NCBI GenBank assembly: GCA_020346285.1
Contig: CP070780.1
Span: 1,113,021-1,177,020, forward strand
Direction: 5' to 3'
From: Candidatus Omnitrophota bacterium
Lineage (GTDB): Bacteria > Omnitrophota > Gorgyraeia > JABMRN01 > RBG-13-46-9
DNA: 64,000 nucleotides
This document shows, one piece after another, positions 1 through 64,000 of this stretch; position 1 is the first letter of the stretch; every line of letters starts with the position of its first letter. Both the position numbers and the translations under genes were made by a program. The notes below the pieces were generated by a model. It was not told the origin of the DNA. It did not search any database and saw only the letters and a list, made by a program, of their open reading frames with translations.

Positions 1-1
1 G

Positions 2-481
2 AATAAACGTAGCTGGTTTTATGAGATTGTAACCGAAGGATATAGATACCACATGAGCAATATAAATGCAAGCATCGGTATTGCACAATTTAAAAAATTC
101 GAGAAATTTATAGAAAAGAAAAAGCGTATTGTTAAAGAGTACGACGATTTTTTTAAATATGTAAAGGGCATAGAACTTTTGCGTAGAAATTATACTGAAA
201 GCGCACCGTTTAATTATACGATAAGGGTTTCTGGTTCGAATAGAGAAAATATCAGGGATAGGTTTATAGGTTATATGGCAAAGAGGGGCATATCAATAGG
301 CATAAATTATATACCCAATCACATTCAGCCATTTTTCAGAAGATTCCGAAAAAGACTGCCTGTTACAGAAAAGGTCTGGAAAGAAATCGTATCCCTGCCG
401 CTTTATTACGATATGACGAAGGCTGAACTGAAAAAAGTGGAGTATTCTGTTAAAAGATTTATGGAAGGTAAAAGAAAATGA
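2..481 (+). CDS. DegT/DnrJ/EryC1/StrS-family PLP-dependent sugar aminotransferase, C-terminal part (5'-truncated by the window edge)
   Basis: The reading frame is open from nt 2 (NKRSWFYEIVTEGYRYHMSNINASIGIAQFKKFEKFIEKK). GYRYHMSNI..IGIAQ matches the conserved GxNYRM(T/S)(E/N)(I/L)QAA(I/L)G(L/I)AQL block of DegT enzymes, followed by the usual C-terminal domain. Confidence 0.6.
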   Translation, partial: NKRSWFYEIVTEGYRYHMSNINASIGIAQFKKFEKFIEKKKRIVKEYDDFFKYVKGIELLRRNYTESAPFNYTIRVSGSNRENIRDRFIGYMAKRGISIGINYIPNHIQPFFRRFRKRLPVTEKVWKEIVSLPLYYDMTKAELKKVEYSVKRFMEGKRK

Positions 482-1563
482 AAGTGCTTTTCATACCATA
501 CGGCACAGTAAAGGCGCCGGCGACACGTTACAGGGTTACGCAGTACCTTCCACATCTCGAGAGAGGGGGAATCGATTATTTTGTATTTTCAGCGATTTCG
601 AAGCTTTCGACTTCGTTTATGATTAAATCTCCCGATTTTGCGCCGCCCTTAAGATTTCTATATTATGTATATGTATCTATGGAAAGGGTATTTCGTTTTC
701 TGGCAATACTCTTTATTTCGAGGGGATTCGACATAATCTTTTTGCAGAGAACCACTTTTCCCCTTCGATTGGAGATGTTGCTCTCGATGGCGAATAACAA
801 TATCATCTTCGATATAGACGATGCCATATATTTACCTGATAGGGAGGGGGATGATTTTCTAACCCGCATAAAAAAATATATTAAAAAAAGCGAAGTAATA
901 AATATACTTAGGATATCCAGAATTGTCATTGTGGAAAACGAATATATAAAAAAATTTGTATCGCAATATTGTAAGGAAATCTTGAAATTACCGGGTCCTA
1001 TTGATACCGAGCGGTTTTTTATTCGCAATAAAGAAAACCTTGATGAGGTTGTTATCGGCTGGATAGGCTCTCCGGCCACAACCTTTTACCTTCACATGCT
1101 GGATAATATATTTGGAGATATTAAACAAAAATATGATTTTGTGAAGTTCAGATTTATAGGCCTGGGAAAGTATAAAAATCCTCCAGTAGAATTCGAAAGA
1201 ATAGACTGGAGCTCTGAAACAGAGGTCACGAATCTGCAGAGTTTTGATATAGGTATTATGCCGATGCCCGATAACGAATGGACAAGGGGTAAGCTCGGCT
1301 GTAAAATGCTCCAGTATATGGCGGTAGGTATACCGGCAGTTGTCTCTTTTACTCCGACTAATGCCGAAATAATAAATGACGGTGAAAATGGATTTTTTGT
1401 TACTAAAGAAGATGAATGGATGCGTATATTGTCTATGCTGATAGAGGATGCCTCTCTCAGAAGCAGAATAGGAAAGAAGGGGAGGGGTACCATCCAGGAG
1501 TTATGTTCGCTTCGGAAAAGCGTAACTCACTTGGTTAAAATATTTGAATCGTTAAAAAGGTAG
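478..1563 (+). CDS. GT-B fold glycosyltransferase, family 1 (GT4-like)
   Basis: 361 aa. The C-terminal half has a GT1 donor-binding signature (GWIGSP...FRFIGLG..., E..GKLGCKMLQYMAVGIPAVVS...NAEII.DGENGFFV resembles the EGFG..LEAMA.G.PVI motif). The start overlaps the upstream stop (ATGA). Confidence 0.7.
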   Translation: MKVLFIPYGTVKAPATRYRVTQYLPHLERGGIDYFVFSAISKLSTSFMIKSPDFAPPLRFLYYVYVSMERVFRFLAILFISRGFDIIFLQRTTFPLRLEMLLSMANNNIIFDIDDAIYLPDREGDDFLTRIKKYIKKSEVINILRISRIVIVENEYIKKFVSQYCKEILKLPGPIDTERFFIRNKENLDEVVIGWIGSPATTFYLHMLDNIFGDIKQKYDFVKFRFIGLGKYKNPPVEFERIDWSSETEVTNLQSFDIGIMPMPDNEWTRGKLGCKMLQYMAVGIPAVVSFTPTNAEIINDGENGFFVTKEDEWMRILSMLIEDASLRSRIGKKGRGTIQELCSLRKSVTHLVKIFESLKR

Positions 1564-1602
1564 GATCACAAATCGGATCATTTTTTATAATCAAATTATT
1601 TT
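1564..1602. terminator. possible weak bidirectional terminator region between convergent genes
   Basis: Convergent 3' ends. It contains a tandem direct repeat ATTTTTTATAATC x2 and T-runs, with only a weak GATC...GATC stem. This is a low-confidence call. Confidence 0.2.
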
Positions 1603-3039
1603 TTATAATCCGATTATGGCAGAAAAGCCATCTATCTGTCCTTTTAATTGATGCAACGTCCTGATAGAGAAGAGCCTCTGCAGAATATAGCCCAATCTGA
1701 AATAAAATCTCCTGGTTGCCTTATCTAAAAAGTCAGAAAATTCGTTTTGTTTCATACCGGGATTAATATAATAAATTTGTTTATGGTCAAGTATTGTACT
1801 TTTTGAAAAATCAAAAACATGCCCTTCCCGGGTTAGTATTTCGTATAATTCCGTACCTGGCAGGGGTGTGAATTTGTTGAAGTGGGCGTAATCCAGTTTC
1901 ATATCAATCGCAAAGCGTAGAGTTTTCTCTAGGCTTTCCCATGTCTCGCCGGGGGTACCGACAATAAAATCCCCCCTTACTTCAAGTCCGGCTTCTTTCG
2001 TCAGGAGGACAGCCCTTTTATTCATTGCTACAGTATTACCTTTTTTGAGAAGTTTGAGCATTCTGTCATCACCCGACTCAAAGCCGTACAAAACCTGCCA
2101 GCACCCAGCCCGTTTCATATGGTTTAGAAGGGGGCTATCTACACACGCGCATTTTGTAAGGCAGGTCCAAGAAATCTTGAGGCGCCTTTTCTCGAATTCA
2201 TCGCAGATCTCGTGCACTCTTTTTTTATTCAGTGTAAACGTGTCGTCAAAAAATCTGATTTCCCTCACCCCGTATTTCGAGACGACGTCTTCGATTTCCC
2301 GGAAGATATTAGAGACGCTTCTCATTCTGCAAAGCTTGCCGAATATTTTCCTGTCGCAAAAAGTACATTGCGACGGACAACCGCGGCTTGTCATGATGAC
2401 GACATATGGTACCCTGCGGCAGGATGCCGGGGTCGGCTTGTAAAATTTGGGATGGGGCAACAGGTGCCTTGCCGGCATCGGTATCGAATCCAAATCTTCA
2501 ATAAAAGCCCGATCTTTATTCCGGTGGATGTTATCGCCGTCTTTATAGATAATTCCGTGAACCTTGTCTAAATTCTCAAACTTTCTGTTTTTATAGTTCT
2601 TAAAAAGCTCTTCAACGGTTGACTCACCTTCGCCGGTTATTCCTATGTCAAAGAGACCGGTTTGCATCGTTTCTTTAGGCAAAGCTGTTACGTGGGCGCC
2701 CCCGATCAGGATTTTTGTTGCCGGGAGCTTTTCTCGGATAAATTTAGCCAGCTTCTCGGCTTTTATGAATGCAGGGGTAGTAGAAGTGATGCCGATGACG
2801 TCGGGAGATGTTTTCAATACCACCTTAAAAAGATCGTCGAAGGGGATTCCTATCGCGCAGTCAATAAGCCTTACTTCTATGCCGATTTTTTCTAAGATCG
2901 CCGCGATGTACGCAATTCCGAGAGGCGGCACGATATTGATAACTTTTTTTACGCTCTTTGTTTTTCCGACAGACTCTTCCTCTTGCTCAAAAGGGGGATT
3001 GATCAGCAATACCTTCGGCATGATATTTATTTTACTCAT
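1603..3039 (-). CDS. B12-binding (class B) radical SAM protein
   Basis: 478 aa. The N-terminal Rossmann-like domain carries the cobalamin-domain motif (KILIGGAHVTALP, GG.H.T). It is followed by the radical SAM motif SRGCPSQCTFCD (Cx3Cx2C). Confidence 0.8.
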   Translation of the reverse strand: MSKINIMPKVLLINPPFEQEEESVGKTKSVKKVINIVPPLGIAYIAAILEKIGIEVRLIDCAIGIPFDDLFKVVLKTSPDVIGITSTTPAFIKAEKLAKFIREKLPATKILIGGAHVTALPKETMQTGLFDIGITGEGESTVEELFKNYKNRKFENLDKVHGIIYKDGDNIHRNKDRAFIEDLDSIPMPARHLLPHPKFYKPTPASCRRVPYVVIMTSRGCPSQCTFCDRKIFGKLCRMRSVSNIFREIEDVVSKYGVREIRFFDDTFTLNKKRVHEICDEFEKRRLKISWTCLTKCACVDSPLLNHMKRAGCWQVLYGFESGDDRMLKLLKKGNTVAMNKRAVLLTKEAGLEVRGDFIVGTPGETWESLEKTLRFAIDMKLDYAHFNKFTPLPGTELYEILTREGHVFDFSKSTILDHKQIYYINPGMKQNEFSDFLDKATRRFYFRLGYILQRLFSIRTLHQLKGQIDGFSAIIGL

Positions 3040-3775
3040 TCTGCCACGATATTAACAACCGAATGGTAGTGGCGATATATTTCCATCCGCGTTTACAATA
3101 GTCGCCAAGACTGGAGCCTGTCTTTGAATAGCCACCTCTTCTCGAAGCCCAGACATATGGGATTTCAACTACCCGATAGTTTAATTTTAGGACGCGATAA
3201 ATAAAATCGATAAAGTATTCACCATAATCACCCTTCAATTCAATCCTGTCAAAAATTTCTTTACGTGCCACTACAAAACCGCTGGTGTAATCCTTAAATC
3301 TATGGTCAAGGCAGATCTGCGTGAATAAATTCATGAGTCTACTTAATGCTACTGCTAAAGGAGTATTTGCGGGATCCGTTTTTTCGCCTATCCAATTACC
3401 TCCTAAAACAAACCGGGAGCCGACAGCCACGTCATGGCCCGCATTTATAAGGGACAAAAGTACGGGAAGATATTTCGGGGGCATTGAAAAATCACAGTCC
3501 ATCCAACCTATCGCGTCCCCCGAAGCCAACTCTATGCCCCTTTTTATGCTATTTGTCAAACCATGGCTTTCTTGCCTTACTTCAAGCTTCAAAAAGGGAT
3601 ATTTACCAGTTTTAATCATATTTTCAACAATACCAGCCGTGCCGTCAGGGGAATCGTCATCGACGACTATTATTTCATGCACGTCTTGCAGGGCGTCTTT
3701 TATGGCGTCTATTAAGGGGTGAATATTTTCGGCTTCATTTAATGCAGGCAGGATGACTGATAATCGTTTTTTCAT
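3032..3775 (-). CDS. GT2 glycosyltransferase, polyprenyl-phosphate sugar transferase type (DPM1/ArnC-like)
   Basis: 247 aa. LSVILPALNEAENI...IIVVDDDSPDGT is the GT-A DxD-region signature typical of dolichyl/undecaprenyl-phosphate hexose transferases. The start overlaps the DegT stop. Confidence 0.8.
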   Translation of the reverse strand: MKKRLSVILPALNEAENIHPLIDAIKDALQDVHEIIVVDDDSPDGTAGIVENMIKTGKYPFLKLEVRQESHGLTNSIKRGIELASGDAIGWMDCDFSMPPKYLPVLLSLINAGHDVAVGSRFVLGGNWIGEKTDPANTPLAVALSRLMNLFTQICLDHRFKDYTSGFVVARKEIFDRIELKGDYGEYFIDFIYRVLKLNYRVVEIPYVWASRRGGYSKTGSSLGDYCKRGWKYIATTIRLLISWQNE

Positions 3776-4977
3776 TGGAGCAATCCTTTTAATACATGAG
3801 AGACTTCTTTTATCTCGGTGTCTTTGATTGCCTGGCCGCTGGGAAGGTAAAAACCGCTTCTGGCGATTTTTTCCGTCACAGGGTAAGACTCGCCTTTAAA
3901 ATACCCATCCTTACGGAATAGAGGCTGCTCATGAATTCCGATAAAGAAAGGCCTTGTCTGAATGCCGCGTTCCGCCAATCTTTGCATTATTTTATATGAG
4001 GGCCAATTCTTGTGTTTCTCGGGAGTTATGTGAACCCAGCCTTTTTCAAAATATGATTGGTTTTTTTTATCTTCGTGAAGAAGAACGCTATACATCCAGA
4101 TGACATTTTTAGCCCACTTATGTTCTACAGGCAGCTGAAGAGATAAACCGTTCAGGCCTTCGGAATATTTTTTTGCCATATCGAGTTTACGTTCAATTGT
4201 TCTATCGAGGTGTTCCAATTGGGCGAGTCCGATAGCAGCCTGGATATTTGTCATCCGGTAATTATGGCCTAACTCATGATGTAAAAATCTCGGGGTTTTC
4301 AGAAAACAAAGGTTTCTATGCTTACGTAGACGCCGGACAATTGCCTCGTCAGAGGTTAAAACCATGCCTCCTTCACCGGTTGTTATATTTTTGTTGGCAT
4401 AGAACGAAAAGCATGAAAGCTCGCCGAAACTGCCGCATTTCCGCCAGTAGGCGGTTGCCCCATCCTTAGAGCCCTTGCAGGCATCTTTTTTTGCGGCCTT
4501 TGACGGCCTGGTGCTCAGATATTCCCCGCCATGCGCTTCGGCGGCATCCTCAATAATGATAAGGCCGTGTTTTTCCGCGATAGCTATTATGGGGTCCATA
4601 TCGCAAGGGTGCCCGTAAATATGCACGGGCATAATCGCGACTGTGCGTTCCGTAATTTTCTCTTCTATCTGGCCAACATCCATGCAGTAGGTTTCAGGAT
4701 TACAGTCAATGGGTACGGGCACACATCCATTTTTCACTATGGCCTGCGCGCAGGAAATAATAGTAAAGCTGGGTAAAATTATTTCACTTCCCTTGGGAAA
4801 ATTGCAGACCTCAACGGCCAATTCCAGTGCCACGGTTCCGTTCGAAACACCGACACCGTATTTCTGTCCGCAATACTGCGCCCATTCCGTTTCAAAACGC
4901 TCTAGATAATTGCCGGAAGAAGAAATCCAGCTTGTTTTAACGCAATCGGATACGTATTTTAGTTCATTTCCCGACAT
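3772..4977 (-). CDS. DegT/DnrJ/EryC1/StrS-family PLP-dependent sugar aminotransferase
   Basis: 401 aa. SGNELKYV..C.....SSSG.Y...FE..WA.Y.G.KYGVGVSNGTVALELAV; ...IEDAAEAHG...; GHNYRMTNIQAAIGLAQLEHLD. It contains an approximately 30-aa Lys-rich insertion. Confidence 0.85.
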   Translation of the reverse strand: MSGNELKYVSDCVKTSWISSSGNYLERFETEWAQYCGQKYGVGVSNGTVALELAVEVCNFPKGSEIILPSFTIISCAQAIVKNGCVPVPIDCNPETYCMDVGQIEEKITERTVAIMPVHIYGHPCDMDPIIAIAEKHGLIIIEDAAEAHGGEYLSTRPSKAAKKDACKGSKDGATAYWRKCGSFGELSCFSFYANKNITTGEGGMVLTSDEAIVRRLRKHRNLCFLKTPRFLHHELGHNYRMTNIQAAIGLAQLEHLDRTIERKLDMAKKYSEGLNGLSLQLPVEHKWAKNVIWMYSVLLHEDKKNQSYFEKGWVHITPEKHKNWPSYKIMQRLAERGIQTRPFFIGIHEQPLFRKDGYFKGESYPVTEKIARSGFYLPSGQAIKDTEIKEVSHVLKGLLQ

Positions 4978-5038
4978 TAAAGGTTCGTTTACGGGGATAA
5001 TATTTAGTCTCCCTTGTCCCGTTAGACACGAATAGTGT

Positions 5039-5476
5039 CTAACGGGGCTTAATTTTCCGTTTTGTTAAAGTAGACGAAAACCTCTCTTTTTCCTGAACAC
5101 CAATATACGGGCCTTGCTTTATCTCCAAGAATATACTGCGTTCATGGAAATGGAAACCGTGGCCCCCGGAAACAAGTATAAGGACATCGCCGGGAAAAAG
5201 TTCGCGGCTTTCTGTATAGTTCTTTTTCTGCGAATAAAAGTCGACGCGGACATGCCCGTTTCTAAGAATTAAAACCTCGGAGGTGCCTTTAATGTTGCGT
5301 GGCATTTCATGATGAATATGGGGTTCGATATCCTTATTCGCGTCGTAAACAATAAAACCCACCTGCTGTTTAAACGTTTCAGGCGTAATGAATTCCGTCT
5401 TCTCCGGATTGTAATTTGCCCTGATAATAAGGGCTAAGAGCTCGCCGTTATGTTCTATTTGCTCTTTTATGCCCAT
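5039..5476 (-). CDS. cupin-fold protein, possibly a WxcM/FdtA-like sugar 3,4-ketoisomerase
   Basis: 145 aa. It has a beta-rich sequence with His-containing cupin-like motifs (EPHIHHEMP..., GGHGFHFHE). Its position in a sugar-aminotransferase unit suggests a keto-sugar isomerase. The family assignment is weak. Confidence 0.35.
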   Translation of the reverse strand: MGIKEQIEHNGELLALIIRANYNPEKTEFITPETFKQQVGFIVYDANKDIEPHIHHEMPRNIKGTSEVLILRNGHVRVDFYSQKKNYTESRELFPGDVLILVSGGHGFHFHERSIFLEIKQGPYIGVQEKERFSSTLTKRKIKPR

Positions 5477-5533
5477 TATAAACCCCTATCTCGTGAACTC
5501 TTCTTAAGAGGAGATATCATACCTAAACCTTAT

Positions 5534-5562
5534 TTAATAACATAAAATAACGATTTAATCAA
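5534..5562 (-). promoter_or_regulatory. candidate sigma70-type promoter for the minus-strand unit (cupin/DegT/GT2/rSAM)
   Basis: On the minus strand this reads TTGATT-17nt-TATTAA (plus-strand AATCAA at 5557-5562 and TTAATA at 5534-5539). There is a GGGG Shine-Dalgarno about 7 nt before the ATG at 5476. Confidence 0.25.
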
Positions 5563-5641
5563 GCGAATTTTTAAGAATTCACTTGAAAAAAACCGGGAAA
5601 AAGAAAGGAAGTAGAAGCAATATTAAAATTTGCAATAATGA

Positions 5642-5670
5642 TTGACAACAGAAACATTGTATGCTATAGT
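5642..5670 (+). promoter_or_regulatory. near-consensus sigma70 promoter with extended -10, heading the long plus-strand gene array
   Basis: TTGACA (5642-5647), a 17-nt spacer, then TGcTATAGT (extended -10, 5662-5670). It lies about 90 nt upstream of the regulator start at 5759, which has a GAGGAG RBS. Confidence 0.5.
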
Positions 5671-5758
5671 TTGTTTAGAACGTTTTAAACGATGTGAATA
5701 TCTACAAACACGTAGAAAATTATGAGTGAAAAAGTGGAAAAAGAACGAGGAGAAAGTT

Positions 5759-6313
5759 ATGAGTGAAGAATTGGAAAAAGCCCAGGATATACTTTTGGGC
5801 AAGGTGAACCAACTATGCGCTAAATTCGGGCTCAATAATGTAATGGCCCAACTTTACATCGTACTATACTTACAGGGTAAGTCCATGTCGCTTGATGCCA
5901 TGGTTGAGCGGCTTAAGATTAGCAAGGGAAGCGTAAGCGTCAATATAAGGGCCCTTGAAAGATACGGTGCTGTAAGAAAAGTATGGGTTAAAGGCTCCAG
6001 GAAAGACTTTTATGAGGTAGAGACAGATATTTCCAGGCTAATAATAGAGAGAGTCAAGTCAATGATACAGGGTCGACTATCTGAAGTGAAGGAAGCGATA
6101 GATGCTTCGCATCGAGCGCTTAACTCCATTAAACCTGTAGATAAAGAAGAAAGGGAGTCTATAAAGGTATTTAACGAAAGGTTAAATCAGCTGAATAAAG
6201 TTCAGAACAAAGCCCGGGGCCTCTTTAATCTATTTAATTCGAGTTTTCTCAACAAAGCGATAGGCCTTAAAACCAAGAGAAATAATAAAGAAGAAATGGT
6301 TGAAATTCATTGA
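5759..6313 (+). CDS. GbsR/MarR-type winged-helix transcriptional regulator
   Basis: LGKVNQLCAKFGLNNVMAQLYIVLYLQGKSMSLDAMVERLKISKGSVSVNIRALERYGAVRKVW.KGSRKDFYE matches the GbsR-family wHTH core. I prefer the ATG at 5759 (GAGGAG RBS) over the upstream GTG at 5726. Confidence 0.65.
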   Translation: MSEELEKAQDILLGKVNQLCAKFGLNNVMAQLYIVLYLQGKSMSLDAMVERLKISKGSVSVNIRALERYGAVRKVWVKGSRKDFYEVETDISRLIIERVKSMIQGRLSEVKEAIDASHRALNSIKPVDKEERESIKVFNERLNQLNKVQNKARGLFNLFNSSFLNKAIGLKTKRNNKEEMVEIH

Positions 6314-7307
6314 AAAGATAGAATTTATGAAATTTACAATAGGTTTTGAGAAAGAAGATACGAAAAAACTCCATAAAATGTGGGATGAAATCATAAAAAC
6401 GCACAAATGGTCAGAAGGAAAGTTTACTCAAATGTTTGAGGAAAGATGGAATGCCTGTAACGATGCGGATTCCGTGGCCTTTTCAAGCTGGGGAGGTGCC
6501 GCATTGGCTGTGTTGGAGTTTTTTAATGTGAAGGGAAAAACAGTGCTTTGTCCCGCCAACACATTTATGGCCACGCCTCTCAGTATCATGAAAGCAGGGG
6601 GTAAGGTTCAATTTGTGGATTGCAATAAGAATGACCTTTGTATGAGCGCGGAAGATTTAAAAGAAAAAATAAATAAATATAATCCATTTGCCGTATTTAT
6701 AGTACATATTGGAGGGCATATAGCATTCCAGATAGAGGAAATAGCAAAATTATGCAAAGAAAAAGGCATTATATTGATTGAAGATTGCGCGCATAGCCAT
6801 GGCGCTTCCTGGAGGGGTCGAAAAGCGGGCACATGGGGGAATGCCGGTATATATTCTTTTTATTCCACAAAAACCATTTCCACAGGCGAAGGCGGCATGC
6901 TGGTTACCAGAAACAAGGATCTTCTAAATTACGCCAAAAAATACAGAAATTACGGAAAATTCGAATACGAAGTAGAGGGCTTAAATTACAGAATGAATGA
7001 GTTTACCGCAGCGGTCGGCTGCGTCCAGGTCAATAGATTGGATGAAATCGTTGATTGGAAAAATGCATACGCCAGAAAATATCTGGACCCCGAATATCCC
7101 AACAGAGTCAATTTTCCTGAAGGAATGAAATCCGGCTATTATAAGTATATCGTATTCGATGAAATTGAGAAATCCACGGGAAAGGTATACGATAAACCCT
7201 GCCATCGAATATTGAAAAAGAGCGATAGTCTGCCGAATACCGATTGGATCGCAAAGAATCATTGGTGTGTTCCCATTTATTACAAGGGTTCTTCTACGCC
7301 AAAGTAG
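6300..7307 (+). CDS. DegT/DnrJ/EryC1/StrS-family PLP-dependent aminotransferase (short N-terminus)
   Basis: 335 aa. IEDCAHSHGASWRGRKAGTWGNAGIYSFYSTKTISTGEGGMLVT...; EGLNYRMNEFTAAVGCVQVNRLDEIV. The N-terminal region is shorter than in typical approximately 380-aa homologues. Confidence 0.8.
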   Translation: MKFIEKIEFMKFTIGFEKEDTKKLHKMWDEIIKTHKWSEGKFTQMFEERWNACNDADSVAFSSWGGAALAVLEFFNVKGKTVLCPANTFMATPLSIMKAGGKVQFVDCNKNDLCMSAEDLKEKINKYNPFAVFIVHIGGHIAFQIEEIAKLCKEKGIILIEDCAHSHGASWRGRKAGTWGNAGIYSFYSTKTISTGEGGMLVTRNKDLLNYAKKYRNYGKFEYEVEGLNYRMNEFTAAVGCVQVNRLDEIVDWKNAYARKYLDPEYPNRVNFPEGMKSGYYKYIVFDEIEKSTGKVYDKPCHRILKKSDSLPNTDWIAKNHWCVPIYYKGSSTPK

Positions 7308-7312
7308 AATTT

Positions 7313-7372
7313 CACAGTAGCTGTGCTTCGAAGAATTCTACGAAGCATAGCATCAATGAAATTTCTACTGTG
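7313..7372 (+). promoter_or_regulatory. nested inverted repeat (potential stem-loop) in the largest intra-array intergenic gap
   Basis: Outer arms are CACAGTAG (7313-7320) and CTACTGTG (7365-7372). The inner imperfect palindrome GCTTCGAAGAATTCTACGAAGC (7325-7346) is centred on GAATTC. It lies in the 87-nt gap between 7307 and 7395. Confidence 0.3.
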
Positions 7373-7394
7373 GCGAAGTAGAAAGGGAGGAAAA

Positions 7395-8345
7395 GTGAAA
7401 GTACTGGTTACAGGCGGAAGCGGTTTTATTGGCTCTCATGTTGTAGAAAAATTGTTGGATAGAGGGATAAGGGTAAGGATTTATGACCTTATGTACCCCG
7501 ATTTTTTAGAAAGTCTCGCGGAGGGCAAAAGAAAAATGGTGGAATATTATCAGGGAAGCCTGCTGGAAGAAGACAGAATCAGACTGGCCCTATCAGGGAT
7601 GGATGCCATTTTTCACCTGGCCGCTGTAGCGGATGTGAATGATGTAGCAAGCGAACCCCGATACGCAGAAAATATAAACATGAAAGGGACTTTTAACATA
7701 CTTGAAGCGGCGCGCTTTACAAAGGTAAAAAGGGTTATTTTTGCAAGCACGGTCTGGGTGTACCAGGATACCCCGCAAGAAGAGAAAATCTTGACGGAAG
7801 ATTCTCCTATTTCGCTTCCTTCTCATTTTTATACCGCGACAAAATTTGCAGGGGAAGCAAATTGCACTTCTTATTCAAAACTTTTTAATGTCCCTTTTAC
7901 TATTTTAAGATTCGGTATCCCCTACGGGCCAAGAGCAAGGGGTACCACCGTCGGCGCGATTTTTGTGGATAAAGCCTTAAAGGGTGAACCACTTACTATT
8001 GCAGGAGACGGGAGCCAATATCGAAAATTTGTTTATGTAGAGGATCTGGCCGAGGGTTGCATATTGGCTTTAAAAAGTATCGCCAGAAATAAAATTTATA
8101 ATTTAGAAGGCGATAAGAAAATCACGATCAAACAAATAGCAGAGACCATAAAAGAGATATTGGGCGAGGCCAAGATTGTCTATATCGCAGACAGGAAAGG
8201 TGATTTTTCCGGAAAAGAGATTTCGAACGAAAAAGCAAAAAAAGAGTTAGGCTGGTATCCGCGAGTTTCTTTTAAAGAGGGTTTAACGGAATATATCGAA
8301 TGGTATAAGAGTGTTCTGAAAGATACCGCAGAAATAGAAATATAA
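7395..8345 (+). CDS. NAD-dependent sugar epimerase/dehydratase (extended SDR)
   Basis: GTG start after an AAGGGAGG RBS. MKVLVTGGSGFIGSHVVEKLLDRGIRVRIYDL is the GxxGxxG Rossmann motif. There is a catalytic YxxxK region (YTATKFAGE). Confidence 0.85.
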   Translation: MKVLVTGGSGFIGSHVVEKLLDRGIRVRIYDLMYPDFLESLAEGKRKMVEYYQGSLLEEDRIRLALSGMDAIFHLAAVADVNDVASEPRYAENINMKGTFNILEAARFTKVKRVIFASTVWVYQDTPQEEKILTEDSPISLPSHFYTATKFAGEANCTSYSKLFNVPFTILRFGIPYGPRARGTTVGAIFVDKALKGEPLTIAGDGSQYRKFVYVEDLAEGCILALKSIARNKIYNLEGDKKITIKQIAETIKEILGEAKIVYIADRKGDFSGKEISNEKAKKELGWYPRVSFKEGLTEYIEWYKSVLKDTAEIEI

Positions 8346-8348
8346 TTA

Positions 8349-9017
8349 ATGAAAAAAATTTTAATTATTGCCCCGCACATGGACGATGAAGTTCTTGGAT
8401 GCGGCGGCACGATATTAAGGTATACCGAAGAGAAGAAGGATGTCTTTATATGTTTTATAGCCAATAGAGCGTACCGTCACCGAATTGATAAAAATAAAAA
8501 CAGAATTCAGAAAAAACATACGCTTCTCGCAAAAAGGATTTTAGGCTATAAAGAAGCGGTATTTTATGAATTAAACGACGAACGGCTCGATATATCGGTT
8601 CAGGACATAATAATTTTGCTTGAATGCTATGTGAACAAGATACAGCCTGGCGCGGTGTACATCCCCTTTATGGGCGATAACAATCAGGACCATAGGGCAG
8701 TTTTTGATGCGGCAAGGGTTGCATTGAGGCCTGCCGCGACACCTTTTGTAAATAGTGTATATATGTATGAAATCCCGTCTTCAACAGAACAGTCACCCCC
8801 CTTAAAAGAAAGCGCATTTCTTCCAAATTACTATGTAGATATAACTAAGTACATTGACAAAAAGACGAAGGCCTTTAGCTCCTATAAAGACGAAAGACGA
8901 AAATATCCCCATCCCCGTTCCGAAAGGGCTATCAGGGCCCTGGCCCAGAAACGGGGTGTTGAAATAGGATTTAAATATGCGGAGGCCTTCATGGTTTTAA
9001 GGGAGAAAGCTCGATGA
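8349..9017 (+). CDS. PIG-L/LmbE-family N-deacetylase
   Basis: ILIIAPHMDDEVLGCGGTILRY is the hallmark (A/S)PHxDDE..G.GG motif of the LmbE/PIG-L family. Confidence 0.8.
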   Translation: MKKILIIAPHMDDEVLGCGGTILRYTEEKKDVFICFIANRAYRHRIDKNKNRIQKKHTLLAKRILGYKEAVFYELNDERLDISVQDIIILLECYVNKIQPGAVYIPFMGDNNQDHRAVFDAARVALRPAATPFVNSVYMYEIPSSTEQSPPLKESAFLPNYYVDITKYIDKKTKAFSSYKDERRKYPHPRSERAIRALAQKRGVEIGFKYAEAFMVLREKAR

Positions 9018-9655
9018 TACTCGGAATAACCCCGGCTCGCGGAGGAAGTAAAGGCATACCGAGGAAAAACATTAAAGAGATCGCCGGTAAGCCTTTAATC
9101 GCATGGACGATAGAAGCGGCGAAGTCGGCAAAATTACTCGATAGATATATTGTCTCTACGGAAGATACGGAGATCGCCCGAGTCTCGCGAAAATACGGGG
9201 CTGAAATATTAAAAAGGCCGGCATGCCTTGCAACTGATAAGGCCTCAACACTTGGCGTGCTCCAACATGCGGTTCGGCAAATTCCTTGTGATATTGTAGT
9301 GCTTCTTCAGGCTACGTCTGCAATAAGAAAATCCACCCTTATCGATGAGTGCATAAGGGAATTTATAGATAATAAATATGACTCCTTATCCACTGGTTTT
9401 ATGTGCAAATATGTGGAATATGCAAAGAACGAGCTTCGAAGGCAGGATATTAAAGGATTCTTTCATGATGATGGCAATGTCTATGTACTAAAAGCTGACC
9501 TTGTCAGAAAGGGAGACCGCTACGGTAGAAAGACCGGGAGGAAAATCGTAAGCCGGTGGGAGAACGTGGAGATAGACGATGAATTCGATTTTTGGCTAAC
9601 CGAGAAAATTCTGAAGGATAGTTATAAAGAAGTAATTAGAGAGATATGCGCGTAA
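9014..9655 (+). CDS. acylneuraminate (nonulosonate) cytidylyltransferase, CMP-NulO synthetase family
   Basis: ILGITPARGGSKGIPRKNIKEIAGKPLIAWTIEAAKSAKLLDRYIVSTEDTEIA matches the N-terminal signature of the CMP-NeuAc/CMP-Pse/CMP-Leg synthetases (CTP_transf_3). Confidence 0.8.
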   Translation: MILGITPARGGSKGIPRKNIKEIAGKPLIAWTIEAAKSAKLLDRYIVSTEDTEIARVSRKYGAEILKRPACLATDKASTLGVLQHAVRQIPCDIVVLLQATSAIRKSTLIDECIREFIDNKYDSLSTGFMCKYVEYAKNELRRQDIKGFFHDDGNVYVLKADLVRKGDRYGRKTGRKIVSRWENVEIDDEFDFWLTEKILKDSYKEVIREICA

Positions 9656-10365
9656 CGATACATCAACCGGAACATATGCCGTGGCCCGGATTTTTCCACA
9701 AGATAAACATGGCGGATACATATGTGGTTCTGGATAATGTTCAATATCGAAGGCGATATTTCCAAAATAGGAATAAGATCAGGACTGCGGATGGCTGGCA
9801 GTGGGTAACAGTTCCTTTAGAAAAAGAAACAAGGGATAGACTGTTAATAAAAGATGCCAGGATCTGGAAGGAAAATTTAAAATGGAAAAGCAAGAATCTC
9901 GAAAGCATTTATCACAACTACCGAAAAGCCGAATACTTTATATATTACTGGAATGGATTCGAGTCTATTTATAATAGAGATTATTTTTACCTGGCAGATT
10001 TCAATCTCGCTCTTTTGAAATTTTTCTTTGAAAAGCTGAAAATCAGGTGCGAAGTCCGGCGGGCTTCGGAAATGGATATTTCCGGCAGGAAGGGGGATTT
10101 GATATTTAATATCTGTAGAGCCTTAAAAGCAAAAAAATATATTTCCGGCATTTCCGGAAAGGAATATTTAAATCTAAAAGATTTTAAGAAAGTGGGGATA
10201 GGGGTAGTTTTTCAGGAATTTCACCACCCGGTTTACAAACAATTACATAAACCTTTTATTGCATGCATGTCTATAATTGACCTTTTATTTAATTACGGAG
10301 ATAGAAGCCTCAATATTATCAGGGGTAAGGGTGGTGTCCCCTTGATGGAAGAGGTAATCCTTTAA
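9646..10365 (+). CDS. WbqC-like family protein (O-antigen cluster associated; function unknown)
   Basis: MRVTIHQPEHMPWPGFFHKINMADTYVVLDNVQYRRRYFQNRNKIRT.DGWQWVTVPL matches the WbqC-like family N-terminal consensus. Confidence 0.75.
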   Translation: MRVTIHQPEHMPWPGFFHKINMADTYVVLDNVQYRRRYFQNRNKIRTADGWQWVTVPLEKETRDRLLIKDARIWKENLKWKSKNLESIYHNYRKAEYFIYYWNGFESIYNRDYFYLADFNLALLKFFFEKLKIRCEVRRASEMDISGRKGDLIFNICRALKAKKYISGISGKEYLNLKDFKKVGIGVVFQEFHHPVYKQLHKPFIACMSIIDLLFNYGDRSLNIIRGKGGVPLMEEVIL

Positions 10366-11241
10366 ATGGGGAAGACTATTATAATAGCGGAAATAGGCGA
10401 GTGTTTTAACGGAGATCTGGAGGTAGCAAAAAAACTAATGTTTGCAGCGAAGAACGCGGGGTGTGATATCGCAAAATTTCAAACACTTGACTATGAGAAT
10501 ATTCAGGAAAATGATCCGGAGTCGGATTGGTTTAAAAAAATTGCGCTTACCGTCGAGAAAATTAATCTCTTGATTAAATATGCCGATGAAACAGGCATAG
10601 ATATCCTCTTTTCGCCAGAAAATTTAAAGACTGCAAAGTGGTTAATAAGGTCAGGTTTGAAAGATGTTAAAATCGCAAGCAACACCATGCAAGATAAGGA
10701 ATTAATCAAGTTTATTAATTGCCATTTTGAACATGTTTTTATGTCAACTGGCATGGCTTTGCTTGAAGAGGTTAAGGATGCTGTGGATAGCTTAAACAAA
10801 GTTAGCGAGCTATATATAATGCATTGTGTTTCCGAGTATCCGACAGGGCCCCTTTTAGAAAAGAGAGGCCTTAAGGCATTATCCCATGATGATGTGAGGC
10901 TTAATATGATGAAAATGCTTATGGAAGAGTTTCCGCGGTACAAGATAGGATATTCGGACCATACGCAAGGGATACTCGCGCCTCTAGCAGCGGTGGCCAT
11001 GGGCGCAAAGGTAATCGAAAAACATATCACCCTTGACAGAAAGACACCTATCGAAAACTTCTTAAAAGGCAAGGAATATCTCGGAACGGACCATATTCTT
11101 TCAATAGAGCCGGATGAACTGAAGGAGATGGTAAGAAGAATACGGGAGATGGAGAGGATGTTCGGCACTAATAAATGGGAACGTTCCGAAGGCGAATATA
11201 TGTTAAGGAATTTTTTGAGAGGACGGTTTGCAAGTAAATAA
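10366..11241 (+). CDS. NeuB-family nonulosonic acid synthase, TIM-barrel catalytic domain only (no SAF/antifreeze-like domain)
   Basis: TIIIAEIGECFNGDLEVAKKLMFAAKNAGCDIAKFQT is the NeuB N-terminal signature. It is only 291 aa and the next gene overlaps its 3' end, so there is no room for the approximately 70-aa C-terminal SAF domain. Confidence 0.75.
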   Translation: MGKTIIIAEIGECFNGDLEVAKKLMFAAKNAGCDIAKFQTLDYENIQENDPESDWFKKIALTVEKINLLIKYADETGIDILFSPENLKTAKWLIRSGLKDVKIASNTMQDKELIKFINCHFEHVFMSTGMALLEEVKDAVDSLNKVSELYIMHCVSEYPTGPLLEKRGLKALSHDDVRLNMMKMLMEEFPRYKIGYSDHTQGILAPLAAVAMGAKVIEKHITLDRKTPIENFLKGKEYLGTDHILSIEPDELKEMVRRIREMERMFGTNKWERSEGEYMLRNFLRGRFASK

Positions 11242-12217
11242 AGTTAAGGTTTTATTCAAAACCAAAGGCGGGCATAAAGAGGGGATGGGGGATATTACCT
11301 CTTCTTTAGCACTGGCGGAGGCATTTAGAGATCAAGGCCATGAAGCAATGTTTATTGTCAATGATAACAAGAGTGCTATAGAGTTAATTTCTCAAAAAGG
11401 TTTCAAATATAAAATGGCCGAGACTCAAACAGAATTAGCGACATCGGTCGGCAAGGAGCCAATAGATATAGCGATTTTAAATCAGTTAAATACGCCCACC
11501 GACGAAACGCAAATCTTCAAGGCTAATTCCAAGATGCTCGTTACAATTGATGATACAGGGGATAGTGCTGAATTAGCCGATATCTCTTTTAACGTTCTTT
11601 ACCCCATAGAAAGCGCTTATGTTGACTTTAAGTACATTGCACTTTTTCCAGTATTCCAGGAGAAACATAATATTTCACGGGTGATAAAAAAAGAGGTGGA
11701 AACAATACTTGTTACCCAGGGAGGAAGCGATACTTATGGTTATACGCCGAAGATCATAAAAGGGTTATACAAAGTGACTCCCGGAATAGTCATAAACGTG
11801 GTACTCGGGCCAAACTTTTCTCACCACCTGCACCTTAAACAAATTCTGGAGGATGCACCGCGGAGTTTTAATATTATAAAAGGAAAAAACGATCTGTCGA
11901 ATTTAATGCTGCAAGCCGACATGGCTATAAGCGGAGGAGGTAATATATTGTTTGAACTGGCGTGTCTTGGCGTTCCGACCATCGTTATATGCGGCGAACG
12001 TTTCGAAGAAAAAACAGCCAAGAGATTACAAGGAGAAGGTTTTGGCATAAATTTGGGTTTCGGAAAATATGTTAAGGAAAAAGATATATGCGGTGCGGTA
12101 ACCGAGCTCATGAATGACACAAAAAAACGCAGGCAAATGAGCGCGAAAGGCATGGATCTTATTGACGGATACGGCGCGACAAGGGTTGCGGAATTAATAA
12201 TAAGACAATTGTTATGA
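11228..12217 (+). CDS. PseG/SpsG-like UDP-sugar hydrolase (GT-B-like)
   Basis: The N-terminus KVLFKTKGGHKEGMGDITSSLALAE.F resembles the G.GH..R...LA motif of PseG. A central ILVTQGGSD motif and a C-terminal ISGGGNILFELACLGVPTIVI are also PseG-like. Confidence 0.55.
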   Translation: MQVNKVKVLFKTKGGHKEGMGDITSSLALAEAFRDQGHEAMFIVNDNKSAIELISQKGFKYKMAETQTELATSVGKEPIDIAILNQLNTPTDETQIFKANSKMLVTIDDTGDSAELADISFNVLYPIESAYVDFKYIALFPVFQEKHNISRVIKKEVETILVTQGGSDTYGYTPKIIKGLYKVTPGIVINVVLGPNFSHHLHLKQILEDAPRSFNIIKGKNDLSNLMLQADMAISGGGNILFELACLGVPTIVICGERFEEKTAKRLQGEGFGINLGFGKYVKEKDICGAVTELMNDTKKRRQMSAKGMDLIDGYGATRVAELIIRQLL

Positions 12218-13275
12218 GGATAAATAAGGACCAGTTTAGTTTTTCAAAACGGAAAAATCTTATTTTTTCTTATAAAAGAGGATATGGGGCAATACCGGCG
12301 TACATTGTCAATCGTTTTCAGTGGTATTTTTATCCGAAATTGCATTACGTTTCTAAGTTTCCGATTCACCTGGATGTCGAAATTTCCAATGAATGTAACA
12401 TGCAATGCCCGATGTGCTTTAGGACCACGGAATTTTTTAAAAAGAACATAGAAAAGGGTTTCATGGAATTTTCTTTATTTAAAAAAGTAGTCAACGAAGC
12501 TCGGCGTTATGGTATTTATTCGATAAGAATAAGCCACAGGGGGGAGGCTTTTATTCACCCCAATGTTATAGAGTTTATCAGATATGCCAAGCGTTCCGGG
12601 ATTAAGGAAGTCGCTGCTCTCAGCAATATCTTGGCGCTTCCGCCTTTGCTTTTTGAAGAGGCAATGAAAGCAGGCCTGGACTGGCTCACTATTTCATTTG
12701 ACGGATTGGGCCCGACTTATGAGAAGATTAGACGCCCGGCGAAATTCAAAGATTCTTACGAGAAGGTGAAAGCATATAAGCGAATAAAAGAGAAAGCCCA
12801 TTCACATAAACCCGTTATAAAGATTCAAAGTGTATGGCCAGCCGTTAGAACCTGCGCAGAAGAATTTATCGAGAGTTTTGAACCGTATGTTGACGGCATA
12901 GCTTCTAATCCGTTGATTGACTATTTGCATAAAGACCACCCCCAAGACATAGAGTACTGGGAGAATTTTGATTGCCCTACTCCATATCAAAGATTAACAA
13001 TTCTTTTTAACGGCTTGGTACCATATTGCCACAACGATGAATTTTGTACATATATTATAGGCGATATCAAAAAAGACACAATTCGTAACGTATGGCATGG
13101 TCCGGACATGACAAAAGTAAGAAAAGCTCACAGGGCGTGTCAGGGGAGGACTGTCTTAAGCGCATGTAAACATTGTTTTTTACCCCGCAAGGCCGAGCCG
13201 GTTATAGAACATATAGGCGATAGAAAATTGGTTGTGGAGAAATACACGAAAAGAACACAAAAAATCGGTGCTTGA
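12214..13275 (+). CDS. radical SAM protein with C-terminal SPASM/twitch-like Cys-rich domain
   Basis: FPIHLDVEISNECNMQCPMC is a Cx3Cx2C radical SAM motif. The C-terminus has additional Cys clusters (CPTP...YCHND...C...CQGRTVLSACKHC). Confidence 0.8.
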   Translation: MRINKDQFSFSKRKNLIFSYKRGYGAIPAYIVNRFQWYFYPKLHYVSKFPIHLDVEISNECNMQCPMCFRTTEFFKKNIEKGFMEFSLFKKVVNEARRYGIYSIRISHRGEAFIHPNVIEFIRYAKRSGIKEVAALSNILALPPLLFEEAMKAGLDWLTISFDGLGPTYEKIRRPAKFKDSYEKVKAYKRIKEKAHSHKPVIKIQSVWPAVRTCAEEFIESFEPYVDGIASNPLIDYLHKDHPQDIEYWENFDCPTPYQRLTILFNGLVPYCHNDEFCTYIIGDIKKDTIRNVWHGPDMTKVRKAHRACQGRTVLSACKHCFLPRKAEPVIEHIGDRKLVVEKYTKRTQKIGA

Positions 13276-13290
13276 TTGATAGGATATAAA

Positions 13291-14973
13291 ATGAAAAGAT
13301 TTGTGAAGACCACCGGCCAAATGGCGGAAGCGAGGGATTATTGCTGGGAGGTTTATGAGACGGTACTTGCGCAATTATCCGAAAGGCTGAATTCTATCCA
13401 CAATGTTTCCTATCCTGCCAGGTATTGGGCAATTCTTATGGGTTCCTGGCTTTTACACTTTATCGAGGTGCTCTATGATAGATACAAAAGAATAGAAAAA
13501 ACCTTAGAGCTTTTCCCGGATTTTTACACCAGCGCACTCCCGGAGGAAAAGTGTTCGCTTGTATCTTCCGATACGTATGATTTTTTAGTCAGAAAAGTAT
13601 CACGTAACAATTATTATAACCTCAAGTTATTCAGCATGGTAGTGCGCAAGTTGTGTCCCCAACATGTGAGAGATAGGGATGTTACGCCGAAAGTCGAGAC
13701 CGGACCCAAAACACTTTCCTTTAAGCATAGCCTGAAAAGAGAAATATTTTATAAACTTCTCCGACTATTCGATATCTTTATAAAGAATCCCATAGTTTTA
13801 AGCGATATGTATCATTTGGACCCTATGGATATTCTGGCGCTGAAATTTAAGAGTTTGAAGACACTGGTTTTTATGGATTTCGAGCCATTGCTGGACTATG
13901 ATGTTTCAAAGAATTGCTATTCCGACAGCATGAGAAAGAAACTGAAATTGGGGGAAAGTAGTGATAGATTTCAATCATTGCTTTATAAGGTCATTCCCGA
14001 CGCGATACCCACATGCTATCTGGAGAATTACAGAATATACAAAGACAGTATCGGCCGCGCCAAAAACACGATGCCTATAAGTGCAATAGGGTCTGCCATA
14101 GGTTGGTTTTTTAATGAAAGGTTCAAGTTTTTTGCCGCAGAAGCGTCATTAAAAGGAACTCTCCTTATAGAGTTTCAACGCGGAGGCAACTTCGGTTATG
14201 CCGCTGTTCTCTCACATGAGGCAATGACTTTACTGGAAAAAGATATTTTTTACACGTGGGGATGGACCTCGGAAATAAATAACAAAACAAAACCTCTGCC
14301 GTCTCCACACCTTTCTAAATTGAGAGATACCCATTCAACAAAACTCGATAACGTTTTATTTATAGGTGTAGTTATGTCCCGATATCACTATAGATTTCAA
14401 AGCGCGCTCCTATCCGATGATATGCCTGGCTATTTTGAAGACAAGAAGATATTTTTCCAGGCCCTGTCAGAAGAAATTAAAAATAAGGTCCTATACCGCC
14501 CTTATGTAGATGACCGTGGATGGGGGGAGTTGGATAAAGTAAAAAAAGTATGCCCTAAAGCAAAATTTATATCAAAGGGCAAAGCTATAAAATGGATGCA
14601 GAGAGTAAAGTTGGTGGTTATAGACCATCCGCACACAAGCTTTCTTGAGGCCTTGGCTATTAATGTCCCTTGCGTTTTTTATTGGAAACACGATGTTTAT
14701 TCTATACGCCCGGAAGCAGAGAGGTATTTCGAGCTGTTAAGAGATGCCGGCATTGTTTTTAAGGATCCGTTAAGCGCCGCCGAGAAGGTTAAAGAGATAT
14801 TCAATGACCCGATGAATTGGTGGCAGAGTGACGGCGTTCAAAAAGCCCGCTTCGAATTTTGTAAACGATTTGCTTACGCCGAAAAGAATTGGCTAAAGAT
14901 ATGGACAGAAGAATTAAAAAAATTTCATGTAGACATATCCAAGAAAACAAAAGATGCAAAAGCACATTGTTAA
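13291..14973 (+). CDS. large hypothetical protein, TagF-like/CMP-sugar-transferase-like C-terminal domain (putative surface-carbohydrate transferase)
   Basis: About 560 aa. The C-terminal VKLVVIDHPHTSFLEALAINVPCVFYW resembles the donor-binding segment of TagF/capsule transferases and carries an HP dipeptide, as in sialyltransferase HP motifs. It is a paralogue of the ORFs at 19363 and 51158. I prefer the ATG at 13291. Confidence 0.35.
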   Translation: MKRFVKTTGQMAEARDYCWEVYETVLAQLSERLNSIHNVSYPARYWAILMGSWLLHFIEVLYDRYKRIEKTLELFPDFYTSALPEEKCSLVSSDTYDFLVRKVSRNNYYNLKLFSMVVRKLCPQHVRDRDVTPKVETGPKTLSFKHSLKREIFYKLLRLFDIFIKNPIVLSDMYHLDPMDILALKFKSLKTLVFMDFEPLLDYDVSKNCYSDSMRKKLKLGESSDRFQSLLYKVIPDAIPTCYLENYRIYKDSIGRAKNTMPISAIGSAIGWFFNERFKFFAAEASLKGTLLIEFQRGGNFGYAAVLSHEAMTLLEKDIFYTWGWTSEINNKTKPLPSPHLSKLRDTHSTKLDNVLFIGVVMSRYHYRFQSALLSDDMPGYFEDKKIFFQALSEEIKNKVLYRPYVDDRGWGELDKVKKVCPKAKFISKGKAIKWMQRVKLVVIDHPHTSFLEALAINVPCVFYWKHDVYSIRPEAERYFELLRDAGIVFKDPLSAAEKVKEIFNDPMNWWQSDGVQKARFEFCKRFAYAEKNWLKIWTEELKKFHVDISKKTKDAKAHC

Positions 14974-15014
14974 TAATAAAAAAAACTACATTGCAATATT
15001 CGGGAATATAAACC

Positions 15015-15989
15015 ATGTTTTTTAAAAACCCTGATTCAAAAAGGGAGAATCCTTTTAGAAAGCTGTATGACAACAAAGAATTTAAGACAATTCACCAGCG
15101 CAAAGATAAATTGCCGGATTTTCCATTTTTAGTCGATGTCGAACTCACCAATCACTGCAATTTGAAATGTATTTTTTGCGGGCAGCAAGCTATGAAAAGG
15201 GACAAGGGTTTTATGTCCGAAACAACTTTAAAGAAAATTGTAGACGAATGCGCGGGACATAATACGCCTATCAGATTTATTCGGCTCGGCGAACCATTTT
15301 TGCATCCGAAGATAACGGATTTCTGTAAATATGTGAAATCCAAGGGGCTTATCCTTCATATTACAAGCAATGGCTTGGCGATAACAGGAAATCATATGAA
15401 CTACCTGATCGAACTCGGAGTTGATTCGCTTATTTTTTCATTACAGGGAGCCACAAAAGAACAATACGAGGCGATGAGGGGGGACAATACCTATGACAGA
15501 TTAAGAGGGAATGTTTTAAAAATGGTGGAACTGAGGAAAGATAGAGAAAATCCTTTTATCCATATATCCAGCACTATGACCGATGAATCAAAAAAAGAAA
15601 TAGACAATTTCGTCAATTATTGGGGGTATCTTATTGACGCAGTTAGTATCGGAAAGACAAATCTCTCGCTCTTATCAGCGGCCCAGATAAATTCTTTTAA
15701 GGCTATCGGTAAACTCGAATTGTTGAAGAAACAGGAAACGATCAAAAAAGAGTATCGGTTGTGTACGGAGGTCTACCAGAAATTGAGTATTGACTGGGAC
15801 GGAAAGGTTACCTGTTGCTGCGGGGATTTCGATAATTTTTTGACAGTCGGCGACCTGGGCCGTTCGACACTTTTTGATATTTGGAATAGTAGCAAGGAAT
15901 TAAGAATTTTCAGAGAATTACTTGAAAAAAACATGCATAAATGTCTGACATTATGCAGCACTTGTTACCACGCATATGACGAATTTTAA
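15015..15989 (+). CDS. radical SAM protein with SPASM-like Cys-rich C-terminal domain
   Basis: FPFLVDVELTNHCNLKCIFCGQ is a radical SAM motif. The C-terminus reads C...VTCCCGDF...C..LCSTCYHAY. Its N-terminal motif is a paralogue of those at 12214 and 46280. Confidence 0.8.
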   Translation: MFFKNPDSKRENPFRKLYDNKEFKTIHQRKDKLPDFPFLVDVELTNHCNLKCIFCGQQAMKRDKGFMSETTLKKIVDECAGHNTPIRFIRLGEPFLHPKITDFCKYVKSKGLILHITSNGLAITGNHMNYLIELGVDSLIFSLQGATKEQYEAMRGDNTYDRLRGNVLKMVELRKDRENPFIHISSTMTDESKKEIDNFVNYWGYLIDAVSIGKTNLSLLSAAQINSFKAIGKLELLKKQETIKKEYRLCTEVYQKLSIDWDGKVTCCCGDFDNFLTVGDLGRSTLFDIWNSSKELRIFRELLEKNMHKCLTLCSTCYHAYDEF

Positions 15990-16005
15990 TTATGGAGTTT
16001 AACCG

Positions 16006-17004
16006 ATGGACTTGAGAAAAAAGAAAGTACTTGTAACGGGTTCTGAAGGATTTATAGGAAGCCATCTTGTCGAGAAGCTTTTGGAGGCGGGATGCGATGT
16101 CAGGACGTTTGTTTATTATAATTTTTCCAATTCCTGGGGTTGGCTGGATACCTTTTCAAAGGGTAAGTTGAATAAAATCGAAATTATTACAGGGAATATA
16201 AGAGACCCCAATAATGTCCTAGAGGCCGTAAAAGGGGTAGACGTTATATTTCATCTTGCTGCGCTGATAGGGATTCCGTTTAGTTATCGCTCTCCGGAGA
16301 GTTATGTTGATACAAATATAAAAGGCACCCTTAACATAATGAAGGCAGCGGCGGATTCAGGAGTTGAAAAAATTCTGGTTGCTTCGACATCGGAAGTATA
16401 TGGAAGCGCCAGATATGTCCCCATAGACGAAGAACACCCAAGGCAGGGGCAGTCCCCTTATTCGGCTACAAAAATAGGGGCGGATTATATAGCGCAATCC
16501 TTCCATAGGAGTTTCGGTTTGCCTGTTGTAATTGCCAGGCCTTTTAATACCTACGGGCCGAGGCAGTCTGCAAGAGCGATTATACCGACAATAATAACGC
16601 AGCTTTTATCGGGAAAAAACCGGGTAAAACTCGGCGCATTGGACCCTACGAGAGATTTTATCTTTGTGAAGGATGTGGCTGGTGCAATGGTTGAAATAGC
16701 AAAATCCGACAAGACAACTGGCGAGGAAATAAACATCGCAAGCCAAACCGAGATATCAATAAGGCACCTTGCGCGCAAACTTATAAATATGATTAACCCC
16801 GAAAGTAAGCTGGTAAAAGATGCAGCAAGGTTAAGACCGGAAAATAGCGAGGTAAAGCAGCTTCTGGGCAGCAATAAAAAAATAATGAAGCTGACAAACT
16901 GGAAAACGACATATAATCTGGATGAAGGTTTGAAGGAAACGGTCGAATGGTTTAAAAACAAAGAAAATTTAAAATTGTATAAGTCGGACATTTATAATGT
17001 GTAA
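16006..17004 (+). CDS. NAD-dependent sugar epimerase/4,6-dehydratase (extended SDR)
   Basis: KVLVTGSEGFIGSHLVEKLLEAGCDVR is the Rossmann motif. YSATKIGADY is the YxxxK catalytic motif. ARPFNTYGPRQ is typical of RmlB/GalE-like enzymes. Confidence 0.85.
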   Translation: MDLRKKKVLVTGSEGFIGSHLVEKLLEAGCDVRTFVYYNFSNSWGWLDTFSKGKLNKIEIITGNIRDPNNVLEAVKGVDVIFHLAALIGIPFSYRSPESYVDTNIKGTLNIMKAAADSGVEKILVASTSEVYGSARYVPIDEEHPRQGQSPYSATKIGADYIAQSFHRSFGLPVVIARPFNTYGPRQSARAIIPTIITQLLSGKNRVKLGALDPTRDFIFVKDVAGAMVEIAKSDKTTGEEINIASQTEISIRHLARKLINMINPESKLVKDAARLRPENSEVKQLLGSNKKIMKLTNWKTTYNLDEGLKETVEWFKNKENLKLYKSDIYNV

Positions 17005-18130
17005 AGAGATATATCTGGATGCGCCGAACATCGGAAGATTAGAAAAAGATTACCTTAGCGAAACAATAGATAGCGGTTTTGTATCTACCTTCGGGCCTTA
17101 TATTTCAAAATTTGAAGAAGAAATGGCTAAATACATGGGTGCAAAAAAAGCTGTTTCTACTCAAAGCGGGACTGCCGCACTTCACGTAGCGTTATATGAA
17201 CTCGGCATAGGCAAAGGCGACGAGGTAATAGTTCCTGCATTGACGTTTATAGCCACAGTTAATCCTGTTATATATGTTGGAGCAAAGCCTGTTTTTGCAG
17301 ACGTAGATATTAAAACCTGGAATATTTCTCCGTCAGAAATTGAAAAGAGAATAACAAAAAAAACAAAAGCAGTGATACCGGTTCATTTTTACGGGAATCC
17401 GTGTGATATGAATGAAATAATGGATATTGCCAAAAGACATAACCTCTATGTAATAGAGGATGCAACCGAAAGCCTGGGGGCAAAGTATGATGAGAGGTAT
17501 GCGGGGACTTTCGGAGATTTAAGTTGTTTTAGTTTCAATGGAAATAAAACTATTACTACGGGTGGCGGAGGCATGGTAGCCGGAAATGACGAAAAGAAGC
17601 TGGAGCATATAAAATTTTTGATAAATCAAGCAAGAAATGAATCTAAGGAATATTACCATCCCGAAATAGGCTTTAATTATAGAATGACAAATTTAGAAGC
17701 GTCATTGGGATTAGCACAAATGGAAAGAATCGATGAATTTTTAATTAAAAAAAGGAGATTCCACGATATATACAAAGAAGAACTTAAAGATATTGAAAAT
17801 GTTTATTTTCAGGAAGAATATGAAGAAGCACAAAGCTCCTGGTGGCTATCGTGCGTTATTTTTGGTAACAGCATAGATATACCCCTGTTACAGAAAGAAT
17901 TAAAGAATAACGGAATTCCGACAAGGAGGATTTTTATGCCTGTAATAGAATTTCCACCGTATGAGAACTATAAAAAAAGAGATTATAAAAATTCCTATTA
18001 TATTTATGAAAGGGGCTTATGTCTTCCTAGCTCCACGCTCAATTCCGAAGAGGGCATATATAAGGTTTGCAAAATGTTGAAAAATATCTTGCTAAAAAGA
18101 GGTGAAGGAAAATGCGTAAGGTCTATATAA
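16997..18130 (+). CDS. DegT/DnrJ/EryC1/StrS-family sugar aminotransferase (PseC/LegC-like)
   Basis: IYLDAPNIG..E..YL.E.IDSGFVST.GPY..KFE...A.YMGAKKAVSTQSGTAALHVAL; VIEDATESLGA.Y; GFNYRMTNLEASLGLAQMERIDEFL. Confidence 0.85.
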   Translation: MCKEIYLDAPNIGRLEKDYLSETIDSGFVSTFGPYISKFEEEMAKYMGAKKAVSTQSGTAALHVALYELGIGKGDEVIVPALTFIATVNPVIYVGAKPVFADVDIKTWNISPSEIEKRITKKTKAVIPVHFYGNPCDMNEIMDIAKRHNLYVIEDATESLGAKYDERYAGTFGDLSCFSFNGNKTITTGGGGMVAGNDEKKLEHIKFLINQARNESKEYYHPEIGFNYRMTNLEASLGLAQMERIDEFLIKKRRFHDIYKEELKDIENVYFQEEYEEAQSSWWLSCVIFGNSIDIPLLQKELKNNGIPTRRIFMPVIEFPPYENYKKRDYKNSYYIYERGLCLPSSTLNSEEGIYKVCKMLKNILLKRGEGKCVRSI

Positions 18131-18194
18131 TAGCCGAAGCCGGCATAATCAAAAAGAGTTTTTATGATATAGATTTTAATCTTGGGAGACAGTA

Positions 18195-19271
18195 ATGCTG
18201 AAAAAAGATATTTTAATTAACGAAGGCGCGTCCATAAAGGATGCCTTGAAGAAATTAGATAAGAGTGCTGAGAAGGTATTACTGGTAGTAGATGAGAAAA
18301 GACACCTGTTGGGAACGATGACAGACGGAGATGTCAGGCGCTGTATTTTAACCGGTAAACATCTGGGAGATGGCATAGGCGAAGTCTATCACAAAAAGCC
18401 CATTCATATAAAGAAAAAAGATTTTTCACAAGAAGTAGTGAAAAAGATAATCGTTGGAAAGAGAATAGCGCTCGTGCCGATAGTAGATGAGGGTAATAAG
18501 ATAATAGATTTCGTAACAAGAGATGAGTTATTGTTAGAAGGAAAGATAGAGCCGTTAATTACAGACAAGTTAGATATACCAGTTGTTATCATGGCAGGAG
18601 GAGAGGGCACGAGATTGGACCCCTTCACCAGGATTCTCCCAAAGCCATTAATTCCTATAGATGATAAGCCCATCGTTGAGATAGTTATAGAAGAATTTAA
18701 AAGACAGGGCCTCAGCAAGTATTATTTAACATTAAACCATAAAAGCGGAATGATAGAGGCATATTTTGATGGCATAGACAAAGACTATGAGATAAAATTT
18801 ATAAGGGAAAACACCTTTTTGGGAACCGCCGGCAGCCTAAGGCTTTTAGAGAAAGAGATCGGCAGCATATTCCTTGTTTCTAATTGTGACGTTATTGTTA
18901 AAACAGATTTTGGGGAGGCATTAAATTTTCATAAAGAACAGCGCGCACTATTAACAATTCTCTCTCCCATCCAGCACTACAAGATTCCTTATGGGGTTGT
19001 AGAATTTAAACAAGGCGGAGAGGTTAAAACTATCATTGAAAAACCAGAGTATACCTTTACCGTCAATGCAGGGATTTACGTGCTGAGTAAAGAATCACTG
19101 CAATTTATGCCGGAAAGGTCACGCTTTGATATGACTGATCTGATAAGGGCCTTGATCGAACATGATAAAAAGGTTGTTATGTATCCGGTAAATGAATGTG
19201 ATTATATAGATATCGGGCAATGGGATAAATATCAGAAAACTGTCAGCAGTTTAAAAAGTCGTATGAGATGA
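18195..19271 (+). CDS. CBS-pair + sugar-phosphate nucleotidyltransferase (PtmE-like)
   Basis: The N-terminus has tandem CBS motifs (ILINEGASIKDALKKLDKSAEKVLLVVDEKRHLLGTMTDGDVRR). The C-terminal NTP-transferase domain begins PVVIMAGGEGTRLDPFTRILPKPLIPIDDKPIVE. The same architecture is known from Campylobacter PtmE of the legionaminic acid pathway. Confidence 0.7.
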   Translation: MLKKDILINEGASIKDALKKLDKSAEKVLLVVDEKRHLLGTMTDGDVRRCILTGKHLGDGIGEVYHKKPIHIKKKDFSQEVVKKIIVGKRIALVPIVDEGNKIIDFVTRDELLLEGKIEPLITDKLDIPVVIMAGGEGTRLDPFTRILPKPLIPIDDKPIVEIVIEEFKRQGLSKYYLTLNHKSGMIEAYFDGIDKDYEIKFIRENTFLGTAGSLRLLEKEIGSIFLVSNCDVIVKTDFGEALNFHKEQRALLTILSPIQHYKIPYGVVEFKQGGEVKTIIEKPEYTFTVNAGIYVLSKESLQFMPERSRFDMTDLIRALIEHDKKVVMYPVNECDYIDIGQWDKYQKTVSSLKSRMR

Positions 19272-19276
19272 TATAG

Positions 19277-19363
19277 AGGGTAAGGCATGAGTTTGATATA
19301 AGAATGTTTGCGGATACCTCAAAATATATAACAGGCCACAATCTTGTTGTAGATGGTGGTTGA
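19277..19363 (+). pseudogene. relic of the C-terminus of a short-chain dehydrogenase (SDR) gene
   Basis: The intergenic frame reads ...MFADTSKYITGHNLVVDGG* and ends at TGA 19361-19363. This is the canonical SDR C-terminal motif (YITGq.l.VDGG), with no upstream body. Confidence 0.5.
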
Positions 19364-21150
19364 TGCAGTATATGAATCTGACTAAAAATAAAATGATTAT
19401 AGCAGTTACAAACTTAAATCTATTTGCAGCTATTAAATTGCTGACTAAAAATAGCGGTTATACCGTTTTGTATTACGAAAGATGTATCCCCGATTTTTTA
19501 TATCATCTATTAGAAAAAAGGCATCACATCAGAGAGTGCAGCAAAAGAAATAACCCCGAATATCTGAAAAATGTAGAAAATGAAAAAGAAACATTTCACC
19601 TGTCATCTAATATAGCAGGCCATGATGACTTGGCAAGTTTCATGGAAGAGATAAGCGATATCTTTTGTATTAAAAAATCACATATTAAATCCACCATGAT
19701 TAAACATTTTGTCAAATTGATAAGAGACGATATAACCCTGATGGGACTGGTAAAAAATAAATATAAGGCTAATGAAAAGGCTGAATATTGGGTGAAAAAT
19801 TACGACATTTTTACCCGACTCTCTAATTTAAACGATAATTTTATTAAAGTAAGTCAACTAAGATTATTTGATATAGCGTATGCGTGTTACATATCTATTT
19901 GGCCTATCCACATTTTCCTGTTTTTTGTTAACGGTATATTTAAAAAACGTAAGAAGCAAAATATAAAAATCGTATTCCAGCAATCATACAAGAAACGTTT
20001 CGGGCATAATCCGGAATTCGAGGCTTTTTTTAGATATTTTAAGACAAGAAACGATGTGGCTTACCATTGTTTTAAAAAGAGCGATGGAATATATCAGGCC
20101 GTGGAATCCTCCGGCAAGCCGGCTTTTACTACTCGAGATTTAAGATTGCCATTATCGGAAGGTTTATTATTAGGTTCTCTTTTATTTAGATTAGTTTTAC
20201 TTTTCCCTAAATATAATCCCCCCCAGAAGACAACGTTTTGGAGGATACTCCTTTGTATTTTCAGGGAGTATGCAGTAACAAAAAGTATATTACTGGAATT
20301 TTCACCCAAATATTTCATTCGCATACGCCAGGAGCTACACGAAAACCACCCCGTAACAACAGGGGTATGCGAACTTCTCGAATGCAGCCACATTGGTTAT
20401 GAACATGGTCCGCCTGTTTATTTTGTCGCAGATTATGCATTAACGGATTTTCATTATTTAGGTGTAATGGGTAAATCATCTATGACTGACATTTATGAAA
20501 ATTGCAAATCGGATATCAAGTGGTCCGTCCTTGGCCCGATAACCGCAGATATATGTTATGACATGCCTGTCCCGAGACGCGACTTTAAAACCATTACTTT
20601 AATAGCAGATTATTATCTTTTGCCCTGGGGAATTTTTCCTTATGAAAGTTATTTCAACGAAGTATTTTTCCCGCTTATAGATTTTATGAAAAATATAAAG
20701 AACGTGAAATTAGTATATAGAATCAAAGCCGTTAAAAAAGAGGGCAAAGCGGCATATGTAAAAAATTTATGCAAACGGCATAATATAAAGTGTGATATTG
20801 AATATTCAGCATCCGGGAAGGATATCTCCGGTTTTTCCTCATATACACTAAGAAAATCTGATTTGGTTGTTGTTCGCGGTACTTCTACAATTGCCTTTGA
20901 GTCTCTTTCACTTGGGAAAAAAGTCATTGTTTTCTGTAACAATCTAATGAAACACCCGCTGGAATCCTTTGCTCCGAAGTTAGCTGTAAGAAGCGGTGAG
21001 GAATTCAACAAAACAATATCCTGGTTATGGGGTGTACCATATCCTGAATATATCAAAAGTATAGAACATATCATCAGGCAGACTTGCAAGAAAGCAAACG
21101 GGAAAATGGTTAAGGAATTTTTTGAGGATTTTGTAGGAATAGATAAATGA
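19363..21150 (+). CDS. large hypothetical protein, TagF-like C-terminal domain (putative surface-carbohydrate transferase); start uncertain
   Basis: About 590 aa. The C-terminal SDLVVVRGTSTIAFESLSLGKKVIVF...HP has the same pattern as the ORFs at 13291 and 51158. Several candidate starts exist (TTG 19360, ATG 19363, 19372, 19393). Confidence 0.35.
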   Translation: MQYMNLTKNKMIIAVTNLNLFAAIKLLTKNSGYTVLYYERCIPDFLYHLLEKRHHIRECSKRNNPEYLKNVENEKETFHLSSNIAGHDDLASFMEEISDIFCIKKSHIKSTMIKHFVKLIRDDITLMGLVKNKYKANEKAEYWVKNYDIFTRLSNLNDNFIKVSQLRLFDIAYACYISIWPIHIFLFFVNGIFKKRKKQNIKIVFQQSYKKRFGHNPEFEAFFRYFKTRNDVAYHCFKKSDGIYQAVESSGKPAFTTRDLRLPLSEGLLLGSLLFRLVLLFPKYNPPQKTTFWRILLCIFREYAVTKSILLEFSPKYFIRIRQELHENHPVTTGVCELLECSHIGYEHGPPVYFVADYALTDFHYLGVMGKSSMTDIYENCKSDIKWSVLGPITADICYDMPVPRRDFKTITLIADYYLLPWGIFPYESYFNEVFFPLIDFMKNIKNVKLVYRIKAVKKEGKAAYVKNLCKRHNIKCDIEYSASGKDISGFSSYTLRKSDLVVVRGTSTIAFESLSLGKKVIVFCNNLMKHPLESFAPKLAVRSGEEFNKTISWLWGVPYPEYIKSIEHIIRQTCKKANGKMVKEFFEDFVGIDK

Positions 21151-21160
21151 GGAAATAAGG

Positions 21161-22549
21161 ATGAGAGTTTTGCTGGTTGCGTATGACAACGCTTCCTATA
21201 CACATTGGTTTCCGCAAGGGTTGGCATATATTGCTGCGGTTCTCCTAAAGGAAGGGCACGATGTAAGAATTTATAATCAGGATAAATTTCATTACCCGGA
21301 CAGCCACCTTACGGCGTATTTGGACAAAAACAGATTTGACATTGTTGGCGTAAGCGTAATAGCGGGGTATTATCAATATAGAAAATTACTGAAAATTTCT
21401 GATGCAATAAATCAATCTAAAAATCGTCCGTTTTATATCCTAGGAGGCCATGGCCCTTCGCCCGAACCCGATTTTTTTATTAAAAGAAGCCTGGCCGATG
21501 CGGTTATTATGGGCGAAGGCGAAAATACGATCATTGATTTAATAGAAACCATAGGTGCAAAAAGGCGGCTTGCGGATGTTAAGGGAATAGCATTTCGCGA
21601 TGGAGAAAAAGTGATTATTAATGAAAAACAACCCCTGATCGAGAATATAGATAGCATACCACCTCCCGCTTATGATTTGTTCCCGATGCATTATTATGGG
21701 CTAAGAAGAGCGCCTCACGCTACAAAATTTGATTTTGTAATTGATGTTATATCAGGCAGAGGCTGCAAGTTTAAATGTACTTTTTGCTATCGCATGGACG
21801 AGGGCTTTAGACCGCGAAGTTCTGAAGCCATTATAGATGAAATTAAATTTCTGAAAGATAAATATGGCATTACCTATGTCACTTTTGCCGATGAGTTATT
21901 GATGTCGTCGGTTGAAAGGACAGAGGCCTTGTGCAAAAGTTTTATCAAAGCCGGATTAAATATTAAATGGAGTTGCAACGGGAGGCTAAATTATGCCAAA
22001 TCAGACGTTTTAAAACTTATGAAACAAGCAGGGTGCATGTTTATTAATTATGGCGTTGAGGCAATGGATGACCAGGTTCTTAAGAATATGAAGAAAGCAT
22101 TAACCGTCAAACAGATTATTGAAGGCGTTGAAGCTACATTAAAGGTGGGGGTAAGCCCCGGTTTAAACATTATTTTTGGAAATATCGGCGATAATAAGGA
22201 AACCTTGAATAAGGGGGTTGAATTTTTATTAAAATATGACGACGGGGCACAACTACGCACTATTCGACCGGTAACTCCATATCCCGGTTGCCCACTTTAT
22301 TATTCTGCTATAGAAAAGGGGCTTCTTAAGGATTGTGAAGATTTTTATGAGAACAAACACACAAATTCGGATTTAGTAGCTGTTAATTTTACAAACTTGG
22401 ACGACGAGGAGTTTCATAAGTGTCTATTAAAGGCTAATACCAAATTAATCGAGAATTATTTCAGAAAAAAATCAAGAGTTATTATTAAACAGGCTAAAAA
22501 ACTTTATCTTGAAAAAGATACTTCTTTTCGAGGTTTTCGTCAGCTCTAA
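21161..22549 (+). CDS. B12-binding (class B) radical SAM protein
   Basis: The N-terminal domain has FYILGGHGPSPEP (GG.H). The radical SAM motif is SGRGCKFKCTFCY. Confidence 0.8.
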   Translation: MRVLLVAYDNASYTHWFPQGLAYIAAVLLKEGHDVRIYNQDKFHYPDSHLTAYLDKNRFDIVGVSVIAGYYQYRKLLKISDAINQSKNRPFYILGGHGPSPEPDFFIKRSLADAVIMGEGENTIIDLIETIGAKRRLADVKGIAFRDGEKVIINEKQPLIENIDSIPPPAYDLFPMHYYGLRRAPHATKFDFVIDVISGRGCKFKCTFCYRMDEGFRPRSSEAIIDEIKFLKDKYGITYVTFADELLMSSVERTEALCKSFIKAGLNIKWSCNGRLNYAKSDVLKLMKQAGCMFINYGVEAMDDQVLKNMKKALTVKQIIEGVEATLKVGVSPGLNIIFGNIGDNKETLNKGVEFLLKYDDGAQLRTIRPVTPYPGCPLYYSAIEKGLLKDCEDFYENKHTNSDLVAVNFTNLDDEEFHKCLLKANTKLIENYFRKKSRVIIKQAKKLYLEKDTSFRGFRQL

Positions 22550-22590
22550 AAAGCAGAGATTTTTAATTGAAAAATTGGAGGGAAAAGTAT

Positions 22591-23562
22591 ATGGAACTCA
22601 AAGAAGCTGTTAAAAACAGAGTTGCTTTAGGTAAAAGGCCAAGATTGATTGAAAATGTATTGCTAATTGAGGGAATTGCCAGGGCAGGGAAATTTCTGCT
22701 TGCGAATTGCCTCTGTGCCATAAATGATGTAGAACATACCTGCTCCAACGGCCTTTTAGACAATATTCCTTTTATGGTAAAATTCAAACTGCTCACGCCA
22801 GAGGCAGCCGAAGCCCTTATTCAGAACATAATAGATAACTCGGGGTACGATATCATGATAGGGAGAAATCTCAATTTTCGATACGATGACAAGAGCTGTA
22901 TTTATAACTCCCCAAGGCTAAAAGAATATCTGGACAGGAGCCTAAACTCTGACCGAGATGTTATTGTAGAACAGATTAAAAATAAAAGGCGTTATTTTAT
23001 GCATATTGTCCACCAGGGTTTTCCGAATATCGAAATATTCCTTCGGATGTATTCTAAGATTAAGGTCATTAGAATTGAAAGACATCCCGTTGATTTAGTT
23101 TATTCATGGTTTCAGAGGGGGTTTGGCCGGCGATTGGGCCGAGATGCCCGATTATTTATTATACCGATCCAAGGAATAAAAGGGCCTATACCGTGGTTTG
23201 CACATGAATGGGCCGAGGATTATGAAAATTCATCCGAGATGGATAGAGTAATCAGATTCCTTTACTATATAAATGAAAAAAGCAAGGAAGCATATGTTAA
23301 TCTAAACATGGAAGATAAAAAAAAGATACATACCGTGTCGTACGAGCGCTTACTTACAGAGACAGACGAAGAAATGAAAAAAATAAGCATTTTTCTGGAT
23401 AAAAAAATATTGCCAGGGATCGAGCTAGTCAAGGCGCGCGAAAGAATCCCGGCACCTAATCCTGCATTGGTAAGGAATAAAAAAATGAATTTTATTAAAA
23501 AACAGACTACACCGAAAATCTTTTCCGCACTTATGGCGATGGAAAATGGATACGAGAAATAG
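22591..23562 (+). CDS. sulfotransferase-family protein (P-loop, PAPS-dependent type)
   Basis: IEGIARAGKFLL resembles the 5'-PSB P-loop (PK.G(T/S)T.L). IRIERHPVDLVYSW resembles the 3'-PB motif (R(D/N)P.D...S.Y). I prefer the ATG at 22591 (GGAGGG RBS). Confidence 0.55.
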   Translation: MELKEAVKNRVALGKRPRLIENVLLIEGIARAGKFLLANCLCAINDVEHTCSNGLLDNIPFMVKFKLLTPEAAEALIQNIIDNSGYDIMIGRNLNFRYDDKSCIYNSPRLKEYLDRSLNSDRDVIVEQIKNKRRYFMHIVHQGFPNIEIFLRMYSKIKVIRIERHPVDLVYSWFQRGFGRRLGRDARLFIIPIQGIKGPIPWFAHEWAEDYENSSEMDRVIRFLYYINEKSKEAYVNLNMEDKKKIHTVSYERLLTETDEEMKKISIFLDKKILPGIELVKARERIPAPNPALVRNKKMNFIKKQTTPKIFSALMAMENGYEK

Positions 23563-25762
23563 AAAAAAAATAAAGATAATCACGACACTAGGACCATCGA
23601 CGAACACCGAGAAGGATTTAAGAAACATAAAGGACAAAGGCGTTGATTTTGTACGAATCAATATGTCCCACTCCAATCTCAACGATTTAAAATATTTCAT
23701 AGATATTTCAAAGAAGATAGACATACCTTTTATCCTGGATACAGAGGGCTCGCAAATAAGGGCAGTTCAACTTGGCAGGGAAAAAATCGAATTTAAGGAA
23801 GGGGATATAATAAAAATTTATAATCGAACCATAGCAGAAAACAGGGAAAAGATATGCCTACAGCCGGGGTCTATTGTAGGGCAGTTGAAGAAAGGAGATC
23901 TGATATTCGTTGATTTTAATACGTTGGTCCTTAGGGTATCAGATATTTCTATGATTACCGACGGCTATATTTCCGCGATAGTTGTTACCAACGGAATGCT
24001 CGGAAACAACAAATCTGCTGTTATTGTTTCGGGAGAACAAAAACACTTTGGATTGCCCGTTTTAACCGAAAAAGACAGAAAATCTATTCAATTGGCTTTG
24101 AAAGAAGGGATAGGGCATATTGCCGTTTCTTTTGTAAGAAGGGGGAGGGACCTTGATGAGGTAAGAAAAACGACAAATAACACAATGCGTATCATCGCAA
24201 AAATAGAATCAAAAGAATCTTTGGAAAATATAGATGAAATAATTGAAAAAACAGACGCACTTTTGATTGACAGAGGAGATCTTGGTAAAGAGATTCCGAT
24301 TGAAAGAATACCCTTTATCCAGAAGGCTGTATTAAAAAAAGCGCACGAAAGACAAAAGCCGGTATTTATCGCAACAAACCTTCTCGAATCTATGGTTGAG
24401 AAGAAAAAGCCTACAAGGGCGGAAGTCAATGATGTTATAAATACCATTTTGGACGGGGCAGATGGCTTGGTTTTATCAGCCGAAACCGCTATCGGAAAAC
24501 ACCCCATGGGATGCATCAATATACTGAACAGGCTTATTAAATATTCAGATTCCGCAAGAAATCTTAACTATGTTAGTCGTTTTTCCGATTTTAGCACTGT
24601 TTCATTAATAAAACCGCATGGAGGCAGATTAATCGAAAGATTCGCCGATAAATTACCCGGCGATTCAGATAAATTGGTAAAAATAAAACTATCCGAAGAA
24701 CAGCAAATGGATGTTGAGCAGATTGCTGTCGGGGCATTTAGCCCTTTGGAAGGCTTTATGTGCAGAAATGATTTTCAGGGTGTCCTCGACAATATGCGGC
24801 TTGTAAGCGGGGTTGTATGGCCGATTCCAATCGTGCTTGATATTTCAAAAGAAGAGGCGAAAAAGATTTCTATCGATAATGAGGTAGCCTTAATCGGTGA
24901 TAAAGACGAAATTATGGCCATCCTTCATGTAAGGGATAAATACGATTTTGACAAAAAAGAGATAATAAATAAGTTATACTGCACGGACGACAAGAGGCAT
25001 CCCGGTGTAAAAATGGCAATGAAAATGAAGCCGATCTTAGTGGGCGGCGAAATTGATTTGGTAAAGAGAAGAGAGTCCGAATACAAGGAATATGAGCTTA
25101 CCCCAAGGCAGGTGCGAAAACTGTTCGAAGATCGAAATTGGATGAAGATTGCCGGTTTTCATACAAGAAACGCAATACACAGGGTGCATGAATTTATACA
25201 ATTAAAGGCGTTGGAAAAAGCGCATTGCGATGGGCTATTTATTCACCCTGTTATTGGAAAAAAGAAACAAGGCGATTTTAATATCAAATACATAATAGAG
25301 GCTTATAAAAAAATGATGAAAGATTTTTATCCAAAAGATAGCGTTGTCTTCGCAACATTTTCCACCTTTTCGCGATACGCGGGGCCTAGAGAAGCTATAT
25401 TTACTGCCTTATGCAGAAAGAATTTTGGATGCAGCCATTTTATTGTAGGAAGGGACCATACGGGTGTCGCGAATTATTATCACCCAAAGGCATCCCAACA
25501 GATTTTTGACAGATTTCCCGATTTGGAAATAAAACCCATAAAATTTGATAAAGTGTTTTATTCGAATAAACTTAACAAATATATTCATGGAAGTGACATT
25601 TGTAAAGAGGGGGATTTAGGAGAAGTGCATATAAACGCGACACAGGCAAGAAAGATGTTACAGGCCCTTGAAATGCCACCGGATTGGTTTATGAGGCCCG
25701 AAATAGCTTTAATAATTTTAAACGGACTAAAGAACAAGGAGGAAGTGTTTGTCAAAGAGTAA
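23546..25762 (+). CDS. fusion protein: pyruvate-kinase-like N-terminal domain + full ATP sulfurylase (sulfate adenylyltransferase)
   Basis: The first approximately 330 aa match pyruvate kinase blocks (IKIITTLGPST..E.L....KGVDFVRINMSHS; IAKIESKESLENIDEI...DALLIDRGDLG.EIP.ERIP..QK....K......PVFIATNLLESMV..KKPTRAEVNDV.N.ILDGADGLVLSAETA.GKHP). The remaining approximately 400 aa match ATP sulfurylase: the PUA-like segment HGGRLIER...LSEEQ..DVEQIAVGAFSPLEGFM, the HxxH motif GFHTRNAIHRVHE, and VGRDHTGV (GRDHAG). Confidence 0.8.
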   Translation: MDTRNRKKIKIITTLGPSTNTEKDLRNIKDKGVDFVRINMSHSNLNDLKYFIDISKKIDIPFILDTEGSQIRAVQLGREKIEFKEGDIIKIYNRTIAENREKICLQPGSIVGQLKKGDLIFVDFNTLVLRVSDISMITDGYISAIVVTNGMLGNNKSAVIVSGEQKHFGLPVLTEKDRKSIQLALKEGIGHIAVSFVRRGRDLDEVRKTTNNTMRIIAKIESKESLENIDEIIEKTDALLIDRGDLGKEIPIERIPFIQKAVLKKAHERQKPVFIATNLLESMVEKKKPTRAEVNDVINTILDGADGLVLSAETAIGKHPMGCINILNRLIKYSDSARNLNYVSRFSDFSTVSLIKPHGGRLIERFADKLPGDSDKLVKIKLSEEQQMDVEQIAVGAFSPLEGFMCRNDFQGVLDNMRLVSGVVWPIPIVLDISKEEAKKISIDNEVALIGDKDEIMAILHVRDKYDFDKKEIINKLYCTDDKRHPGVKMAMKMKPILVGGEIDLVKRRESEYKEYELTPRQVRKLFEDRNWMKIAGFHTRNAIHRVHEFIQLKALEKAHCDGLFIHPVIGKKKQGDFNIKYIIEAYKKMMKDFYPKDSVVFATFSTFSRYAGPREAIFTALCRKNFGCSHFIVGRDHTGVANYYHPKASQQIFDRFPDLEIKPIKFDKVFYSNKLNKYIHGSDICKEGDLGEVHINATQARKMLQALEMPPDWFMRPEIALIILNGLKNKEEVFVKE

Positions 25763-25779
25763 TAAAAAAATCGAGGGAC

Positions 25780-27519
25780 ATGAAGCTTTCTGATTATATA
25801 ACAAGATTTTTAGCAAAGCATACCAGACATGCATTTGTAGGAACCGGCGGTTGCATCGTTCATGTTCTTGATAGCCTGAATAAGAGTCCGCACATTCACT
25901 TGGTACCTTGCGAAAATGAACAGGGGGCTGCTATCGCGGCAGAGGCCTACTATAGAGTAAAGGGGAAGATAGGCGTTGCGATAGCAACAAGCGGGCCTGG
26001 AATGATTAATTTGATCCAAGGCATCGCATGCGCTTATTTTGATTCTACCCCGTCTTTATATATTTCAGGCGCACCTCCGACCTATCATTTAAAGGGTAAA
26101 CATAAAGTAAGGCAGATGGGTTTTCAAGAAATGGATGTTATAAAAATTGTTAAACCACTAACCAAATATGCTGTATTACTTACGAATCCTAAACGGATCA
26201 GATATGAATTGGAAAAATTAATTTATTCAGCCTTTGAAGGAAGGCCCGGGCCGGTATTATTAGATTTACCTGACGATATTCAGAGGGCGCATATTAATCC
26301 TCAAAAGTTAAAATCTTTTATTCCCAAAAGAAAAACTCCTACATTGAATAAAACGGCAATAAATAAAACAATGGGCCTTATCAAAAAAGCTGCCAGGCCC
26401 GTAATTATTGTCGGCGGCGGAGTAAAGACAAGAGACGTAAGAAAGGAATTAAAAACATTTTTAAACAAAAGCCGGATACCCTTCGCCACGACTTGGGCAA
26501 CCATAGATATGTTTTTGGATAATGAGCCTAATCTTATCGGCAATTTCGGCATATCTGCAAACAGGGCCGGAAATTTTGCCATCCAGAATTGCGATTTGCT
26601 TATTAGCCTGGGTTCTAGGCTGGATACGCATGGAGCAGGAAGCGATGTGGCCCGATTTGCGCCAAAAGCCAAAAAAATAGTTGTTGACATTGACAGAGCA
26701 GAATTAGATAAACATACTAGAATGAAAACAGATTTGAAAATTCATTGCGATTTAAAGACATTTTTAAAAGGCCTCATTAACTCTTCCGAGATAGAAACGA
26801 GGGACCTAAATCAATGGAAAAGAAAAATACAAGAATGGAAAGATAGGTACCCCATATACCTTGAGAAATATTATAAGCAGAAAAACAAAGTTAATCCTTA
26901 TGTTTTTATGAATGAACTGTCTAAGGAAACAAAAGAGGGGGATATCGTTGTTACAGAGACAGGAGCGACTTTGACCTGGACTATGCAGGCTTATAAAATA
27001 AGAACCCGGCAAGCTTTGTTCAGTGCATTCAACCATGCTTCGATGGGATATGCATTGCCCGCTGCTATCGGCGCTCAATATGCCGCGCCCGAAAACCGGG
27101 TAATATGCATCACAGGGGACGGCGGCATACAGATGAATATTCAGGAACTGGAGACAATCGCTTATAATAAGTTACCCATAAAGATTTTCTTAATTAATAA
27201 CAGGGGTTACGGAATGATCAAGCAGACCCAGGATACCTGGCTCGATTCCGTGTATGTGGCCTCGGACCCAAGTTGCGGGTTAGGCTTTCCGGATTTTCAA
27301 AAGGTCGCGAAGGCCTATAAAATAAAAACACTGCAAATCGCAAATCACGGTGAATTAAAAAAGATGATAAGGAAGGTTTTGTCCTATAAGGGGCCGGTTC
27401 TTTGCGACGTTAAATTAAGGCCCGGAGAGAAAATAATCCCTAAATTGGAATTCGGAAGGCCTTTAGAAGATATGTCCCCGTTATTACCGAGAAGCGAGCT
27501 AAAGGCAAATAGGCTTTGA
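25780..27519 (+). CDS. thiamine-diphosphate enzyme, acetolactate-synthase large-subunit-like (YerE-like carboligase candidate)
   Basis: The N-terminal Pyr domain reads GAAIAAEAYYRVKGKIGVAIATSGPGMINLIQGIACAYFDSTPSLYISG. There is a central domain and a C-terminal PP domain (ITGDGGIQMNIQELET). No small subunit is present. I prefer the ATG at 25780. Confidence 0.85.
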   Translation: MKLSDYITRFLAKHTRHAFVGTGGCIVHVLDSLNKSPHIHLVPCENEQGAAIAAEAYYRVKGKIGVAIATSGPGMINLIQGIACAYFDSTPSLYISGAPPTYHLKGKHKVRQMGFQEMDVIKIVKPLTKYAVLLTNPKRIRYELEKLIYSAFEGRPGPVLLDLPDDIQRAHINPQKLKSFIPKRKTPTLNKTAINKTMGLIKKAARPVIIVGGGVKTRDVRKELKTFLNKSRIPFATTWATIDMFLDNEPNLIGNFGISANRAGNFAIQNCDLLISLGSRLDTHGAGSDVARFAPKAKKIVVDIDRAELDKHTRMKTDLKIHCDLKTFLKGLINSSEIETRDLNQWKRKIQEWKDRYPIYLEKYYKQKNKVNPYVFMNELSKETKEGDIVVTETGATLTWTMQAYKIRTRQALFSAFNHASMGYALPAAIGAQYAAPENRVICITGDGGIQMNIQELETIAYNKLPIKIFLINNRGYGMIKQTQDTWLDSVYVASDPSCGLGFPDFQKVAKAYKIKTLQIANHGELKKMIRKVLSYKGPVLCDVKLRPGEKIIPKLEFGRPLEDMSPLLPRSELKANRL

Positions 27520-27542
27520 TTGAGTAAAAAATAGGCTTTGAT
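27507..27542 (+). repeat. short tandem duplication (AAATAGGCTTTGAT x2, 22-nt period) spanning the stop codon and next start
   Basis: Copy 1 is at 27507-27520 and contains the ALS-like TGA. Copy 2 is at 27529-27542 and places TGA immediately before the ATG at 27543. Confidence 0.4.
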
Positions 27543-28214
27543 ATGAGTAGAGATTTAATTATAGCGGCTAAATGCGCCCCCCGGGAAGGGCATTTACGGG
27601 ATATTAAAAAAGCAGGATTGCAAGCAGTAGAGCTATATCTCTCGGAAGAGATTATGGAAAATCTGCCTAAGGTCATTGGACTGTGTAAAAAATTTCCATT
27701 TAGATATGCCGTTCACGCCCCTAATGCCGTATATAATCCGCGTAAATTAAGAAAATTGACAGAAGCGATCAATGCCGAAATAGCCGTTTTTCATAATGTT
27801 TATTGGGAGGATGAATGGAAGAGGGTCGCTAAAGCTTTTAAAGGCGTCAAGACTAAACTTTGCGTTGAAAATACATCTTCCACCCATGACTCGGTGAAAT
27901 TTATGAGAAGATATGGGTGGGGTAGGGCCCTGGATTTGGAACACGCGCAAATGGGATCTGCCGGTGTCTATGAAGAAGAGTTTATTACTGTTATGAAAGA
28001 GGCTGCCCATATCCACTTAACCGGTTACACCCATGGTTCGCAATTATGGCACACGCATATCCATCATTCACCGAGGCATAATTCATATTTATTGGATTTA
28101 TTAAGAAAAGCAAGATATTCAGGTTTTGTTGTCTCCGAAGCAAAAAAGTCACTCCAGACTTACGCAGAGTTTAAAAAGTTGAAAGAGTTTTATCAAAAAT
28201 GGAGAAATAAGTGA
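27543..28214 (+). CDS. xylose-isomerase-like TIM-barrel protein (sugar phosphate isomerase/epimerase family)
   Basis: 223 aa. The AVHAPN, ALDLEHAQ and HIHLTGY...HTHIHH segments resemble the metal-binding His/Glu/Asp pattern of the AP_endonuc_2/xylose-isomerase-like fold. This is a moderate-confidence call. Confidence 0.4.
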   Translation: MSRDLIIAAKCAPREGHLRDIKKAGLQAVELYLSEEIMENLPKVIGLCKKFPFRYAVHAPNAVYNPRKLRKLTEAINAEIAVFHNVYWEDEWKRVAKAFKGVKTKLCVENTSSTHDSVKFMRRYGWGRALDLEHAQMGSAGVYEEEFITVMKEAAHIHLTGYTHGSQLWHTHIHHSPRHNSYLLDLLRKARYSGFVVSEAKKSLQTYAEFKKLKEFYQKWRNK

Positions 28215-29059
28215 AGGTTCTCCTTACGGGGGTCACGGGCTTTATCGGCAGTTATTTTGTTTCTCAATGGAAAAATAACCCTTATGAGATAATTGGCATT
28301 GCCAGGCGTAATGTAAATCCTGATTTGCAGATACCGGTTGTGTATGCTGACCTGGCAGAGGGCGTTTCGTTAAAAGAGCCGGTAGATGTTATTGTCCATG
28401 CAGCAACTCAAGCATACGGACCAGACGTTCCGGCAGAGGCTTACATTCACAGTAATGTCGAAGGAATGCAGAAGCTTATTCAATATGCGCGGGATTTTAA
28501 TGTGCGAAAGTTCATCTATCTATCCAGCATGTCAATCTACGGAAAAATATCCGGTAATGTCGCAGACGAAAATACCCCCATTGTAAATCCCGGTATATAC
28601 GGTTTGAGCAAATATATGGGAGAATTGCTTCTTCGTGATGAAGCAGGGTGGCTAAATTCTGTGGTCTTACGTTTACCGGGCATTTTGGGTAAAAGCGCTA
28701 AAATTTGCTGGCTGGCCAAGGCGGCTAAAAAAATCAAGAGTGGCCAAGAGGTGTGGATATACAATCCGCAGTCGCCTTTTAACGCCACGATTCACGTCGC
28801 AGACCTCGAACGCTTTATTTCTCAGCTTATCGTTACAGAATTTAGCGGTTTTGAGATTGTTACGCTTGGATGCCGCCAGCCTATTACAATACGAGAGACG
28901 GCGGATTCTTTAAAAAAATATTTAAATTCAACCTCCAGGATACGGGTGAAAGACGCCAAGAAGAAGTGTTTCATTATTTCCACGGACAAGGCACGCAGAA
29001 TGAAATATAATCCCAGAACTGTTCGGGAAACTTTACGTGCTTATAGTAAGGAATGTTAA
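28211..29059 (+). CDS. NAD-dependent epimerase/dehydratase (extended SDR)
   Basis: MKVLLTGVTGFIGSYFVSQW is the Rossmann motif. YGLSKYMGE is the YxxxK motif. Confidence 0.8.
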   Translation: MKVLLTGVTGFIGSYFVSQWKNNPYEIIGIARRNVNPDLQIPVVYADLAEGVSLKEPVDVIVHAATQAYGPDVPAEAYIHSNVEGMQKLIQYARDFNVRKFIYLSSMSIYGKISGNVADENTPIVNPGIYGLSKYMGELLLRDEAGWLNSVVLRLPGILGKSAKICWLAKAAKKIKSGQEVWIYNPQSPFNATIHVADLERFISQLIVTEFSGFEIVTLGCRQPITIRETADSLKKYLNSTSRIRVKDAKKKCFIISTDKARRMKYNPRTVRETLRAYSKEC

Positions 29060-29072
29060 GAGGGGGTTTAAT

Positions 29073-29759
29073 ATGCGAGAATTTAATGCGTTAAAGGGTT
29101 ATCCGCAACCGAAAGGGCCGCGTTATGTCGGAGCTGACATCAGAACAATTAAGAGCAGAATTATAGCTTCGTATCGCGATGAACGGTATTATGACGGAGA
29201 CCGCAACCACGGTTATGGAGGGTTTAAATATGACGGCCGATGGAAGAAAATAGCACAATCAATGTTTAAGGATTATGGGTTAACCGAGAACTCGGCCTTA
29301 CTCCAGATAGGGTGTGAAAAAGGGTTTCTCCTGCATGATTTTCATGAGCATTTCCCGAATATGAAAATTAGAGGAGCCGAAATGTCCGATTACGCTATTT
29401 CGCATTCCATGCCGTCGGTAAAAAAATGGATTGTAAAGATGGACAATTATACCAAGCTTCCCTTCGAAAGCGGAGAATTTGATTTTGTCATTGCTATAGG
29501 GGTAGTTTATGCCTTAACCTTAAGGGATGCTATATCTTGTCTTCGCGAAATTCAGAGAGTAGGAAAGGGCAAAAGCTTTATAACCCTGGGCGCTTATAAA
29601 GACGAACGGGGAGAAAAGCTTTTTAAGAGTTGGACGGTATTAGGTGCCACCATACTTCATGTAAATGAGTGGCCCGAGGTTTTAAAGGAAGCCCGTTACA
29701 CGGGCGATTATCACTTTATGACCGACGAATATCTAAATTTGGCAGAGAAAAACGGATGA
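29073..29759 (+). CDS. class I SAM-dependent methyltransferase
   Basis: Motif I is LLQIGCEKGFLLHDF. Motif II-like is EFDFVIAIGVVYAL. I prefer the ATG at 29073 after a GAGGGGG RBS. Confidence 0.7.
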   Translation: MREFNALKGYPQPKGPRYVGADIRTIKSRIIASYRDERYYDGDRNHGYGGFKYDGRWKKIAQSMFKDYGLTENSALLQIGCEKGFLLHDFHEHFPNMKIRGAEMSDYAISHSMPSVKKWIVKMDNYTKLPFESGEFDFVIAIGVVYALTLRDAISCLREIQRVGKGKSFITLGAYKDERGEKLFKSWTVLGATILHVNEWPEVLKEARYTGDYHFMTDEYLNLAEKNG

Positions 29760-30769
29760 AAAATCAGGATTTTTTAATAAAAATATTGGATAATAATAAA
29801 ATATTAAACCTAGAGTTTTATAAGAAATTATTTTTAATCAGAAGGAGTGAAGAGAAGATTATCGAGCTTTATCCTGAAAATGAAATGAGAATGCCAATGC
29901 ATATGTCTATGGGAGGAGAGGCAATAGCAGTTGGGGTTTGTCATGCTTTAGGAATAAAAGGCCAGGTTTTTGGAAGCTACAGATCCCATGCTATATATTT
30001 AGCTAAGACGCAAGATACGAATAATTTTTTTGCTGAGATATATGGAAAAACCACATCTTCATTAAAAGGAAAATGCGGCTCTATGCATTTGTGCGCACCT
30101 GATTTTGGGTTTATGGGAGCTTCAGCAATTGTAGCAAGTATAATTCCTGTAGCCTGTGGAACAGCTTTTGCAAATAAGAGAAAAAATAATGGTAAAATTG
30201 TTAGCGTATTTTTTGGAGATGGGGCCGTTGATGAGGGTAATTTTTGGGAGAGCTTGAATGTTGCCTCTCTTATGAAACTGCCGATTTTATTTGTCTGTGA
30301 AGATAACGCTCTTGCGGTTCATACTCCAAGGCACCAAAGGCAGGGTTATGATTCTATCGTTAGTATTGTCTCTAAGTTTAACTGTAATGTTCTTGAAGAG
30401 AGCACTACCGATACAGAAGTTATTTATAGAAAAACTTGCCAGGCTATTGAGTTAATTAGAACAACCCAGATGCCCTGTTTTTTGTATTTAAGATATTATA
30501 GGTACTTGGAGCATGTTGGTACTAAGGAAGATTTTGATGCCGGCTACCGCTCAAAAGAAGAATTTGAAAAATGGCATAAAAAAGACCCTGTAAATTTACA
30601 GAGGAAAAAGCTTTTAAGATTTGGGATAGAAGAAGAACAGATAAGAAAACTTGAAGTAGAGATAGAAGGTCGCATTGAGAACAGTATAAGGTTAGCCCAA
30701 AAAGCACCCTTCACTGAAATTAGCGAATTACACAGAGATGTCTTTTATGAAGAAAATAAGAAAGATTAG
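29756..30769 (+). CDS. thiamine-diphosphate-dependent dehydrogenase E1 component alpha-subunit homologue
   Basis: MHMSMGGEAIAVGVCHALGIKGQVFGSYRSHAIYLAK...; FFGDGAVDEGNFWESLNVASLMKLPILFVCEDNALAV is the TPP-binding GDG...N motif. The start overlaps the methyltransferase stop (ATGA). Confidence 0.8.
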   Translation: MKNQDFLIKILDNNKILNLEFYKKLFLIRRSEEKIIELYPENEMRMPMHMSMGGEAIAVGVCHALGIKGQVFGSYRSHAIYLAKTQDTNNFFAEIYGKTTSSLKGKCGSMHLCAPDFGFMGASAIVASIIPVACGTAFANKRKNNGKIVSVFFGDGAVDEGNFWESLNVASLMKLPILFVCEDNALAVHTPRHQRQGYDSIVSIVSKFNCNVLEESTTDTEVIYRKTCQAIELIRTTQMPCFLYLRYYRYLEHVGTKEDFDAGYRSKEEFEKWHKKDPVNLQRKKLLRFGIEEEQIRKLEVEIEGRIENSIRLAQKAPFTEISELHRDVFYEENKKD

Positions 30770-31799
30770 TTATTGTCAGGCATTGAATGAAGCAATGCGG
30801 CAGGAAATGGAAAGAGATCCAAATATATTTGTATATGGACTAGGTGTGCCTGACCATAAAAGAGTATTCACAACTACTGCGGGGTTGGTGGAGAAATTTG
30901 GTAAGGAAAGATGTTTTGATACCCCACTGTCTGAAGATACTATGACCGGGTTCGGATTGGGCGCGGCCATTAGCGGAATGAGGCCTATTCATATCCATAT
31001 GCGAGTTGATTTTCTTCTTCTAGCAGTAAATCAGCTTGCTAATATGGTTTCTAATTACAGATATGCAACAGCGGGGAAATTAAGAGTCCCTTTGCTAATA
31101 AGGGCTGTTGTGGGCAGGGGACGGGGACAATCTTTTCAGCATAGTAAGACTATGCATTCTATCTTTGCGCACATCCCTGGATTAAAAGTTGTTTTGCCCA
31201 CTACTCCCAGGGATGCCAAAGGGCTACTTATAGCAGCTATCAGGGATGAGAATCCAGTAATTTTTATAGAACATAGATGGTTATATTTTGCGGTTGACGA
31301 AGTTCCAGAACTACCATATACCATCCCTTTGGAAGAAGCTAATATTCTGCGTTCAGGCAGAGATGTTACAGTGGTGGCAACTTCGTGGATGAATGTAGAG
31401 GCCTTAAAAGCTGCACAGGTTCTTGAACGAAAGCACAAGATAAGCGTAGAAGTGATCGACGCCAGAATAGTAGCTCCCTTCAATGATAAGCTTATTGTTC
31501 ACTCCGTCAATAAGACAGGACATTGTATTGTGGCGGACAATGATTGGCTTGATTGCGGATTTAGTGCAGAAGTAGCTGCTCGAGTTTCAGAGAAGTGTTT
31601 CAGTCAATTAAAATCCCCTGTGCAGCGAATAGGATTTGCTCCCACTCCCTGCCCTTGCACAAAGTCTTTGGAGAATTGTTTTTATCCAAACGCAATTGAC
31701 ATTATAAAAACTATAGAATCAAAGTTAAACTTGGAAGAGGCAGATTTGTCTAATGAAGACTTTTATGGCTTTGAAAATAAGTTCAACGGTCCTTTTTAA
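30738..31799 (+). CDS. thiamine-diphosphate-dependent dehydrogenase E1 component beta-subunit homologue
   Basis: Transketolase-like Pyr domain (GFGLGAAISGMRPIHIHMRVDFLLLAVNQLANMVSNYRYATAGKLRVPLLIRAVVGRGRGQSFQHSKTMHSIFAHIPGLKVVLPTTPRDAKGLLIAAIRDENPVIFIEH) plus a C-terminal domain. Confidence 0.8.
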   Translation: MSFMKKIRKISYCQALNEAMRQEMERDPNIFVYGLGVPDHKRVFTTTAGLVEKFGKERCFDTPLSEDTMTGFGLGAAISGMRPIHIHMRVDFLLLAVNQLANMVSNYRYATAGKLRVPLLIRAVVGRGRGQSFQHSKTMHSIFAHIPGLKVVLPTTPRDAKGLLIAAIRDENPVIFIEHRWLYFAVDEVPELPYTIPLEEANILRSGRDVTVVATSWMNVEALKAAQVLERKHKISVEVIDARIVAPFNDKLIVHSVNKTGHCIVADNDWLDCGFSAEVAARVSEKCFSQLKSPVQRIGFAPTPCPCTKSLENCFYPNAIDIIKTIESKLNLEEADLSNEDFYGFENKFNGPF

Positions 31800-31832
31800 G
31801 TGGTAGTTGCGTTATAAAATTTTGAGGTGGTT

Positions 31833-32612
31833 ATGAATTTTGGTATTAGCGATAAAAGGGTTTTAGTCGTAGGAACCGGCAAGGGCATCGGGGGGGCTGT
31901 TGCAAGGGCTTTTGCGGCTGAAGGTTGCAGGGTGTCAATGGTAGCCCGTAATCCAGACACGCTAAAACAGCTTCTTGAGGAGATGGGTGGTCTTGAGAAA
32001 GGCCACAGGTTCCTGACGGCAGATTTGCTGGAAGCTGGTGCACCGACAAGAGTTGTAAAAGAGTTTTCGAGCGCGGATGGCCCATTTGATATAGTCGTCC
32101 ATAATGTAGGGGGCGCAATAACGCTTAAAGATCCTCTTGGTCCGGTTGAAGACTGGATGCGCGTATGGCGGTTTAATGTTGGCATCGCCATTGAGATGAA
32201 TGCCCTTTTGGTGCCACCCATGCGGAAACAAGGCTGGGGGCGGGTCATTCACATTTCGTCAATTTCCGCAGAGTTAGGAGAGCCGCGGCTGCATCCTTAT
32301 GGGGGTGCGCTTTCCTATGCGGCGGCAAAAGCATATCTCAACGTATATGTAAGGGGATTAGGCCGCGAAGTAGCAAAGGAAAATGTTATAGTTACTGCAT
32401 TGATGCCCGGACCGATTCTTTCCGAAGGAAAATACGTGGATAAGCTCCGTAAGACGAATCCTGAACTTATGAATAACTTCTTACGTCAACACTGCCCGAT
32501 CGGACGTTTCGGGATGCCTGAAGAGATTGCACCTTTCGCAGTCTTCATGGCCTCGGAGCAAGCCTCTTATGCCAGTGGTTCCATTGTACCGATCGACGGT
32601 GGAAGAATATGA
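31833..32612 (+). CDS. short-chain dehydrogenase/reductase (classical SDR)
   Basis: KRVLVVGTGKGIGGAVARAFAAEGCRVSMVARN is the TGxxxGxG motif. YGGALSYAAAKAY is the YxxxK motif. The C-terminus is YASGSIVPIDGG. Local GC is higher than in the flanks. I prefer the ATG at 31833 (GAGGTGG RBS). Confidence 0.85.
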   Translation: MNFGISDKRVLVVGTGKGIGGAVARAFAAEGCRVSMVARNPDTLKQLLEEMGGLEKGHRFLTADLLEAGAPTRVVKEFSSADGPFDIVVHNVGGAITLKDPLGPVEDWMRVWRFNVGIAIEMNALLVPPMRKQGWGRVIHISSISAELGEPRLHPYGGALSYAAAKAYLNVYVRGLGREVAKENVIVTALMPGPILSEGKYVDKLRKTNPELMNNFLRQHCPIGRFGMPEEIAPFAVFMASEQASYASGSIVPIDGGRI

Positions 32613-32630
32613 TAGTGTGGAAGAAAAAGC

Positions 32631-33848
32631 ATGGGAATATTGTCAAAAATCACTGATCTACTTTTAGGACAGCCGATGTTCAATCTTCTCCAGAAAGCTC
32701 AAAAAATGGAGATATCCGGAAGAAGAATCATTCACTATGAGATAGGCGATCCGAGCTTTGACTCTCCTCCCCATGCTATTGAAGCGGCAAAAGAAGCTCT
32801 CGACGCAAACTTAACGCATTATACAAGTTCCATGGGGCTTTTCGAATATAGAGAAGCGATTAGAGAATACACAAAGGCCAACTCTGGTTTTAAACCCTCC
32901 ATAGATCAGGTTCTGGCCTGCCCTGCTAATGCTGTGATTGATTTTGTTATACGCTGCACAGCTAATCCTGGCGAGGAGGTTATTTATCCCGACCCAGGTT
33001 TTCCTACTTATTATTCTGCTATTACTTATAATAAGGCGATACCAGTAGGTATTTTATTAAAGGAAGAGAATATGTTTCGGATGAGCCCTCGAGATGTCCA
33101 CGATAAAATAACCGATAAGACTAGATTAATTATCATTAACAGCCCCCAAAATCCTACAGGTGCTGTTTTGAAAGAAGAGGAGATTCTTGAATTTGCCAGA
33201 ATCGCGGAGGAACATGATATTTACCTCTTAAGCGATGAGGTCTATGCAAAGCTTACTTATGATAAAGCTCATTATTCGCCGAGCGTAAGAGATCAATGTA
33301 AGGCAAGAACCATTATTTTAAACAGTCTTTCGAAACAATATTCGATGGCGGGCTGGCGCTTGGGTTATGCTATCGGCCCTGAGAAACTAATAGAAAAAAT
33401 GGGATTACTTCTGCAAACAATAATCTCGTGTCTACCGGCCTTTACACAACTTGGAGGCAGGGCTGCGCTTCTGGGCAATCAAGAGTTTATGGATGCCAGG
33501 ATTGCCATGTTGAGAGAAAGGCGCGATATATTAACCGAAGGGCTTAATAAACTTCCCGGGGTCTCATGCGTTGTACCGGATGGGGCATTTTATGTTTTCG
33601 CCAATATAAGTAAAACTGGGATAACTTCAGAGGAATATTCAGAGAAACTTTTGCAAGAGACCGGTGTCTGTGTACTAGCCGGTAATTATTTTGGAAAAGG
33701 CGGAAGTGGATACATTAGATTATGTTATGCCAGTTCGCCGATCAGCCTTATTGAAGAAACGCTTGAGAAGATGAAAGAATTCCATGAAAAAATTGTTTGT
33801 AATTCTGGATTAGTTTGTTCTGGAGGGGAAAATGCAAAGACTTACTGA
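32631..33848 (+). CDS. class I/II (aspartate-aminotransferase-fold) PLP-dependent aminotransferase
   Basis: IIHYEIGDPSFDSPPHAIEAAKEALDANLTHYTSSMGLFEYREAI...; SLSKQYSMAGWRLGYAIGP is the Lys-containing SxSK..(A/G)..G.R.G motif. Confidence 0.8.
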   Translation: MGILSKITDLLLGQPMFNLLQKAQKMEISGRRIIHYEIGDPSFDSPPHAIEAAKEALDANLTHYTSSMGLFEYREAIREYTKANSGFKPSIDQVLACPANAVIDFVIRCTANPGEEVIYPDPGFPTYYSAITYNKAIPVGILLKEENMFRMSPRDVHDKITDKTRLIIINSPQNPTGAVLKEEEILEFARIAEEHDIYLLSDEVYAKLTYDKAHYSPSVRDQCKARTIILNSLSKQYSMAGWRLGYAIGPEKLIEKMGLLLQTIISCLPAFTQLGGRAALLGNQEFMDARIAMLRERRDILTEGLNKLPGVSCVVPDGAFYVFANISKTGITSEEYSEKLLQETGVCVLAGNYFGKGGSGYIRLCYASSPISLIEETLEKMKEFHEKIVCNSGLVCSGGENAKTY

Positions 33849-35520
33849 TTATATCGCTCAATTTCTTATCGGTCAAGGCGTTAGAGATATTTTTATGCTT
33901 ACGGGCTATGGTGCAATGTATCTCAACGATGCTATTGCCCTATCGGGTATTAACTATTATGCTTCTCGAAATGAAGCAGCAGCCCCTATGATGGCTGAGG
34001 CCTATGCTCGTGTGAAACAATCGTTGGGGGCAGTATGCGTAACAGCAGGCCCGGGAGCAACAAATGCGGTATCAGGCTTAGCGGAGGCTTGGGTTGATTC
34101 AGCTCCGATAATAGTATTTTCAGGACAAGTTACAAGGAGGCACACTACCCATAACGCCAATGTTCCAGGCCTTAGGACTTTTGGAACGGCTGAGATTAAT
34201 ATTGTACCGATTGTAAAAAACCTAACCAAATATGCCGCTGTCATCGACGAACCCACGTCGGTGCGTTATCATCTCGAAAAAGCCGTTTATTATGCTACCA
34301 CAGGTCGTCCCGGCCCGGTATGGCTGGATATTCCATTAGATGTCCAACAGGCATTAATTGATCCAAGCAGTTTAGATGGTTTTATACCGCCTAAAGAACG
34401 ATGGTTTAATACGAATCTGACCGCTGCTACTAATTCTGTTATTAAGTTGCTTTTACGCGCTAAACGCCCTGTCCTTGTATGTGGTCATGGTATTCGCCAG
34501 GGGGGTGCAATTTCTGAGTGGCGGAACTTAGTTGATTTGCTCAATATGCCAGTTATATTTTCACGCTTGGGCCTGGATTTGATGCCACATTCTCACCCGA
34601 ACGTATTTGGAATGGCGGGAATTAAGGGTTCACGTTACTGTAAGTTCCTCATGAATGAGGCGGACTTGGTGATTTCGTTAGGGTCTCGCCTTGCTGTACC
34701 CTTTGTAGGTCATGACTTAGAGGCTTTTGCGCCCGGCGCAAAGATAGTGATGGTAGATATTGATAAAGCTGAGTTAAGCAAGCCAGGCGTCCATATTGAT
34801 TTACCTATTCATGCGGACATAAAACCATTTACCCAGGAATTACTCAAGGCCATTGATAACGAAAAACTACCAGACTGGGGAGGGTGGATTGAGTCTTGTC
34901 GAGAACTCACTCGGAAGTGCCCCATATTATCAGCATCTCAAAAACGAAATCCAATCGACTTATACTATTTTATGTCACGGATTGATGCGCTTTCCCAAAA
35001 ACATCACATTCTGGTGACAGATGCCGGTTCCAATTATTATGTAGGAGGCCAGGTATGGCGATTCGAGAATGCTCGGCGTGAGATTACTTCATCTGCTTAT
35101 GCCGCCATGGGCTTGAGTATTCCACTTGCGATAGGTGCAAGCATCGCAGATAAAAAAAGCCAAGTCCTGGCTATTACAGGAGATGGTTCGTTAGAGTTAA
35201 ATATCCAAGAGCTTAAGACCCTATCCCATTATAATTTGAACATCAAACTGTTTGTTATTAATAACGGCGGCTATGTCTCAATGAGAAATTGGCAGGATAC
35301 TGTCTTTGAGGGGCGCCGTATCGACACGGAAGCAACGACCGGCGCCGGAACTTTAAATCTTAGGAAAGTAGCCGAGGCCTTCAATCTCGATTATTTAAAA
35401 ATTGAGAAACATGAAGAGATCGATGAAAAGTTGAAACAAGTGATGAGCAATGATTCTCCTATATTTGTAGAAGTAATTACTGATTATAACCAGAAAATAT
35501 TAGAGCCTTTCGATAGATAA
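33832..35520 (+). CDS. thiamine-diphosphate enzyme, acetolactate-synthase large-subunit-like (second copy)
   Basis: AAPMMAEAYARVKQSLGAVCVTAGPGATNAVSGLAEAWVDSAPIIVFSGQV; the C-terminal PP domain reads ITGDGSLELNIQELKT. It overlaps the upstream aminotransferase by 17 nt. Confidence 0.85.
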   Translation: MQRLTDYIAQFLIGQGVRDIFMLTGYGAMYLNDAIALSGINYYASRNEAAAPMMAEAYARVKQSLGAVCVTAGPGATNAVSGLAEAWVDSAPIIVFSGQVTRRHTTHNANVPGLRTFGTAEINIVPIVKNLTKYAAVIDEPTSVRYHLEKAVYYATTGRPGPVWLDIPLDVQQALIDPSSLDGFIPPKERWFNTNLTAATNSVIKLLLRAKRPVLVCGHGIRQGGAISEWRNLVDLLNMPVIFSRLGLDLMPHSHPNVFGMAGIKGSRYCKFLMNEADLVISLGSRLAVPFVGHDLEAFAPGAKIVMVDIDKAELSKPGVHIDLPIHADIKPFTQELLKAIDNEKLPDWGGWIESCRELTRKCPILSASQKRNPIDLYYFMSRIDALSQKHHILVTDAGSNYYVGGQVWRFENARREITSSAYAAMGLSIPLAIGASIADKKSQVLAITGDGSLELNIQELKTLSHYNLNIKLFVINNGGYVSMRNWQDTVFEGRRIDTEATTGAGTLNLRKVAEAFNLDYLKIEKHEEIDEKLKQVMSNDSPIFVEVITDYNQKILEPFDR

Positions 35521-35540
35521 CAAAATAGAGGAATTTCCCG

Positions 35541-36368
35541 ATGCAAGAAAAAGTGCAAATGCTAAAGAAAAAAGCAAGGTGGGTGCGAACCAAGGTTCTA
35601 AATACCATAGCCAGACTAAGAAAGGGTCATCTCGGAGGTACCTTATCCTGTACGGACCTTTTGGTGGCCTTATATTACGGGAAAATCATGAGATTCGATG
35701 CTGCTAATCCAAATTGGAGCGAAAGAGACAGATTTCTTATAGGGAAAGGGCATGCCCATCTTGCCTTATATTATATATGGACTGACCTCGGATTTTTTGA
35801 TGTTCGCAAATTAGAAGAATATGGAACCGACGGTAGCTCATTAGGTTTTCAACTCGATCGTAACATTCCGGGTTCAGAATATAATACAGGTTCATTAGGA
35901 CATGTGATTGGAATCGGAGCTGGAATGGCATTAGCCGCAAAGATGGATCGCAAGGCCTATAAGACCATTGTTCTTGTCGGTGATGGGGAATGTGATGAAG
36001 GTTCTATCTGGGAAGCGGTCATGTTTGCGAGCCGATATCGATTGAATAATTTAATGACCATTGTTGATAGAAATCAGGCAACAGTCATTGAAAATAGAGT
36101 GGAAGACGATGGTTCCGGGAGATTAGAGGAAAAGTTCAAAATGTGCGGTTGGGAGTCTATAACTATCAACGGGCACTCCTTTGAGCAGATACTGTCCGCT
36201 TTCACTGGATTGGAAAAATTCAATAGGCCCCTGGCGATAATTGCCGATACGGTGAAGGGTAAAGGGGCCTCTTTTTTGGAGCAAGGGGCTAAATGGCACC
36301 ATTTGGTTCCTTCTGCAGAAGAATTTGATAGGGTAATTAGGGAGTTTGAATTGGAGGCTGAAACGTGA
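35541..36368 (+). CDS. transketolase, N-terminal (TPP-binding) subunit of a split transketolase
   Basis: HLGGTLSCTDLLVALYY...; GSLGHVIGIGAGMALAAKMDRKAYKTIVLVGDGECDEGSIWEA is the GDG...E TPP motif. It is 275 aa. Confidence 0.85.
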   Translation: MQEKVQMLKKKARWVRTKVLNTIARLRKGHLGGTLSCTDLLVALYYGKIMRFDAANPNWSERDRFLIGKGHAHLALYYIWTDLGFFDVRKLEEYGTDGSSLGFQLDRNIPGSEYNTGSLGHVIGIGAGMALAAKMDRKAYKTIVLVGDGECDEGSIWEAVMFASRYRLNNLMTIVDRNQATVIENRVEDDGSGRLEEKFKMCGWESITINGHSFEQILSAFTGLEKFNRPLAIIADTVKGKGASFLEQGAKWHHLVPSAEEFDRVIREFELEAET

Positions 36369-37300
36369 AAAATGCAATTGATTTTAGAAATGCTTTTTTT
36401 GATAACTTATATGACATAGCTATAAAAAATAAGGAGGTTGTTTTCATAACATCTGATATGCCTGCAGAAAGCCTCGTCAAATACAATAAGGATTTCCCTG
36501 ACCGATTCATTAATAGCAGGGTTGCTGAACAGAACACGGTGAGTGTAGCAGCGGGGCTTGCACTAAGCGGAAAAAAAGTTTTCATTTATGGTATGTTACC
36601 TTTTGTAACAATGCGTTGTTATGAACAGATTAAGGTTGATATTTGTAGTATGAATTTACCCGTTACTCTTATAGGGCTGGGAGCAGGATTATCCTTTGAT
36701 GTGGATGGGCCAACCGCCCATGGAGTTATTGACATTGCTATTATGCGCTCACTACCTGAAATGACCATTCTCAATCCTTCCGACCCTATTACGGCATCTG
36801 CCTTTGCAGAAACTGCATACAGTAGTTGCACTCCCACCTATATTCGGCTGCACAAAGGTAGAACCCCATCTATTTATGATAATGCTACAGATTTCTCAGA
36901 TGGATTCTCTATACTTAAAAATGGCGATGATCTTTGTATTATTACAACAGGGGTCATGCTGCATACTGCTCTTCGCATAAGAGATGAACTAAAAAGGTAT
37001 TCTCTTGATGCGGGTGTTATTGATTTATATCAATTGAAACCAATTAAAGAAGACTTGTTCCTTAAAGCGTTAACTAACCATAAAAAAATAGTGACCATTG
37101 AAGAGCATTCACTTATTGGGGGACTTGGCAGTATCATCAGTGAAATCATAACCGACAATCAGCGGCCGATTTCACTCAAGCGCATTGCACTTAAAGATGA
37201 ACAGTGTTTTCATTATGGTAAGAGAGAGTGGCTACGCGAGGTGTATAAAGTTGATGCAGATAGTATTGTTAAGCAAATTATAGCATGGGAGAAGAAGTAG
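36365..37300 (+). CDS. transketolase, C-terminal (Pyr + C-terminal domain) subunit
   Basis: FITSDMPAESLVKYNKDFPDRFINSRVAEQNTVSVAAGLALSGKKVFIYGM... It is 311 aa and overlaps the N-terminal subunit by 4 nt. Confidence 0.85.
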   Translation: MKNAIDFRNAFFDNLYDIAIKNKEVVFITSDMPAESLVKYNKDFPDRFINSRVAEQNTVSVAAGLALSGKKVFIYGMLPFVTMRCYEQIKVDICSMNLPVTLIGLGAGLSFDVDGPTAHGVIDIAIMRSLPEMTILNPSDPITASAFAETAYSSCTPTYIRLHKGRTPSIYDNATDFSDGFSILKNGDDLCIITTGVMLHTALRIRDELKRYSLDAGVIDLYQLKPIKEDLFLKALTNHKKIVTIEEHSLIGGLGSIISEIITDNQRPISLKRIALKDEQCFHYGKREWLREVYKVDADSIVKQIIAWEKK

Positions 37301-37301
37301 C

Positions 37302-38372
37302 ATGGGCCTTGTATATGCAAAAATGAAAATATTCCATTTTAAAGACAAAGTAGATTCTCTGTCAATAACAAAAGATGAAATATTGCCTCCCATACAGATA
37401 AGAATCAAACCGACGAATGTCTGCAATCATAACTGTTCCTATTGCTCATACAAGATAGATAACGTACAGATCGGTAAGGACATAGTGGCGAAGGACCGAA
37501 TCCCCAGGGAAAAGATGATGGAAATAATGGATGATATTATTGACATGCAGGTTGAGTGCGTTACCTTTAGCGGGGGAGGGGAGCCGTTCTGCTATCCTTA
37601 TTTGCTTGAGGCCGTTAAGAGGTTGTCCAGTACGCCTGTCAAATTCGCGACCCTGACGAACGGCTCAAAATTAGACGGAGAACTGGCAGAGGTCTTTGCC
37701 CACAAGGCCACATGGCTTAGGGTTTCCATAGATGGGTGGGATGACGAAAGCTATTCTGCCTACAGGGGCGTACCCAAGGGGGAATTCACAAAGGTAATCA
37801 GAAACATAGAGAATTTCAAGAAATATAGAGGAAAATGTTATTTGGGAGCCTGTATAGTTATCGATAAGAAAAACGCCTCTCATGTGTATGAATTGATAGC
37901 GCGGTTAAAAGATAGCGGTATTGACAGCGTCAAGATTGCGCCGTCTATTCTGAGTAATAGCAGTACGGAAATCAATCTATATCACAAACCCATATTTGAA
38001 CAAGTTAAAAGAGAAATTGCTAAAGCATCAGATGAACTTTCAGAGGAAGTGTTTGAGATATTCGACTCATATCATAGCCAGCTCGAAGGCTTTGAAAAAG
38101 GATATACCTGGTGCCCATATCTTCAGATATTGCCTGTTATCGGCGCAGACCTTAATGTATATTCCTGCCACGACAAGGCATATAATCTCGATGAAGGGCT
38201 TATGGGTTCCATTAAAAATCGCCGATTCAAAGATTTTTGGCTTTCGGACAAGAATAAATTTTTTAAAATAGACCCCTCTCGCCATTGCAACCACCATTGT
38301 GTGGTAGATATGAAAAATAGACTTATCCTGGACTATTTGGATGCAGATAAAGGACATTTAGGGTTTGTTTAA
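37302..38372 (+). CDS. radical SAM protein with SPASM/twitch-like C-terminal Cys cluster
   Basis: IRIKPTNVCNHNCSYCSY is a Cx3Cx2C motif. The C-terminus reads C.YLQ....YSCHD...RHCNHHC. Confidence 0.75.
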   Translation: MGLVYAKMKIFHFKDKVDSLSITKDEILPPIQIRIKPTNVCNHNCSYCSYKIDNVQIGKDIVAKDRIPREKMMEIMDDIIDMQVECVTFSGGGEPFCYPYLLEAVKRLSSTPVKFATLTNGSKLDGELAEVFAHKATWLRVSIDGWDDESYSAYRGVPKGEFTKVIRNIENFKKYRGKCYLGACIVIDKKNASHVYELIARLKDSGIDSVKIAPSILSNSSTEINLYHKPIFEQVKREIAKASDELSEEVFEIFDSYHSQLEGFEKGYTWCPYLQILPVIGADLNVYSCHDKAYNLDEGLMGSIKNRRFKDFWLSDKNKFFKIDPSRHCNHHCVVDMKNRLILDYLDADKGHLGFV

Positions 38373-38375
38373 TCG

Positions 38376-40013
38376 ATGAAAAATAATATCAGAGTTCTTC
38401 TAATGACCTCTAAAAGCGATACCCGGGATTTCTATGTAGCCTCGGCGCCGCCACTGGGTTTGTATCGGTTGCAGCATTACATAGCCGGACGGGGAATTAA
38501 GTGTGATGTGTTGGATTTAGGCGTGCAGCGCGAATTAGAGGAAAAATATCTACGCATGGTTGAAGAAGGATTATACGATATCGTGGGCATGAGCGTTACG
38601 CACCGTAACATGATTCCGGAGCTCGAAACCATATGGAAGTTCCGTGTTGCCAGTGAAAAGAGTAAAAAAAGATGTCTATTTATAGCGGGAGGACAAGACG
38701 CGACACTTAACTACAAGCAGTGGCTAAATTCCGGAATTGACCTGATTTTATTAGGTTTTGCCGAAAAAAGTCTATACGAGCTTTGCCTACGGCTTTCAAA
38801 AGGGCAGCATATCGAAACAGGTAAAATGGTCGAAGGGATGGCCGGGTGCGCCGTTCGCAATAGTAATAACCAGATTATTTATCAGCCAAGCGAAATTCTT
38901 ACAGATTCAGAATTCAAGGAGTTTTCGTTTTCTCAGATTATGGAACTGGATATACCCTATGAAATTTACTGGAAAGATTTGGGCAAATTGGACACTGTTG
39001 CCAATTTTCATGAAAACAAATTTGTTGCAAAAACAGTCAGGCTTTATACAGCGAGCCATTGCCCCATGAATTGCGGTTACTGCAGTTCGCGCTCCTTTAT
39101 CCCCGAATCACAAAAGAGAAAGTCTCCGGTTTTTATGCTCTCGGCTTCCGAGGTTCATCAATTAATCGTGCATCACGTAAAAAAATACGGCGCCATGGGC
39201 TTTCTTTTCTGCGAAGACGATTTTATGATTGGGAGCCCGAAGGGAATACAGCGTGTAGTTGATGTATGCCGCCTAATTGCGAGGTCAAAGGAAGACGGCA
39301 CTATTCCAGAAGATACCCTTTTTAACTGTCAAGCGCGAATCGATGATTTTTTGATTAGGAAAGGCCCGAATAAAAAGGTTGTAAATTTGGAAGTTATGGA
39401 CGTTCTGAAGCGTGCGGGATTTCGTGGGTTCGGAATCGGCGTTGAGACATTTTCCGACAGATTGCTTAAGTGTAAGTCGGTTAACAAGTTTGCATACTCT
39501 TACCAGGACTCCCGTTTAGTGCTTGACAGTATGTTAGAAAAGGGACTAAACCCAACGATCAACCTCATATTGGCGATCCCTGAGTCCACGGTAGAAGATA
39601 TGGTTCACTCGATGGAGGTAGCCGTAGAGTATTTCGAGAAGGGATGTCAGATGGCGGTTAGTGCGTTAATGGATTCATTTCCAGGCTCGACGATTCACGG
39701 TACAAAGGATTATCCGGCAACGACGAAAGAATGGAAAAACCCTTATACCAAAGAGATTGTTTCTATCGATGATTACTTTATTCCTAAAAACGATAGGATA
39801 GCCAGTATTACGAGCCGGTTTAGAGAGGTATCCTCTGATGAGCTGGAGAAATTGAAAATTGATGCCTCATGGACGAATTCAGCCGTTCCTAAACCGATTA
39901 CCGGGCTATCTAATTTTATAGGCATTTCAAAATTGCTAGGGAAGCATGATCTGGCTAAGCGCTTCAGGGATGTAACCTACGAGGCATTATGCAAAGAGAC
40001 AATCTTTTCTTAA
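38376..40013 (+). CDS. B12-binding (class B) radical SAM protein
   Basis: The N-terminal domain has LFIAGGQDATLN (GG..T). The radical SAM motif is TASHCPMNCGYCSS. Confidence 0.8.
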   Translation: MKNNIRVLLMTSKSDTRDFYVASAPPLGLYRLQHYIAGRGIKCDVLDLGVQRELEEKYLRMVEEGLYDIVGMSVTHRNMIPELETIWKFRVASEKSKKRCLFIAGGQDATLNYKQWLNSGIDLILLGFAEKSLYELCLRLSKGQHIETGKMVEGMAGCAVRNSNNQIIYQPSEILTDSEFKEFSFSQIMELDIPYEIYWKDLGKLDTVANFHENKFVAKTVRLYTASHCPMNCGYCSSRSFIPESQKRKSPVFMLSASEVHQLIVHHVKKYGAMGFLFCEDDFMIGSPKGIQRVVDVCRLIARSKEDGTIPEDTLFNCQARIDDFLIRKGPNKKVVNLEVMDVLKRAGFRGFGIGVETFSDRLLKCKSVNKFAYSYQDSRLVLDSMLEKGLNPTINLILAIPESTVEDMVHSMEVAVEYFEKGCQMAVSALMDSFPGSTIHGTKDYPATTKEWKNPYTKEIVSIDDYFIPKNDRIASITSRFREVSSDELEKLKIDASWTNSAVPKPITGLSNFIGISKLLGKHDLAKRFRDVTYEALCKETIFS

Positions 40014-40028
40014 AAGGGGGGCTATTAT

Positions 40029-41243
40029 ATGAACAATGGTAAATTAGCTATCTATGGCGGGCCAAAGATAAGAAAAAAACCCTTGCCATATCGGAAGCTT
40101 TTTGACGAAGAGGAATTGGAAAACGTGAAGAGGGTTTTTAAGGACAGTTGGCGGGAGGGGGTTGATTTCGGCTATCAGGGTAAATACGAGAAACTGTATA
40201 CAGACAAATTTTGCGATTTTCAAGGCGGCGGATTCGCTGATGCGGTATCTTCAGGAACAGCAGCCGTCTATCTTGCGTTAAAGGCTTTCGATATTGAACC
40301 CGGAAACGATGTCATTGTCTCTCCTGTTACCAATCCCGGTAGTGTTACTCCTGCTGTAATCCAGGGCATGAACATCGTCATTGCGGATTCCGCGCCGGAT
40401 AGTTTTAACATCGGGCCGGATGAATTTGAAAAAGCGTTAACTTCCGATACCCGCGCCGCAATTTTAACCCATCTGGGCGGGCAACCTATTGATATAGAGC
40501 CGATAATAGAAATAGCAAAGTCAAGGGGCATCAAGGTAATCGAAGATTGCTCACAGGCTCACGGCGCGTTATACAAGGGAGAAAGAGTTGGGCGTTTTGG
40601 GGATATCGCTGCTTCTTCGACCATGTTTTCGAAAACCCTTGCCACCGGAGGATGCGGGGGCCTTGTCTATATGCAGAACGAAGATTACTATTGGTTAATC
40701 CGTTCCCTGGCCGACAGGGGTAAGCATTTTCGCCTTCCCGACTTTGATTTTAGGGATACCGGCCAATGCCTGTTCCCGGCCTTGAATTTTAATCTCGATG
40801 AGCTATCCTGCGCCATCGGCCTTTCGATTCTTTCCCGATTACAGAGCATTATAGATAAGCGCCTTGAAATAACAGCTAAGATAGATACTTCCCTTGAGGC
40901 GTCGTCAGTGGTATTTCCCTGCCGAAGCCGGGACGATTGCAAACCGTCCCCCTTCTTTCATACTGTTGGGGTTGCCGTTGACAAGCTGAAGGTATCAAAA
41001 AAGGAGTTCGCAAAAGCTGTCGCCGCGGAGGGCATTTGGATTAATCCTCACTATAGCCAACTTGTCTCCGAGTGGAAGTGGTTGCATAAATACGTGAAAA
41101 ATGGCTTGAAGACACCCAACGCCAGACGCTTCAGGGATAGGACATTTAATCTCCTATTTAATGAGAAGTTTTCAGATGGCGAAGTCGAAGATATAATTTC
41201 GAGCGTAGTTAAAGTTGAATCGTTTTTTAAAAAAGATCGATGA
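40029..41243 (+). CDS. DegT/DnrJ/EryC1/StrS-family PLP-dependent sugar aminotransferase
   Basis: GKLAIYGGPKIRKKPLP...; ADAVSSGTAAVYLALKAF; IEDCSQAHGALYKGERVGRFGDIAASSTMFSKTLATGGCGGLV. Confidence 0.8.
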   Translation: MNNGKLAIYGGPKIRKKPLPYRKLFDEEELENVKRVFKDSWREGVDFGYQGKYEKLYTDKFCDFQGGGFADAVSSGTAAVYLALKAFDIEPGNDVIVSPVTNPGSVTPAVIQGMNIVIADSAPDSFNIGPDEFEKALTSDTRAAILTHLGGQPIDIEPIIEIAKSRGIKVIEDCSQAHGALYKGERVGRFGDIAASSTMFSKTLATGGCGGLVYMQNEDYYWLIRSLADRGKHFRLPDFDFRDTGQCLFPALNFNLDELSCAIGLSILSRLQSIIDKRLEITAKIDTSLEASSVVFPCRSRDDCKPSPFFHTVGVAVDKLKVSKKEFAKAVAAEGIWINPHYSQLVSEWKWLHKYVKNGLKTPNARRFRDRTFNLLFNEKFSDGEVEDIISSVVKVESFFKKDR

Positions 41244-41264
41244 CAGAGAGCGAAGAAGTATTAG

Positions 41265-42374
41265 ATGATATCAGATAAAGATTTATATAGCCAGAATAAA
41301 TTGCTACAACATTTAGAGAGATTACTTATGTGGAAGAGGGAAGGATTCGCGCACCCTATTTTTATAGACCTTGATCTTACGAATAGATGCAACAATAGAT
41401 GCCCTTTATGCGTTACTTCTCAAAATAGAGATCAAACAACAATGCCTTTCGGGCTTGCGAAAGATGTTATTTCACAACTTAAAAGTATGAATGTAAAGGC
41501 CATTCTGTTAGTCGGAGGCGGTGACCCTACCTGTCACCCTAATCTGGGGGAGGTAATAAGATTCATAAAACGAAAAGGTTTAGAAGTCGCGATCAATACC
41601 AACGCATATAAGATATCAAAAGATACTATAAAGACTATAGTTCGCTGTTGCGCATGGGTAAGAATAAGTTTAGACGCTGGCACCCCGGCAATTTATAAAA
41701 AAACACACGCTATGAATAAAAAAGCATTTTATCAGGTTGTGGACAACATATCTAATTTAGTTGACGAAAAACGAAAGCGTAAACGTAATATAGTTCTCGG
41801 AGCTACGTATCTAATCGGCCCCCATACTATAGAGGGGATATATGATGCAGCGCGGTTATGCAAAAAAATAGGCCTTGATAAGTTAAGATACAGGTTGTTT
41901 GAGCCGGAGATTGACGGTACAGAAATCAGCCTATCCAAGGACGAAAGAAAAAAAGCCGCGCCTGTAAGGCCGTGGAGCTTCACAAAAAAAGAAAAAGAAA
42001 ACATGTTTAACGAGCTGAAGAGGTGTAAAGAATTTGAAGATGAATATTTTTCATTCTCCTATTCCGAAGATAGATTTGAAGCAGTAATAAAAGGAAAATC
42101 ACGTAGTTGTAAAAGGTGCCATATCACCCACTTTATTACGTCCATAACCCCTGACCTCAAAGTATACCCTTGTCCTTATCTAAAAAACATTGAAAAATAT
42201 TGTTTAGGAGATCTGACAAAAGAGAATTTTAAAGAAATATGGTTTTCTGATAAACGGAAGAAAACTTCTGAAAAAATAAATGTCGAAAGGTGTTTCCACT
42301 CTTGCAAATATGAAAAACAAAACGAATTATTGCACAATATAAAAAAAGCAATGTTTCATCCGAATTTTTTATAA
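41265..42374 (+). CDS. radical SAM protein with SPASM-like C-terminal Cys-rich domain
   Basis: IDLDLTNRCNNRCPLCV is the radical SAM motif. The C-terminus reads CKRCHITHF...YPCPY...YC...C.HSCKY. Confidence 0.75.
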   Translation: MISDKDLYSQNKLLQHLERLLMWKREGFAHPIFIDLDLTNRCNNRCPLCVTSQNRDQTTMPFGLAKDVISQLKSMNVKAILLVGGGDPTCHPNLGEVIRFIKRKGLEVAINTNAYKISKDTIKTIVRCCAWVRISLDAGTPAIYKKTHAMNKKAFYQVVDNISNLVDEKRKRKRNIVLGATYLIGPHTIEGIYDAARLCKKIGLDKLRYRLFEPEIDGTEISLSKDERKKAAPVRPWSFTKKEKENMFNELKRCKEFEDEYFSFSYSEDRFEAVIKGKSRSCKRCHITHFITSITPDLKVYPCPYLKNIEKYCLGDLTKENFKEIWFSDKRKKTSEKINVERCFHSCKYEKQNELLHNIKKAMFHPNFL

Positions 42375-42392
42375 AAGGTGTATAAGAGGTGC

Positions 42393-42443
42393 ATGAAAAC
42401 CCGGGATTTTTTACGAAAAATTTTGGCAATGTTAACCGTTCCC
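42393..42443 (+). repeat. 51-nt direct repeat (left copy): a duplicated 5' gene fragment
   Basis: ATGAAAACCCGGGATTTTTTACGAAAAATTTTGGCAATGTTAACCGTTCCC has 47 of 51 identities to 43333-43383, the true start of the gene at 43333. It sits in an intergenic spacer and forms a 30-codon dead-end ORF. Confidence 0.7.
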
Positions 42444-42474
42444 ACAACCGAAATGTTACCAAACAGGAGAAATT

Positions 42475-43230
42475 ATGAAAGACAAAATGAGTGATTTTAG
42501 GAGCAGCAGCCCACAGGAGCTTGCTATCAGAAGAAAATTCTTGGAACATTATAAAAAAAGTCCCATTCCTGATGATCAGCTCTTTGTAAACCTCGGGCTT
42601 TTTCTGAACACCAAAAATTTATCTCGAATCTTATTTATGAATGATATATACAAACAAATTATTGATGTTCAAGGGATTATTGTTGAATTTGGTACAAGAT
42701 GGGGTCCAAACCTGTCACTTTTTGCTGCTTTGCGAGGAATTTATGAGCCATATAACATACAGAGAAAAATAGTTGGATTTGATACGTTTGAAGGATTTCC
42801 AGGCCTATCAGAAAAAGACAGCTCTAGTGATATGATGAAAATAGGTAATCTTTCCTGTTCAGAAGGATATGTTGATTATCTTACAAAGGTGATGGAATTC
42901 CAAGAAGCTGATAATCCTGTCTCACACATCAAGAAATTTGAGATAAGAAAGGGAGATGCAAACATTGAAGTGGTGAAATATCTTGAAGAAAACCCGGAAA
43001 CGATTATTGCTTTGGCTTTTTTTGATTTCGACATTTACGAACCGACTAAAAATTGTTTGCAAGCTATAAAACCCCACTTGGTAAAAGGGAGTTTATTGTG
43101 TTTTGATGAATTGAATGCCCATAGTGCCCCGGGAGAAACTATAGCATTGAAAGAGGTATACGGACTTAATAATATAAAGTTACGACGGCCCCGCTACACC
43201 ACGAGAGTATCGTACTTTATTATAGAATAA
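42475..43230 (+). CDS. TylF/MycF-family (macrocin-O-methyltransferase-like) SAM-dependent sugar O-methyltransferase
   Basis: QGIIVEFGTRWGPNLSLFAAL...KIVGFDTFEGFPG matches the TylF family core (G.(I/V)VE.G(V/T).(R/W)G.S......GRtvw.yDsFeGlP). Confidence 0.75.
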   Translation: MKDKMSDFRSSSPQELAIRRKFLEHYKKSPIPDDQLFVNLGLFLNTKNLSRILFMNDIYKQIIDVQGIIVEFGTRWGPNLSLFAALRGIYEPYNIQRKIVGFDTFEGFPGLSEKDSSSDMMKIGNLSCSEGYVDYLTKVMEFQEADNPVSHIKKFEIRKGDANIEVVKYLEENPETIIALAFFDFDIYEPTKNCLQAIKPHLVKGSLLCFDELNAHSAPGETIALKEVYGLNNIKLRRPRYTTRVSYFIIE

Positions 43231-43238
43231 AGCGTTAC

Positions 43239-43332
43239 TATAACCCTGGGCGCTTACAGGGACGAACGGAGAGAAAGGAAACGATTGTCACTTTATGACC
43301 GCCGAATATCTAAATTTGAAGGAGAAAAACAG
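43239..43332 (+). pseudogene. relic of a methyltransferase 3' end (homologous to the end of the gene at 29073-29759), internally deleted
   Basis: 43239-43278 matches 29579-29618, and 43288-43332 matches 29711-29755, both at high identity. About 90 nt of intervening sequence is missing and no upstream gene body is present. Confidence 0.6.
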
Positions 43333-43383
43333 ATGAAAAGCCGGGATTTTTTACGAAAAATATTGGCAATGTTGACCATTCCC
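43333..43383 (+). repeat. 51-nt direct repeat (right copy), part of the functional gene start
   Basis: ATGAAAAGCCGGGATTTTTTACGAAAAATATTGGCAATGTTGACCATTCCC is the partner of 42393-42443. A related start (ATGAAAAATCAGGATTTTTTAATAAAAATATTGG) occurs at 29756. Confidence 0.7.
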
Positions 43384-44505
43384 GCAGTACTTGTAATACG
43401 GATATTGCGGCCGTTCGTGCTAATCCGTTTTGGAAAACTCCTTAGCGATAGAATAGGTCATTTTGCCATCAATACAGAAGAATATCTGTGCGAGAAGGAT
43501 GCGGGCATGTACGGCCGGCGAATCTTTGATATTTTTTATACCGTTAAACCAATTTGCAATCAACAGTTGAAAAAGATGTGGAGCCGCATACTGCACATTT
43601 CCAAGATTGCGCATTTTTTTGATATTGCCAATAGATGCTTACCGGGATATGAGGACCATTCGGTTTCCTTGCTAGGGCTTATGGATGTTCATGGTCTCTT
43701 TGTGCGTACCGCGCCGCATCTTTCTTTTACCCCAAAAGAGGAACGTATGGGGCTTGATGGGCTCCGGAAGATGGGCATACCTGAAGGCGTTCCTTTTGTC
43801 TGTTTTCATGCACGCAATCAGGCTTACCTGGAAACCGTGTATCCGAAAGCGGATTGGCACAGTCACAGCCACCGTAATTCGGACATTTATAATTATATCC
43901 CGGCAGTAGAAAAATTAGTAAATAGGGGGTATTTTGCTATTAGGATGGGTGCTGTTGTAAAAAAGAAATTGAATAACAATAACCCAAGGATTATCGATTA
44001 TGCCGTAAATCACAGGACAGATTTTCTTGACATATACCTCTTGGCTAAATGCAAATTTCTTATTAATAACGAGGCAGGTATTCATGGCGTATCCGTGATT
44101 TTCAGGAGACCGGTGGTTGAGGCAAATATCGTCCACATTGACCCCCCAAATCTCATCAAAGGGGAAAATAGTTTATTTATCTTAAAAAAATTATGGTCGC
44201 GAAGAAAAGGTCGCTTTTTGACTTTTAAAGAAATACTCAACACCGGCATAGGAAAATTTTCTACAGCCCAACAATATGAAAAGTCCCAAATAGAGTTAAT
44301 AGAGAACACACCGGAAGAAATCAGCGCTGTTTCCATGGAGATGGATGAGCGATTGAAGAATACATGGCAGACGACCGAAAAAGATGAGCAGTTGCAGCAG
44401 CAATTTTGGGCAATACTTAAGCCAATCTGCCCTAATGAAAATGGAATAATTTTTCCACGACTTGGCGCAGAATTTTTGCGCCAGAATAAAGAATTGTTAA
44501 AGTAG
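43333..44505 (+). CDS. hypothetical protein (about 390 aa), possibly a glycosyl/sugar-modifying transferase; no recognisable motif
   Basis: The ORF has a consistent reading frame. I prefer the ATG at 43333 (AAGGAG RBS) over the caller's TTG at 43285. Function cannot be assigned from sequence alone. Confidence 0.4.
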   Translation: MKSRDFLRKILAMLTIPAVLVIRILRPFVLIRFGKLLSDRIGHFAINTEEYLCEKDAGMYGRRIFDIFYTVKPICNQQLKKMWSRILHISKIAHFFDIANRCLPGYEDHSVSLLGLMDVHGLFVRTAPHLSFTPKEERMGLDGLRKMGIPEGVPFVCFHARNQAYLETVYPKADWHSHSHRNSDIYNYIPAVEKLVNRGYFAIRMGAVVKKKLNNNNPRIIDYAVNHRTDFLDIYLLAKCKFLINNEAGIHGVSVIFRRPVVEANIVHIDPPNLIKGENSLFILKKLWSRRKGRFLTFKEILNTGIGKFSTAQQYEKSQIELIENTPEEISAVSMEMDERLKNTWQTTEKDEQLQQQFWAILKPICPNENGIIFPRLGAEFLRQNKELLK

Positions 44506-44519
44506 GAAGGAATATAAGA

Positions 44520-46280
44520 TTGAAGGCTTTAACTTTTATTCGTGATATCTTCAGAAAATATCCCACATTAGTTACAGTTACAACGGTACTGGTAGTTTTT
44601 GTTAGTGTAGTTGAGGCGGCTTGTCTTTTTACCGTTGGCCCGCTTGTTGATGTTTTAATTCATCCTGCTCTCGAGAACATCAGCCCTCTTACCCAAAAGG
44701 TAATGAACGTTATGCAATTTTTTGATATTCCACTGGTATTAAAAAGCTGCTTAATTGTTTTTATTGTATTTGTCATTTTAAGCAGCGCTTTGCGTATCTT
44801 GGTGCGGTATTCTATTTTGAGTATTAAATATATCGTGCTTCGCGATCTTACGGTTGGAACATTTAGTGATTTTTTCCACGCGAGGTGGTATTTTTTTAGC
44901 AGCAGTGGACAGGGCAAACTTTTAAATACTTTCCTGCGCGAACTTAATATTGTAGCCGAGGCCTTCAGGGCAGTAGCATATTTTTTTGCGGGGACCTTGC
45001 AATTAATTTTTTATCTGGCAATTCCGTTTTATATCTCCTGGCAAGTGACGAGCATTAGCCTTATGAGCGCAATTTTACTTTCCTGCCCCTTTATTTTACT
45101 CGGGAAAATCTGCTATTGGTTAGGTAAATTGAATACCGAGACAAGCAATCGGCTAGCCGCCCTCATACAGGAGAACTTTACATTAGCCAAAGTTGTTCTG
45201 GGCTTTGGCAAGCAAGAAAAAAGCATTGATAATCTTGCTTCTACTTTTGATGTTCATCGCAAAATAACCGTTAAGAGCCAGACAATTAACTTAGCCATAC
45301 CAATTCTTTATCGCCCGCTTGGCGTGGCGGTATTAGCTGCGGCCATTATTTCGGCGCAATGGTTCAAAATTCCCATTTCAGAAATGGCAGTATTGCTATT
45401 GGCATTGCTGCAGGTTGTTGTCTCTATAGGTAATTTGATAATGCGAAAAAATTCACTGGATAACTCCCTTCCCAGCTATGAACAGGTCAATGATTTACAA
45501 CGTAAAGCAAAAGAATGGAAGCAAGCCACGGGCGGTAAAATATTTTCGGGGTTTAATAAAGAAATAATTATTGAAGGTGTTTCGTTTGCCTACCCGGGGC
45601 ATGAGCCGGTGTTAAAGGACATTAATGTTAAAATTCCGAAGGGAAAAATGATTGCCTTTGTTGGTAAATCAGGCGCGGGAAAATCAACGCTGATTGACAT
45701 GATTATGGGATTTAACGAATTTATAACCGGGCGAATTACATTTGATGGCGTGAATATCGAAGAATTTAACGTCAGTTCATATCGTAAGCGCATCGGTTAC
45801 GTACCTCAGGACAGCATTCTTTTTAATATGACTATTAGAGATAACTTGCTCTGGGCCAAGGAAGATGCTACCCAAGAGGAGATCAAGTATGCTTGCCGCC
45901 AGGCAAACGCAGATGAGTTTATAGAAGCATTTTCGCATGGGTACGATACATTAGTGGGGGACCGTGGTATTCGCCTGTCAGGTGGCCAGTGCCAAAGGGT
46001 AGCATTGGCCAGAGCGATATTAAGGAGACCCGAGCTTCTTATTCTGGATGAAGCTACCAGTTCTCTGGATAGCCGTTCCGAACGATTGATCCAAGAGGCC
46101 ACTGAAAATATTGCCAAGGAAACCACGGTTATTGTCATTGCGCATCGCCTTTCCACGATTGTAAATGCGGATTATATGTATGTAATGGAAAAAGGAAGGA
46201 TAGTCGAACAAGGGATATATTCTGACCTGGTTAAAATGAACGGCCATTTTAACCGTATGGTAAAACTTCAGGTATTGTAA
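44520..46280 (+). CDS. ABC transporter, fused permease/ATPase exporter (MsbA/PglK-like)
   Basis: The N-terminal half has six predicted TM segments. The ATPase has Walker A (GKSGAGKST), the ABC signature (LSGGQCQRVALARA) and Walker B (ILILDEATSSLD). Confidence 0.85.
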   Translation: MKALTFIRDIFRKYPTLVTVTTVLVVFVSVVEAACLFTVGPLVDVLIHPALENISPLTQKVMNVMQFFDIPLVLKSCLIVFIVFVILSSALRILVRYSILSIKYIVLRDLTVGTFSDFFHARWYFFSSSGQGKLLNTFLRELNIVAEAFRAVAYFFAGTLQLIFYLAIPFYISWQVTSISLMSAILLSCPFILLGKICYWLGKLNTETSNRLAALIQENFTLAKVVLGFGKQEKSIDNLASTFDVHRKITVKSQTINLAIPILYRPLGVAVLAAAIISAQWFKIPISEMAVLLLALLQVVVSIGNLIMRKNSLDNSLPSYEQVNDLQRKAKEWKQATGGKIFSGFNKEIIIEGVSFAYPGHEPVLKDINVKIPKGKMIAFVGKSGAGKSTLIDMIMGFNEFITGRITFDGVNIEEFNVSSYRKRIGYVPQDSILFNMTIRDNLLWAKEDATQEEIKYACRQANADEFIEAFSHGYDTLVGDRGIRLSGGQCQRVALARAILRRPELLILDEATSSLDSRSERLIQEATENIAKETTVIVIAHRLSTIVNADYMYVMEKGRIVEQGIYSDLVKMNGHFNRMVKLQVL

Positions 46281-47272
46281 TGAGAAACATAATAATCGAG
46301 GTAAATTCAAATTTCCACCATATTGCCGGCGAGGATCTTTCCGATAAGGCGGACAATCGCTTCAGGGAATACAGGAAAAAGTGGGAAGAGTGGCCGAAAA
46401 ATTTCCATACGGGGGAATTTCCTCTTTTTATTGATGTTGAGGCAACAAGTGCTTGTAATCTGAAATGCCCTTTTTGTGCCACCACGTTCATGGAGAAGAG
46501 AATAAAAAAAGGATTTATATCATTTGATATCGTAAAGGGGATAATTGACGAAGGTGCCGAGAACGGCTTATACGGAATAAAACTTAACATTAGAGGAGAG
46601 CCGTTATTACATCCCCAGATTCACGATTTTGTAGAATATGCTAAAAAGAGAGGCCTTATAGATGTTTATTTCAATACCAATGCCATGCTACTTACGGAAG
46701 AGATTTCAAGGAAGTTGGTTGATGCGGGACTCGATAGGATCTCGATTTCTTTTGAAGGTTTCACGAAAGATGTTTATGAAGAATGCAGACCGGGCGCAAG
46801 CTATGAAAAGGTTTTGGCAAATATCGAAAATTTACAGACGTTAAAAAGAAAACTCGGTGTTGACCACCCAAAAGTGAGAGTTCAGGCAGTAATGATGAAA
46901 GATTTGTGGCCCACCTTTGATGAATATAAAAAATTCTGGTCAGAGCGAGCGGATGAGGCAGGCTTTCTGGACTTTAAAGAAATGAAGCGCAAAAGAACGG
47001 GTATTCGGTATCCATGGGCCTGCCCGCAAATTTGGCAGAGGATGGCTGTTTGGTGGGATGGCACCGTATTACCCTGTAACCATGATGACGACGGTCTCCT
47101 TGCGCTTGGAAACATACAAAAGGTGTCAATAAAAAAAGCATGGAATTCGCGAAAGTTGCAAGAGATAAGAAATAGCCATAAAAATGGAATCGCGCACGAA
47201 CTTAGTGCATGCAACGGGTGCTATTTACGGGATAGCGAGATACTCAAGCTTGTCGATAAGGATAAGTTGTAA
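46280..47272 (+). CDS. radical SAM protein with SPASM-like C-terminal domain
   Basis: FPLFIDVEATSACNLKCPFC is the radical SAM motif. The C-terminus reads CPQ....WDGTVLPCNHDD...SACNGCY. Confidence 0.8.
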   Translation: MRNIIIEVNSNFHHIAGEDLSDKADNRFREYRKKWEEWPKNFHTGEFPLFIDVEATSACNLKCPFCATTFMEKRIKKGFISFDIVKGIIDEGAENGLYGIKLNIRGEPLLHPQIHDFVEYAKKRGLIDVYFNTNAMLLTEEISRKLVDAGLDRISISFEGFTKDVYEECRPGASYEKVLANIENLQTLKRKLGVDHPKVRVQAVMMKDLWPTFDEYKKFWSERADEAGFLDFKEMKRKRTGIRYPWACPQIWQRMAVWWDGTVLPCNHDDDGLLALGNIQKVSIKKAWNSRKLQEIRNSHKNGIAHELSACNGCYLRDSEILKLVDKDKL

Positions 47273-48018
47273 TGATTATAGCCATTTTAATGGGAAGAAA
47301 AGGAAGTGTGGGATTTCCCGGTAAGAATGTGTACAGTGTTCTGGGAAGGCCCCTTGCGCATTACCCGATGAGAGCCGCGAAGAATTGCCCTGAGATTGAT
47401 AGGATATACCTTTCTACGGATGACAGACAACTTGCAAAACTCGCAAAAGCAAGTGGCGTGGAGGTTATTAAGCGGCCGCCCAAATTGTGCACTGATAAAG
47501 CCCTCGGCGAAGATGTGTACCTTCATGCATATAATTACGCAAAGAAGAAGAACAAGGTTCAAAAGATCGACCAGGTTATTTTGTTAATGTGTAACGCTGC
47601 TACTATTATGTCCGCAACAATTTCAAAAGGAATAAAAATTTTAAAGAAACACCCGAATTATGATTCCTGCGTTACTGTATCAAAGTATAATATGTGGAGC
47701 CCATTAAGGGCAAGAAAGATTGACAGTGACAATCTTTTAAAACCTTTTATTCCCCTTGAATTGTTTGCTGGCTCAAAGAAATTAAATTGCGACAGGGATT
47801 CACAGGGTGATGTATGGTTTGCCGATATGGGCGTTTCGATAGTCCGGCCCCGGTGTTTAGAAAATATAAAAGCGGGGCTACTTCCGCAAAAATGGATGGG
47901 GCAAAGAATATACCCACTTAAGCAAGATGGCGGCCTTGATGTCGATTACGAATGGCAGATACCGCAAATCGAATACTGGCTGAGAGAACATGGTATTTCC
48001 GGCATAAATAAGGAGTAA
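47272..48018 (+). CDS. cytidylyltransferase of the CMP-NulO/CMP-Kdo synthetase family (second copy)
   Basis: MIIAILMGRKGSVGFPGKNVYSVLGRPLAHYPMRAAKNCPEIDRIYLSTDD matches the N-terminal signature of CMP-sugar synthetases. Confidence 0.7.
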   Translation: MIIAILMGRKGSVGFPGKNVYSVLGRPLAHYPMRAAKNCPEIDRIYLSTDDRQLAKLAKASGVEVIKRPPKLCTDKALGEDVYLHAYNYAKKKNKVQKIDQVILLMCNAATIMSATISKGIKILKKHPNYDSCVTVSKYNMWSPLRARKIDSDNLLKPFIPLELFAGSKKLNCDRDSQGDVWFADMGVSIVRPRCLENIKAGLLPQKWMGQRIYPLKQDGGLDVDYEWQIPQIEYWLREHGISGINKE

Positions 48019-48022
48019 ACTG

Positions 48023-48763
48023 ATGGGTAACAAGGGCTCAAAAGGGACTGTTTTGATAACCGGCGCAACCGGCGACATAGGACGAGCAATAGCAACCAGA
48101 TTCGCCGGAGGGGGTTGGAATATAATATGCCACTATTTTTCCTCAAAAGAAAGGGCCGTGGCACTGAAGAGCATAATCGAAAAATACAAGGTCAATTGCG
48201 CTTTATTTAGGGCTAATTTGTTGTCGGAGAGGCAATTATCGGTTTTTATTAGCAGGCTTAAGAAAATTAATATTGATAGCCTTATTAATAACGCCGGCAC
48301 TTGTGTTGGGCACAAGCATTTCGATAGATTAACAGTCCGTGATATCACGAGTACATTTATGGTAAATACCTTCGCGCCCACATTACTTGCCGCGGCCGTA
48401 TTTAAGCGCATGAAGGCCAGGCGGTTCGGAAGGGTCGTTAATATAAGCTCGATTGCCGCCAAATACGGCAGTTCGAGCCATTCCATACATTATGGCACTT
48501 CTAAACTTGCATTAGAGGGGTTGACAAAAACCCTTGCCAGAGAAGGCGCCAAACACAATGTGCTTGTAAATACAATCAGGCCGGGCGTGATAAATACAAA
48601 ATTTCATAAAAAATTTCCGAAAGACATGAAAAAAAGAGTTAAACTTATTCCATTAAGAAAGATAGGCACACCGGCTGATATAGCGGATATGGCGTATTGT
48701 CTCGGTAGCGAAAAAAATAATTTTATAACGAATGAAATTATAACAATATCCGGCGGAGAATAA
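48023..48763 (+). CDS. short-chain dehydrogenase/reductase (classical SDR)
   Basis: TVLITGATGDIGRAIATRFAGGGWNI..., YGTSKLALEG, ITNEIITISGGE. There is an AAGGAG RBS. Confidence 0.85.
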   Translation: MGNKGSKGTVLITGATGDIGRAIATRFAGGGWNIICHYFSSKERAVALKSIIEKYKVNCALFRANLLSERQLSVFISRLKKINIDSLINNAGTCVGHKHFDRLTVRDITSTFMVNTFAPTLLAAAVFKRMKARRFGRVVNISSIAAKYGSSSHSIHYGTSKLALEGLTKTLAREGAKHNVLVNTIRPGVINTKFHKKFPKDMKKRVKLIPLRKIGTPADIADMAYCLGSEKNNFITNEIITISGGE

Positions 48764-48786
48764 CTTTAAAGACTGGAGGAACAAAA

Positions 48787-49665
48787 ATGAAGATAATAGT
48801 ATTCGGAGGTTCGGGATTTTTGGGCAGCCACGTTGCCGATGTACTTTCAGAAAGAGGCCATGATGTTACTATATTTGATTTAAAGCCGTCCTCGCATTTA
48901 AAAGGCAATCAAGAAATAGTAATCGGGGATATCTTGGATAAAAAAGCTGTGGAAGACATGGTAAAAGCAAAAGATTATGTCTATAATTTTGCAGGTATCG
49001 CGGATATTGACATAGCAAAGATTAATCCTACCGAAACAATCAGGCAGAATATACTGGGTAATTCCATAATCCTTGAGGCCTGCCACAAGCAGAGAATCAA
49101 GCGAATTCTCTATGCCTCTTCCGTATATGTCTATAGCAATTCCGGCTCTTTTTACCGTACCAGCAAACAGGCCTGCGAACTTCTCATAGAAGACTACCAG
49201 AAAGCTTATGGGCTCAATTTCACTGTAATGCGTTACGGCTCGCTTTATGGCCCACGCGCCGACGAAAAAAACTGGGTATACTGCATATTGAAGGATGCGC
49301 TTACGAAGGGTAAGATAACAAGAAAAGGTGATGGAGAGGAAATCAGGGAGTATATCCATGTCCATGACGCAGCCAGAATAAGCGCGGACCTTCTGGATGA
49401 GCGGTACGTTAACGAGTTCGCCATTATATCGGGAAATCAGACGATTAAGATAAAGGATCTTCTAGTGATGATTAAAGAAATAATGAATAATAAAATCGAA
49501 ATCGAATATGTTCCTGCAGGATATGAGGAGCATTACGAGGTTACGCCGTATTCATTCAACCCGAGAATCGCGAAAAAAATAATTAGTAATTCATACCTCG
49601 ATCTTGGCCAGGGAATCCTCGACATCATAGAGCGAATTTATAAGGAAACCCCGCAATGCGCATAA
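48787..49665 (+). CDS. NAD-dependent epimerase/dehydratase (extended SDR)
   Basis: MKIIVFGGSGFLGSHVADVLSERGHDVTIFDL; YRTSKQACE (YxxxK). Confidence 0.8.
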   Translation: MKIIVFGGSGFLGSHVADVLSERGHDVTIFDLKPSSHLKGNQEIVIGDILDKKAVEDMVKAKDYVYNFAGIADIDIAKINPTETIRQNILGNSIILEACHKQRIKRILYASSVYVYSNSGSFYRTSKQACELLIEDYQKAYGLNFTVMRYGSLYGPRADEKNWVYCILKDALTKGKITRKGDGEEIREYIHVHDAARISADLLDERYVNEFAIISGNQTIKIKDLLVMIKEIMNNKIEIEYVPAGYEEHYEVTPYSFNPRIAKKIISNSYLDLGQGILDIIERIYKETPQCA

Positions 49666-51158
49666 GGGATAAATTCAGAGTTTTGTTTATATACCCGAAT
49701 CTTATGATGAGCACATTGGTACCTATACATATATCGCTTTTATCCTCTTGCCTGAAACAAGAGGGTTTTCAAACAGATTTATTCGATACCACTTATTATA
49801 AAACAGAAGAGATAAGTTTTGATGAAAAAAAGGTCGAATTATTGCAGGTAAAAAAATTCAACTTGGAAGAACAAGGAGTAAAATATAAAGAAACTGATAT
49901 GTATGAAGATCTGATAAAGAAAGTAAAGGACTATAAACCGGACCTTATTGCTATAACCCTGGTCGAGGATACTTACGAGTTGGGTTTATCGTTGTTAAAC
50001 GCTATTAAAGATTTTGATATTCCGGTAATTGCAGGAGGGGTTTTTGTTACATTTTCTCCGGAGAAAACAATTACCAACGAAAATATTGATATGATATGCA
50101 TAGGCGAAGGCGAAGAAACCCTGGTAGAATTATGCGACAAGATGCGTAAAGGGCAAGATTATCCCATGGTCAAAAACTTGTGGATAAAACAAAACGGCAA
50201 AATTATAAAAAACGAACTAAGAAAAATAACAGACATAAATAATCTTCCTTTCATCGATTATGATATATTTGAGCCAAAGAGATTATATAGGCCTATGTAT
50301 GGCAGGATTTATACGATGATACATATTGAGCTGGACAGAGGCTGCCCCTATGAATGCTCTTACTGCGAATCGCCCCAGCTCAGGCGGCTTTACAGGGAGA
50401 AAGGTTGCGGTGTCTATTACAGAAAGAAAAGTGTCGCGAGAATTACCGAAGAATTAAAATGGTTGCTTAAAAAGTATAACCCCGATTATATCTATTTCAA
50501 TTCCGAATCATTTCTCGCAAAATCTCCAGCGGAACTCGGGAAATTCGCTAATCTGTATAAGCGGGAAATAGGCCTTCCTTTCTGGTGCCAATCGAGGCCA
50601 GAAACGGTTACAGAAGAGAAAATAAAAATTCTTAAAGATACGGATTGTCAGAACCTGCAATTTGGCATTGAGCAAGGGAATGAAAACTTTAGGGCAAAGA
50701 TTCTGAAGCGCAGGTGCTCTAATAAACAGATAATAGATGCCATGAAGCTGGTAGAGAAATATAAGATAGCTTATACGGTTAACAATATAATAGGCTTTCC
50801 TGATGAAACAAGAGAGCTAATCTTCGATACAATAAATATAAATCACCAGATTAATCCCACGACGCTTAATTGTTATATATTTGCGCCTTACAGAGGTACA
50901 TATCTTTATAACTACTGTTTAGAAAAGGGTTATCTTACCGAAGATTACAAGATACACCAATTGCTGGATGGTGCGAGATTAAGAATGAATAGCATTACAT
51001 ACGAAGAGTTAAAAGGATTGCAAAGGACATTTCCGCTTTACGCAAAAATGCCGGAGGAGAAGTGGCCGAAAATCAGGATTGCCGAGAGATTTGACGAAGA
51101 AGGAAATCGTATGTTTGAAAAATTACGAAAAGTGTATTATGAAAGATATTTCAAATAA
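49656..51158 (+). CDS. B12-binding (class B) radical SAM protein
   Basis: The N-terminal domain has VIAGGVFVTFSP. The radical SAM motif is ELDRGCPYECSYCES. Confidence 0.8.
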   Translation: MRIRDKFRVLFIYPNLMMSTLVPIHISLLSSCLKQEGFQTDLFDTTYYKTEEISFDEKKVELLQVKKFNLEEQGVKYKETDMYEDLIKKVKDYKPDLIAITLVEDTYELGLSLLNAIKDFDIPVIAGGVFVTFSPEKTITNENIDMICIGEGEETLVELCDKMRKGQDYPMVKNLWIKQNGKIIKNELRKITDINNLPFIDYDIFEPKRLYRPMYGRIYTMIHIELDRGCPYECSYCESPQLRRLYREKGCGVYYRKKSVARITEELKWLLKKYNPDYIYFNSESFLAKSPAELGKFANLYKREIGLPFWCQSRPETVTEEKIKILKDTDCQNLQFGIEQGNENFRAKILKRRCSNKQIIDAMKLVEKYKIAYTVNNIIGFPDETRELIFDTININHQINPTTLNCYIFAPYRGTYLYNYCLEKGYLTEDYKIHQLLDGARLRMNSITYEELKGLQRTFPLYAKMPEEKWPKIRIAERFDEEGNRMFEKLRKVYYERYFK

Positions 51159-53128
51159 TGAAAAGCATACTCTTTGTATTTGATTCCGGGATAAAAATGA
51201 AAAAGAACCTTAAATTACCGATTACATCCGGAGATTCGATATATTTGTTCCCCCTGACCTCAAAGATTTCCGTAACAGGGGCAATCTTGGAAAAAATCAA
51301 ATCTTTAAATGCCGTTTGCGTTACAATCCCCACCGGAAACGCGGTTAATTCCGCAGCCGAGAGAATAAGGGAAAGGTATATACGGTTTATAGCAGAAATC
51401 ACAAATCAGGTTAAATGCGACAACAGAAACTTAAGAGAAATTTTTGCCGTTGACCGGTACGCCAGCCTGTGGTGGCTTGGCCTTGTCTCCGAGAAGAATA
51501 CAATTAAATCCGACGTTTTTAATATTCTTGCGCAGCTCGACTCGATTGTCGAAACAATAAAAAATAAAAAGATTAGGAAAGTTATATTTGGTTGCGACAA
51601 CGAGAAATTAAAAAGTGTATTACGCGAATACGCCTCCAAAAATAGCATGGCATTTAAAGTTTTGCCTGTCAAGAAGGAAAAGGACATAAAAAAACGTTTT
51701 CGGAAGAGTCAAAGGTTATTTTACCTGCGCCATATTCTATCTTTGTTAAATACCGCATTAAAATTCTTTTTTAGGGCCAAAAAAATCAAGCGCAAACTCA
51801 AGGGCCTGCATTTACCTCCGCCCGGGCGAAGGGAATTTGCGACGATTACATATTATCCGAACATTGATGTTTCTCTTGCGCGTAAGGACATCTTTAAGAA
51901 CAGGTACTACAATAAATTACAGGAAGCGCTGGAAAATGAGAAGAAGAATATCGTATGGGTTGCCCTGTATGCAGAGAATAATTCCATATCGTTTAAGGAA
52001 TCCTTAGAGTACCTGGAACAGTTTGTAAAAGCAGGCTACGATATATTCTTTCTGGAAGAGTTTAACTCAATAAACGCAGGGATAAAAAACCTCCTCTATA
52101 TGCTTCGAAGCGGATTAAAGTTTATCAGGCTTGAGGAAAACATTCGCCGCGAACATGTTTTTGACGGTTACAATTTTTATTCACTCCTCAGAAATGACTG
52201 GTTTGCGTCATTTGTGGGAAGCGTGGGTTATTCGGGCCTTTTATTTTACAGCATGTTTAAGGCGTTTTTCAATAAAATTAAGGCTGAAAAATGCTTGTAT
52301 TTCTGCGAAATGCACGCATGGGAAAAGGCGCTCATATATGCAAGGGATGCCGTGGGTTCGAAAACGGCATTATTCGGTTACCAGCATAGTACGGTGTCGA
52401 AAATGCTTTTGAACTACTTTAATAAACCGGACGAAATAAGGAAACTTCAAAATTATATGTTTCCGCAACCGGACAGAATTATCTGTGACGGCCCACTTCC
52501 CCTGAGGTACCTGAAAGAGTCAGGCTGGCCCGAAGATAAACTTACGATTGCGGAGGCCGTACGTTATGACCATTTGAGAAAACAAATATGCAAGAGCCGG
52601 GAAAAAAAGAAAAATACGGTACTCCTGGCGCTTTCCATTAGCACAGAAGAAAGCAGCTCGATTCTTAACATTACTTACCAGGCGCTCAATCAGTTAAAAG
52701 AAATGGAAGTTTGGATTAGGCCGCATCCATTCGCATCCGTGGAAGATATATTTAAGACCTCCGGCATATCCAAAAAAAATCTTACGTTTTCAATCAGAAA
52801 CGAACCCATCGAAAAATTGTTATCCGAAGCCCATATAGTTATTGTCGGATTCTCGGGAGTTTCTGTAGAGGCCGTAGCGTTTGGTTGCAGGATTGTGACA
52901 GTTAATGTCCCCGAATGGATTAATATGTCGGCTTTAAAAGATATAAAGAGCGAGATTGTAAAAACCGCCGGTTCGCCCGCGGAATTACGGGAAATTGTTA
53001 TTAAAATCACCAAAGAGAAATACGACTTTCAAATGATTAAATCCGAATCCAAAAAGATAATAGACGCTTTCTTTTACCTAGATCGGAAATCTGACGTTCC
53101 GGAGCGGTTTATCGAATTACTCAAGTAA
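51158..53128 (+). CDS. large hypothetical protein, TagF-like C-terminal domain (putative surface-carbohydrate/CMP-sugar transferase)
   Basis: 656 aa. The C-terminus reads VWIRPHPFASVED...AHIVIVGFSGVSVEAVAFGCRIVTVNV, with an HP motif and the TagF/sialyltransferase-like segment. It is a paralogue of the ORFs at 13291 and 19363. Confidence 0.35.
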   Translation: MKSILFVFDSGIKMKKNLKLPITSGDSIYLFPLTSKISVTGAILEKIKSLNAVCVTIPTGNAVNSAAERIRERYIRFIAEITNQVKCDNRNLREIFAVDRYASLWWLGLVSEKNTIKSDVFNILAQLDSIVETIKNKKIRKVIFGCDNEKLKSVLREYASKNSMAFKVLPVKKEKDIKKRFRKSQRLFYLRHILSLLNTALKFFFRAKKIKRKLKGLHLPPPGRREFATITYYPNIDVSLARKDIFKNRYYNKLQEALENEKKNIVWVALYAENNSISFKESLEYLEQFVKAGYDIFFLEEFNSINAGIKNLLYMLRSGLKFIRLEENIRREHVFDGYNFYSLLRNDWFASFVGSVGYSGLLFYSMFKAFFNKIKAEKCLYFCEMHAWEKALIYARDAVGSKTALFGYQHSTVSKMLLNYFNKPDEIRKLQNYMFPQPDRIICDGPLPLRYLKESGWPEDKLTIAEAVRYDHLRKQICKSREKKKNTVLLALSISTEESSSILNITYQALNQLKEMEVWIRPHPFASVEDIFKTSGISKKNLTFSIRNEPIEKLLSEAHIVIVGFSGVSVEAVAFGCRIVTVNVPEWINMSALKDIKSEIVKTAGSPAELREIVIKITKEKYDFQMIKSESKKIIDAFFYLDRKSDVPERFIELLK

Positions 53129-53145
53129 AAAGGAGCATTACCAGG

Positions 53146-54054
53146 ATGAATACATTGTTGACCGGTGCAACGGGTTTACTCGGAAGTTATATAGTGAAGG
53201 CGTGGCGGCGAAGAGGAAACCTTATCGGGTTATATTCCGGTAACTATAAAATAGAAGATAAAGAGATCCCGTATTATATCTGCGATGTGCGCGATAATAA
53301 GCTGGAATCTATATTTCGGAAACACAAGATAGATTCCGTGATACACACAGCAGGAGAGAGCAGGGTAGATTTTTGCGAAAGAAATTATGAACATGCTTAT
53401 TCCACAAATGTGACAGGCACCAAAAACATAATTGAGCTGTGCAAGCGGCATAAATCACGCCTCGTTTATGTATCAACCAATGCTGTTTTTGACGGCACAA
53501 AACCGCCTTACAGAGAAACAGACACCCCCAATCCGATAAATACTTACGGCCGCATTAAATTAGAATGCGAAAAATTGGTCCGCGAGGCATCGGACAACTT
53601 TCTTATCATAAGACCCATCTTGATGTACGGATGGAATAATCCTAAGGAGCGCGAAAACATCGCGACATGGCTTTTAAGAAAACTTAAAAACAATGAGCAA
53701 ATTTTACTTGTGGATGACATATACGATAATATGCTTTACGCGCTCGAATGCGCGGACTCTTTGCTTAAACTTGCAGAAGAATCAAAGGGCAACGTGTATC
53801 ACATTGCGGGGAAGGATATTTTAAACCGTTATCAGTTCGGGTTGAAACTTGCCGAGATTTTCGGTTACGATAAAAATTTAATCAAACCCGTAAAGAATAG
53901 TTTCTTTAAGGAAATAGCGCCAAGGCCGAAAAATACCTCATACGATACGGCTAAACTGGAGAAAGAACTTAAGGCAAGGCTTATGGGCGTGGAAGCGGGC
54001 CTTTCGGCGATGTTCAAGGAGAAAAATTGTGCCAGACAAGAAGCCGTTATTTAG
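53146..54054 (+). CDS. RmlD-like NAD(P)-dependent 4-keto-sugar reductase (dTDP-4-dehydrorhamnose reductase family)
   Basis: MNTLLTGATGLLGSYIV...VIHTAGESRVDFCE.NYEHAYSTNVTGTKNIIELCKRHKSRLVYVSTNAVFDGTKPPYRETDTPNPINTYGRIKLECEK is the RmlD substrate-binding pattern (STD.VFDG....Y.E.D...P...YG.SK). There is an AAAGGAG RBS. Confidence 0.7.
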   Translation: MNTLLTGATGLLGSYIVKAWRRRGNLIGLYSGNYKIEDKEIPYYICDVRDNKLESIFRKHKIDSVIHTAGESRVDFCERNYEHAYSTNVTGTKNIIELCKRHKSRLVYVSTNAVFDGTKPPYRETDTPNPINTYGRIKLECEKLVREASDNFLIIRPILMYGWNNPKERENIATWLLRKLKNNEQILLVDDIYDNMLYALECADSLLKLAEESKGNVYHIAGKDILNRYQFGLKLAEIFGYDKNLIKPVKNSFFKEIAPRPKNTSYDTAKLEKELKARLMGVEAGLSAMFKEKNCARQEAVI

Positions 54055-54955
54055 TATAGCAGCAACGACTTATAATCACGGCGATTATATAAAGGCGACG
54101 TTGAAATCAGTGCTAGAGCAGACAATACAGGATTTTGAACTAATTCTTGTCGACGACGGCTCAACCGACAATACCAAAGAGGAGGTTTTGAGCATTAAGG
54201 ACGAGAGAATAAAGTATTTTTATCAAGCCCCCACCGGCCTACCTGCCTGCGCAAGGAATAGGTCTATCGAACGTACCTGCGGCAGGTATATCGCCCTTCT
54301 CGACGGAGACGATATATGGTCGCAGGAGAAGCTGGAGAGGTCGCTCGGGGTTTTTAAAGAGAATCCCGAAACAGATATCCTATGCCACGACGTAAATGTA
54401 ACCAATGAAAAGGCAAACAGCAAAAGGCGAGTACGCTTCGGGCCGTATCCGAAAGACCTGTATAGCAAGCTATTATGGGAAGGTTATTGCTTCGGAATAA
54501 GCATGTCCGTATTAAAAAAAGAAGTATTTTTCAAATATAACTTTTGGTTTGATGAGGATAAAAGACTTTTTGCGGTAGAGGATTACGAGTTTTTTTTGAG
54601 GCTCGCTAAATCACAAAAGTTTAACTTCTATTATCTTCCCGAGGCCTTAGCAGAACACGTTGTTTCAGAAAAGGGTGCGATATTGAATAATGTCGATAGA
54701 AATGCAAAAAACCTTCTGTATCTCTTTGATACGCACATAAAGAAGCATAATTATGATACCCCCGATAAAAAGGAACGTATCGCAAAAAGGCGTTCATCTC
54801 TTATAAGGAGTATAGCCCTTTTATATAACTATCGAAGAAATTATTCGAAAAGCCGGCTTTGGTTTATAAAAGCAATAAAGGAATATCCTTTTAACATAAA
54901 TAACTATCTAGGTGCTATACTATCTTCTTTGAAGATACGGGTAGGTACTATATGA
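54029..54955 (+). CDS. GT2 (GT-A fold) glycosyltransferase
   Basis: LFSIAATTYNHGDYIKATLKSVLEQTIQDFELILVDDGSTDNT, then ALLDGDD (DxD). Confidence 0.8.
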   Translation: MPDKKPLFSIAATTYNHGDYIKATLKSVLEQTIQDFELILVDDGSTDNTKEEVLSIKDERIKYFYQAPTGLPACARNRSIERTCGRYIALLDGDDIWSQEKLERSLGVFKENPETDILCHDVNVTNEKANSKRRVRFGPYPKDLYSKLLWEGYCFGISMSVLKKEVFFKYNFWFDEDKRLFAVEDYEFFLRLAKSQKFNFYYLPEALAEHVVSEKGAILNNVDRNAKNLLYLFDTHIKKHNYDTPDKKERIAKRRSSLIRSIALLYNYRRNYSKSRLWFIKAIKEYPFNINNYLGAILSSLKIRVGTI

Positions 54956-56397
54956 GAGTATGCCTTGTAAGAACCCCGTTTTTTAAACTTTTAGGCATAA
55001 AAAAGGTGCATTTTCCTTTAAGCATAGGTTACCTCGCCTCCTATCTTGAGAAAGGCGGCCATAACGTTAGCTTTGTAGACGGCGAAGCCATAGATTATAA
55101 CCTATACAGAGGATTATTATACAGAAGCCCTATAAATGAGATAGTTGTTTACGCAGACCCGTACTTTATACAGAGAAAAATTAATGTAGTCACGAAGATT
55201 ATGCAGGATAGAAACGCCAACGTATGGAATATATTAATCAAAAAAATATCGGAGACAAAACCCGACGTCGTAGGCATAAGCTGTTATACGGTAGATATGA
55301 CCGCTGCCAGTGTCCTGGCCGGCAGAATCAAAAAAGACTTGGGCAATATCCCGGTTGTTTTGGGAGGCATACATCCCACCTCTGACCCCCAGGGGACTTT
55401 AGAAGGGATTGAAGGTGCGGATTATGTCGTTGTTGGAGAAGGCGAGGAGAGTTTCTTAGCATTAATAAATAATATAGACAAAAAAGGCCGTTTGGATTTT
55501 CCTGTAAAGGGGATTCTTGCCAGAGGCAGAAATTATTTTGAACCGAGGCCGCTTATTGAAGATTTGGATTCAATCCCTTTCCCAAGAAGGGATTTTTACG
55601 ACAAATCAAATTATATTTTCGGCGCTGCACTTTTGACATCGAGAGGATGCGTATTCGAGTGCACATTTTGCGCTTCACATTTAACATGGACCCGAAAGGT
55701 AAGATATAGAAGCGTTGCTAACGTTATCGAAGAGTTAAAGGTTTTGAAAGCAAAATTTGACGTCAAGAGAATAAGGATACTTGACGATACGTTTGTCCTG
55801 AATAAAAAGTGGATTCTGGAATTCTGCGATGCCCTCAAGAAGAATAATCTGAAGTTCACCTTTAACTGCAGCGGCAGGATCAATACAGTAGATGAAGAGT
55901 TGCTGAGGGTTTTATCCGGAAGCGGGTTTGACTCGATAGCCTTCGGCGTAGAAAGCGGTAGCCCGCGCATCATACATAGCATAAAGAAAAATATAGATGT
56001 ATCCAGAGTCACTGATATTATAAAAATGGCTAATAGATTCAAGTTTGACACGACATCCTTTTATATGACGGGGCACCCCGGCGAGACATTGGAAGATATC
56101 AGAATGTCCGAAGAATTGTTTAAAAAATCAATGTCAAAACGCGGCGAATTGAGCATGCTGATTCCCTATCTGAAGACAGGGGTGGGCAATGAGGCCGAGA
56201 AAAAAGGGTTTAAATTTAAAATCAAAGATTGTTACAAGTTTTTTCACGCGCGAAACAGAGTGTTATTTAATATGACCAAATTGTCTGATAGGGAATTCTT
56301 GGCCGAACATAGGAGATTTGAAAAAATTATTAAGCGAAGAAATTATAAGACAGCATTTAAAAAGCTTTTGAAATTGGCTCTAAAATATTGTTTGTAA
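54952..56397 (+). CDS. B12-binding (class B) radical SAM protein
   Basis: The N-terminal domain has VVLGGIHPTSDP (GG.H.T). The radical SAM motif is TSRGCVFECTFCAS. Confidence 0.8.
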   Translation: MRVCLVRTPFFKLLGIKKVHFPLSIGYLASYLEKGGHNVSFVDGEAIDYNLYRGLLYRSPINEIVVYADPYFIQRKINVVTKIMQDRNANVWNILIKKISETKPDVVGISCYTVDMTAASVLAGRIKKDLGNIPVVLGGIHPTSDPQGTLEGIEGADYVVVGEGEESFLALINNIDKKGRLDFPVKGILARGRNYFEPRPLIEDLDSIPFPRRDFYDKSNYIFGAALLTSRGCVFECTFCASHLTWTRKVRYRSVANVIEELKVLKAKFDVKRIRILDDTFVLNKKWILEFCDALKKNNLKFTFNCSGRINTVDEELLRVLSGSGFDSIAFGVESGSPRIIHSIKKNIDVSRVTDIIKMANRFKFDTTSFYMTGHPGETLEDIRMSEELFKKSMSKRGELSMLIPYLKTGVGNEAEKKGFKFKIKDCYKFFHARNRVLFNMTKLSDREFLAEHRRFEKIIKRRNYKTAFKKLLKLALKYCL

Positions 56398-56421
56398 AGC
56401 CATAAAGGATTTACTAAAGAA

Positions 56422-57423
56422 ATGAATGGTCAGTTTTTTTGGTTAAATTGTTCTCAGAAGGATATCTGGAAAAAGTGGCTCTTAAAACTACCGCATGAGA
56501 AAAGAGACATTTATTATGAGCCGGACTATGTCGGGCTCTATGCAGAAGGCACGAGGAGCAGTGCGGACTGTTATATATATGCAAGAAAAGATAATATTTA
56601 TATTTATCCTTTTATAGTGCGCCCTATTCCTCAAATTGTCGGATATTTCGATATCTCCACCTCCTACGGATACGGTGGGCCTATCTTTAATACCGAAGAT
56701 CCTGTTTTTTTGAATCAAGCGTATCAATGTTTTTACCAGGAGGCTTTAAGACGAAACATAATAGCCGAAATAGTTAAGTTCCACCCTTTATTATGTAATC
56801 ATCCGCCGCTTGCAAATATTTTCAAAGGTAATATTATGAAAATGTGTTCTACTGTTTATGTGGATATAAATGTCGATGAAGGCTGCAGATGGAGAAATAT
56901 ATATACCCATGCAAATAGGAAAAATATAAATAAAGCTAAACGAAATAATATTGAGGTTAAGATCGATCAGAGCGAAGAAGCTTGGCAGGCTTTTAAATTT
57001 CTGTATGAGGCTACTCTGAGCGTAAATAAAGCCGATAAATTTTACTTTTTTTCACCTAAATATTTTGAAGGTATACAAGAACATCTTGCCGATAATTATC
57101 TCTTAGTTTCATGCGCAATTGAGGGAAAGATAATATCAGTGATGCTGGTGCTTCTTGGCACAGTTTATGCCCATTGCCACTTAATCGGCACCCAGAGGGA
57201 GCTTATGACTATGGGGGTTAATAATTTACTTCATCATGAACTTATTTTATGGTGTAAAAAGAATGGATATAAAGAGCTTCATATTGGCGGAGGGCGAAGC
57301 GACAGCGACGATGATTCGCTGCTCAGGTTTAAGAAGAATTTTTCAGATAAGACTTCTGCTTTATATGTAGGAGAATCTGTTTTGAATTACGAAATATACA
57401 ATAAGTTATACAGGAAACGATAG
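56422..57423 (+). CDS. FemAB-like / GNAT-fold acyl- or aminoacyl-transferase family protein
   Basis: 333 aa with a two-lobed architecture. The N-terminal lobe has YGYGGPIF, and the C-terminal lobe has a GNAT-like core (LVSCAIEGKIISVMLVLLGTVYAHCHLIGT..). The assignment is moderate. Confidence 0.45.
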   Translation: MNGQFFWLNCSQKDIWKKWLLKLPHEKRDIYYEPDYVGLYAEGTRSSADCYIYARKDNIYIYPFIVRPIPQIVGYFDISTSYGYGGPIFNTEDPVFLNQAYQCFYQEALRRNIIAEIVKFHPLLCNHPPLANIFKGNIMKMCSTVYVDINVDEGCRWRNIYTHANRKNINKAKRNNIEVKIDQSEEAWQAFKFLYEATLSVNKADKFYFFSPKYFEGIQEHLADNYLLVSCAIEGKIISVMLVLLGTVYAHCHLIGTQRELMTMGVNNLLHHELILWCKKNGYKELHIGGGRSDSDDDSLLRFKKNFSDKTSALYVGESVLNYEIYNKLYRKR

Positions 57424-57426
57424 GCC

Positions 57427-58359
57427 TTGATGATGATTGTTGAAAAAAAACAAAAAGATATAGAACGGTATGTTTTTAATTGGTCTTATTTTAACTCAGC
57501 AAGAGAAGGCTTTAGGCATATACTGGAAACCGAGGGACTAAACGGCAGGAAAATATTAGTTCCTCTTTACGTAGGATATAGTACGAAGGAAGGGTCTGGT
57601 GTTTTTGAACCGATAAGAGAAGCTAAAATGCAGTATGTTTTTTATAATCTGGATGGATGCCTCAATATTAATCTGGAAGATTTGAAGAGAAAAATTAAGG
57701 AAAATCAAAACAATGTTTTATTAATAATACACTATTTCGGATTTACAGATGGAAACCTAAAGAAAATAAAACAATATGCCAAGGAACACGGTATGATAAT
57801 TATTGAAGATTTTGCCCAGGCTTTTTTTACATTTTGGTTAAATCCCATAATTGATTTTGATTATGGTATATTCTCTATACATAAATTGTTTCCTGTAGAT
57901 TCAGGAGGCATGGTAATCGGTAGAAAAAAAATAAAGAGCAGCATTAATAACGGCAATATTAAGTATAATTTATTTAACTATAACATTAAAGAGATAATAC
58001 AAAGACGTATAGAAAATTATAAGTATATCTTGTACAGGATTAAAAAAATGACCGGCTTATATAAAATCACTGTTCTCAAAGAAAAATTGCAGGGGGTTGT
58101 CCCCCATAGTTTTCCGATTTTACTTCCCGACCGTAATATTAGGGATCAGTTGTATTTTCAAATGAATGAAGAAGGTTATGGAGTGATAAGCTTATATCAT
58201 ACATTAATAGATGAAATAGAGAGTCCTTTTACCATTGAGCATAAAATTTCAAGCAGGATATTAAACCTTCCTGTTCATCAGGATGCTGAAAAAGAGGACT
58301 TGGGCAATATGATCGATAGGATGTTTACGATTATCAATGACTATAATAAAAATGTATAG
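57427..58359 (+). CDS. DegT-like PLP-dependent enzyme (aminotransferase/dehydratase fold), N-terminally short
   Basis: GRKILVPLYVGYS...; LIIHYFGFTDGNLKKIKQYAKEHGMIIIEDFAQA...IDFDYGIFSIHKLFPVDSGGMVI follows the DegT core order, including the candidate PLP lysine (SIHK). It lacks the first approximately 50 aa of typical members. Confidence 0.45.
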   Translation: MMMIVEKKQKDIERYVFNWSYFNSAREGFRHILETEGLNGRKILVPLYVGYSTKEGSGVFEPIREAKMQYVFYNLDGCLNINLEDLKRKIKENQNNVLLIIHYFGFTDGNLKKIKQYAKEHGMIIIEDFAQAFFTFWLNPIIDFDYGIFSIHKLFPVDSGGMVIGRKKIKSSINNGNIKYNLFNYNIKEIIQRRIENYKYILYRIKKMTGLYKITVLKEKLQGVVPHSFPILLPDRNIRDQLYFQMNEEGYGVISLYHTLIDEIESPFTIEHKISSRILNLPVHQDAEKEDLGNMIDRMFTIINDYNKNV

Positions 58360-58380
58360 AGAGGGCTTAGAGAATAAAAT

Positions 58381-59061
58381 ATGACCTGGGATGATATCTG
58401 GGAAAAGGTATTTCAAGAGAATGAATGGGGCAGATATCCGGATGAGGGTCTTATCAGGTTTATCGCGAGAAATTTTTTCCAGAGAACAGATAGAGGAAAT
58501 ATCAATATATTGGAAGTTGGATGCGGTCCGGGACCTAATATCTGGTATCTTTCGAGAGAAGGCTTTGACGCTTATGGAATTGACGGCTCTACCAGTGCTA
58601 TTGAAAAGGCAAAAGGGAGGTTGGGCGAAGAGGGTTTAAAAGCATATCTAAGGATAGGGGATATAATAAGCTTACCATATAAAGATAATTTTTTTGACGC
58701 GGTTATAGATATTGAGTGTCTATACAGTAATTCGAGGGAGGATACAAAAACCATTCTCGGAGAGATAAAACGCGTATTAAAGAAAGACGGTTTATTCTAT
58801 AGCAGAACCCTTACGGATGAGATGTATTTAGGAAAAACGCAGACTAAAGTAGGTCATCTGGAGTACAAAAACATATCTGACGGGCCGATAGCTGGAAAAG
58901 GATTTGCAAGACTTATGGATAAGGTAGAAATATCGAATTTATATGGATCTTTTTTCGATATAATATCAGTTGATAAACTCGAATATACCAAAAATAACGG
59001 TTCAATGAAGATTAACGAGTGGATTATTGTTTGCCAAAATAGTCGAAAAAATAGAAAATGA
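58381..59061 (+). CDS. class I SAM-dependent methyltransferase
   Basis: Motif I is NILEVGCGPGPNIWYLSREGFDAYGIDGS. Motif II is FDAVIDIECL. Motif III is LKKDGLFY. Confidence 0.8.
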   Translation: MTWDDIWEKVFQENEWGRYPDEGLIRFIARNFFQRTDRGNINILEVGCGPGPNIWYLSREGFDAYGIDGSTSAIEKAKGRLGEEGLKAYLRIGDIISLPYKDNFFDAVIDIECLYSNSREDTKTILGEIKRVLKKDGLFYSRTLTDEMYLGKTQTKVGHLEYKNISDGPIAGKGFARLMDKVEISNLYGSFFDIISVDKLEYTKNNGSMKINEWIIVCQNSRKNRK

Positions 59062-60062
59062 ATAGAATTTTTATAATAGCGGAAGCGGGTATTAATCATA
59101 ACGGAAGCATTGTAAATGCAAAGAAAATGATAGATGGGGCGTCCGAGGCCGGCGTAGATGCAGTAAAATTTCAGACCTTTAAGGCGGAGAAGGAGATAAG
59201 TAAATATGCGCCCAAGGTTGAATACCAGAAAAGAACTACTGGCGCTGAAGAATCTCAGCTTGATATGGCTAAGAGATTTGAATTAAAGCAGAGCCAGTTT
59301 AAAGAGCTTTATAATTACTGTAAAGAGAAAAGAATTATTTTTTTATCCTCCCCATCCGATTTAGAGAGTATAGATTTTTTAATAGAACTTGAGCTCGATA
59401 CTTTAAAAATTCCTTCAGGAGAAATAACCAATCTGCCCTTTTTAAGGAAGATAGGAAGTTTAGGAAAGAAAGTTATAATGTCAACTGGGATGGCAGATTT
59501 AGAAGAGATAAAAGATGCTTTAGATATTTTAACCGAGGCAGGAACTCCCAAAAAAAATATAACTATTTTACATTGCAATACAGAGTATCCCACTTCTATG
59601 GAGGACGTAAATCTCTTAGCTATGCTTACAATTAGAGATACTTTTAAAGTAGAAGTTGGATATTCTGACCATACACTTGGAATAGAAGTTCCAATTGCAG
59701 CCGTGGCTTTGGGGGCAGCTATTATAGAAAAGCATTTTACACTCGATAGAAACATGGAAGGACCCGATCATAAAGCATCTTTAGAACTCGATGAACTAAA
59801 AGCTATGGTGAAGGCAATAAGAAATATAGAGAAAACTCTCGGCAATGGGATTAAAAAGCCTTCACCTTCAGAGATTAAAAACATAATACTAGTTCGTAAA
59901 AGCATAGTAGCAACAAGACCTATCAAAGAAGGAGAGATTTTTACAGTGAAAAACATTACAACTAAAAGACCGGCAACAGGAATAAGTCCAATGGAGTGGG
60001 ATAAACTACTTGGGACAACTGCCAAAAGAGATTTTAAGAAAGATGAGGTAGTGGAGTTATGA
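59058..60062 (+). CDS. NeuB-family nonulosonic acid synthase with C-terminal SAF domain (NeuB/LegI/PseI-like)
   Basis: IFIIAEAGINHNGSIVNAKKMIDGASEAGVDAVKFQTF; YSDHTLGIEVPIAAVALGAAIIEKHFTLDR; the C-terminal SAF domain begins KSIVATRPIKEGEIFTVKNITTKRP. Confidence 0.85.
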   Translation: MNRIFIIAEAGINHNGSIVNAKKMIDGASEAGVDAVKFQTFKAEKEISKYAPKVEYQKRTTGAEESQLDMAKRFELKQSQFKELYNYCKEKRIIFLSSPSDLESIDFLIELELDTLKIPSGEITNLPFLRKIGSLGKKVIMSTGMADLEEIKDALDILTEAGTPKKNITILHCNTEYPTSMEDVNLLAMLTIRDTFKVEVGYSDHTLGIEVPIAAVALGAAIIEKHFTLDRNMEGPDHKASLELDELKAMVKAIRNIEKTLGNGIKKPSPSEIKNIILVRKSIVATRPIKEGEIFTVKNITTKRPATGISPMEWDKLLGTTAKRDFKKDEVVEL

Positions 60063-61234
60063 AAAGAAAGGTTTGTATTGTTACAAGCTCAAGAGCAGAA
60101 TATGGTCTTTTAAGACCATTACTTGAAGAAATCGCAAATGATAAAAATTTAACTTTACAACTAATAGTTACCGGGATGCATTTATCACCTGAATTTGGAT
60201 TAACTTATAGAGAAATAGAAAAAGATGGTTTTGCCGTTGATGAAAAAATAGAAATTTTATTAAGTTCGGATACCCCCGCCAGTATTTCAAAATCTATGGG
60301 TCTGGCAATGATAAGTTTTTCCGAAGCTTATGGAAGGCTGAAATCAGATATTATTGTTGTACTCGGTGATAGATTCGAATTCCTTAGTGCGGTTGCAGCA
60401 GCTCTTATAAGCAGGATTCCTGTTGCCCATATTGCTGGTGGCGAAGTTACCGAGGCTGCTTTTGACGATTCTATCCGCCATTCTATAACCAAAATGAGTC
60501 ATTTGCATTTTACTATTATAGAAGATTATAGAAAAAGAGTTATTCAATTAGGAGAAGATCCCCAAAGGGTTTTTAATGTAGGTGCACTGGGAATAGATAA
60601 TATAAAAAAATTAAAGCTCTTTTCTAGAGAAGCTTTGGAAAAGGAGTTAAATTTTAAATTCAATAAACACAATTTGTTAGTTACTTTTCATCCTGTGACA
60701 TTGGAAAATAATACTTCCCCGCAGCAGTTCAAAGATTTACTTAGTGCATTAGAAAACCTGGAGGATACATTTATCATTTTTACTAAAGCAAATGCGGATC
60801 CAGGGGGAAGAATAATTAATAAAATGATCGATACCTATGTATCAAAAAATTGTAGTAAATCTGCGGCCTTTACTTCCTTGGGACATTTAAAATATTTATC
60901 AATACTGCAATTTGTCGATGCTGTAGTCGGGAATTCATCAAGTGGGATTGTAGAAGCTCCTAGCTTTAAGATGGGTACTATCAACATTGGTGGCAGACAG
61001 AAGGGAAGAGTAGAGCCTAAAAGTATAATTGATTGCCAACCCACAAAAGAATCAATTATCAAAGCCTTTGAAAAATTGTATTCTAAGGAATTTCAGAGAA
61101 GTCTCAAGAAGGTTGTCAATCCTTACGGCGATGGTAATGCTGCAAAAAGAATTAAAAATATACTAAAAAACTATGACATCAATAATATCTTAAAAAAGCC
61201 CTTCTTTGATATAGATTTTGGGTATAGGAGATAG
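60059..61234 (+). CDS. hydrolysing UDP/GDP-N-acetylhexosamine 2-epimerase (NeuC/LegG family)
   Basis: KVCIVTSSRAEYGLLRPLLEEI; VVLGDRFEFLSAVAAALISRIPVAHIAGGEVTEAAFDDSIRHSITKMSHLHF is the conserved NeuC core. Confidence 0.85.
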   Translation: MKRKVCIVTSSRAEYGLLRPLLEEIANDKNLTLQLIVTGMHLSPEFGLTYREIEKDGFAVDEKIEILLSSDTPASISKSMGLAMISFSEAYGRLKSDIIVVLGDRFEFLSAVAAALISRIPVAHIAGGEVTEAAFDDSIRHSITKMSHLHFTIIEDYRKRVIQLGEDPQRVFNVGALGIDNIKKLKLFSREALEKELNFKFNKHNLLVTFHPVTLENNTSPQQFKDLLSALENLEDTFIIFTKANADPGGRIINKMIDTYVSKNCSKSAAFTSLGHLKYLSILQFVDAVVGNSSSGIVEAPSFKMGTINIGGRQKGRVEPKSIIDCQPTKESIIKAFEKLYSKEFQRSLKKVVNPYGDGNAAKRIKNILKNYDINNILKKPFFDIDFGYRR

Positions 61235-61255
61235 ACATGTTGCAGAAAATGAAAA

Positions 61256-62494
61256 ATGATAGATCGTTTAAAGAGGGTTTGTTTGAAAGAAATTGATATA
61301 GATTATAATGGGCTGTTTAGACACCTCGAAGATTTAAGGAAAGTTTTGCTTGTTACGACTGGCAGGACTGGCTCAGATTTTTTTCAAAGTCTTTTAGACG
61401 GTCATTCGGAAATTTTGCAGTTTACAGGTATGTGGAAGCATCATTGGTGGTGGAAGCAAGCGAAATGCAAAGAAAATTTACCAGACTTAATTAATGAATT
61501 TATCTGGTATACATGTAGTTTTACTTTTTGTAATCATATTGCAAAATTTAAGTCTTGCTATAATAAGCAGGAACGCTGGGGTCAACTGGGAGCTAATAAA
61601 AACGAATCTTTCGAAGTAGATATGGACACCTTTAAGAATCATATGTTGAACATCTTAACCGATAAGGAGTCGAATAGTAAAAATTTCTTTTTAGCAGTTA
61701 ATTTGGCTTACGGTCTTACTACAGGAGTTGACATTAAGAAAACAAAAATAATTTTTTATCACATTCACCATTTCGAGAGATTGAAAGATTTTAAGGAAGA
61801 TTTCCCAGATTTTGACATAATTTGCACAGTAAGAGAACCACGGAATACTTTGGTCTCAGGCATAGAGCATTGGAAAAAATATGATATTAACACATATAAT
61901 TCCAGGTTTTTCTATCAGCTTTTAAAGAGAATTTTTGAAGAGTCTGAACCAATACTGCAAGATACGGGAAACATCAAGACCTTAAAATTGGAAGACTTAC
62001 ATTTATTCTCTAAAGAAACGCTAAGTGAATTTTGTCAGATGTATAATTTGGAGCTTGAGAACTGCATGTTCGAATCTTCTTATCACGGCAAAAAATGGTG
62101 GGGTGATGTTTTATCCGGCAAATATTTAGATGGCTTTAACAAAGATATTAATGAGCGGAAATGGAGAGATAAATTATTTTTTTATGACAATCTTCTAATA
62201 GAATTTATTTTGGAAGATAGATTAAGACATTATGGATATTTTATTGAGAATAAAATATCAAGAATATATTTAATCCTCATTTGGTTTTTAGTCTTTTTGC
62301 CAATGAAATATGAATTAAAGATTTTGGCTTACAATTTCAGAAGTAATAGAACCGCAAACGCCAAACTTTTAGTATTATGCAAGGGCTGGGGGTTTTATAT
62401 ACTGAGAATTCTGCTATATTTTAAATTTATTTTGAAAAAAGTTACTAAAAAAATTTTCTTGGCAGATTTTTTTATTCAAGAAAAATATCGTTAA
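61256..62494 (+). CDS. hypothetical protein with sulfotransferase-like P-loop and hydrophobic C-terminus
   Basis: VLLVTTGRTGSDFF resembles the 5'-PSB P-loop. TVREPRNTLVSGIEHW resembles the 3'-PB motif. The C-terminal approximately 60 aa are hydrophobic (ISRIYLILIWFLVFLPM...ILRILLYF). This is a weak assignment. Confidence 0.35.
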   Translation: MIDRLKRVCLKEIDIDYNGLFRHLEDLRKVLLVTTGRTGSDFFQSLLDGHSEILQFTGMWKHHWWWKQAKCKENLPDLINEFIWYTCSFTFCNHIAKFKSCYNKQERWGQLGANKNESFEVDMDTFKNHMLNILTDKESNSKNFFLAVNLAYGLTTGVDIKKTKIIFYHIHHFERLKDFKEDFPDFDIICTVREPRNTLVSGIEHWKKYDINTYNSRFFYQLLKRIFEESEPILQDTGNIKTLKLEDLHLFSKETLSEFCQMYNLELENCMFESSYHGKKWWGDVLSGKYLDGFNKDINERKWRDKLFFYDNLLIEFILEDRLRHYGYFIENKISRIYLILIWFLVFLPMKYELKILAYNFRSNRTANAKLLVLCKGWGFYILRILLYFKFILKKVTKKIFLADFFIQEKYR

Positions 62495-62530
62495 TAAAGA
62501 TAGGTTGACTAACTTTTAGAGAAGGTAGAT

Positions 62531-63316
62531 ATGAAAGCAATTATTATTGCTGCGGGAATGGGTTCGCGACTGGATCCTTTAACCAATGATGCGCCTAAAT
62601 GTATGTTAGAATTAAACGGCAAGACTTTACTCCAGCATCAGATTGAGGCATTGAGGGGTGCTGGCATAAATAGAATATCTGTAATTAAAGGATATAAAAA
62701 AGAGATGATAGACTATCCTGATTTGGTTTATTATTTCAATGACGATTATCAAGATAATAATATACTGCACTCCTTATTTTATGCAAAAGAAGAAATGAAT
62801 GATGAATTTATAGCCGCTTATTCAGATATCCTTTATAGTAGAGAGATAGTAGAGAGATTGCTTGATAGTAAAGAAGATATCTCAATAGTAGTCGACATAG
62901 ACTGGCGTGGATATTATGAAGGTAGAACAGATCATCCAATTGAAGAAGCAGAAAACGTCATTTTTGATGCTGATAATAATGTGGTTAAGATTGGTAAAAT
63001 TTTACCCGATAAAGATGCTGTTCACGGTGAATTCATTGGTATGATGAAGTGTTCAAAGAAAGGCGCGCTTATTTTTAGGAAATATTTTAACCAGCTAAAA
63101 AAGCGTTATGCCGGAAAGCCTTTTCAGAGGGCTTCTGTATTTAAAAGGGCATATTTGACCGATATTTTTCAGGATATGGCTGATTCCGGTATTAAAATCG
63201 GCTGTGTAATTATTGAAAGGGGCTGGATAGAGATAGATACTATTCAAGATTTTAAGAGGGCCGAAAAGGAATTTTCCAAGAAAGAAGAGGTATTTTTTAA
63301 AAATGAAAAACAATAA
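62531..63316 (+). CDS. LicC-family nucleotidyltransferase (CTP:phosphocholine-type cytidylyltransferase fold)
   Basis: MKAIIIAAGMGSRLDPLTNDAPKCMLELNGKTLLQHQIEALRGAGINRISVIKGYKKEMIDYPDLVYYFNDDYQDNNILHSLFYAKEEM is co-linear with S. pneumoniae LicC (MKAIILAAGLGTRLRPMTENTPKALVQVN.KPLIEYQIEFLKEKGI.DIIIIVGYLKEQFDYL...VFNDKYADYNNFYSLYLVKEEL). Confidence 0.65.
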   Translation: MKAIIIAAGMGSRLDPLTNDAPKCMLELNGKTLLQHQIEALRGAGINRISVIKGYKKEMIDYPDLVYYFNDDYQDNNILHSLFYAKEEMNDEFIAAYSDILYSREIVERLLDSKEDISIVVDIDWRGYYEGRTDHPIEEAENVIFDADNNVVKIGKILPDKDAVHGEFIGMMKCSKKGALIFRKYFNQLKKRYAGKPFQRASVFKRAYLTDIFQDMADSGIKIGCVIIERGWIEIDTIQDFKRAEKEFSKKEEVFFKNEKQ

Positions 63317-64000
63317 GACATTTTGGAATATTTGGACATCATATGCCACATATTACTTTGGAAAAGTAAATTTAAGTATAGTTGTTCCTGCGCTATTGGC
63401 TACATATAAAGACTTGAATTTATATAGTGTTGGGCTGGTGTCGAGCGGATTTTTCTTTGCCTACGCACTGGGCCAGTTCTTGCACGGTCAAATTTCAGAG
63501 CGATACAATCCATTTGTGTATATTTCGTTGGGGCTTATTAGCTCAGCGATTATGAACCTGATCCTTGGGTTTTCTGCTGGTTTTTTCATAATATTATTTA
63601 TAGGAGAGACTCTTGATGGTTTTTTTCAATCAATGGGATGGTCATCTTGCGTAAGAGCAAATGCCTTGATACAAAAGGCTGAAGATAGGGAAAGGTCATC
63701 CACAGTATTGGGAACATCATATCAGGTAGGTAATTCTGTGGCTTGGTTGATATCTGCTTTTGCTGTGGGTCATTGGGGTTGGCAAGCAGGTTTCTGGGTG
63801 GCAAGCATTTTCCTGTTGGCAAGAGGGATATTGTTGTTATTGACAAAACCAAAGATAGAAATAGCGCCCCCTCAAAAAGTGAAAGCGCAAGTAAGAAATA
63901 CTTTATCCTTTCCGATTGTATTGAGCGGTGTATCATTATGCTTACTAAATATGGTCAGGTTCGGAGTTATTACATGGATACCGTTATATTTATTTCAGAA
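63303..64000 (+). CDS. MFS transporter, organophosphate:phosphate antiporter (GlpT/UhpC-like) family, 3'-truncated by the window end
   Basis: The ATG at 63303 overlaps the upstream stop. LGQFLHGQISERYNPFVYISLGL parallels GlpT (G.VSDRSNPRVFL). GFFQSMGWSSCVRA parallels GWFQGMGWPPCGRT. Multiple TM segments follow, and the frame is open to nt 64000. Confidence 0.6.
   Translation, partial: MKNNKTFWNIWTSYATYYFGKVNLSIVVPALLATYKDLNLYSVGLVSSGFFFAYALGQFLHGQISERYNPFVYISLGLISSAIMNLILGFSAGFFIILFIGETLDGFFQSMGWSSCVRANALIQKAEDRERSSTVLGTSYQVGNSVAWLISAFAVGHWGWQAGFWVASIFLLARGILLLLTKPKIEIAPPQKVKAQVRNTLSFPIVLSGVSLCLLNMVRFGVITWIPLYLFQ

Follow-up and report, generated by a model that had tools for sequence, protein, structure and literature searches.

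What small molecule, if any, connects the two ends of this gene cluster? The window (the whole stretch of DNA that was analyzed, 64,000 nucleotides) has a regulator gene at the head of a glycan cluster and genes encoding a cytidylyltransferase (NTase) and a major facilitator superfamily (MFS) transporter at its tail; the first-pass annotation had linked the three by a choline/phosphocholine theme, and all three genes are present where it had placed them. Domain and profile searches of the window ORFs identify the entire stretch from 5.7 to 64 kb as a single co-directional glycan cluster. The other genes of the cluster make a surface glycan rich in nonulosonic acid. The relevant features are as follows.

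5642..5670, + strand: promoter-like site (TTGACA, 17-nt spacer, TG-extended TATAGT) preceding the regulator gene at the cluster head
5759..6313, + strand: GbsR/Mj223-type winged-helix regulator of the MarR superfamily (1ku9 and CudC model matches)
22567..23562, + strand: sulfotransferase (Pfam Sulfotransfer_1, E 1.3e-07)
23546..25762, + strand: pyruvate-kinase barrel/PUA_2/ATP sulfurylase fusion (sulfate activation)
51158..53128, + strand: TIGR04326-type surface-carbohydrate biosynthesis protein, 656 aa (TIGR04326 at 243 bits, cut-off 250)
61256..62494, + strand: X412, sulfotransferase-like (Sulfotransfer_3, 27.4 bits)
62531..63316, + strand: LicC/PntC-superfamily cytidylyltransferase (NTase), 261 aa (PDB, profile and structure matches)
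63303..64000 (window end), + strand: GlpT-like (OPA-related) MFS transporter, first 232 of 398 codons (MFS_1 and GlpT matches)

The regulator can start at ATG 5759 (184 aa) or at GTG 5726 (195 aa); we favor the former because a 184-aa database entry (P0242) and the homologue in locus L037 agree with it. Mj223 (1ku9; E 9.9e-18), the structural template for the GbsR family, is the solved protein most similar to it; the NCBIfam CudC model also matches (E 4.8e-22), yet at 78.6 bits, below its cut-off of 218. NCBI and JGI label the homologues (n = 422, mostly Omnitrophota) 'GbsR/MarR family', so the earlier assignment to this family is sound, and the protein shares the winged-helix and dimerization architecture of GbsR, OpuAR, OpcR, CydE, and Mj223 (PMC6207618). 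Choline sensing, however, is not borne out: the choline/betaine-sensing GbsR subgroup of Firmicutes is defined by an aromatic-cage region that is missing from Mj223 (PMC6207618). The regulator aligns collinearly with Mj223 and likewise has no aromatic cluster after the wing, where F95 and Y96 are the sole aromatics. The gene also differs from known family members in that it is not adjacent to opu, gbs, or cyd; instead, its homologues start surface-glycan gene strings across Omnitrophota, including assorted glycan sub-operons that have no NTase/MFS module (L129, L131), which argues against a tie to a choline module. A 55%-identical homologue is located directly upstream of a sulfotransferase-like/NTase/MFS block in another Omnitrophota genome (L037), and therefore a regulatory link to the NTase and MFS is plausible; this part of the proposed connection between head and tail is supported to that extent, but choline as its common theme is not. 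The promoter-like site matches 11 of 12 consensus positions and is the top site in 5300–6500, as a consensus match only. The regulator would probably repress the glycan operon on a non-choline ligand.

At the tail, the start of the MFS gene overlaps the stop of the NTase gene by 14 bases. In sequence searches of the PDB, the NTase matches Streptococcus pneumoniae LicC best (1jyk; E 3.9e-20 with the single sequence, 7.3e-26 with a profile), and its NCBI name is 'phosphocholine cytidylyltransferase family'; the co-linearity with LicC that had been claimed holds for residues 1–107 and 207–250, but the central ~100 residues diverge. In a Foldseek search with an AF2 model (pLDDT 88.9), the nearest folds are PntC (TM 0.76) and IPCT and LicC (both TM 0.74), with sugar-1-phosphate nucleotidyltransferases ranking lower; the sequence identity with Tde-PntC is only 20–22%. 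In a neighbor-joining tree, the NTase belongs to a tightly conserved clade (48–84% identity over bacterial phyla and Methanocellales) that is distinct from the sugar-1-phosphate, MeOPN-type, and PntC-like NTases; thus, the phylogeny proposed as a check separates it from the sugar-1-phosphate enzymes. LicC D105 and PntC E104 are the acidic residues that contact the amine (PMC6697681); the equivalent position in the NTase is an invariant Tyr, and W191/D192 of LicC are replaced with Leu/Thr.

The genome contexts of the NTase point to phosphonates. Among 34 GTDB loci with NTase orthologues that were surveyed for downstream genes, 13 encode the phosphonate importer PhnD-PhnC-PhnE, 8 to 10 encode MPnS/HEPD-like proteins, Fe-ADH, PEP mutase-NTase fusions, and Ppd, and 7 encode the MFS itself; an MPnS/HEPD-like neighbor matches 6b9s with E 6.6e-81. 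The MFS, PhnCDE, and phosphonate-synthesis contexts interleave within the one NTase clade in the tree. In locus L133, a 75%-identical orthologue is clustered with a PEP mutase fusion, Ppd, a CDP-alcohol transferase, a related MFS, DUF2490, and an AEP aminotransferase (TIGR03301; 293 bits, under the cut-off of 360.8). These partners and the invariant Tyr argue against choline specificity for the NTase; the caveat in the first-pass annotation, that phosphonates or phosphoethanolamine are also substrates of LicC-family enzymes, is the better lead.

The MFS matches MFS_1 (E 8e-27). The models that fit it best, all under cut-off, are PgtP, UhpC, and GlpT, and GlpT also ranks first in the PDB (1pw4; E 3.6e-21), in agreement with the OPA-type assignment. 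Three of the four basic residues of the GlpT binding site are missing (R45K, K80Q, H165Y); in every member of this transporter family K80 and H165 are substituted and R45 is Lys, and therefore even the organophosphate specificity is putative. Genes for Porin_O_P (phosphate-selective porin) and DUF2490 adjoin the MFS in several loci, which fits anion uptake.

A further regularity is the pairing of the two genes. Dereplication at 95% left 74 relatives of the MFS, 64 with readable flanks (the other 10 are all at contig edges). A cytidylyltransferase is encoded no more than four genes from the MFS in all 64 informative contexts: TagD-type only in 37, LicC-type only in 20, and both in 7. The TagD-type enzymes are unrelated in fold to the LicC-type, and the two replace each other beside the MFS; also, MFS and TagD are fused in proteins of 545 aa (L055, L075, L120), and TagD-PEP mutase fusions are found beside the MFS in L110. 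The pairing is essentially obligatory, and the last two genes of the cluster are a widespread mobile pair. A LicD (20), CDP-alcohol phosphatidyltransferase (17), TagF-like protein (3), or X412 (3) is also encoded nearby in 41 of the 74 relatives, so the expectation of LicD-family transferases beside the pair was borne out in those 20. Thus, from the choline/phosphocholine theme a phospho-head-group activation module in the sense of Lic and Pnt is retained, but not its choline specificity.

The TagD-type partners score highest with human ethanolamine-phosphate cytidylyltransferase (ECT; 99 bits) and the hydroxyethylphosphonate cytidylyltransferase domain of Fom1 (96 bits) and lower with TagD (73 bits) and choline-phosphate cytidylyltransferase (46 bits); their proximity to ECT and Fom1 points to a two-carbon head group. 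Of the solved structures, ECT and the Fom1 domain come closest to these partners, which take the place of the LicC-type enzyme beside the MFS in most relatives, but their fold is unlike that of the NTase in the window, so this evidence bears on the cassette and not directly on the NTase. In 13 of the 74 relatives, the gene for a methyltransferase that is closest to phosphoethanolamine N-methyltransferases separates the cytidylyltransferase gene from the MFS gene.

With confidence slightly better than even, we propose that the NTase and MFS are one functional cassette that imports and CTP-activates a small phosphorus head group for attachment to the cell surface. The MFS would import a head group that is already phosphorylated or C-P-bonded (both the direction of transport and the substrate are predictions), the NTase would couple it to CMP to yield CDP-X or a CMP-phosphonate, and a putative transferase would then attach it to the nonulosonic-acid-rich surface glycan. 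The cassette would be a kinase-free salvage variant of Lic (phosphocholine) or Pnt (phosphonate) head-group tailoring, with the single transporter standing in for the PEP-mutase pathway as well as for the choline permease and kinase. The likeliest head groups are phosphoethanolamine and C1-C2 phosphonates (methyl-, 2-hydroxyethyl-, or 2-aminoethyl-phosphonate), with phosphocholine a less likely possibility. Against this proposal, the NTase in sequence still matches a phosphocholine enzyme, LicC, better than any other; the basic binding site of GlpT is largely lost in the MFS; no recognized head-group transferase (LicD, TagF, or CDP-alcohol type) is encoded within the window; and the pair is located amid sulfation genes in this lineage (X412; APS kinase in relatives), which could mean other chemistry.

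The Pnt pathway, in which the LicC-like PntC makes CMP-AEP (Rice et al., 2019; PMC6697681; PDB 6pd1/6pd2), resembles the proposed cassette both in structure, since PntC is the best structural match, and in context, with orthologues of the NTase adjoining PEP mutase, Ppd, AEP aminotransferase, and MPnS/HEPD-like genes. It differs in that E104 of PntC is Tyr in the NTase and in that the window has no PEP mutase pathway (searches of the window found no homologue of PEP mutase, licA, licB, licD, TagF-like, or CDP-alcohol transferase genes). No transporter-coupled (salvage) version of Pnt is described by Rice et al. (2019), where the word 'transporter' has 0 mentions. A further point against the cassette is that import is not obviously needed in L110 and L133, which have both PEP mutase and MFS. 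The GlpT-like permease AepP transports 2-aminoethylphosphonate (Murphy et al., 2021; PMC8316502); from its description, AepP is, like the MFS in the window, an OPA-branch MFS recruited to a non-sugar phosphorus compound that has lost the glycerol-contacting residues of GlpT. However, AepP is nutritional and occurs with catabolic phnWAY and phnWX, whereas MFSs of the window type always occur with an activating cytidylyltransferase and surface-glycan/lipid transferases.

The Lic pathway (LicA-LicB-LicC-LicD of S. pneumoniae and Haemophilus influenzae) shares with the window a LicC-superfamily enzyme beside a transporter in a glycan locus, the sequence of import, CMP activation, and glycan transfer, and, in many relatives, a flanking LicD-family gene. 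If the likeness extended to the substrate, the MFS would import phosphocholine (or choline would enter elsewhere), the NTase would make CDP-choline, a LicD-type enzyme encoded downstream would decorate the glycan, and the regulator would sense choline. Besides the LicC match, the NCBI name, and the 20 relatives with LicD, the methyltransferase could make phosphocholine in situ, and the invariant aromatics of the NTase family (Y97, W125, Y129, F168, Y208, W232) could build a cation-pi box. However, the window has no licA, licB, licD, or PMT-like gene: a GlpT-like MFS replaces the DMT-type choline permease and choline kinase, and therefore phosphorus must be present in the compound before import. 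In place of D105, W191, and D192 of the LicC choline pocket, the NTase has Tyr, Leu, and Thr; the TagD-type substitutes are least like the choline-phosphate enzymes; the NTase clade is embedded among phosphonate contexts; and the regulator has no aromatic cage. The licA and licD genes that had been suggested to lie just downstream are not found in the closest relatives, where the genes 3′ of the MFS encode APS kinase (the next gene), ATP sulfurylase, sulfotransferase, and sugar functions. We consider a phosphocholine system unlikely.

In another reading, which we judge improbable, sn-glycerol-3-phosphate would enter through the MFS and be converted to CDP-glycerol by the NTase, and a TagF-like enzyme would transfer glycerol phosphate to the glycan, by analogy with teichoic acid. 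In its favor, no solved protein is closer to the MFS than GlpT, TagD-type enzymes are the commonest partners of the MFS, and a TagF-like Glyphos_transf directly adjoins the pair in L040 and L046-48 and recurs with the NTase in six GTDB loci. However, the GlpT binding site is altered throughout this transporter family, the TagD-type partners score higher with ECT and Fom1 than with TagD, and the PMT-like methyltransferase, PhnCDE neighbors, and PEP mutase fusions are left unexplained; also, glycerol-3-phosphate is a central metabolite, and therefore a dedicated importer fused to its activating enzyme is hard to explain.

The sulfation genes allow a reading modeled on the O-methyl phosphoramidate pathway of Campylobacter jejuni (Cj1415-Cj1418), whose donor is CDP-phosphoramidate 3′-phosphate (PMC11800397): an APS-kinase-like enzyme would 3′-phosphorylate the CDP/CMP-head-group, and X412 would transfer the head group from this PAPS-like donor. 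X412, for which no PDB sequence match was found, retains the motifs that bind the 5′-phosphosulfate and the 3′-phosphate of PAPS (both TTGRTGSDFF and VREPRNTLVS are present), has a hydrophobic C-terminal region (read by eye), and in three lineages immediately precedes the NTase. Two relative lineages, L037 and L043/44, share the conserved order X412-NTase-MFS-APS kinase-like, and the window follows it up to its end. In addition, PRK05541-type APS-kinase-like genes adjoin the NTase clade in phosphonate clusters (L019 has a canonical APS kinase too), and a cytidylyltransferase-like/APS-kinase fusion is located beside LicD-TagD-MFS in L068. The C. jejuni locus itself combines a LicC-like cytidylyltransferase, an APS-kinase-like gene, and methyltransferases, and a complete look-alike cassette, headed by the regulator family of the window, occurs in an Omnitrophota relative (L128), where it includes a full-length NTase. 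That enzyme, however, is just 33% identical to the NTase in the window and belongs to another clade, the L128 gene adjoining the regulator is sulfatase-like and not sulfotransferase-like, the L037 and L043 kinases are not of the PRK05541 type, and the window has no Cj1418-like kinase or Cj1417-like amidohydrolase. Since ATP sulfurylase and a further sulfotransferase are encoded in both the window and L037, the simplest view is that X412 and the kinase form a genuine sulfation system; we regard the PAPS-like chemistry as quite improbable. The pyruvate-kinase/PUA_2/ATP sulfurylase fusion also adjoins the NTase/MFS module in L037 and NTase/MPnS genes in L019.

We find it very improbable that the NTase serves the glycan pathway as an ordinary sugar-1-phosphate nucleotidyltransferase, with the MFS an unrelated neighbor: the NCBIfam matches are all sugar-1-phosphate nucleotidyltransferase models (far under cut-off and in the N-terminal nucleotide-binding part only) and the Foldseek E-values of RmlA-type enzymes are just 10–100 times weaker than those of PntC/LicC, but PntC, IPCT, and LicC rank highest in the structural comparison, the pairing is found in 64/64 contexts, fusions exist, two unrelated cytidylyltransferase folds interchange, and the window already has a separate sugar-type CBS-NTP_transferase (18195–19271) outside the NTase clade.

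For the cassette that we favor, a candidate acceptor-side enzyme is the 656-aa TIGR04326-type protein; its homologues adjoin the module in relatives, upstream of X412 in L043/L044 and directly upstream of the NTase in L133.

The window ends in a small cassette, that is, a LicC/PntC-superfamily cytidylyltransferase (NTase) followed by a GlpT-like transporter (MFS); the gene directly 5′ of the pair encodes a sulfotransferase-like protein (X412), and a winged-helix regulator lies at the head of the cluster:

5759-6313, + strand: regulator, GbsR/Mj223-type winged-helix protein
61256-62494, + strand: X412, sulfotransferase-like protein
62531-63316, + strand: NTase, 261 aa; best solved sequence relative LicC (1jyk)
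63303 to beyond the window, + strand: MFS; start 14 bases before the NTase stop; full protein 398 aa (P0121)

The first-pass annotation recognized the last gene as an OPA-type MFS, and the database searches agree: MFS matches MFS_1 (E 8e-27), its best specific models are PgtP, UhpC, and GlpT (E 1e-24 to 1e-17, far under their equivalog cut-offs), and its best structure match is GlpT (1pw4, E 3.6e-21; 25% identity to E. coli GlpT); by these similarities it belongs with the GlpT/UhpT/UhpC/PgtP group that characterizes the OPA family. In 14 of 14 aligned members, R269 of the GlpT site is kept and R45, K80, and H165 are replaced by Lys, Gln, and Tyr, respectively; the Tyr/Trp framework of GlpT is retained. 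MFS and these relatives form a distinct subfamily, and their substrate may differ in charge. The protein is 72-88% identical in genomes labeled Acidobacteriota, Deltaproteobacteria, Thermodesulfobacteriota, KSB1, Neomarinimicrobiota, and Aminicenantes and ∼76% identical in Methanocellales, a conservation equal to that of NTase.

A metagenome scan with the full MFS protein yielded 80 more loci; dereplication of the MFS relatives at 95% left 74 distinct transporters, the neighbors of which were labeled by seed-based domains (in plain clustering, fusion proteins merge NTase, MFS, TagD, and PEP mutase). A cytidylyltransferase is encoded within four genes of the transporter in 64 of the 74 (TagD-type, PF01467, only, 37; LicC-type only, 20; both, 7), and in the other 10 the transporter is one of the first two genes on a short contig. 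In three loci (L055, 557-2194; L075; L120) MFS and a TagD-type domain are a single 545-aa protein; in these fusions the TagD-type domain is C-terminal, so that a transporter is joined to the enzyme presumed to activate its cargo. That two unrelated enzyme folds take each other's place next to one transporter, and even in fusions with it, is strong genomic evidence that transporter and cytidylyltransferase act as one functional unit. In the mechanism we propose, MFS would import a head group that the cytidylyltransferase would then activate with CMP in the cytoplasm. Transferases for CDP-linked head groups occur near MFS in 41 of the 74 loci (LicD, 20; CDP-alcohol phosphatidyltransferase, 17; TagF-like, 3; X412, 3), and phosphate-selective porins and DUF2490 proteins are also recurrent neighbors.

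The identification of the penultimate gene as co-linear with LicC is borne out by a 94-bit profile match to 1jyk over residues 1-107 (nucleotide-binding) and the 44 C-terminal residues 207-250; the central ∼100 residues allow no sequence alignment to LicC. The G-x-G-x-R-L signature is present as AAGMGSRL (residues 7-14). An AlphaFold model built from 30 homologues (pLDDT 88.9) has PntC (6pd2) as its top Foldseek match (E 2.8e-18, TM 0.76), followed by the inositol-phosphate cytidylyltransferase (IPCT) of T. maritima and LicC (TM 0.74, 258 columns); the model thus places PntC as the closest structural class, by a small margin over LicC and IPCT, with sugar-1-phosphate enzymes trailing these three by ∼1-2 orders of magnitude in E-value.

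In LicC and PntC, the head-group amine is faced by D105 and D192 and by E104 and E196, respectively, and the LicC pocket also has an aromatic box that includes W191 (PMC6697681). We established equivalences from HMMER family-profile alignments to 1jyk and 6pd1 and from the motif D-A-D/E-S-D/Y-S-D. In these alignments, LicC D105/PntC E104 corresponds to Y97 of NTase, invariant in 30 sequences, and LicC Y190-W191-D192 corresponds to Y208-L209-T210, followed by an invariant D211; by sequence alignment, NTase appears to have neither the LicC choline pocket (D105, D192, and the aromatic box with W191) nor, with Y97 in place of Glu104, the amine contacts that Glu104/Glu196 make in PntC. The substitutions are suggestive evidence against a simple LicC- or PntC-type amine site, and the pocket could accommodate an amine-free head group, for example, a methyl- or hydroxyalkyl-phosphonate.

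NTase (CYTIDYLYLTRANSFERASE clade) has >3,800 homologues, many with an N-terminal HTH_3 domain; the best 120 are 62-84% identical to NTase, a degree of sequence conservation that is unusual for a glycan-cluster enzyme. Among GTDB species, each represented by a single genome (the source genome of the window is not among the representatives), orthologues were located in 34 loci; the hosts include Omnitrophota, Aminicenantes, Thermodesulfobacteriota, Planctomycetia, Alphaproteobacteria (including Pelagibacteraceae), Gemmatimonadales, and Methanocellales. After the neighbors were clustered and representatives annotated, three recurrent downstream contexts were apparent. In the first (7 loci), NTase is followed by the same MFS. 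In the second (13 loci), it is followed by PhnD-PhnC-PhnE; PhnE passes its cut-off with 276 bits, and PhnD scores 208 bits against an equivalog cut-off of 261.1 and passes a broader phosphate/phosphite/phosphonate substrate-binding model. In the third (8-10 loci), the genes that follow are for phosphonate synthesis; they encode a methylphosphonate synthase/HEPD homologue (6b9s, E 6.6e-81), an Fe-alcohol dehydrogenase of the phosphonate type, phosphonopyruvate decarboxylase (364 bits), and a PEP mutase (329 bits) that carries a second NTase domain as a fusion.

In a distance tree, loci of the three contexts intermix within a single clade that also holds the window NTase. The first-pass annotation had named clustering with sugar-1-phosphate enzymes as an outcome that would refute its choline proposal; NTase falls outside the sugar-type enzymes, and the window's own sugar-type CBS-NTP_transferase lies outside the clade, as do a phosphoramidate-type enzyme from the relative L128 (33% identical), the PEP-mutase-fused NTase domains, and a PntC-like enzyme. 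Orthologues that are 48-75% identical adjoin ppm, ppd, AEP aminotransferase, or MPnS-like genes; ppm (PEP mutase) is absent from the 64-kb window. In L133, a 75%-identical orthologue occurs with a PEP mutase fusion, Ppd, and an AEP aminotransferase (top match TIGR03301, 293 bits, under the 360.8 cut-off). L133 also encodes another NTase, a related MFS, a CDP-alcohol phosphatidyltransferase, and DUF2490; genes for B12 radical SAM enzymes flank the orthologue and have the Sden_1168 P-methyltransferase as their best model (307-370 bits). NTase thus clusters with phosphonate systems and not with choline systems.

Several observations on this clade deserve mention. In SAR11 and other Alphaproteobacteria (L018, L020, L023, L025, and L029 from Pelagibacteraceae single-cell genomes; L006 and L008), an HTH-fused NTase precedes PhnD-PhnC-PhnE, and an APS-kinase-like gene is often close by; this gene order suggests phosphonate import for activation, not for C-P cleavage. 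PEP mutase is fused to a TagD-type domain in L110 (461-1747) and to a LicC/MobA-type domain in L034 (11457-13142) and L133 (1-917), so both folds have been recruited independently to phosphonate pathways. Many clade members carry the JGI name ‘choline kinase’ (P0005, P0012, P0016, and others) and one ‘phosphoenolpyruvate phosphomutase’; P0115 is among the mislabeled entries. These names, which have no support in domain content, probably spread from fusion proteins; for the clade as a whole, both ‘choline kinase’ and ‘phosphocholine cytidylyltransferase family’ are unsupported.

The TagD-type partners of MFS provide further clues to the cargo. Their profile best matches human ethanolamine-phosphate cytidylyltransferase (99 bits) and, next, the Fom1 domain, whose substrate is 2-hydroxyethylphosphonate (96 bits); scores are lower for TagD (73 bits) and lowest for the choline-phosphate enzymes (46 bits). 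(The assumption that the Fom1 cytidylyltransferase domain is LicC-like was rejected, since a PDB search shows it to be TagD-like; 5x3d.) A TagD-type domain fused to PEP mutase is located right beside MFS in L110, and in 13 of the 74 relatives a methyltransferase that, among characterized enzymes, is closest to phosphoethanolamine N-methyltransferases (PMT-like) separates the cytidylyltransferase from MFS. A GlpT-like MFS, AepP, carries 2-aminoethylphosphonate (PMC8316502). Together, these observations point to a C1/C2 phosphonate or phosphoethanolamine as the cargo. Phosphocholine might be formed in lineages with the PMT-like methyltransferase; none is encoded in the visible window.

The first-pass annotation linked the cassette to choline also through the regulator. 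Membership in the GbsR family stands: the best solved relative is Mj223 (1ku9; E 9.9e-18, residues 16-158), with which the protein shares the winged HTH and C-terminal dimerization helices, the NCBIfam model for the GbsR-family protein CudC matches (E 4.8e-22; 78.6 bits, far under the cut-off of 218), and homologues carry the names GbsR/MarR. For the start we favor the ATG at 5759 (a GTG at 5726 is also open), since a database entry has 184 aa and the homologue in L037 agrees; upstream of the gene is a promoter-like site close to consensus. The sequence does not point to choline as the ligand. The inducer cage of GbsR is a six-Phe aromatic cluster near the linker; such an aromatic cage, the presumed choline/betaine site, is limited to an osmostress-associated Firmicutes subgroup, the region is missing from Mj223 and from non-osmostress subgroups, and CydE, a member without the cage, responds to sulfate (PMC6207618). 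The regulator aligns to Mj223 over the linker with only a 2-residue gap, F95 and Y96 are the only aromatics in residues 90-130, and by this alignment the cage appears to be absent. The adjacent genes encode DegT, epimerase, PIG-L, CMP-sugar synthetase, WbqC, and NeuB, with no opuA/B/C or gbsAB beside the regulator.

Nearly all of the 422 close homologues of the regulator are from Omnitrophota, and in the four loci whose contexts we read (L037, L128, L129, and L131) they head glycan genes, for example, DegT, radical SAM, and NeuB genes in L129 and epimerase, aminotransferase, PglD, NeuB, and NeuC genes in L131. Judged from these contexts, the family is a general head-of-operon regulator for surface-glycan modification in Omnitrophota, and choline sensing is not indicated by the sequence. 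In L037, a 55%-identical regulator is located 78 bases 5′ of the block X432-NTase-MFS-APS kinase; this direct juxtaposition of genes that are 57 kb apart in the window makes co-regulation plausible.

The first-pass annotation also noted that licA and licD are absent from the window and suggested that they could lie just downstream. The absence is confirmed by our scans and seed searches. As to the suggestion, LicD does accompany the more distant MFS relatives (the 20 of 74), but neither the window nor the region 3′ of MFS in its closest relatives (L037 and L043) holds a licA, licB, or licD partner. Seed searches of the window for LicD, TagF, CDP-alcohol transferase, TagD, PMT-like methyltransferase, PEP mutase, PhnD, Fe-ADH, MPnS, and APS kinase identified none; besides the NTase, MFS, and X412 genes, they returned only generic ABC-ATPase/TPP-enzyme matches. 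In the closest relatives with long contigs, an X412 homologue is directly 5′ of NTase (70% identical in L043/L044, 25% in L037) and an APS-kinase-like gene is directly 3′ of MFS. From this synteny, an APS kinase, and then sugar genes, rather than licA/licD are predicted just beyond the window, a prediction that, by the criterion set in the first-pass annotation, makes the choline idea less likely in this lineage. In L037 the APS kinase is followed by a pyruvate-kinase (PK)-ATP-sulfurylase fusion and a sulfotransferase, as at 22.5-25.8 kb of the window; most simply, sulfation genes and head-group cassette are interleaved. X412 contains the two PAPS-binding motifs, and its C-terminal region looks hydrophobic by eye; its candidacy as the head-group transferase is weakened by the true sulfation genes in the window. 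In the Candidatus Gorgyraea locus L040 (NTase 81% identical), a TagF-like phosphotransferase is located upstream and DUF2490 separates NTase and MFS.

In the PK-ATP-sulfurylase protein of the window (23546-25762; 738 aa), a pyruvate-kinase barrel, a PUA_2 domain, and ATP sulfurylase are joined; L037 of Omnitrophota (12858-15038) and L019 of Rhodospirillales (3273-5237) encode the same three-part protein, in all three loci near the NTase clade studied here.

A different role for the APS-kinase-like genes is conceivable by analogy with Campylobacter, in which the donor for phosphoramidate transfer is CDP-phosphoramidate 3′-phosphate (PMC11800397): the kinase would 3′-phosphorylate the CDP/CMP-head group, and X412, a sulfotransferase-fold membrane protein in this reading, would transfer the head group from the resulting PAPS-like donor. 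PRK05541-type APS-kinase-like genes recur beside the NTase clade in phosphonate clusters (L018, L019, L024, and L026; L019 has a canonical APS kinase in addition) and in the phosphoramidate-like cassette of L128. We nevertheless consider this reading improbable because the window and L037 hold everything required for ordinary sulfation and because the L037 and L043 kinases are not of the PRK05541 type. If true, it would extend the Campylobacter donor chemistry to imported phosphonates/phosphoesters and would imply sulfotransferase-fold enzymes that move phosphorus groups. Also in line with such a role, L068 encodes a 269-aa protein (5493-6302) with cytidylyltransferase-like residues 3-72 and a full APS-kinase domain (TIGR00455, 183 bits) two genes 5′ of LicD-TagD-MFS.

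The reading that we prefer, import of a head group followed by its activation with CMP, shares its working logic with the Lic and Pnt tailoring pathways. However, unlike Lic, the window cassette lacks a kinase, a DMT-type permease, and LicD, and its pocket residues differ; unlike a typical Pnt locus, the window has no PEP mutase, and NTase lacks the Glu of PntC; and unlike the Campylobacter O-methyl-phosphoramidate (MeOPN) system, the window has no Cj1418-like kinase, Cj1417-like amidohydrolase, or Cj1415-like kinase. A complete MeOPN-type gene set, headed by a homologue of the window regulator, does occur in the relative L128. For the window cassette, the gene identities, the overlap, the conservation, the pairing and fusions, and the partner genes are direct observations, from which the direction of transport, the substrate, the transferase in this genome, and the regulation are inferred.

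This Omnitrophota locus (JGI Ga0366829_1000062, 10001-17525) is a full look-alike of the Campylobacter cassette, with a PRK05541-type APS-kinase-like gene, a PRK05849 PEP-utilizing kinase (827 bits), a C26 amidotransferase (top match gamma-glutamyl-CDP-amidate hydrolase), a LicC-like NTase, a methyltransferase, and a sulfatase-family protein. Cj1415 is an APS-kinase homologue, and in the L128 context we take the PRK05541 model to represent Cj1415 and the PRK05849 model to represent Cj1418.

Our literature searches, which included the Pnt paper (PMC6697681), found no description of a transporter-coupled, kinase-free Pnt/Lic variant, and those for CMP-methylphosphonate returned nothing relevant. 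The cassette is widespread and spans bacteria and archaea (Omnitrophota, Aminicenantes, Thermodesulfobacteriota, Planctomycetia, and Methanocellales, with the PhnCDE version in SAR11). If the proposal is correct, the phosphonate/phospho-alcohol head groups on the surfaces of many uncultured bacteria, and of some archaea, are scavenged, not self-made; this would constitute a non-nutritional sink for dissolved phosphonates/phosphoesters that is independent of C-P lyase and would account for LicC-like/TagD-like genes in genomes with neither choline kinase nor PEP mutase. The NTase-MFS pair would then be a cleaner genomic marker of head-group tailoring than a LicC-like annotation alone. Because the pair is small, 65-88% identical across phyla, and sometimes fused, in vitro testing should be easy.

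From ∼5.7 kb to the end of the window, the genes form an unbroken run on the + strand with positive GC skew throughout, and Pfam and NCBIfam scans identify this run as a very large surface-glycan cluster:

NeuB-family synthases/fragments (three) and NeuC
CMP-sugar synthetases of the CTP_transf_3 type (two)
DegT aminotransferases (several) and epimerases/dehydratases
PIG-L, WbqC, GT2, and FemAB-like protein
TMD-NBD ABC transporter and methyltransferases
TPP enzymes, E1 dehydrogenase pair, and split transketolase
22.5-25.8 kb, sulfotransferase and pyruvate-kinase barrel/PUA_2/ATP sulfurylase fusion
21161-22549, 38376-40013, 49656-51158, and 54952-56397, radical SAM enzymes with B12-binding domains
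12214-13275, 15015-15989, 37302-38372, 41265-42374, and 46280-47272, other radical SAM enzymes

At least two nonulosonic-acid routes are present (9014-9655, 10366-11241, 47272-48018, and 59058-61234). The head route has a NeuB-like synthase, a PseG-like gene (called by eye, with no Pfam match), WbqC, PIG-L, and a CMP-sugar synthetase; the tail route has NeuB (506 bits, NeuB_NnaB model) and NeuC (498 bits); the second CTP_transf_3 gene is at 47272. Of the nine radical SAM enzymes, four have B12-binding and three have SPASM domains; the call at 15015-15989 was made by eye from a CxxxCxxC motif. For 54952-56397, P-methyltransferase models (Sden_1168 and PhpK) are among the lower-ranked matches, after ApyD, BchE, and TIGR04013. 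Mid-cluster genes (25684-27519, 29669-31799, 32631-33848, 33832-35520, and 35541-37300) encode a class I/II aminotransferase together with two TPP enzymes that resemble acetolactate synthase, an E1 alpha/beta dehydrogenase pair, and a split transketolase; this set suggests an unusual substituent derived from a keto acid.

Promoter and terminator scans of the tail gave scores not above those of shuffled sequence. The G+C content of 56001-64000, which holds the FemAB-like, DegT-like, methyltransferase, NeuB, NeuC, X412, NTase, and MFS genes, is 34-36%, compared with 38-44% in most of the cluster; together with the 65-88% identity of NTase and MFS to proteins from other phyla and archaea, this suggests that the tail is a horizontally acquired module.

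Follow-up and report, generated by a model that had tools for sequence, protein, structure and literature searches.

Candidate GT-B-fold transferases for CMP-activated sugars encoded in an Omnitrophota surface-sugar gene cluster

An uncultured Omnitrophota bacterium carries a giant gene cluster for surface sugars that encodes nonulosonate biosynthesis; which proteins attach these nonulosonates? Within the window, i.e., the 64,000 nucleotides of contig CP070780.1 analyzed here, both nonulosonate pathways look complete without three large unannotated proteins, termed P1, P2, and P3; the gap that remains is a transfer step. An earlier note, made from the sequence alone, had described the three as paralogs with a shared C-terminal pattern and had named them the best candidates for this step, as the locus contained no recognizable sialyltransferase family. 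Pfam and NCBIfam scans likewise recognized no such family in the locus. The three open reading frames exist, the strings quoted from them (VVIDHPHTSFLEALAINVPCVF, VVVRGTSTIAFESLSLGKKVIVF, IVIVGFSGVSVEAVAFGCRIVTV, and IRPHPF) are all present and, taken as a whole, the observation is partly confirmed and its interpretation partly supported.

Families and conserved motifs of P1, P2, and P3

P1 (plus strand, 13276/13291-14973, feature 13291..14973; 560 amino acids counted from the ATG) scores 390.7 bits against the TIGR04331 hidden Markov model, above the curated cutoff of 225, and falls in the TIGR04331/PF27859 'LIC12162 family transferase' group, which takes its name from a Leptospira interrogans gene; homologs with 40–58% identity bear the same name and carry PF27859. 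P3 (51158-53128, plus strand, 656 amino acids) reaches 243.3 bits with TIGR04326 (E 4.5e-72), which is 7 bits short of the curated cutoff (250), and covers positions 18–560 of the 602 in that profile. Many of its homologs (27–47% identity) are labeled TIGR04326 by JGI and NCBI, and judged by these matches P3 is a TIGR04326-like 'surface carbohydrate biosynthesis protein' of the LIC13510 type. P2 (plus strand, 19360/19372-21150, feature 19372..21150; 592 amino acids, 585 in the NCBI call) does not match the TIGR04326 model at all and belongs to a rare, unnamed family, for which 58 clusters were counted in a set of 1.84 billion representative proteins; a word-indexed search retrieved just seven relatives. 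In the literature we found no characterized protein from the P1, P2, or P3 family.

AlphaFold models of P3 (pLDDT 91.7) and P1 (pLDDT 91.2) are confident, and both predict the two Rossmann-like alpha/beta domains with an intervening cleft that define a GT-B fold, as the earlier note had anticipated. In P3, the complete GT-B fold (residues ~225–620) is preceded by an extra N-terminal alpha/beta domain (~1–220) and a long amphipathic helix (188–214). The motif Y408-Q409-H410 (52379..52387, plus strand), a candidate general base, follows a strand of the N-terminal GT-B domain and is well kept in the family (Q409 in 39 and H410 in 34 of 40 members). Strand 1 of the C-terminal domain leads directly into S493...E498 (52634..52651, plus strand; each residue in 37/40), followed by the HP motif R521-P-H523-P524 (52718..52729, plus strand), which is HMM-aligned to K192-V-H194-P of KpsC and is virtually invariant (K/R521 and P524 in all 40 members, H523 in 39). 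Residues 560–577 (IVIVGFSGVSVEAVAFGC; 52835..52888, plus strand) form the GT-B nucleotide-binding motif, with S566 conserved in 36/40, E571 in 38/40, and G576 in 38/40.

P1 carries the corresponding strand-helix motif at residues 441–460 (LVVIDHPHTSFLEALAINVP; 14611..14670, plus strand), in which T449 and P460 are invariant and E453 and N458 are present in 45 and 47 of 49 family members, respectively. R403-P404-Y405 (14497..14505, plus strand) closes strand 2 of the C-terminal domain and is a candidate phosphate-binding site; R403 is kept in 48/49 members, and its register with K/R521-P-H523 of P3 is taken from hhalign. The copy of P1 in the window departs from the full-length architecture of its family, which comprises a YLATTG...LLGPWC segment and the signature FQHGGG. 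About 48 conserved N-terminal residues, and with them strands 1 and 2 of the N-terminal domain, are missing (profile positions 1–44 are absent and the match begins at 45), and no coding room for this segment was found upstream. Furthermore, residues 295–299 read F-Q-R-G-G (14173..14187, plus strand) instead of FQHGG: an arginine codon, CGC at 14179-14181, replaces the candidate catalytic histidine (H297R), which is near-invariant in the family (38/40 and 47/49 members). With its N-terminal truncation and H297R, this P1 may be inactive or altered.

For P2, a GT-B fold is suggested by profile alignment with the P3 family. The sequence G342-Y-E-H345-G (20395..20409, plus strand) is conserved at G342 and Y343 (38/42 each) and less strictly at H345 (29/42, Cys in 10/42); in the P2–P3 profile alignment, which sets the register, H345 falls on the histidine of the QH motif of P3. 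The nucleotide-binding motif is at residues 498–517 (LVVVRGTSTIAFESLSLGKK; 20863..20922, plus strand; S505 in 39/42 and E510 in 40/42). Residues 168–186 (IAYACYISIWPIHIFLFFV; 19873..19929, plus strand), followed by KKRKK, have a Kyte-Doolittle mean of 1.89 over 19 residues and are probably a membrane-embedded helix.

Relationship among the three proteins

The description as paralogs was not borne out in its strict sense: BLASTP among P1, P2, and P3 gave no significant match (best E 0.31–3.4), and they are not close paralogs. Profile comparison links P2 to P3, and P1 to P3 only weakly. The P2 and P3 families align with 96.2% probability (hhalign, E 2.4e-9) over 353 columns, P2 196–590 to P3 223–656, an alignment that makes the P2 family a distant branch within the P3 superfamily, with remote homology across the whole GT-B portion. 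P1 against P3 reaches 70–87.5% (E 4e-5 to 3.6e-6) and P1 against P2 only 1.5–38%. Since a control comparison of the P1 family with the PseG-like family, an unrelated GT-B group, scores 64.7% across 72 columns, the profile link between P1 and P3 exceeds generic GT-B resemblance by no more than a modest margin.

The shared C-terminal pattern is genuine. Profile-profile alignment places the hydrophobic-strand, S/T, and E-A-L motifs of the three proteins in the same register, and their similarity is therefore no artefact of reading. T449/E453 of P1, S505/E510 of P2, and S566/E571 of P3 are in register and kept in at least 90% of each family. The pattern, which the earlier note had compared with the donor-binding region of enzymes for CMP-sugars or CDP-glycerol, is, however, a generic GT-B nucleotide-binding element and does not mark the use of CMP-sugars. 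As for the HP motif, that of P3 alone is genuine: 'DHPH' of P1 lies on a different strand from the HP of P3, is only partially conserved (H446 32/40, P447 26/40), and is not found in distant family members. The position of H523-P524 is occupied by Y405 in P1 and K452 in P2, such that HP at the KpsC position occurs in P3 only.

It could be argued that the grouping is an artefact, that the functions of P1, P2, and P3 are unrelated, and that the motif reflects a common fold alone. The lack of BLASTP similarity, the low P1–P2 values, a PseG control nearly as high as P1 against P3, and conserved gene neighbors that differ among the families all speak in this direction. We nevertheless consider it highly improbable, given the extended P2–P3 alignment, QH, basic-residue, and S/T..E motifs that are in register in all three, and CTP_transf_3 genes near all three families. 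P1, P2, and P3 are best described as three different GT-B-fold enzymes.

Likeness to characterized enzymes

Compared with PDB sequences, the P3 profile matched only three KpsC chains, in the region of its HP and S..E-A-L motifs (E ~0.4), and Capsule_synth (KpsC/KpsS) is the commonest Pfam match in the P3 family, although weak and limited to 7/40 members. The K-x-H-P and S..E-A-L motifs of P3 align to KpsC 175–253, and the conserved carboxylate E498, located after strand 1 of the C-terminal domain, lies roughly where KpsC has its QxxxD motif with the aspartate nucleophile (PMC10148158) and may be its equivalent. In contrast to KpsC/KpsS, the P3 family has S493-x4-E498 and no QxxxD, and neither the sequence nor the structure comparisons returned a significant match to the GT107 KpsC/KpsS family. 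KpsC/KpsS (GT107), WbbB (GT99), KpsS1 (GT118), and KrkA (GT140) have CMP-activated ulosonic acids as donors, and KpsS1 is the pseudaminyltransferase that founded family GT118 (PMC12887879). TagB-like GT-B proteins of Tannerella forsythia act as transferases for pseudaminic and legionaminic acid (PMC5420450); at 442–445 residues, Tanf_01245 and TFUB4_00887 are 120–210 residues shorter than P1–P3.

Bacterial sialyltransferases (GT38 polysialyltransferase, GT52, and GT80) share the conserved HP motif with P3, and their donor class would match the one proposed here. Foldseek lists the polysialyltransferase structure 5wcn at rank 44 (E 2.6e-7), whereas no Pfam match of P1–P3 to any sialyltransferase family was found. 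Of the motif set D/E-D/E-G plus HP (Freiberger et al. 2007, as cited in PMC5420450), the D/E-D/E-G part was not found conserved in the P3 family; the nearest sequence is C-N-G (C443 36/40, N444 32/40, G445 38/40).

The earlier note's comparison with TagF found no counterpart at the sequence level: neither the three proteins nor their families gave a Glyphos_transf or TagF/TarL match, in Pfam with a limit as loose as E 1 or in the profile search of PDB sequences. On the other hand, the Gln/His motif after the N-domain strand does resemble VIQVWH300 of TarL, and some related loci contain CTP_transf_like/PfkB genes. P1–P3 could accordingly be thought of as TagF/TarL-like phosphotransferases or polymerases that use a CDP-linked donor to build a teichoic-acid-like or capsule-like polymer from alditol-phosphate or sugar-phosphate units. 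Together with the missing matches, the nature of the linked cytidylyltransferases, which are of the CMP-acid type (CTP_transf_3) and not of the TagD/TarI type, makes this very unlikely.

The GT-B fold is also common among enzymes that are not transferases, such as 2-epimerases and PseG. The best structural matches are UDP-GlcNAc 2-epimerases or NeuC as often as transferases, and P3 has a weak Pfam match to Epimerase_2 (E 0.096). Even so, we regard it as quite unlikely that the proteins act within the biosynthetic pathways as hydrolases or 2-epimerases of NDP-sugars (NeuC/PseG/Epimerase_2) or as other modifiers of sugar nucleotides. The P3 match amounts to 12 bits against a gathering score of 30.6, just 2/40 members of its family show it weakly, P1 and P2 lack it in Pfam, and neither family reaches the threshold. 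2-Epimerases have a glutamate in the motif H-x-E-A-G, for which no counterpart is evident on reading FQHGGG or GYQH(A/S/T). The locus has its own dedicated NeuC-like and PseG-like genes, and the extra N-terminal domain and hydrophobic helices of P2 and P3 fit membrane-proximal transferases.

Gene neighborhoods and proposed role

The first nonulosonate module (6300..13275, plus strand) lies upstream of P1. It encodes a PseC-like aminotransferase, an SDR dehydratase, and an LmbE-like deacetylase, and it further contains genes for a PseF-like cytidylyltransferase (9014-9655), WbqC (9646-10365), NeuB-like (10366-11241), and PseG-like (11228-12217) proteins as well as a radical SAM/SPASM gene. The same module precedes P1 homologs in other loci. 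In 17 of 23 P1-family loci, NeuB is encoded no more than 10 kb away, often directly adjacent, and the loci are distributed over Omnitrophota, Planctomycetota, Nitrospirota, Leptospira, Sedimenticola, and Pelagibacteraceae; a locus from Legionellaceae has a cytidylyltransferase and no NeuB within 10 kb. Directly upstream of P2 (16006..19271, plus strand) are genes for LegB (471.9 bits), LegC (431.3 bits), and a CBS/nucleotidyltransferase protein. A DegT and CBS/NTP pair is likewise located upstream of a P2 homolog in locus L108, and in locus L109 the homolog comes after DegT, PglD, Epimerase_2, NeuB, CBS/NTP, B12-rSAM, and CTP_transf_3, a directly adjoining full legionaminic-type set. A NeuB/LegI-type synthase (59058-60062, plus strand; TIGR03569, 506 bits) and a NeuC-type 2-epimerase (60059-61234, plus strand; Epimerase_2, 309 bits) are also encoded in the window.

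The module upstream of P3 (46280..51158, plus strand) is conserved across P3-family loci and consists of radical SAM/SPASM, adh_short, epimerase, and B12-radical SAM genes together with a divergent CTP_transf_3 cytidylyltransferase (47272-48018, plus strand; Pfam E 3e-14, no NCBIfam model at E 1e-20). Of 33 P3-family loci, 15 have a CTP_transf_3 gene at a distance of 10 kb or less, as do the three distant loci inspected; NeuB is that close in just one of the 33. Co-occurrence with neuB/neuA, which the earlier note had suggested as a check, holds for the P1 family and one P2 homolog and, for P3, only as regards the cytidylyltransferase. As this partner enzyme is divergent, the donor of P3 may be a sugar other than a nonulosonate. 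In Herbaspirillum AU14040, neuABC is followed by a TIGR04326 gene and a LIC12162-family gene (PMC6679464). In general, the gene context of the three families supports the use of CMP-activated sugars.

Four other glycosyltransferases in the window, a TIGR04372 enzyme (43285-44505), two of family GT2 (54029-54955 and, on the minus strand, 3032-3775), and one GT4 (478-1563), are alternative candidates for nonulosonate transfer. P1–P3 might then be GT-B glycosyltransferases that build other parts of the glycan from ordinary UDP-, GDP-, or dTDP-hexoses, the nonulosonates being added by, e.g., the TIGR04372 protein or an enzyme encoded elsewhere. The generic nature of the C-terminal motif would fit, as would the dTDP/UDP-type dehydratases, RmlD-like reductases, and nucleotidyltransferases of the locus and the rarity of NeuB near the P3 family. 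We find this unlikely in view of the K-x-H-P motif and the weak KpsC/Capsule_synth matches of P3, of P1-family genes that tightly adjoin NeuB, PseG, or cytidylyltransferase genes in unrelated phyla, and of the cytidylyltransferase directly preceding one P2 homolog. As for the claim that P1–P3 are the best candidates, the P2–P3 profile link, K-x-H-P in P3, and gene co-occurrence argue for it, while the four further glycosyltransferases, the truncation and H297R of P1, and the epimerase-like structural matches weigh against it.

We give even chances to the proposal that P1, P2, and P3 are membrane-proximal glycosyltransferases using a CMP-activated sugar supplied by the neighboring modules. CMP would sit in the C-terminal Rossmann domain, bound by the strand-helix motif S/T...E-A-L and by the basic residue ending the second strand, i.e., R403-P-Y in P1, K/R450-x-K452 in P2, and K/R521-x-H523-P524 in P3. 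By analogy with H300 of TarL and H444 of TagF, the histidine of the (Q)H motif after the N-terminal-domain strand would deprotonate the acceptor hydroxyl, so that the sugar would leave its CMP donor with inversion; P3 might alternatively follow a retaining route like that of KpsC, with E498 as the nucleophile. The sugar, a nonulosonate of pseudaminic or legionaminic type or a derivative with extensive tailoring, would thereby be added to a growing, probably lipid-linked, surface glycan, and P1–P3 are plausible candidates for attaching sialic-acid-like sugars in this organism.

Kinship and fold of the three proteins

An earlier note had taken three large open reading frames on the forward strand of the window, P1 (13291-14973), P2 (19372-21150) and P3 (51158-53128), for paralogues with a C-terminus like that of TagF and of sialyltransferases with an HP motif, and had proposed them as nonulosonate transferases. 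The reading frames and the peptides quoted for them are present, and the three proteins are exact matches to the NCBI hypothetical proteins JSV93_05385, JSV93_05410 and JSV93_05545, encoded on a 1.43-Mb contig. Ordinary paralogy did not hold: pairwise BLASTP finds nothing (best E values of 0.31-3.4), close paralogy was rejected on this ground, and the family assignments differ as well. P1 falls into TIGR04331 ("LIC12162 family transferase") with 390.7 bits against a cutoff of 225, and its homologues carry the newer Pfam domain PF27859. P3 reaches 243.3 bits with TIGR04326 ("surface carbohydrate biosynthesis protein"), 7 below the cutoff, at an E value of 4.5e-72, and no model matched P2, for which a word-indexed search returned seven relatives and an exhaustive profile search of 1.84 billion representatives only 58 clusters. 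A Pfam scan of all three proteins at an E value of 1 gave noise apart from a weak Epimerase_2 match for P3, and P1 and P3 found no match by tblastn among the PLSDB plasmids. Two of the three families are already named in databases, and the P2 family and the residue map described below are the new elements.

More distant relationships were assessed by comparing profiles built from 40 (P1), 42 (P2) and 40 (P3) sequences. With hhalign, the P2 and P3 families match at 96.2% probability (E value 2.4e-9, 353 columns), and the alignment pairs residues 196-590 of P2 with residues 223-656 of P3, that is, the entire GT-B part. The P1 and P3 families match at 70%, or at 87.5% (E value 3.6e-6, 229 columns) once nine distant P1 homologues are added, and P1 and P2 at no more than 38%. 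Comparing the family profiles with single GT-B sequences from the window was uninformative as a control, as true pairs also scored only about 2%, and an eight-sequence profile of a PseG-like, unrelated GT-B family was substituted; it matched the P1 profile at 64.7% over 72 columns, which makes the link between P1 and P3 only modestly specific. Judged by these profile comparisons, P2 and P3 are genuine distant relatives, and the kinship of P1 lies little above the level of the GT-B superfamily.

Lack of a C-terminal GT-B domain, which the earlier note had named as an argument against its own proposal, does not apply to P1 and P3, because the AlphaFold models of both (pLDDT 91.2 and pTM 0.91 for P1, pLDDT 91.7 and pTM 0.91 for P3) display complete two-domain GT-B folds. 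The P3 model additionally shows an alpha/beta domain of about 220 residues at the N-terminus, as well as a long amphipathic helix, and the sequence of P2 suggests a strongly hydrophobic helix (residues 168-186) followed by KKRKK. When the P3 model was submitted to Foldseek, 2-epimerases led the matches (E value 2e-9) and a polysialyltransferase appeared at rank 44. The best structural matches are NeuC/PseG-like enzymes, and they speak for the alternative that P1-P3 are hydrolases or epimerases of that kind.

The gene cluster and its nonulosonate routes

A single long plus-strand gene cluster with a G+C content of about 40% spans approximately 5.7 kb to 63.3 kb of the window, which derives from a Candidatus Omnitrophota MAG, and encodes two nonulosonate routes. 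The first (6300-12217) comprises a PseC-like aminotransferase, an SDR dehydratase, an LmbE-like deacetylase, a PseF-like cytidylyltransferase, WbqC, a short NeuB-like synthase and a PseG-like hydrolase. The second lies in two parts, with LegB (472 bits), LegC (431 bits) and a CBS/nucleotidyltransferase at 16006-19271 and a NeuB/LegI-type synthase (506 bits) and a NeuC-type epimerase at 59058-61234; a second, divergent cytidylyltransferase is found at 47272. The NeuB-like synthase of the first route (10366-11241) has only 291 residues, and its NCBIfam match runs no further than position 277 of the 329 in the profile, the point at which a C-terminal SAF domain would be expected. Its orthologue on the JGI contig L112 (1973-2851) is likewise short (292 residues), and brevity is therefore a family trait and not a truncation. 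Two DegT/PseC-like reading frames look incomplete: that at 6300-7307 (335 residues) covers positions 19-274 of the 380 in the PseC profile, and that at 57427-58359 (310 residues) matches only positions 79-185 of 360.

Further glycosyltransferases are encoded in the window, namely one of the TIGR04372 family, two GT2 enzymes and one GT4 enzyme, and their presence accords with the alternative that P1-P3 are ordinary NDP-sugar glycosyltransferases and that the nonulosonate is added by another enzyme. The TIGR04372 member (228 bits against a cutoff of 45, no Pfam match) precedes an ABC exporter with a fused membrane domain in the segment 43285-46280 and is an alternative candidate for one transfer step that was absent from the earlier note's list.

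In a 738-residue reading frame (23546-25762), pyruvate kinase (residues 5-348) and sulfate adenylyltransferase (353-734) are joined, a fusion that is itself unusual; one sulfotransferase-like gene precedes this frame (22567-23562) and a second follows NeuB and NeuC (61256-62494), such that the glycan is probably sulfated. Ten radical SAM genes occur in the 64 kb, five of them with B12-binding and several with SPASM domains; nine lie on the plus strand (at 12214, 15015, 21161, 37302, 38376, 41265, 46280, 49656 and 54952) and the tenth on the minus strand (1603-3039). Enrichment of such genes recurs in related loci of other phyla (13 of 23 and 24 of 33 loci) and suggests that the sugars are extensively C-methylated or tailored by other radical chemistry. 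Embedded in the glycan operon is also a block of thiamine-diphosphate enzymes (25684-27519, 29669-31799 and 33832-37300), consisting of two acetolactate-synthase-like genes, an E1 alpha/beta pair and a split transketolase, with a class I/II aminotransferase and an SDR interspersed; split transketolase genes reappear in the related loci L107 and L108.

Genetic environment and conserved residues of the families

Among 23 loci of the P1 family in species-representative genomes (Omnitrophota, Scalindua, Anammoxibacter, Nitrospirota, a deltaproteobacterium, Legionellaceae, Leptospira, Sedimenticola and Pelagibacteraceae), 17 have NeuB within 10 kb, and the gene immediately upstream often encodes NeuB, PseG or a cytidylyltransferase. 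The P2 homologue in locus L109 directly follows DegT, PglD, Epimerase_2, NeuB, CBS/NTP, B12-rSAM and CTP_transf_3 genes, and in L108, as in the window, the P2-type gene is preceded by DegT and CBS/NTP. NeuB of L109 (5482-6422) is split into two adjacent reading frames of 211 and 102 residues, which may reflect a frameshift or a sequencing error. For P3, 33 metagenomic loci, each 12 kb or longer, were evaluated. Only one of them has NeuB nearby; 15 contain an orthologue of the cytidylyltransferase at 47272, 26-27 an SDR/epimerase, 24 a B12-radical SAM gene and 18 a GT2. Distant P3 homologues retain the order CTP_transf_3, rSAM/SPASM, aminotransferase, methyltransferase, B12-rSAM and P3-type gene, and one JGI contig carries, within 20 kb, the first route, P1, and then Wzx, CTP_transf_3, adh_short, B12-rSAM and P3. 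The neuABC genes of Herbaspirillum seropedicae AU14040 are followed by a TIGR04326 gene and a member of the LIC12162 family, for which a role in Neu5Ac transfer was suggested (PMC6679464). The idea that these families transfer sialic-acid-like sugars has thus been voiced before; that paper was the single, incidental mention retrieved when the literature was searched for LIC12162, TIGR04331, TIGR04326 and the names of these families, and a paper on Leptospira nonulosonates gave no transferase locus tags.

The C-terminal pattern described by the earlier note is indeed shared by the three proteins and lies in register in the hhalign alignments; it corresponds to the classical strand-helix that holds the nucleotide in GT-B enzymes (conserved residues T449/E453 in P1, S505/E510 in P2 and S566/E571 in P3) and is not in itself evidence of a CMP donor. 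A regular expression describing this motif hit the three targets and three unrelated reading frames, against 0.76 expected from shuffles, and carries little weight as it was composed after the motifs had been seen. The two HP dipeptides are not equivalent: DHPH of P1 sits on a separate strand and does not persist in distant relatives. In P3, H523-P524 is nearly invariant and preceded by a conserved K/R521; R403-P-Y405 of P1 and K/R450-x-K452 of P2 occupy the corresponding positions. Searches of PDB sequences with the P1 and P2 profiles returned nothing relevant, and the P3 profile found only three KpsC chains at a sub-significant E value of about 0.4, with KpsC 175-253 aligned to the K-x-H-P and S..E-A-L elements. 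Capsule_synth (KpsC/KpsS) is the commonest Pfam match in the P3 family (7 of 40 members, best E value 5.6e-5).

All three families have a histidine after a strand of the N-terminal domain, in FQHGGG of P1 (47 of 49 members), GYxHG of P2 (29 of 42, with cysteine in 10) and GYQH of P3 (34 of 40). The 23 P1 genome loci were retrieved with the pattern FQHGGG[YF]G, which biases motif conservation there; the unbiased figure, from the P1 family alignment, is 38 of 40. The residue recalls the catalytic histidine of TarL (VIQVW-H300), to which it may be equivalent. TagF-like phosphotransferases are a further alternative for P1-P3.

The P1 copy of this genome deviates from its relatives at two sites. 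Relatives begin with about 48 conserved residues (YLATTGI...LLGPWC...PSPWKP) that are missing at the N-terminal junction (13276-13300) and encoded in no frame upstream, where a radical SAM gene ends at 13275; in addition, CGC at 14179-14181 specifies arginine in place of the signature histidine. Either an inactive copy or misassembly at both sites is possible. Gene decay or assembly error could have caused these anomalies, and this copy is probably not the one to express.

Proposed function

The observation of the earlier note is confirmed in part and its interpretation partly supported. As the nonulosonate routes look complete without P1-P3, and as the proteins combine a predicted glycosyltransferase fold, large size and membrane-proximal features with the company of NeuB and/or cytidylyltransferases, we favor CMP-dependent glycosyltransferases over the hydrolase, NDP-sugar and phosphotransferase readings. 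That they add the nonulosonates of the locus, or tailored derivatives, to a lipid-linked glycan has about an even chance of being correct. A CMP donor is best supported for P3, and a link to nonulosonates for P1 and P2. Transfer would be inverting, with the N-domain histidine (P3 H410, P2 H345, position 297 in the P1 family) as the base; for P3, a KpsC-like retaining route through E498 is conceivable instead. Few bacterial nonulosonic acid transferases are known, examples being KpsS1, the founder of GT118 (PMC12887879), Maf and FlmG, which glycosylate flagellin, and the TagB-like enzymes of Tannerella that transfer Pse/Leg (PMC5420450); the first and the last of these are precedents for the function proposed here.

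Only tentatively, and with doubt outweighing belief, do we extend this proposal to the LIC12162, TIGR04326 and P2 families as three new glycosyltransferase families outside CAZy. Their donors would be pseudaminic-type, legionaminic-type or more heavily tailored CMP-sugars, catalysis would use the histidine as base, with a [K/R]-x-[H/K/Y] element in place of the classical HP motif, and these families would supply the "missing" nonulosonate transferases of Leptospira, Legionellaceae, anammox Planctomycetota, Nitrospirota, Pelagibacteraceae and Omnitrophota. The N-domain histidine, the K/R-x-H/K/Y element and E498 of P3 make up a testable, sequence-derived residue map. The two named families adjoin nonulosonate or cytidylyltransferase genes in many phyla, including those of Leptospira and Legionellaceae, and, if CMP-sugar transfer holds true, they would constitute new glycosyltransferase families and provide enzymes for making nonulosonate glycoconjugates.

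Follow-up and report, generated by a model that had tools for sequence, protein, structure and literature searches.

Leg-type genes in two blocks of a surface-glycan locus

The window, that is, the whole stretch of DNA analyzed here, comprises 64,000 nt of contig CP070780.1 (GCA_020346285.1) from the metagenome-assembled genome of an uncultured Candidatus Omnitrophota bacterium. It contains a surface-glycan locus of approximately 58 kb, which houses genes of the legionaminic acid (Leg) type as two blocks (positions 16006–19271 and 56422–61234) separated by a gap of 37 kb, with radical SAM enzymes interleaved among them. The genes of the two blocks, together with a radical SAM gene near block 1, are as follows.

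16006–17004, + strand: LegB-type NAD-dependent NDP-GlcNAc 4,6-dehydratase (TIGR04180)
16997–18130, + strand: LegC-type PLP aminotransferase (TIGR04181)
18195–19271, + strand: PtmE-like CBS-domain sugar-1-phosphate nucleotidyltransferase, 358 aa (CBS and NTP_transferase), predicted to make GDP-GlcN(Ac)
21161–22549, + strand: B12-binding radical SAM enzyme (B12-binding and Radical_SAM domains)
56422–57423, + strand: FemAB/GNAT-fold (Acetyltransf_6) acyltransferase (Pfam Acetyltransf_6 and FemAB matches)
57427–58359, + strand: short DegT-like PLP protein, 310 aa, LegI companion (weak DegT_DnrJ_EryC1 match, 56.5 bits)
58381–59061, + strand: SAM-dependent methyltransferase (Methyltransf_11/25/31), candidate module member between the DegT-like gene and LegI
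59058–60062, + strand: LegI-type nonulosonate synthase, 334 aa (NeuB, 331 bits, and SAF)
60059–61234, + strand: LegG/NeuC-type hydrolyzing NDP-sugar 2-epimerase, 391 aa (Epimerase_2, 309 bits)

In block 1, the 16006 protein matched the full TIGR04180 (LegB) model with 471.9 bits, 3 bits under the curated NCBIfam cut-off of 475, and shared 64% identity with the gene at the LegB position of the canonical cluster L006. The 16997 protein scored 431.3 bits against TIGR04181 (LegC), over the cut-off of 420, versus just 278 bits against the PseC model. Both genes immediately precede the PtmE-like gene 18195 and were omitted from the preliminary description of this DNA. The 18195 product contains CBS (E-value 8e-11) and NTP_transferase (E-value 2.9e-35) domains and shared 47% identity with the L006 gene in the PtmE position. 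Locus L005 of a relative has a gene downstream of LegG (positions 13784–15166) that accompanies its Leg genes and is 71% identical to the radical SAM gene 21161, which may have a tailoring role.

In block 2, the 59058 protein scored 506.3 bits against TIGR03569 (cut-off, 399.65) and 289 bits against the PseI model, under its cut-off of 340, and retained all the checked NmNeuB catalytic positions, including E134 and R314. The 60059 protein scored 498.5 bits against TIGR03568, the hydrolyzing 2-epimerase model (cut-off, 235.9), versus just 84 bits against the non-hydrolyzing WecB model; its start overlaps the stop of 59058. These scores bear out the earlier identification of a full-length NeuB with a SAF domain and a hydrolyzing 2-epimerase. 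The short DegT-like protein 57427 keeps the PLP lysine position when aligned with the other DegT paralogues. In a neighbor-joining tree, 59058 belonged to a clade (bootstrap, 81) apart from Neisseria meningitidis NeuB and CjPseI. SpsE of Bacillus subtilis, a protein associated with a Leg pathway, fell outside this clade, so “LegI” is not a single clade. All trees were neighbor-joining trees of few sequences, and the synthase tree included no experimentally characterized LegI, such as those of Campylobacter jejuni (Cj1327) and Legionella pneumophila; the Leg assignment of 59058 is therefore based on the genes around it and on HMMs that match Leg and Neu enzymes alike.

Context of the LegI-type synthase in related loci

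We collected 80 genome loci with a synthase 60–71% identical to 59058, 49 of which were at least 18 kb in length. A LegG homologue was present in 72 of the 80 loci, and 61 had a PtmE-like CBS-nucleotidyltransferase gene no more than 10 kb from the synthase gene, which agrees with the earlier reading of 18195 as PtmE-like. Among the 49 longer loci, homologues of LegG (48), LegC (44), PtmE (42), CTP_transf_3 (41), LegH (37), and LegB (32) were found. This is the gene set of the GDP-dependent CMP-Leg pathway of C. jejuni and Tannerella forsythia (PtmE, LegB, LegC, LegH, LegG, LegI, and LegF; PMC5378307).

In L005, the orthologues of LegC (68% identity to the window), the FemAB-like protein (65%, between LegC and LegI), the short DegT-like protein (69%, directly upstream of LegI), LegI (74%), and LegG (49%) are contiguous. 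Because these genes stand side by side there and their homologues are 37 kb apart in the window, the preliminary description was correct in calling this second, Leg-type nonulosonate route dispersed. The SDR upstream of LegC in L005 is GalE-like rather than LegB-type, so the module of the relative is not identical to that of the window, and no counterpart of the methyltransferase 58381 was found at the equivalent position in L005.

No LbH/PglD-type LegH acetyltransferase was found in the window, a point on which the preliminary description was silent. Only four of the 80 genome loci contained a FemAB-like gene, and LegH-like genes were absent from all four, versus their presence in 58 of the 80 overall (hypergeometric p ~0.005, computed by hand); in three of the four, the FemAB-like gene directly precedes LegI. 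This position and the mutual exclusivity suggest that the FemAB/GNAT-fold protein 56422 most likely replaces LegH.

The window thus resembles C. jejuni and T. forsythia in having a PtmE-like protein, LegB- and LegC-family proteins, a hydrolyzing 2-epimerase, and a NeuB with a SAF domain. It differs from them in having FemAB/GNAT-fold and short DegT-like proteins instead of an LbH-type LegH, no dedicated canonical LegF, two blocks 37 kb apart, and interleaved radical SAM genes. The analogy to Campylobacter flagellin glycosylation drawn previously is not supported, because the window contains no Maf or flagellin genes and its accessory families are of Leptospira O-antigen types.

An independent module around a SAF-less NeuB

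The second NeuB and second CTP_transf_3 genes implied by the preliminary description do exist, and a tblastn search of the whole window found no third gene of either type. They belong to the first module (positions 6300–14973).

9014–9655, + strand: canonical-type CMP-nonulosonate synthetase, “CMP1” (CTP_transf_3, 87.5 bits)
10366–11241, + strand: SAF-less “short” NeuB paralogue (NeuB domain only)

The 9014 protein retains Q104, T106, S107, R165, Y179, and D211 and is the sole standard-type synthetase in the window. It shared 43% identity with the L006 gene in the LegF position and was 73% identical to a gene in the equivalent position of the Nitrospirae locus L174, where the order is PIG-L, CTP_transf_3, radical SAM, WbqC, and NeuB; this order is repeated in L173. 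The conserved neighbors of the short NeuB are DegT, SDR, PIG-L, WbqC, a PseG-like protein, and a LIC12162 transferase. This module is independent of the Leg genes, with its own cytidylyltransferase.

The two NeuB paralogues were 36% identical and, rather than falling in one clade, were placed in different, well-supported clades with differing active sites and domains; the short clade containing 10366 had a bootstrap of 100. Because one copy belongs to a SAF-less clade and the other to a clade of LegI context, it is plausible that two different ulosonic acids are made. To this extent, the earlier proposal of two nonulosonates from paired paralogues stands; its other half, two CMP-nonulosonate synthetases, is not supported, given that 47272 is not a standard synthetase (see below).

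The module parallels the pseudaminic acid pathway (PseB, C, H, G, I, and F) in that its genes at 6300–12217 combine a NeuB-like synthase and a cytidylyltransferase with an SDR, a DegT aminotransferase, and a PseG-like hydrolase, but all Pse models scored under their cut-offs in it; the second module differs from that pathway in having a 2-epimerizing LegG rather than PseG and in the low PseI score of 59058. As in Leptospira nonulosonate/O-antigen loci (PMC3438082), several NeuB and cytidylyltransferase paralogues occur in one surface-glycan locus. The best PDB match of 10366 was the short NeuB structure 6NCS from Leptospira, yet the tree placed this protein outside the short clade. The transferase encoded at 13276 falls in the LIC12162 family, and the 51158 protein is similar to members of TIGR04326 (LIC13510). 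In contrast to Leptospira, which is of another phylum, radical SAM, TPP-enzyme, and sulfation genes are far denser in the window.

A divergent cytidylyltransferase in a radical SAM cassette

The remaining CTP_transf_3 gene lies between the two Leg blocks.

46280–53128, + strand: conserved “CMP2 cassette” (domain matches and recurrence in metagenome loci), comprising rSAM-SPASM (46280), CMP2 (47272), adh_short SDR (48023), epimerase-type SDR (48787), B12-rSAM (49656), and a TIGR04326-like 656-aa protein (51158)
47272–48018, + strand: divergent CTP_transf_3 cytidylyltransferase, “CMP2”, 248 aa (CTP_transf_3, 53.7 bits, E-value 3.2e-14)

All four genes named in the preliminary description (18195, 47272, 59058, and 60059) are thus present at the positions it gave, with E-values far beyond chance. 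The 47272 protein was 34% identical to 9014, scored just 72.9 bits against the PseF model, and belonged to a deep clade of its own (bootstrap, 100). When the residue roles established for the CMP-nonulosonate synthetase pocket (PMC2901514) were considered, the CTP/Mg-type residues R12, K21, R71, R165, D209, and D211 were kept, and the sugar pocket carried the changes Q104M, T106N, S82G, Y179S, and F192G. Q104M occurs across the whole family; K16 is replaced by V in the window copy only. The predicted fold best matched CMP-nonulosonate synthetases (6ifd, TM 0.70), and the nearest PDB sequences were all such synthetases, with sequence similarity confined to the N-terminal half (69.7 bits). Compared with the solved enzymes (N. 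meningitidis, 1EYR; Vibrio cholerae, 6IFD; Aeromonas caviae PseF, 9FTB; and Prymnesium parvum CMP-Kdn synthetase, 9T4Z), 47272 shares the predicted fold but differs in its sugar-binding positions, its separate clade, and its rSAM/SPASM neighbor gene.

The cassette recurred in 35 CMP2-centered metagenome loci, each at least 8 kb in length, as homologues of rSAM-SPASM (23 loci), B12-rSAM (24), the epimerase-type SDR (20), and adh_short (15). Independent clustering of ORFs, with L001 and L003 added, gave similar counts, and the same cassette was also found in L001, L003, and L172. A LegI-type synthase was present within 10 kb of CMP2 in none of the 35 loci. Judged by its sequence and modeled fold, 47272 is probably a cytidylyltransferase of the CMP-ulosonate-synthetase fold with a rebuilt sugar pocket. 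The deep clade, altered sugar residues, separate cassette, and absence of LegI-type neighbors argue against its earlier identification as an ordinary CMP-nonulosonate synthetase paired with the Leg module.

Alternative explanations and proposed route

No dedicated CMP-Leg synthetase or canonical LegF of the Leg module was found within the window; because 9014 belongs to the first module and 47272 is non-standard, the Leg-activating enzyme has no firm assignment among the window genes. It is conceivable, although we consider it unlikely, that 47272 functions in this organism as the CMP-legionaminate synthetase, with a pocket adapted to an N7-modified or radical-SAM-tailored Leg, and that 9014 serves the short-NeuB module alone. 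The fold, the nearest structures, and the conserved CTP and Mg residues are consistent with this, as are the fixed place of 9014 in the first module of L173 and L174 and the lack of a third CTP_transf_3 gene in the window. LegF and PseF are also poorly conserved, perhaps through specificity for modified substrates (PMC5378307). Moreover, the 47272 orthologue of L001 directly follows a PtmE-like gene, and a NeuB-type synthase, in several cases with a NeuC-type epimerase, lies upstream of CMP2 in nine of the 35 loci; 47272 may therefore take part in the activation of a Leg derivative. However, these upstream synthases were diverse in the tree, some being Neu-like and others Pse- or SpsE-like, and none of the 35 loci had a LegI-type synthase nearby. 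Conversely, no 47272-type gene occurred within 10 kb in any of the 80 LegI-centered genome loci, where the top identity was 34%. A second CTP_transf_3 gene lies upstream of CMP2 in 14 of the 35 loci, and L005 and L001, which share one contig, have a canonical CTP_transf_3 gene after LegI-LegG as well as the 47272-type cassette. The family-wide Q104M also weighs against 47272 as the CMP-Leg synthetase, since the N. meningitidis enzyme loses 200- to 47,000-fold in kcat/Km when its Q104 is replaced with L, E, or N (PMC2901514). Activation of a different or heavily modified acid is thus more likely for 47272 than a function as a plain CMP-Leg synthetase.

The other alternatives concern the synthases. 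The 59058/60059 pair might make Neu5Ac from UDP-GlcNAc, in which case LegB, LegC, and PtmE would supply the same glycan with an unrelated GDP-linked bacillosamine-type sugar. The models TIGR03569 and TIGR03568 take their names from NeuB and NeuC and make no distinction between Neu and Leg, NCBI annotates the 59058 protein as N-acetylneuraminate synthase, and the blocks are 37 kb apart. This is nevertheless very unlikely: 59058 clusters apart from N. meningitidis NeuB and from the Neu-like synthases beside 47272-type genes, LegB-, LegC-, LegH-, and PtmE-like genes occur in the genome loci centered on its relatives, and LegC is contiguous with LegI/LegG in L005. The “neuraminic” option of the preliminary description is accordingly disfavored. 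The JGI name for close homologues, legionaminate synthase, points the same way, albeit weakly, as some short NeuB proteins are named likewise. Somewhat less improbable, though still doubtful, is that Leg is the single true nonulosonate made, which would render “two nonulosonates” an overstatement. The short NeuB family consists of uncharacterized proteins and lacks the SAF domain that carries R314; E134, which is among the three glutamates proposed to be catalytic, is replaced by a non-acidic residue in the family, including 10366; and 10366 scored under the cut-offs of both the NeuB and PseI models. On the other hand, 10366 keeps the metal ligands H215 and H236 together with E25, K53, K129, E234, and D247, the family is 65–75% conserved across phyla, and its fixed neighbors (a dehydratase-type SDR, an aminotransferase, the PseG-like hydrolase, a cytidylyltransferase, and the LIC12162 transferase) follow the logic of a Pse-like route.

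We assign the enzymes at the family level, and the substrates, nucleotide, and acyl group named in the following route are predictions from sequence. The PtmE-like enzyme 18195 would make GDP-GlcN(Ac), which LegB 16006 would dehydrate at C4/C6 and to which LegC 16997 would add the 4-amino group. The FemAB/GNAT-fold protein 56422 would acylate the 4-amine in place of the absent LegH, and LegG 60059 would strip GDP and epimerize C2. LegI 59058 would then catalyze the condensation of PEP with the resulting 6-deoxy-mannose derivative, yielding a 5,7-diacylamido legionaminic-type acid. CMP activation of Leg may proceed via 9014, 47272, or a gene beyond the window. Overall, the locus probably encodes a GDP-type legionaminic acid pathway broken into two blocks, beside an independent first module, with some other, or a heavily modified, acid being a more likely substrate of 47272 than plain Leg.

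Gene content of a probable variant legionaminic acid module

Nearly the whole window (positions 5726–63316) is taken up by a single array of genes that all run in the same direction (plus strand), with a GC content of 34–44% and a uniformly positive GC skew. All 52 plus-strand open reading frames (ORFs) of at least 100 amino acids in this array and nine flanking ORFs (61 ORFs in total) were scanned against Pfam, and key ORFs of the window were also scanned against NCBIfam. Genes are designated here by their start positions. The genes that a preliminary description had assigned to a second, legionaminic/neuraminic-type route (18195–19271, 47272–48018, 59058–60062, and 60059–61234) were all present with their Pfam domains. 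The list in that description lacked the LegB and LegC genes directly upstream of 18195, as well as 56422 and 57427, which also belong to the legionaminic acid (Leg) module.

Genes of the Leg module (bit scores from NCBIfam; domains from Pfam)
16006–17004, plus: LegB-family dehydratase; TIGR04180, 471.9 bits over the whole model, 3 bits below the cut-off of 475
16997–18130, plus: LegC-family aminotransferase; TIGR04181, 431.3 bits (cut-off 420)
18195–19271, plus: PtmE-like; CBS and NTP_transferase domains
56422 (start), plus: FemAB-like
57427 (start), plus: DegT-like
59058–60062, plus: LegI-type; NeuB and SAF domains; TIGR03569, 506.3 bits (cut-off 399.65); PseI model, 289 bits (cut-off 340)
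60059–61234, plus: LegG-type; Epimerase_2 domain; hydrolyzing 2-epimerase TIGR03568, 498.5 bits (cut-off 235.9); non-hydrolyzing WecB model, 84 bits

The GDP-dependent route to legionaminic acid was elucidated in C. jejuni, with confirmation in T. forsythia; besides the enzyme types listed above, it depends on LegH, an N-acetyltransferase, and on LegF, a CMP-synthetase (PMC5378307). A putative PtmE and LegB-, LegC-, LegG-, and LegI-type genes were present in the window, but a left-handed-beta-helix LegH was not: none of the 61 ORFs scanned had a Hexapep or PglD_N match, and the LegH of L006, a canonical Leg cluster, had no tblastn match in the window. The 16006 product is 64% identical to the product of the LegB-position gene of L006, 18195 is a putative PtmE by its domain architecture (PtmE itself being a GTP-specific GlcN-1-P guanylyltransferase with CBS domains), and the LegG gene overlaps the stop codon of the LegI gene. 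Judged from these sequences, the most fitting description of the locus is a variant Leg module of the GDP type, in which LegH is probably replaced, no LegF is assigned, and the genes lie in two blocks. It adjoins an independent module with a short NeuB and a third conserved cassette, in which radical SAM genes surround an unusual cytidylyltransferase.

Assignment of the synthase at 59058

Eighty loci with a synthase 60–71% identical to 59058 were collected from a one-genome-per-species scan covering many phyla and searched by tblastn with the proteins of the window and of the canonical cluster.

Neighbors of 59058-type synthases (49 loci, each 18 kb or longer; tblastn)
LegG: 48/49
LegC-like: 44/49
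PtmE-like: 42/49
CTP_transf_3 homologue: 41/49
LegH/PglD-like: 37/49
LegB-like: 32/49

Across all the genome loci, a PtmE-like homologue was found near the LegI-type gene in 61 of 80. In a neighbor-joining tree anchored by N. meningitidis NeuB (NmNeuB), C. jejuni PseI, and B. subtilis SpsE, 59058 fell inside the clade of the synthases from its genome loci (bootstrap 81), apart from all three anchors. It keeps every NmNeuB catalytic position checked (E25, K53, K129, E134, H215, E234, H236, D247, and R314; residue roles from PMC8208679). The assignment of 59058 as a probable Leg-type synthase rests on gene context.

A Neu5Ac pathway (NeuC/NeuB/NeuA) is an unlikely alternative: 59058 grouped neither with NmNeuB nor with the Neu-like synthases from three comparison loci (L099, L115, and L116), and LegB and LegC, for which such a pathway has no use, are present. 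Neither of two other sources helped to place the enzyme: in a PDB sequence search, the scores for CjPseI, BsSpsE, and NmNeuB (197, 192, and 169 bits) were too close to discriminate, and JGI product names are weak evidence for LegI because some short NeuB homologues bear the same name.

Two-block arrangement and proposed replacement of LegH

In L005, a locus on metagenome contig Ga0117905_1000224 from a relative, the orthologues of LegC, the FemAB-like (FemAB/Acetyltransf_6) protein, a 304-aa DegT-like protein, LegI, and LegG are encoded consecutively (68, 65, 69, 74, and 49% identical to those of the window, respectively), whereas in the window the same Leg orthologues occupy two blocks, 16006–19271 and 56422–61234; the module had therefore been correctly called dispersed. 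The SDR upstream of LegC is GalE-like in L005 but LegB-type in the window. The B12-radical SAM protein at 21161 is 71% identical to that encoded downstream of LegG in L005.

The FemAB-like gene occurred in four of the 80 genome loci, and all four were without a LegH-like gene, compared with 58 of 80 loci overall that had one; the chance of all four falling among the 22 LegH-negative loci is approximately 0.005 (hypergeometric, calculated by hand). In three of these four loci, the FemAB-like gene ended just before LegI. We infer that the FemAB/GNAT-fold protein 56422 would take over from LegH in acylating the 4-amino group. It is weakly similar to FemX, on which basis one might speculate that the group added is aminoacyl rather than acetyl.

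The short-NeuB module

A tblastn search of the whole window detected no third NeuB and no third CTP_transf_3 gene. The two NeuB paralogues (59058 and 10366–11241) are 36% identical, and the two CTP_transf_3 paralogues (47272 and 9014–9655) are 34% identical. The NeuB at 10366 is without a SAF domain and belongs to a SAF-less clade with a bootstrap value of 100 (neighbor-joining). In this family, which is 65–75% conserved across phyla (homologues P0242–P0360), T, L, S, or C takes the place of NmNeuB E134, and R314 is missing along with the SAF domain, but the metal ligands are kept; the family may use another substrate or another mechanism than the nonulosonate synthases known so far. The two NeuB copies thus lie in separate clades (bootstrap 81 versus 100) and differ at E134 and R314, rather than sharing one clade and the same determinants.

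The order PIG-L, CTP_transf_3, radical SAM/SPASM, WbqC, and short NeuB recurs in the comparison loci L173 and L174, and the L174 counterpart of 9014 is 73% identical. The 9014 product keeps Q104, T106, S107, R165, Y179, and D211 (N. meningitidis numbering) and is 43% identical to that of the LegF-position gene of L006. By sequence and gene order, 9014 is a canonical-type cytidylyltransferase and a fixed member of the short-NeuB module. It could instead have been a LegF inserted from outside the module, a possibility rejected on the shared gene order in L173 and L174 and the 73% identity. Its best match to PseF was likewise not taken as a sign of a Pse-type enzyme, as the canonical CTP_transf_3 proteins of L005, L006, and L003 score higher (143–165 bits).

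A PIG-L deacetylase gene (8349–9017) and a WbqC-family gene (9646–10365) were found in all five short-NeuB loci examined (the window, L007, L008, L173, and L174), and their fixed presence suggests that an N-acetyl group is removed and replaced. Beside the short-NeuB module of L174 (Nitrospirae JADFXI010000003.1), positions 4183–5904 encode a 573-aa fusion of CTP_transf_3 and radical SAM/SPASM. It does not serve as a Rosetta-stone link for 47272, as the cytidylyltransferase part of the fusion belongs to a type other than that of 47272.

The divergent cytidylyltransferase at 47272 and its cassette

The 47272 family is approximately 70% conserved across Omnitrophota, Nitrospirae, and Planctomycetes and forms a separate deep clade (bootstrap 100) outside the known Neu/Leg/Pse synthetase radiation. 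Against the PseF model, 47272 scored 72.9 bits, compared with 143–165 bits for the canonical CTP_transf_3 proteins of L005, L006, and L003. It keeps R12, K21, R71, R165, D209, and D211, among which R12, K21, D209, and D211 are the CTP/Mg residues. In the N. meningitidis enzyme, Ser82, Gln104, Thr106, Tyr179, and Phe192/193 bind the sugar, and replacement of Q104 by L, E, or N reduces kcat/Km 200- to 47,000-fold (PMC2901514). In 47272, these positions are changed (S82 to G, Q104 to M, T106 to N, Y179 to S, and F192/193 to G/L) and are invariant across seven aligned family members, the alignment at 179 and 192 being less certain and the C-terminal region of the model having pLDDT values below 50. 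The window copy has V at K16 of the P-loop (GRKGSVGFPGKN), where the other six aligned family members all have K.

The best Foldseek match of the AlphaFold model of 47272 (pLDDT 74.8, with 138–180 poorly predicted) was 6ifd (TM 0.70), followed by 9ftb (A. caviae PseF), 9t4z (CMP-Kdn synthetase), 1qwj (murine), and 1eyr (meningococcal), and KdsB ranked after the CMP-nonulosonate synthetases. The CTP/Mg residues of the N. meningitidis synthetase are thus common to 47272, but its sugar-binding residues are not. The kept and changed residues, the separate clade, and the fold match therefore indicate that 47272 is an enzyme resembling the CMP-ulosonate synthetases in which the sugar pocket has been rebuilt; its earlier designation as a second CMP-nonulosonate synthetase holds for the fold and the CTP/Mg residues, but not for the sugar residues or the position in the tree.

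Eighty metagenome loci centered on the 47272 family were fetched, and neighbors were counted in the 35 that were at least 8 kb long.

Neighbors of 47272-type genes (35 loci of at least 8 kb)
B12-radical SAM: 24/35
Radical SAM/SPASM homologue of 46280: 23/35
Epimerase-type SDR: 20/35
adh_short SDR: 15/35
Second, non-overlapping CTP_transf_3 upstream: 14/35
NeuB-family gene other than LegI-type (placed by the tree as Neu-, Pse-, or SpsE-like): 9/35
LegI-type synthase (at least 50% identity): 0/35

The fixed partners of 47272 are a radical SAM/SPASM protein, two SDRs, and a B12-radical SAM protein, with a 2-hydroxyacid dehydrogenase and a HAD phosphatase elsewhere; when the ORFs were clustered (including L001 and L003), 20 loci had the dehydrogenase family and 13 had a family of HAD hydrolases. 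On the L005 contig, a canonical 232-aa synthetase (165.7 bits to 6ifd, full length) follows LegI and LegG, and a 47272-type cassette lies 20 kb downstream of it. On another contig, such a cassette follows a short-NeuB module and holds the only CTP_transf_3 in 35 kb. In L099, L115, and L116, a Neu5Ac-type NeuB (near NmNeuB in the tree) and a NeuC-like epimerase are encoded directly upstream of the 47272-type gene, and in L099 this pair is preceded by a canonical CTP_transf_3.

The proposal that 47272 is a dedicated partner of the Leg module did not survive these comparisons. From the absence of a LegI-type synthase in all 35 loci, the second CTP_transf_3 in 14, the varied NeuB types, and the two contigs, the cassette appears to be an independent unit that attaches to several types of nonulosonate locus. 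As 9014 and 47272 are the only CTP_transf_3 genes in the window by tblastn, Leg would be activated by the product of one of these two or of a gene beyond the window. We tentatively propose, at somewhat less than even likelihood, that 47272 is not simply Leg-activating but founds an unrecognized CMP-ulosonate-synthetase-like clade, widespread in Omnitrophota, Nitrospirota, and Planctomycetota, which, with its cassette partners, would produce and activate a novel acidic sugar tailored by radical SAM enzymes. On this proposal, the sugar would be a third CMP-activated donor in the locus and would have its own TIGR04326-type transferase.

Transferases and tailoring genes

Putative transferases (NCBIfam)
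13276–14973, plus: LIC12162/TIGR04331 family
19360–21150, plus: large, no family match
43285 (start), plus: TIGR04372
51158–53128, plus: TIGR04326-like

No Maf or flagellin family was found among the 61 ORFs scanned against Pfam, and the transferases belong to the LIC12162, TIGR04326, and TIGR04372 families, so the analogy drawn earlier with Campylobacter-type flagellin glycosylation is not borne out. The LIC12162/TIGR04331, TIGR04326, and TIGR04372 families were first defined in Leptospira O-antigen regions; a literature search on LIC12162, TIGR04326, and TIGR04331 found nothing useful. The three large putative transferases (13276, 19360, and 51158; 565–656 aa) showed no mutual BLASTP similarity, and two of the three lie in or beside a cassette containing a cytidylyltransferase. 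An ABC exporter is also encoded in the locus. Promoter and terminator scans of 61000–64000 gave the same counts as shuffled sequence.

The window has ten radical SAM genes in 64 kb (Pfam: five B12-binding, four SPASM, and one other), a density that is unusual for a sugar locus.

Radical SAM genes (Pfam)
1603–3039, minus
12214, 15015, 21161, 37302, 38376, 41265, 46280, 49656, and 54952 (starts), plus

Positions 23546–25762 encode a single 738-aa protein fusing a pyruvate-kinase barrel, PUA_2, and ATP-sulfurylase (Pfam), which adjoins a sulfotransferase (22567–23562); a second sulfotransferase (61256–62494) follows LegG. The fusion and the two sulfotransferases suggest that the glycan is sulfated; no APS kinase turned up in the window. 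The block at 25684–37300, with two ThDP (acetolactate-synthase-like) enzymes, an E1 alpha/beta pair, a split transketolase, a class I/II aminotransferase, and SDRs, may be a source of carbon-chain extension or of an unusual acyl group.

Implications

As surface decorations of bacteria, nonulosonic acids influence how the cells interact with hosts, phages, and predators; to our knowledge, nearly all that is known of these acids comes from pathogens. That one organism can have two nonulosonate routes is familiar from Campylobacter and Leptospira, and T. forsythia strains have one or the other. Here, standard GDP-type Leg enzymes, at the family level, are present in an uncultured Omnitrophota bacterium, and the FemAB-like gene in place of the usual N-acetyltransferase hints at an unusual N7 substituent, possibly, as a speculation, an aminoacyl group. 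The short-NeuB module, the Leg module, and the radical-SAM cassette of 47272 can be told apart as three conserved cassettes, which a naive reading would run together; this separation corrects the "one synthase, one cytidylyltransferase" bookkeeping that is common in predicting the number of such sugars per organism. With its thousands of environmental homologues, the 47272 family offers concrete enzyme targets for finding its substrate.
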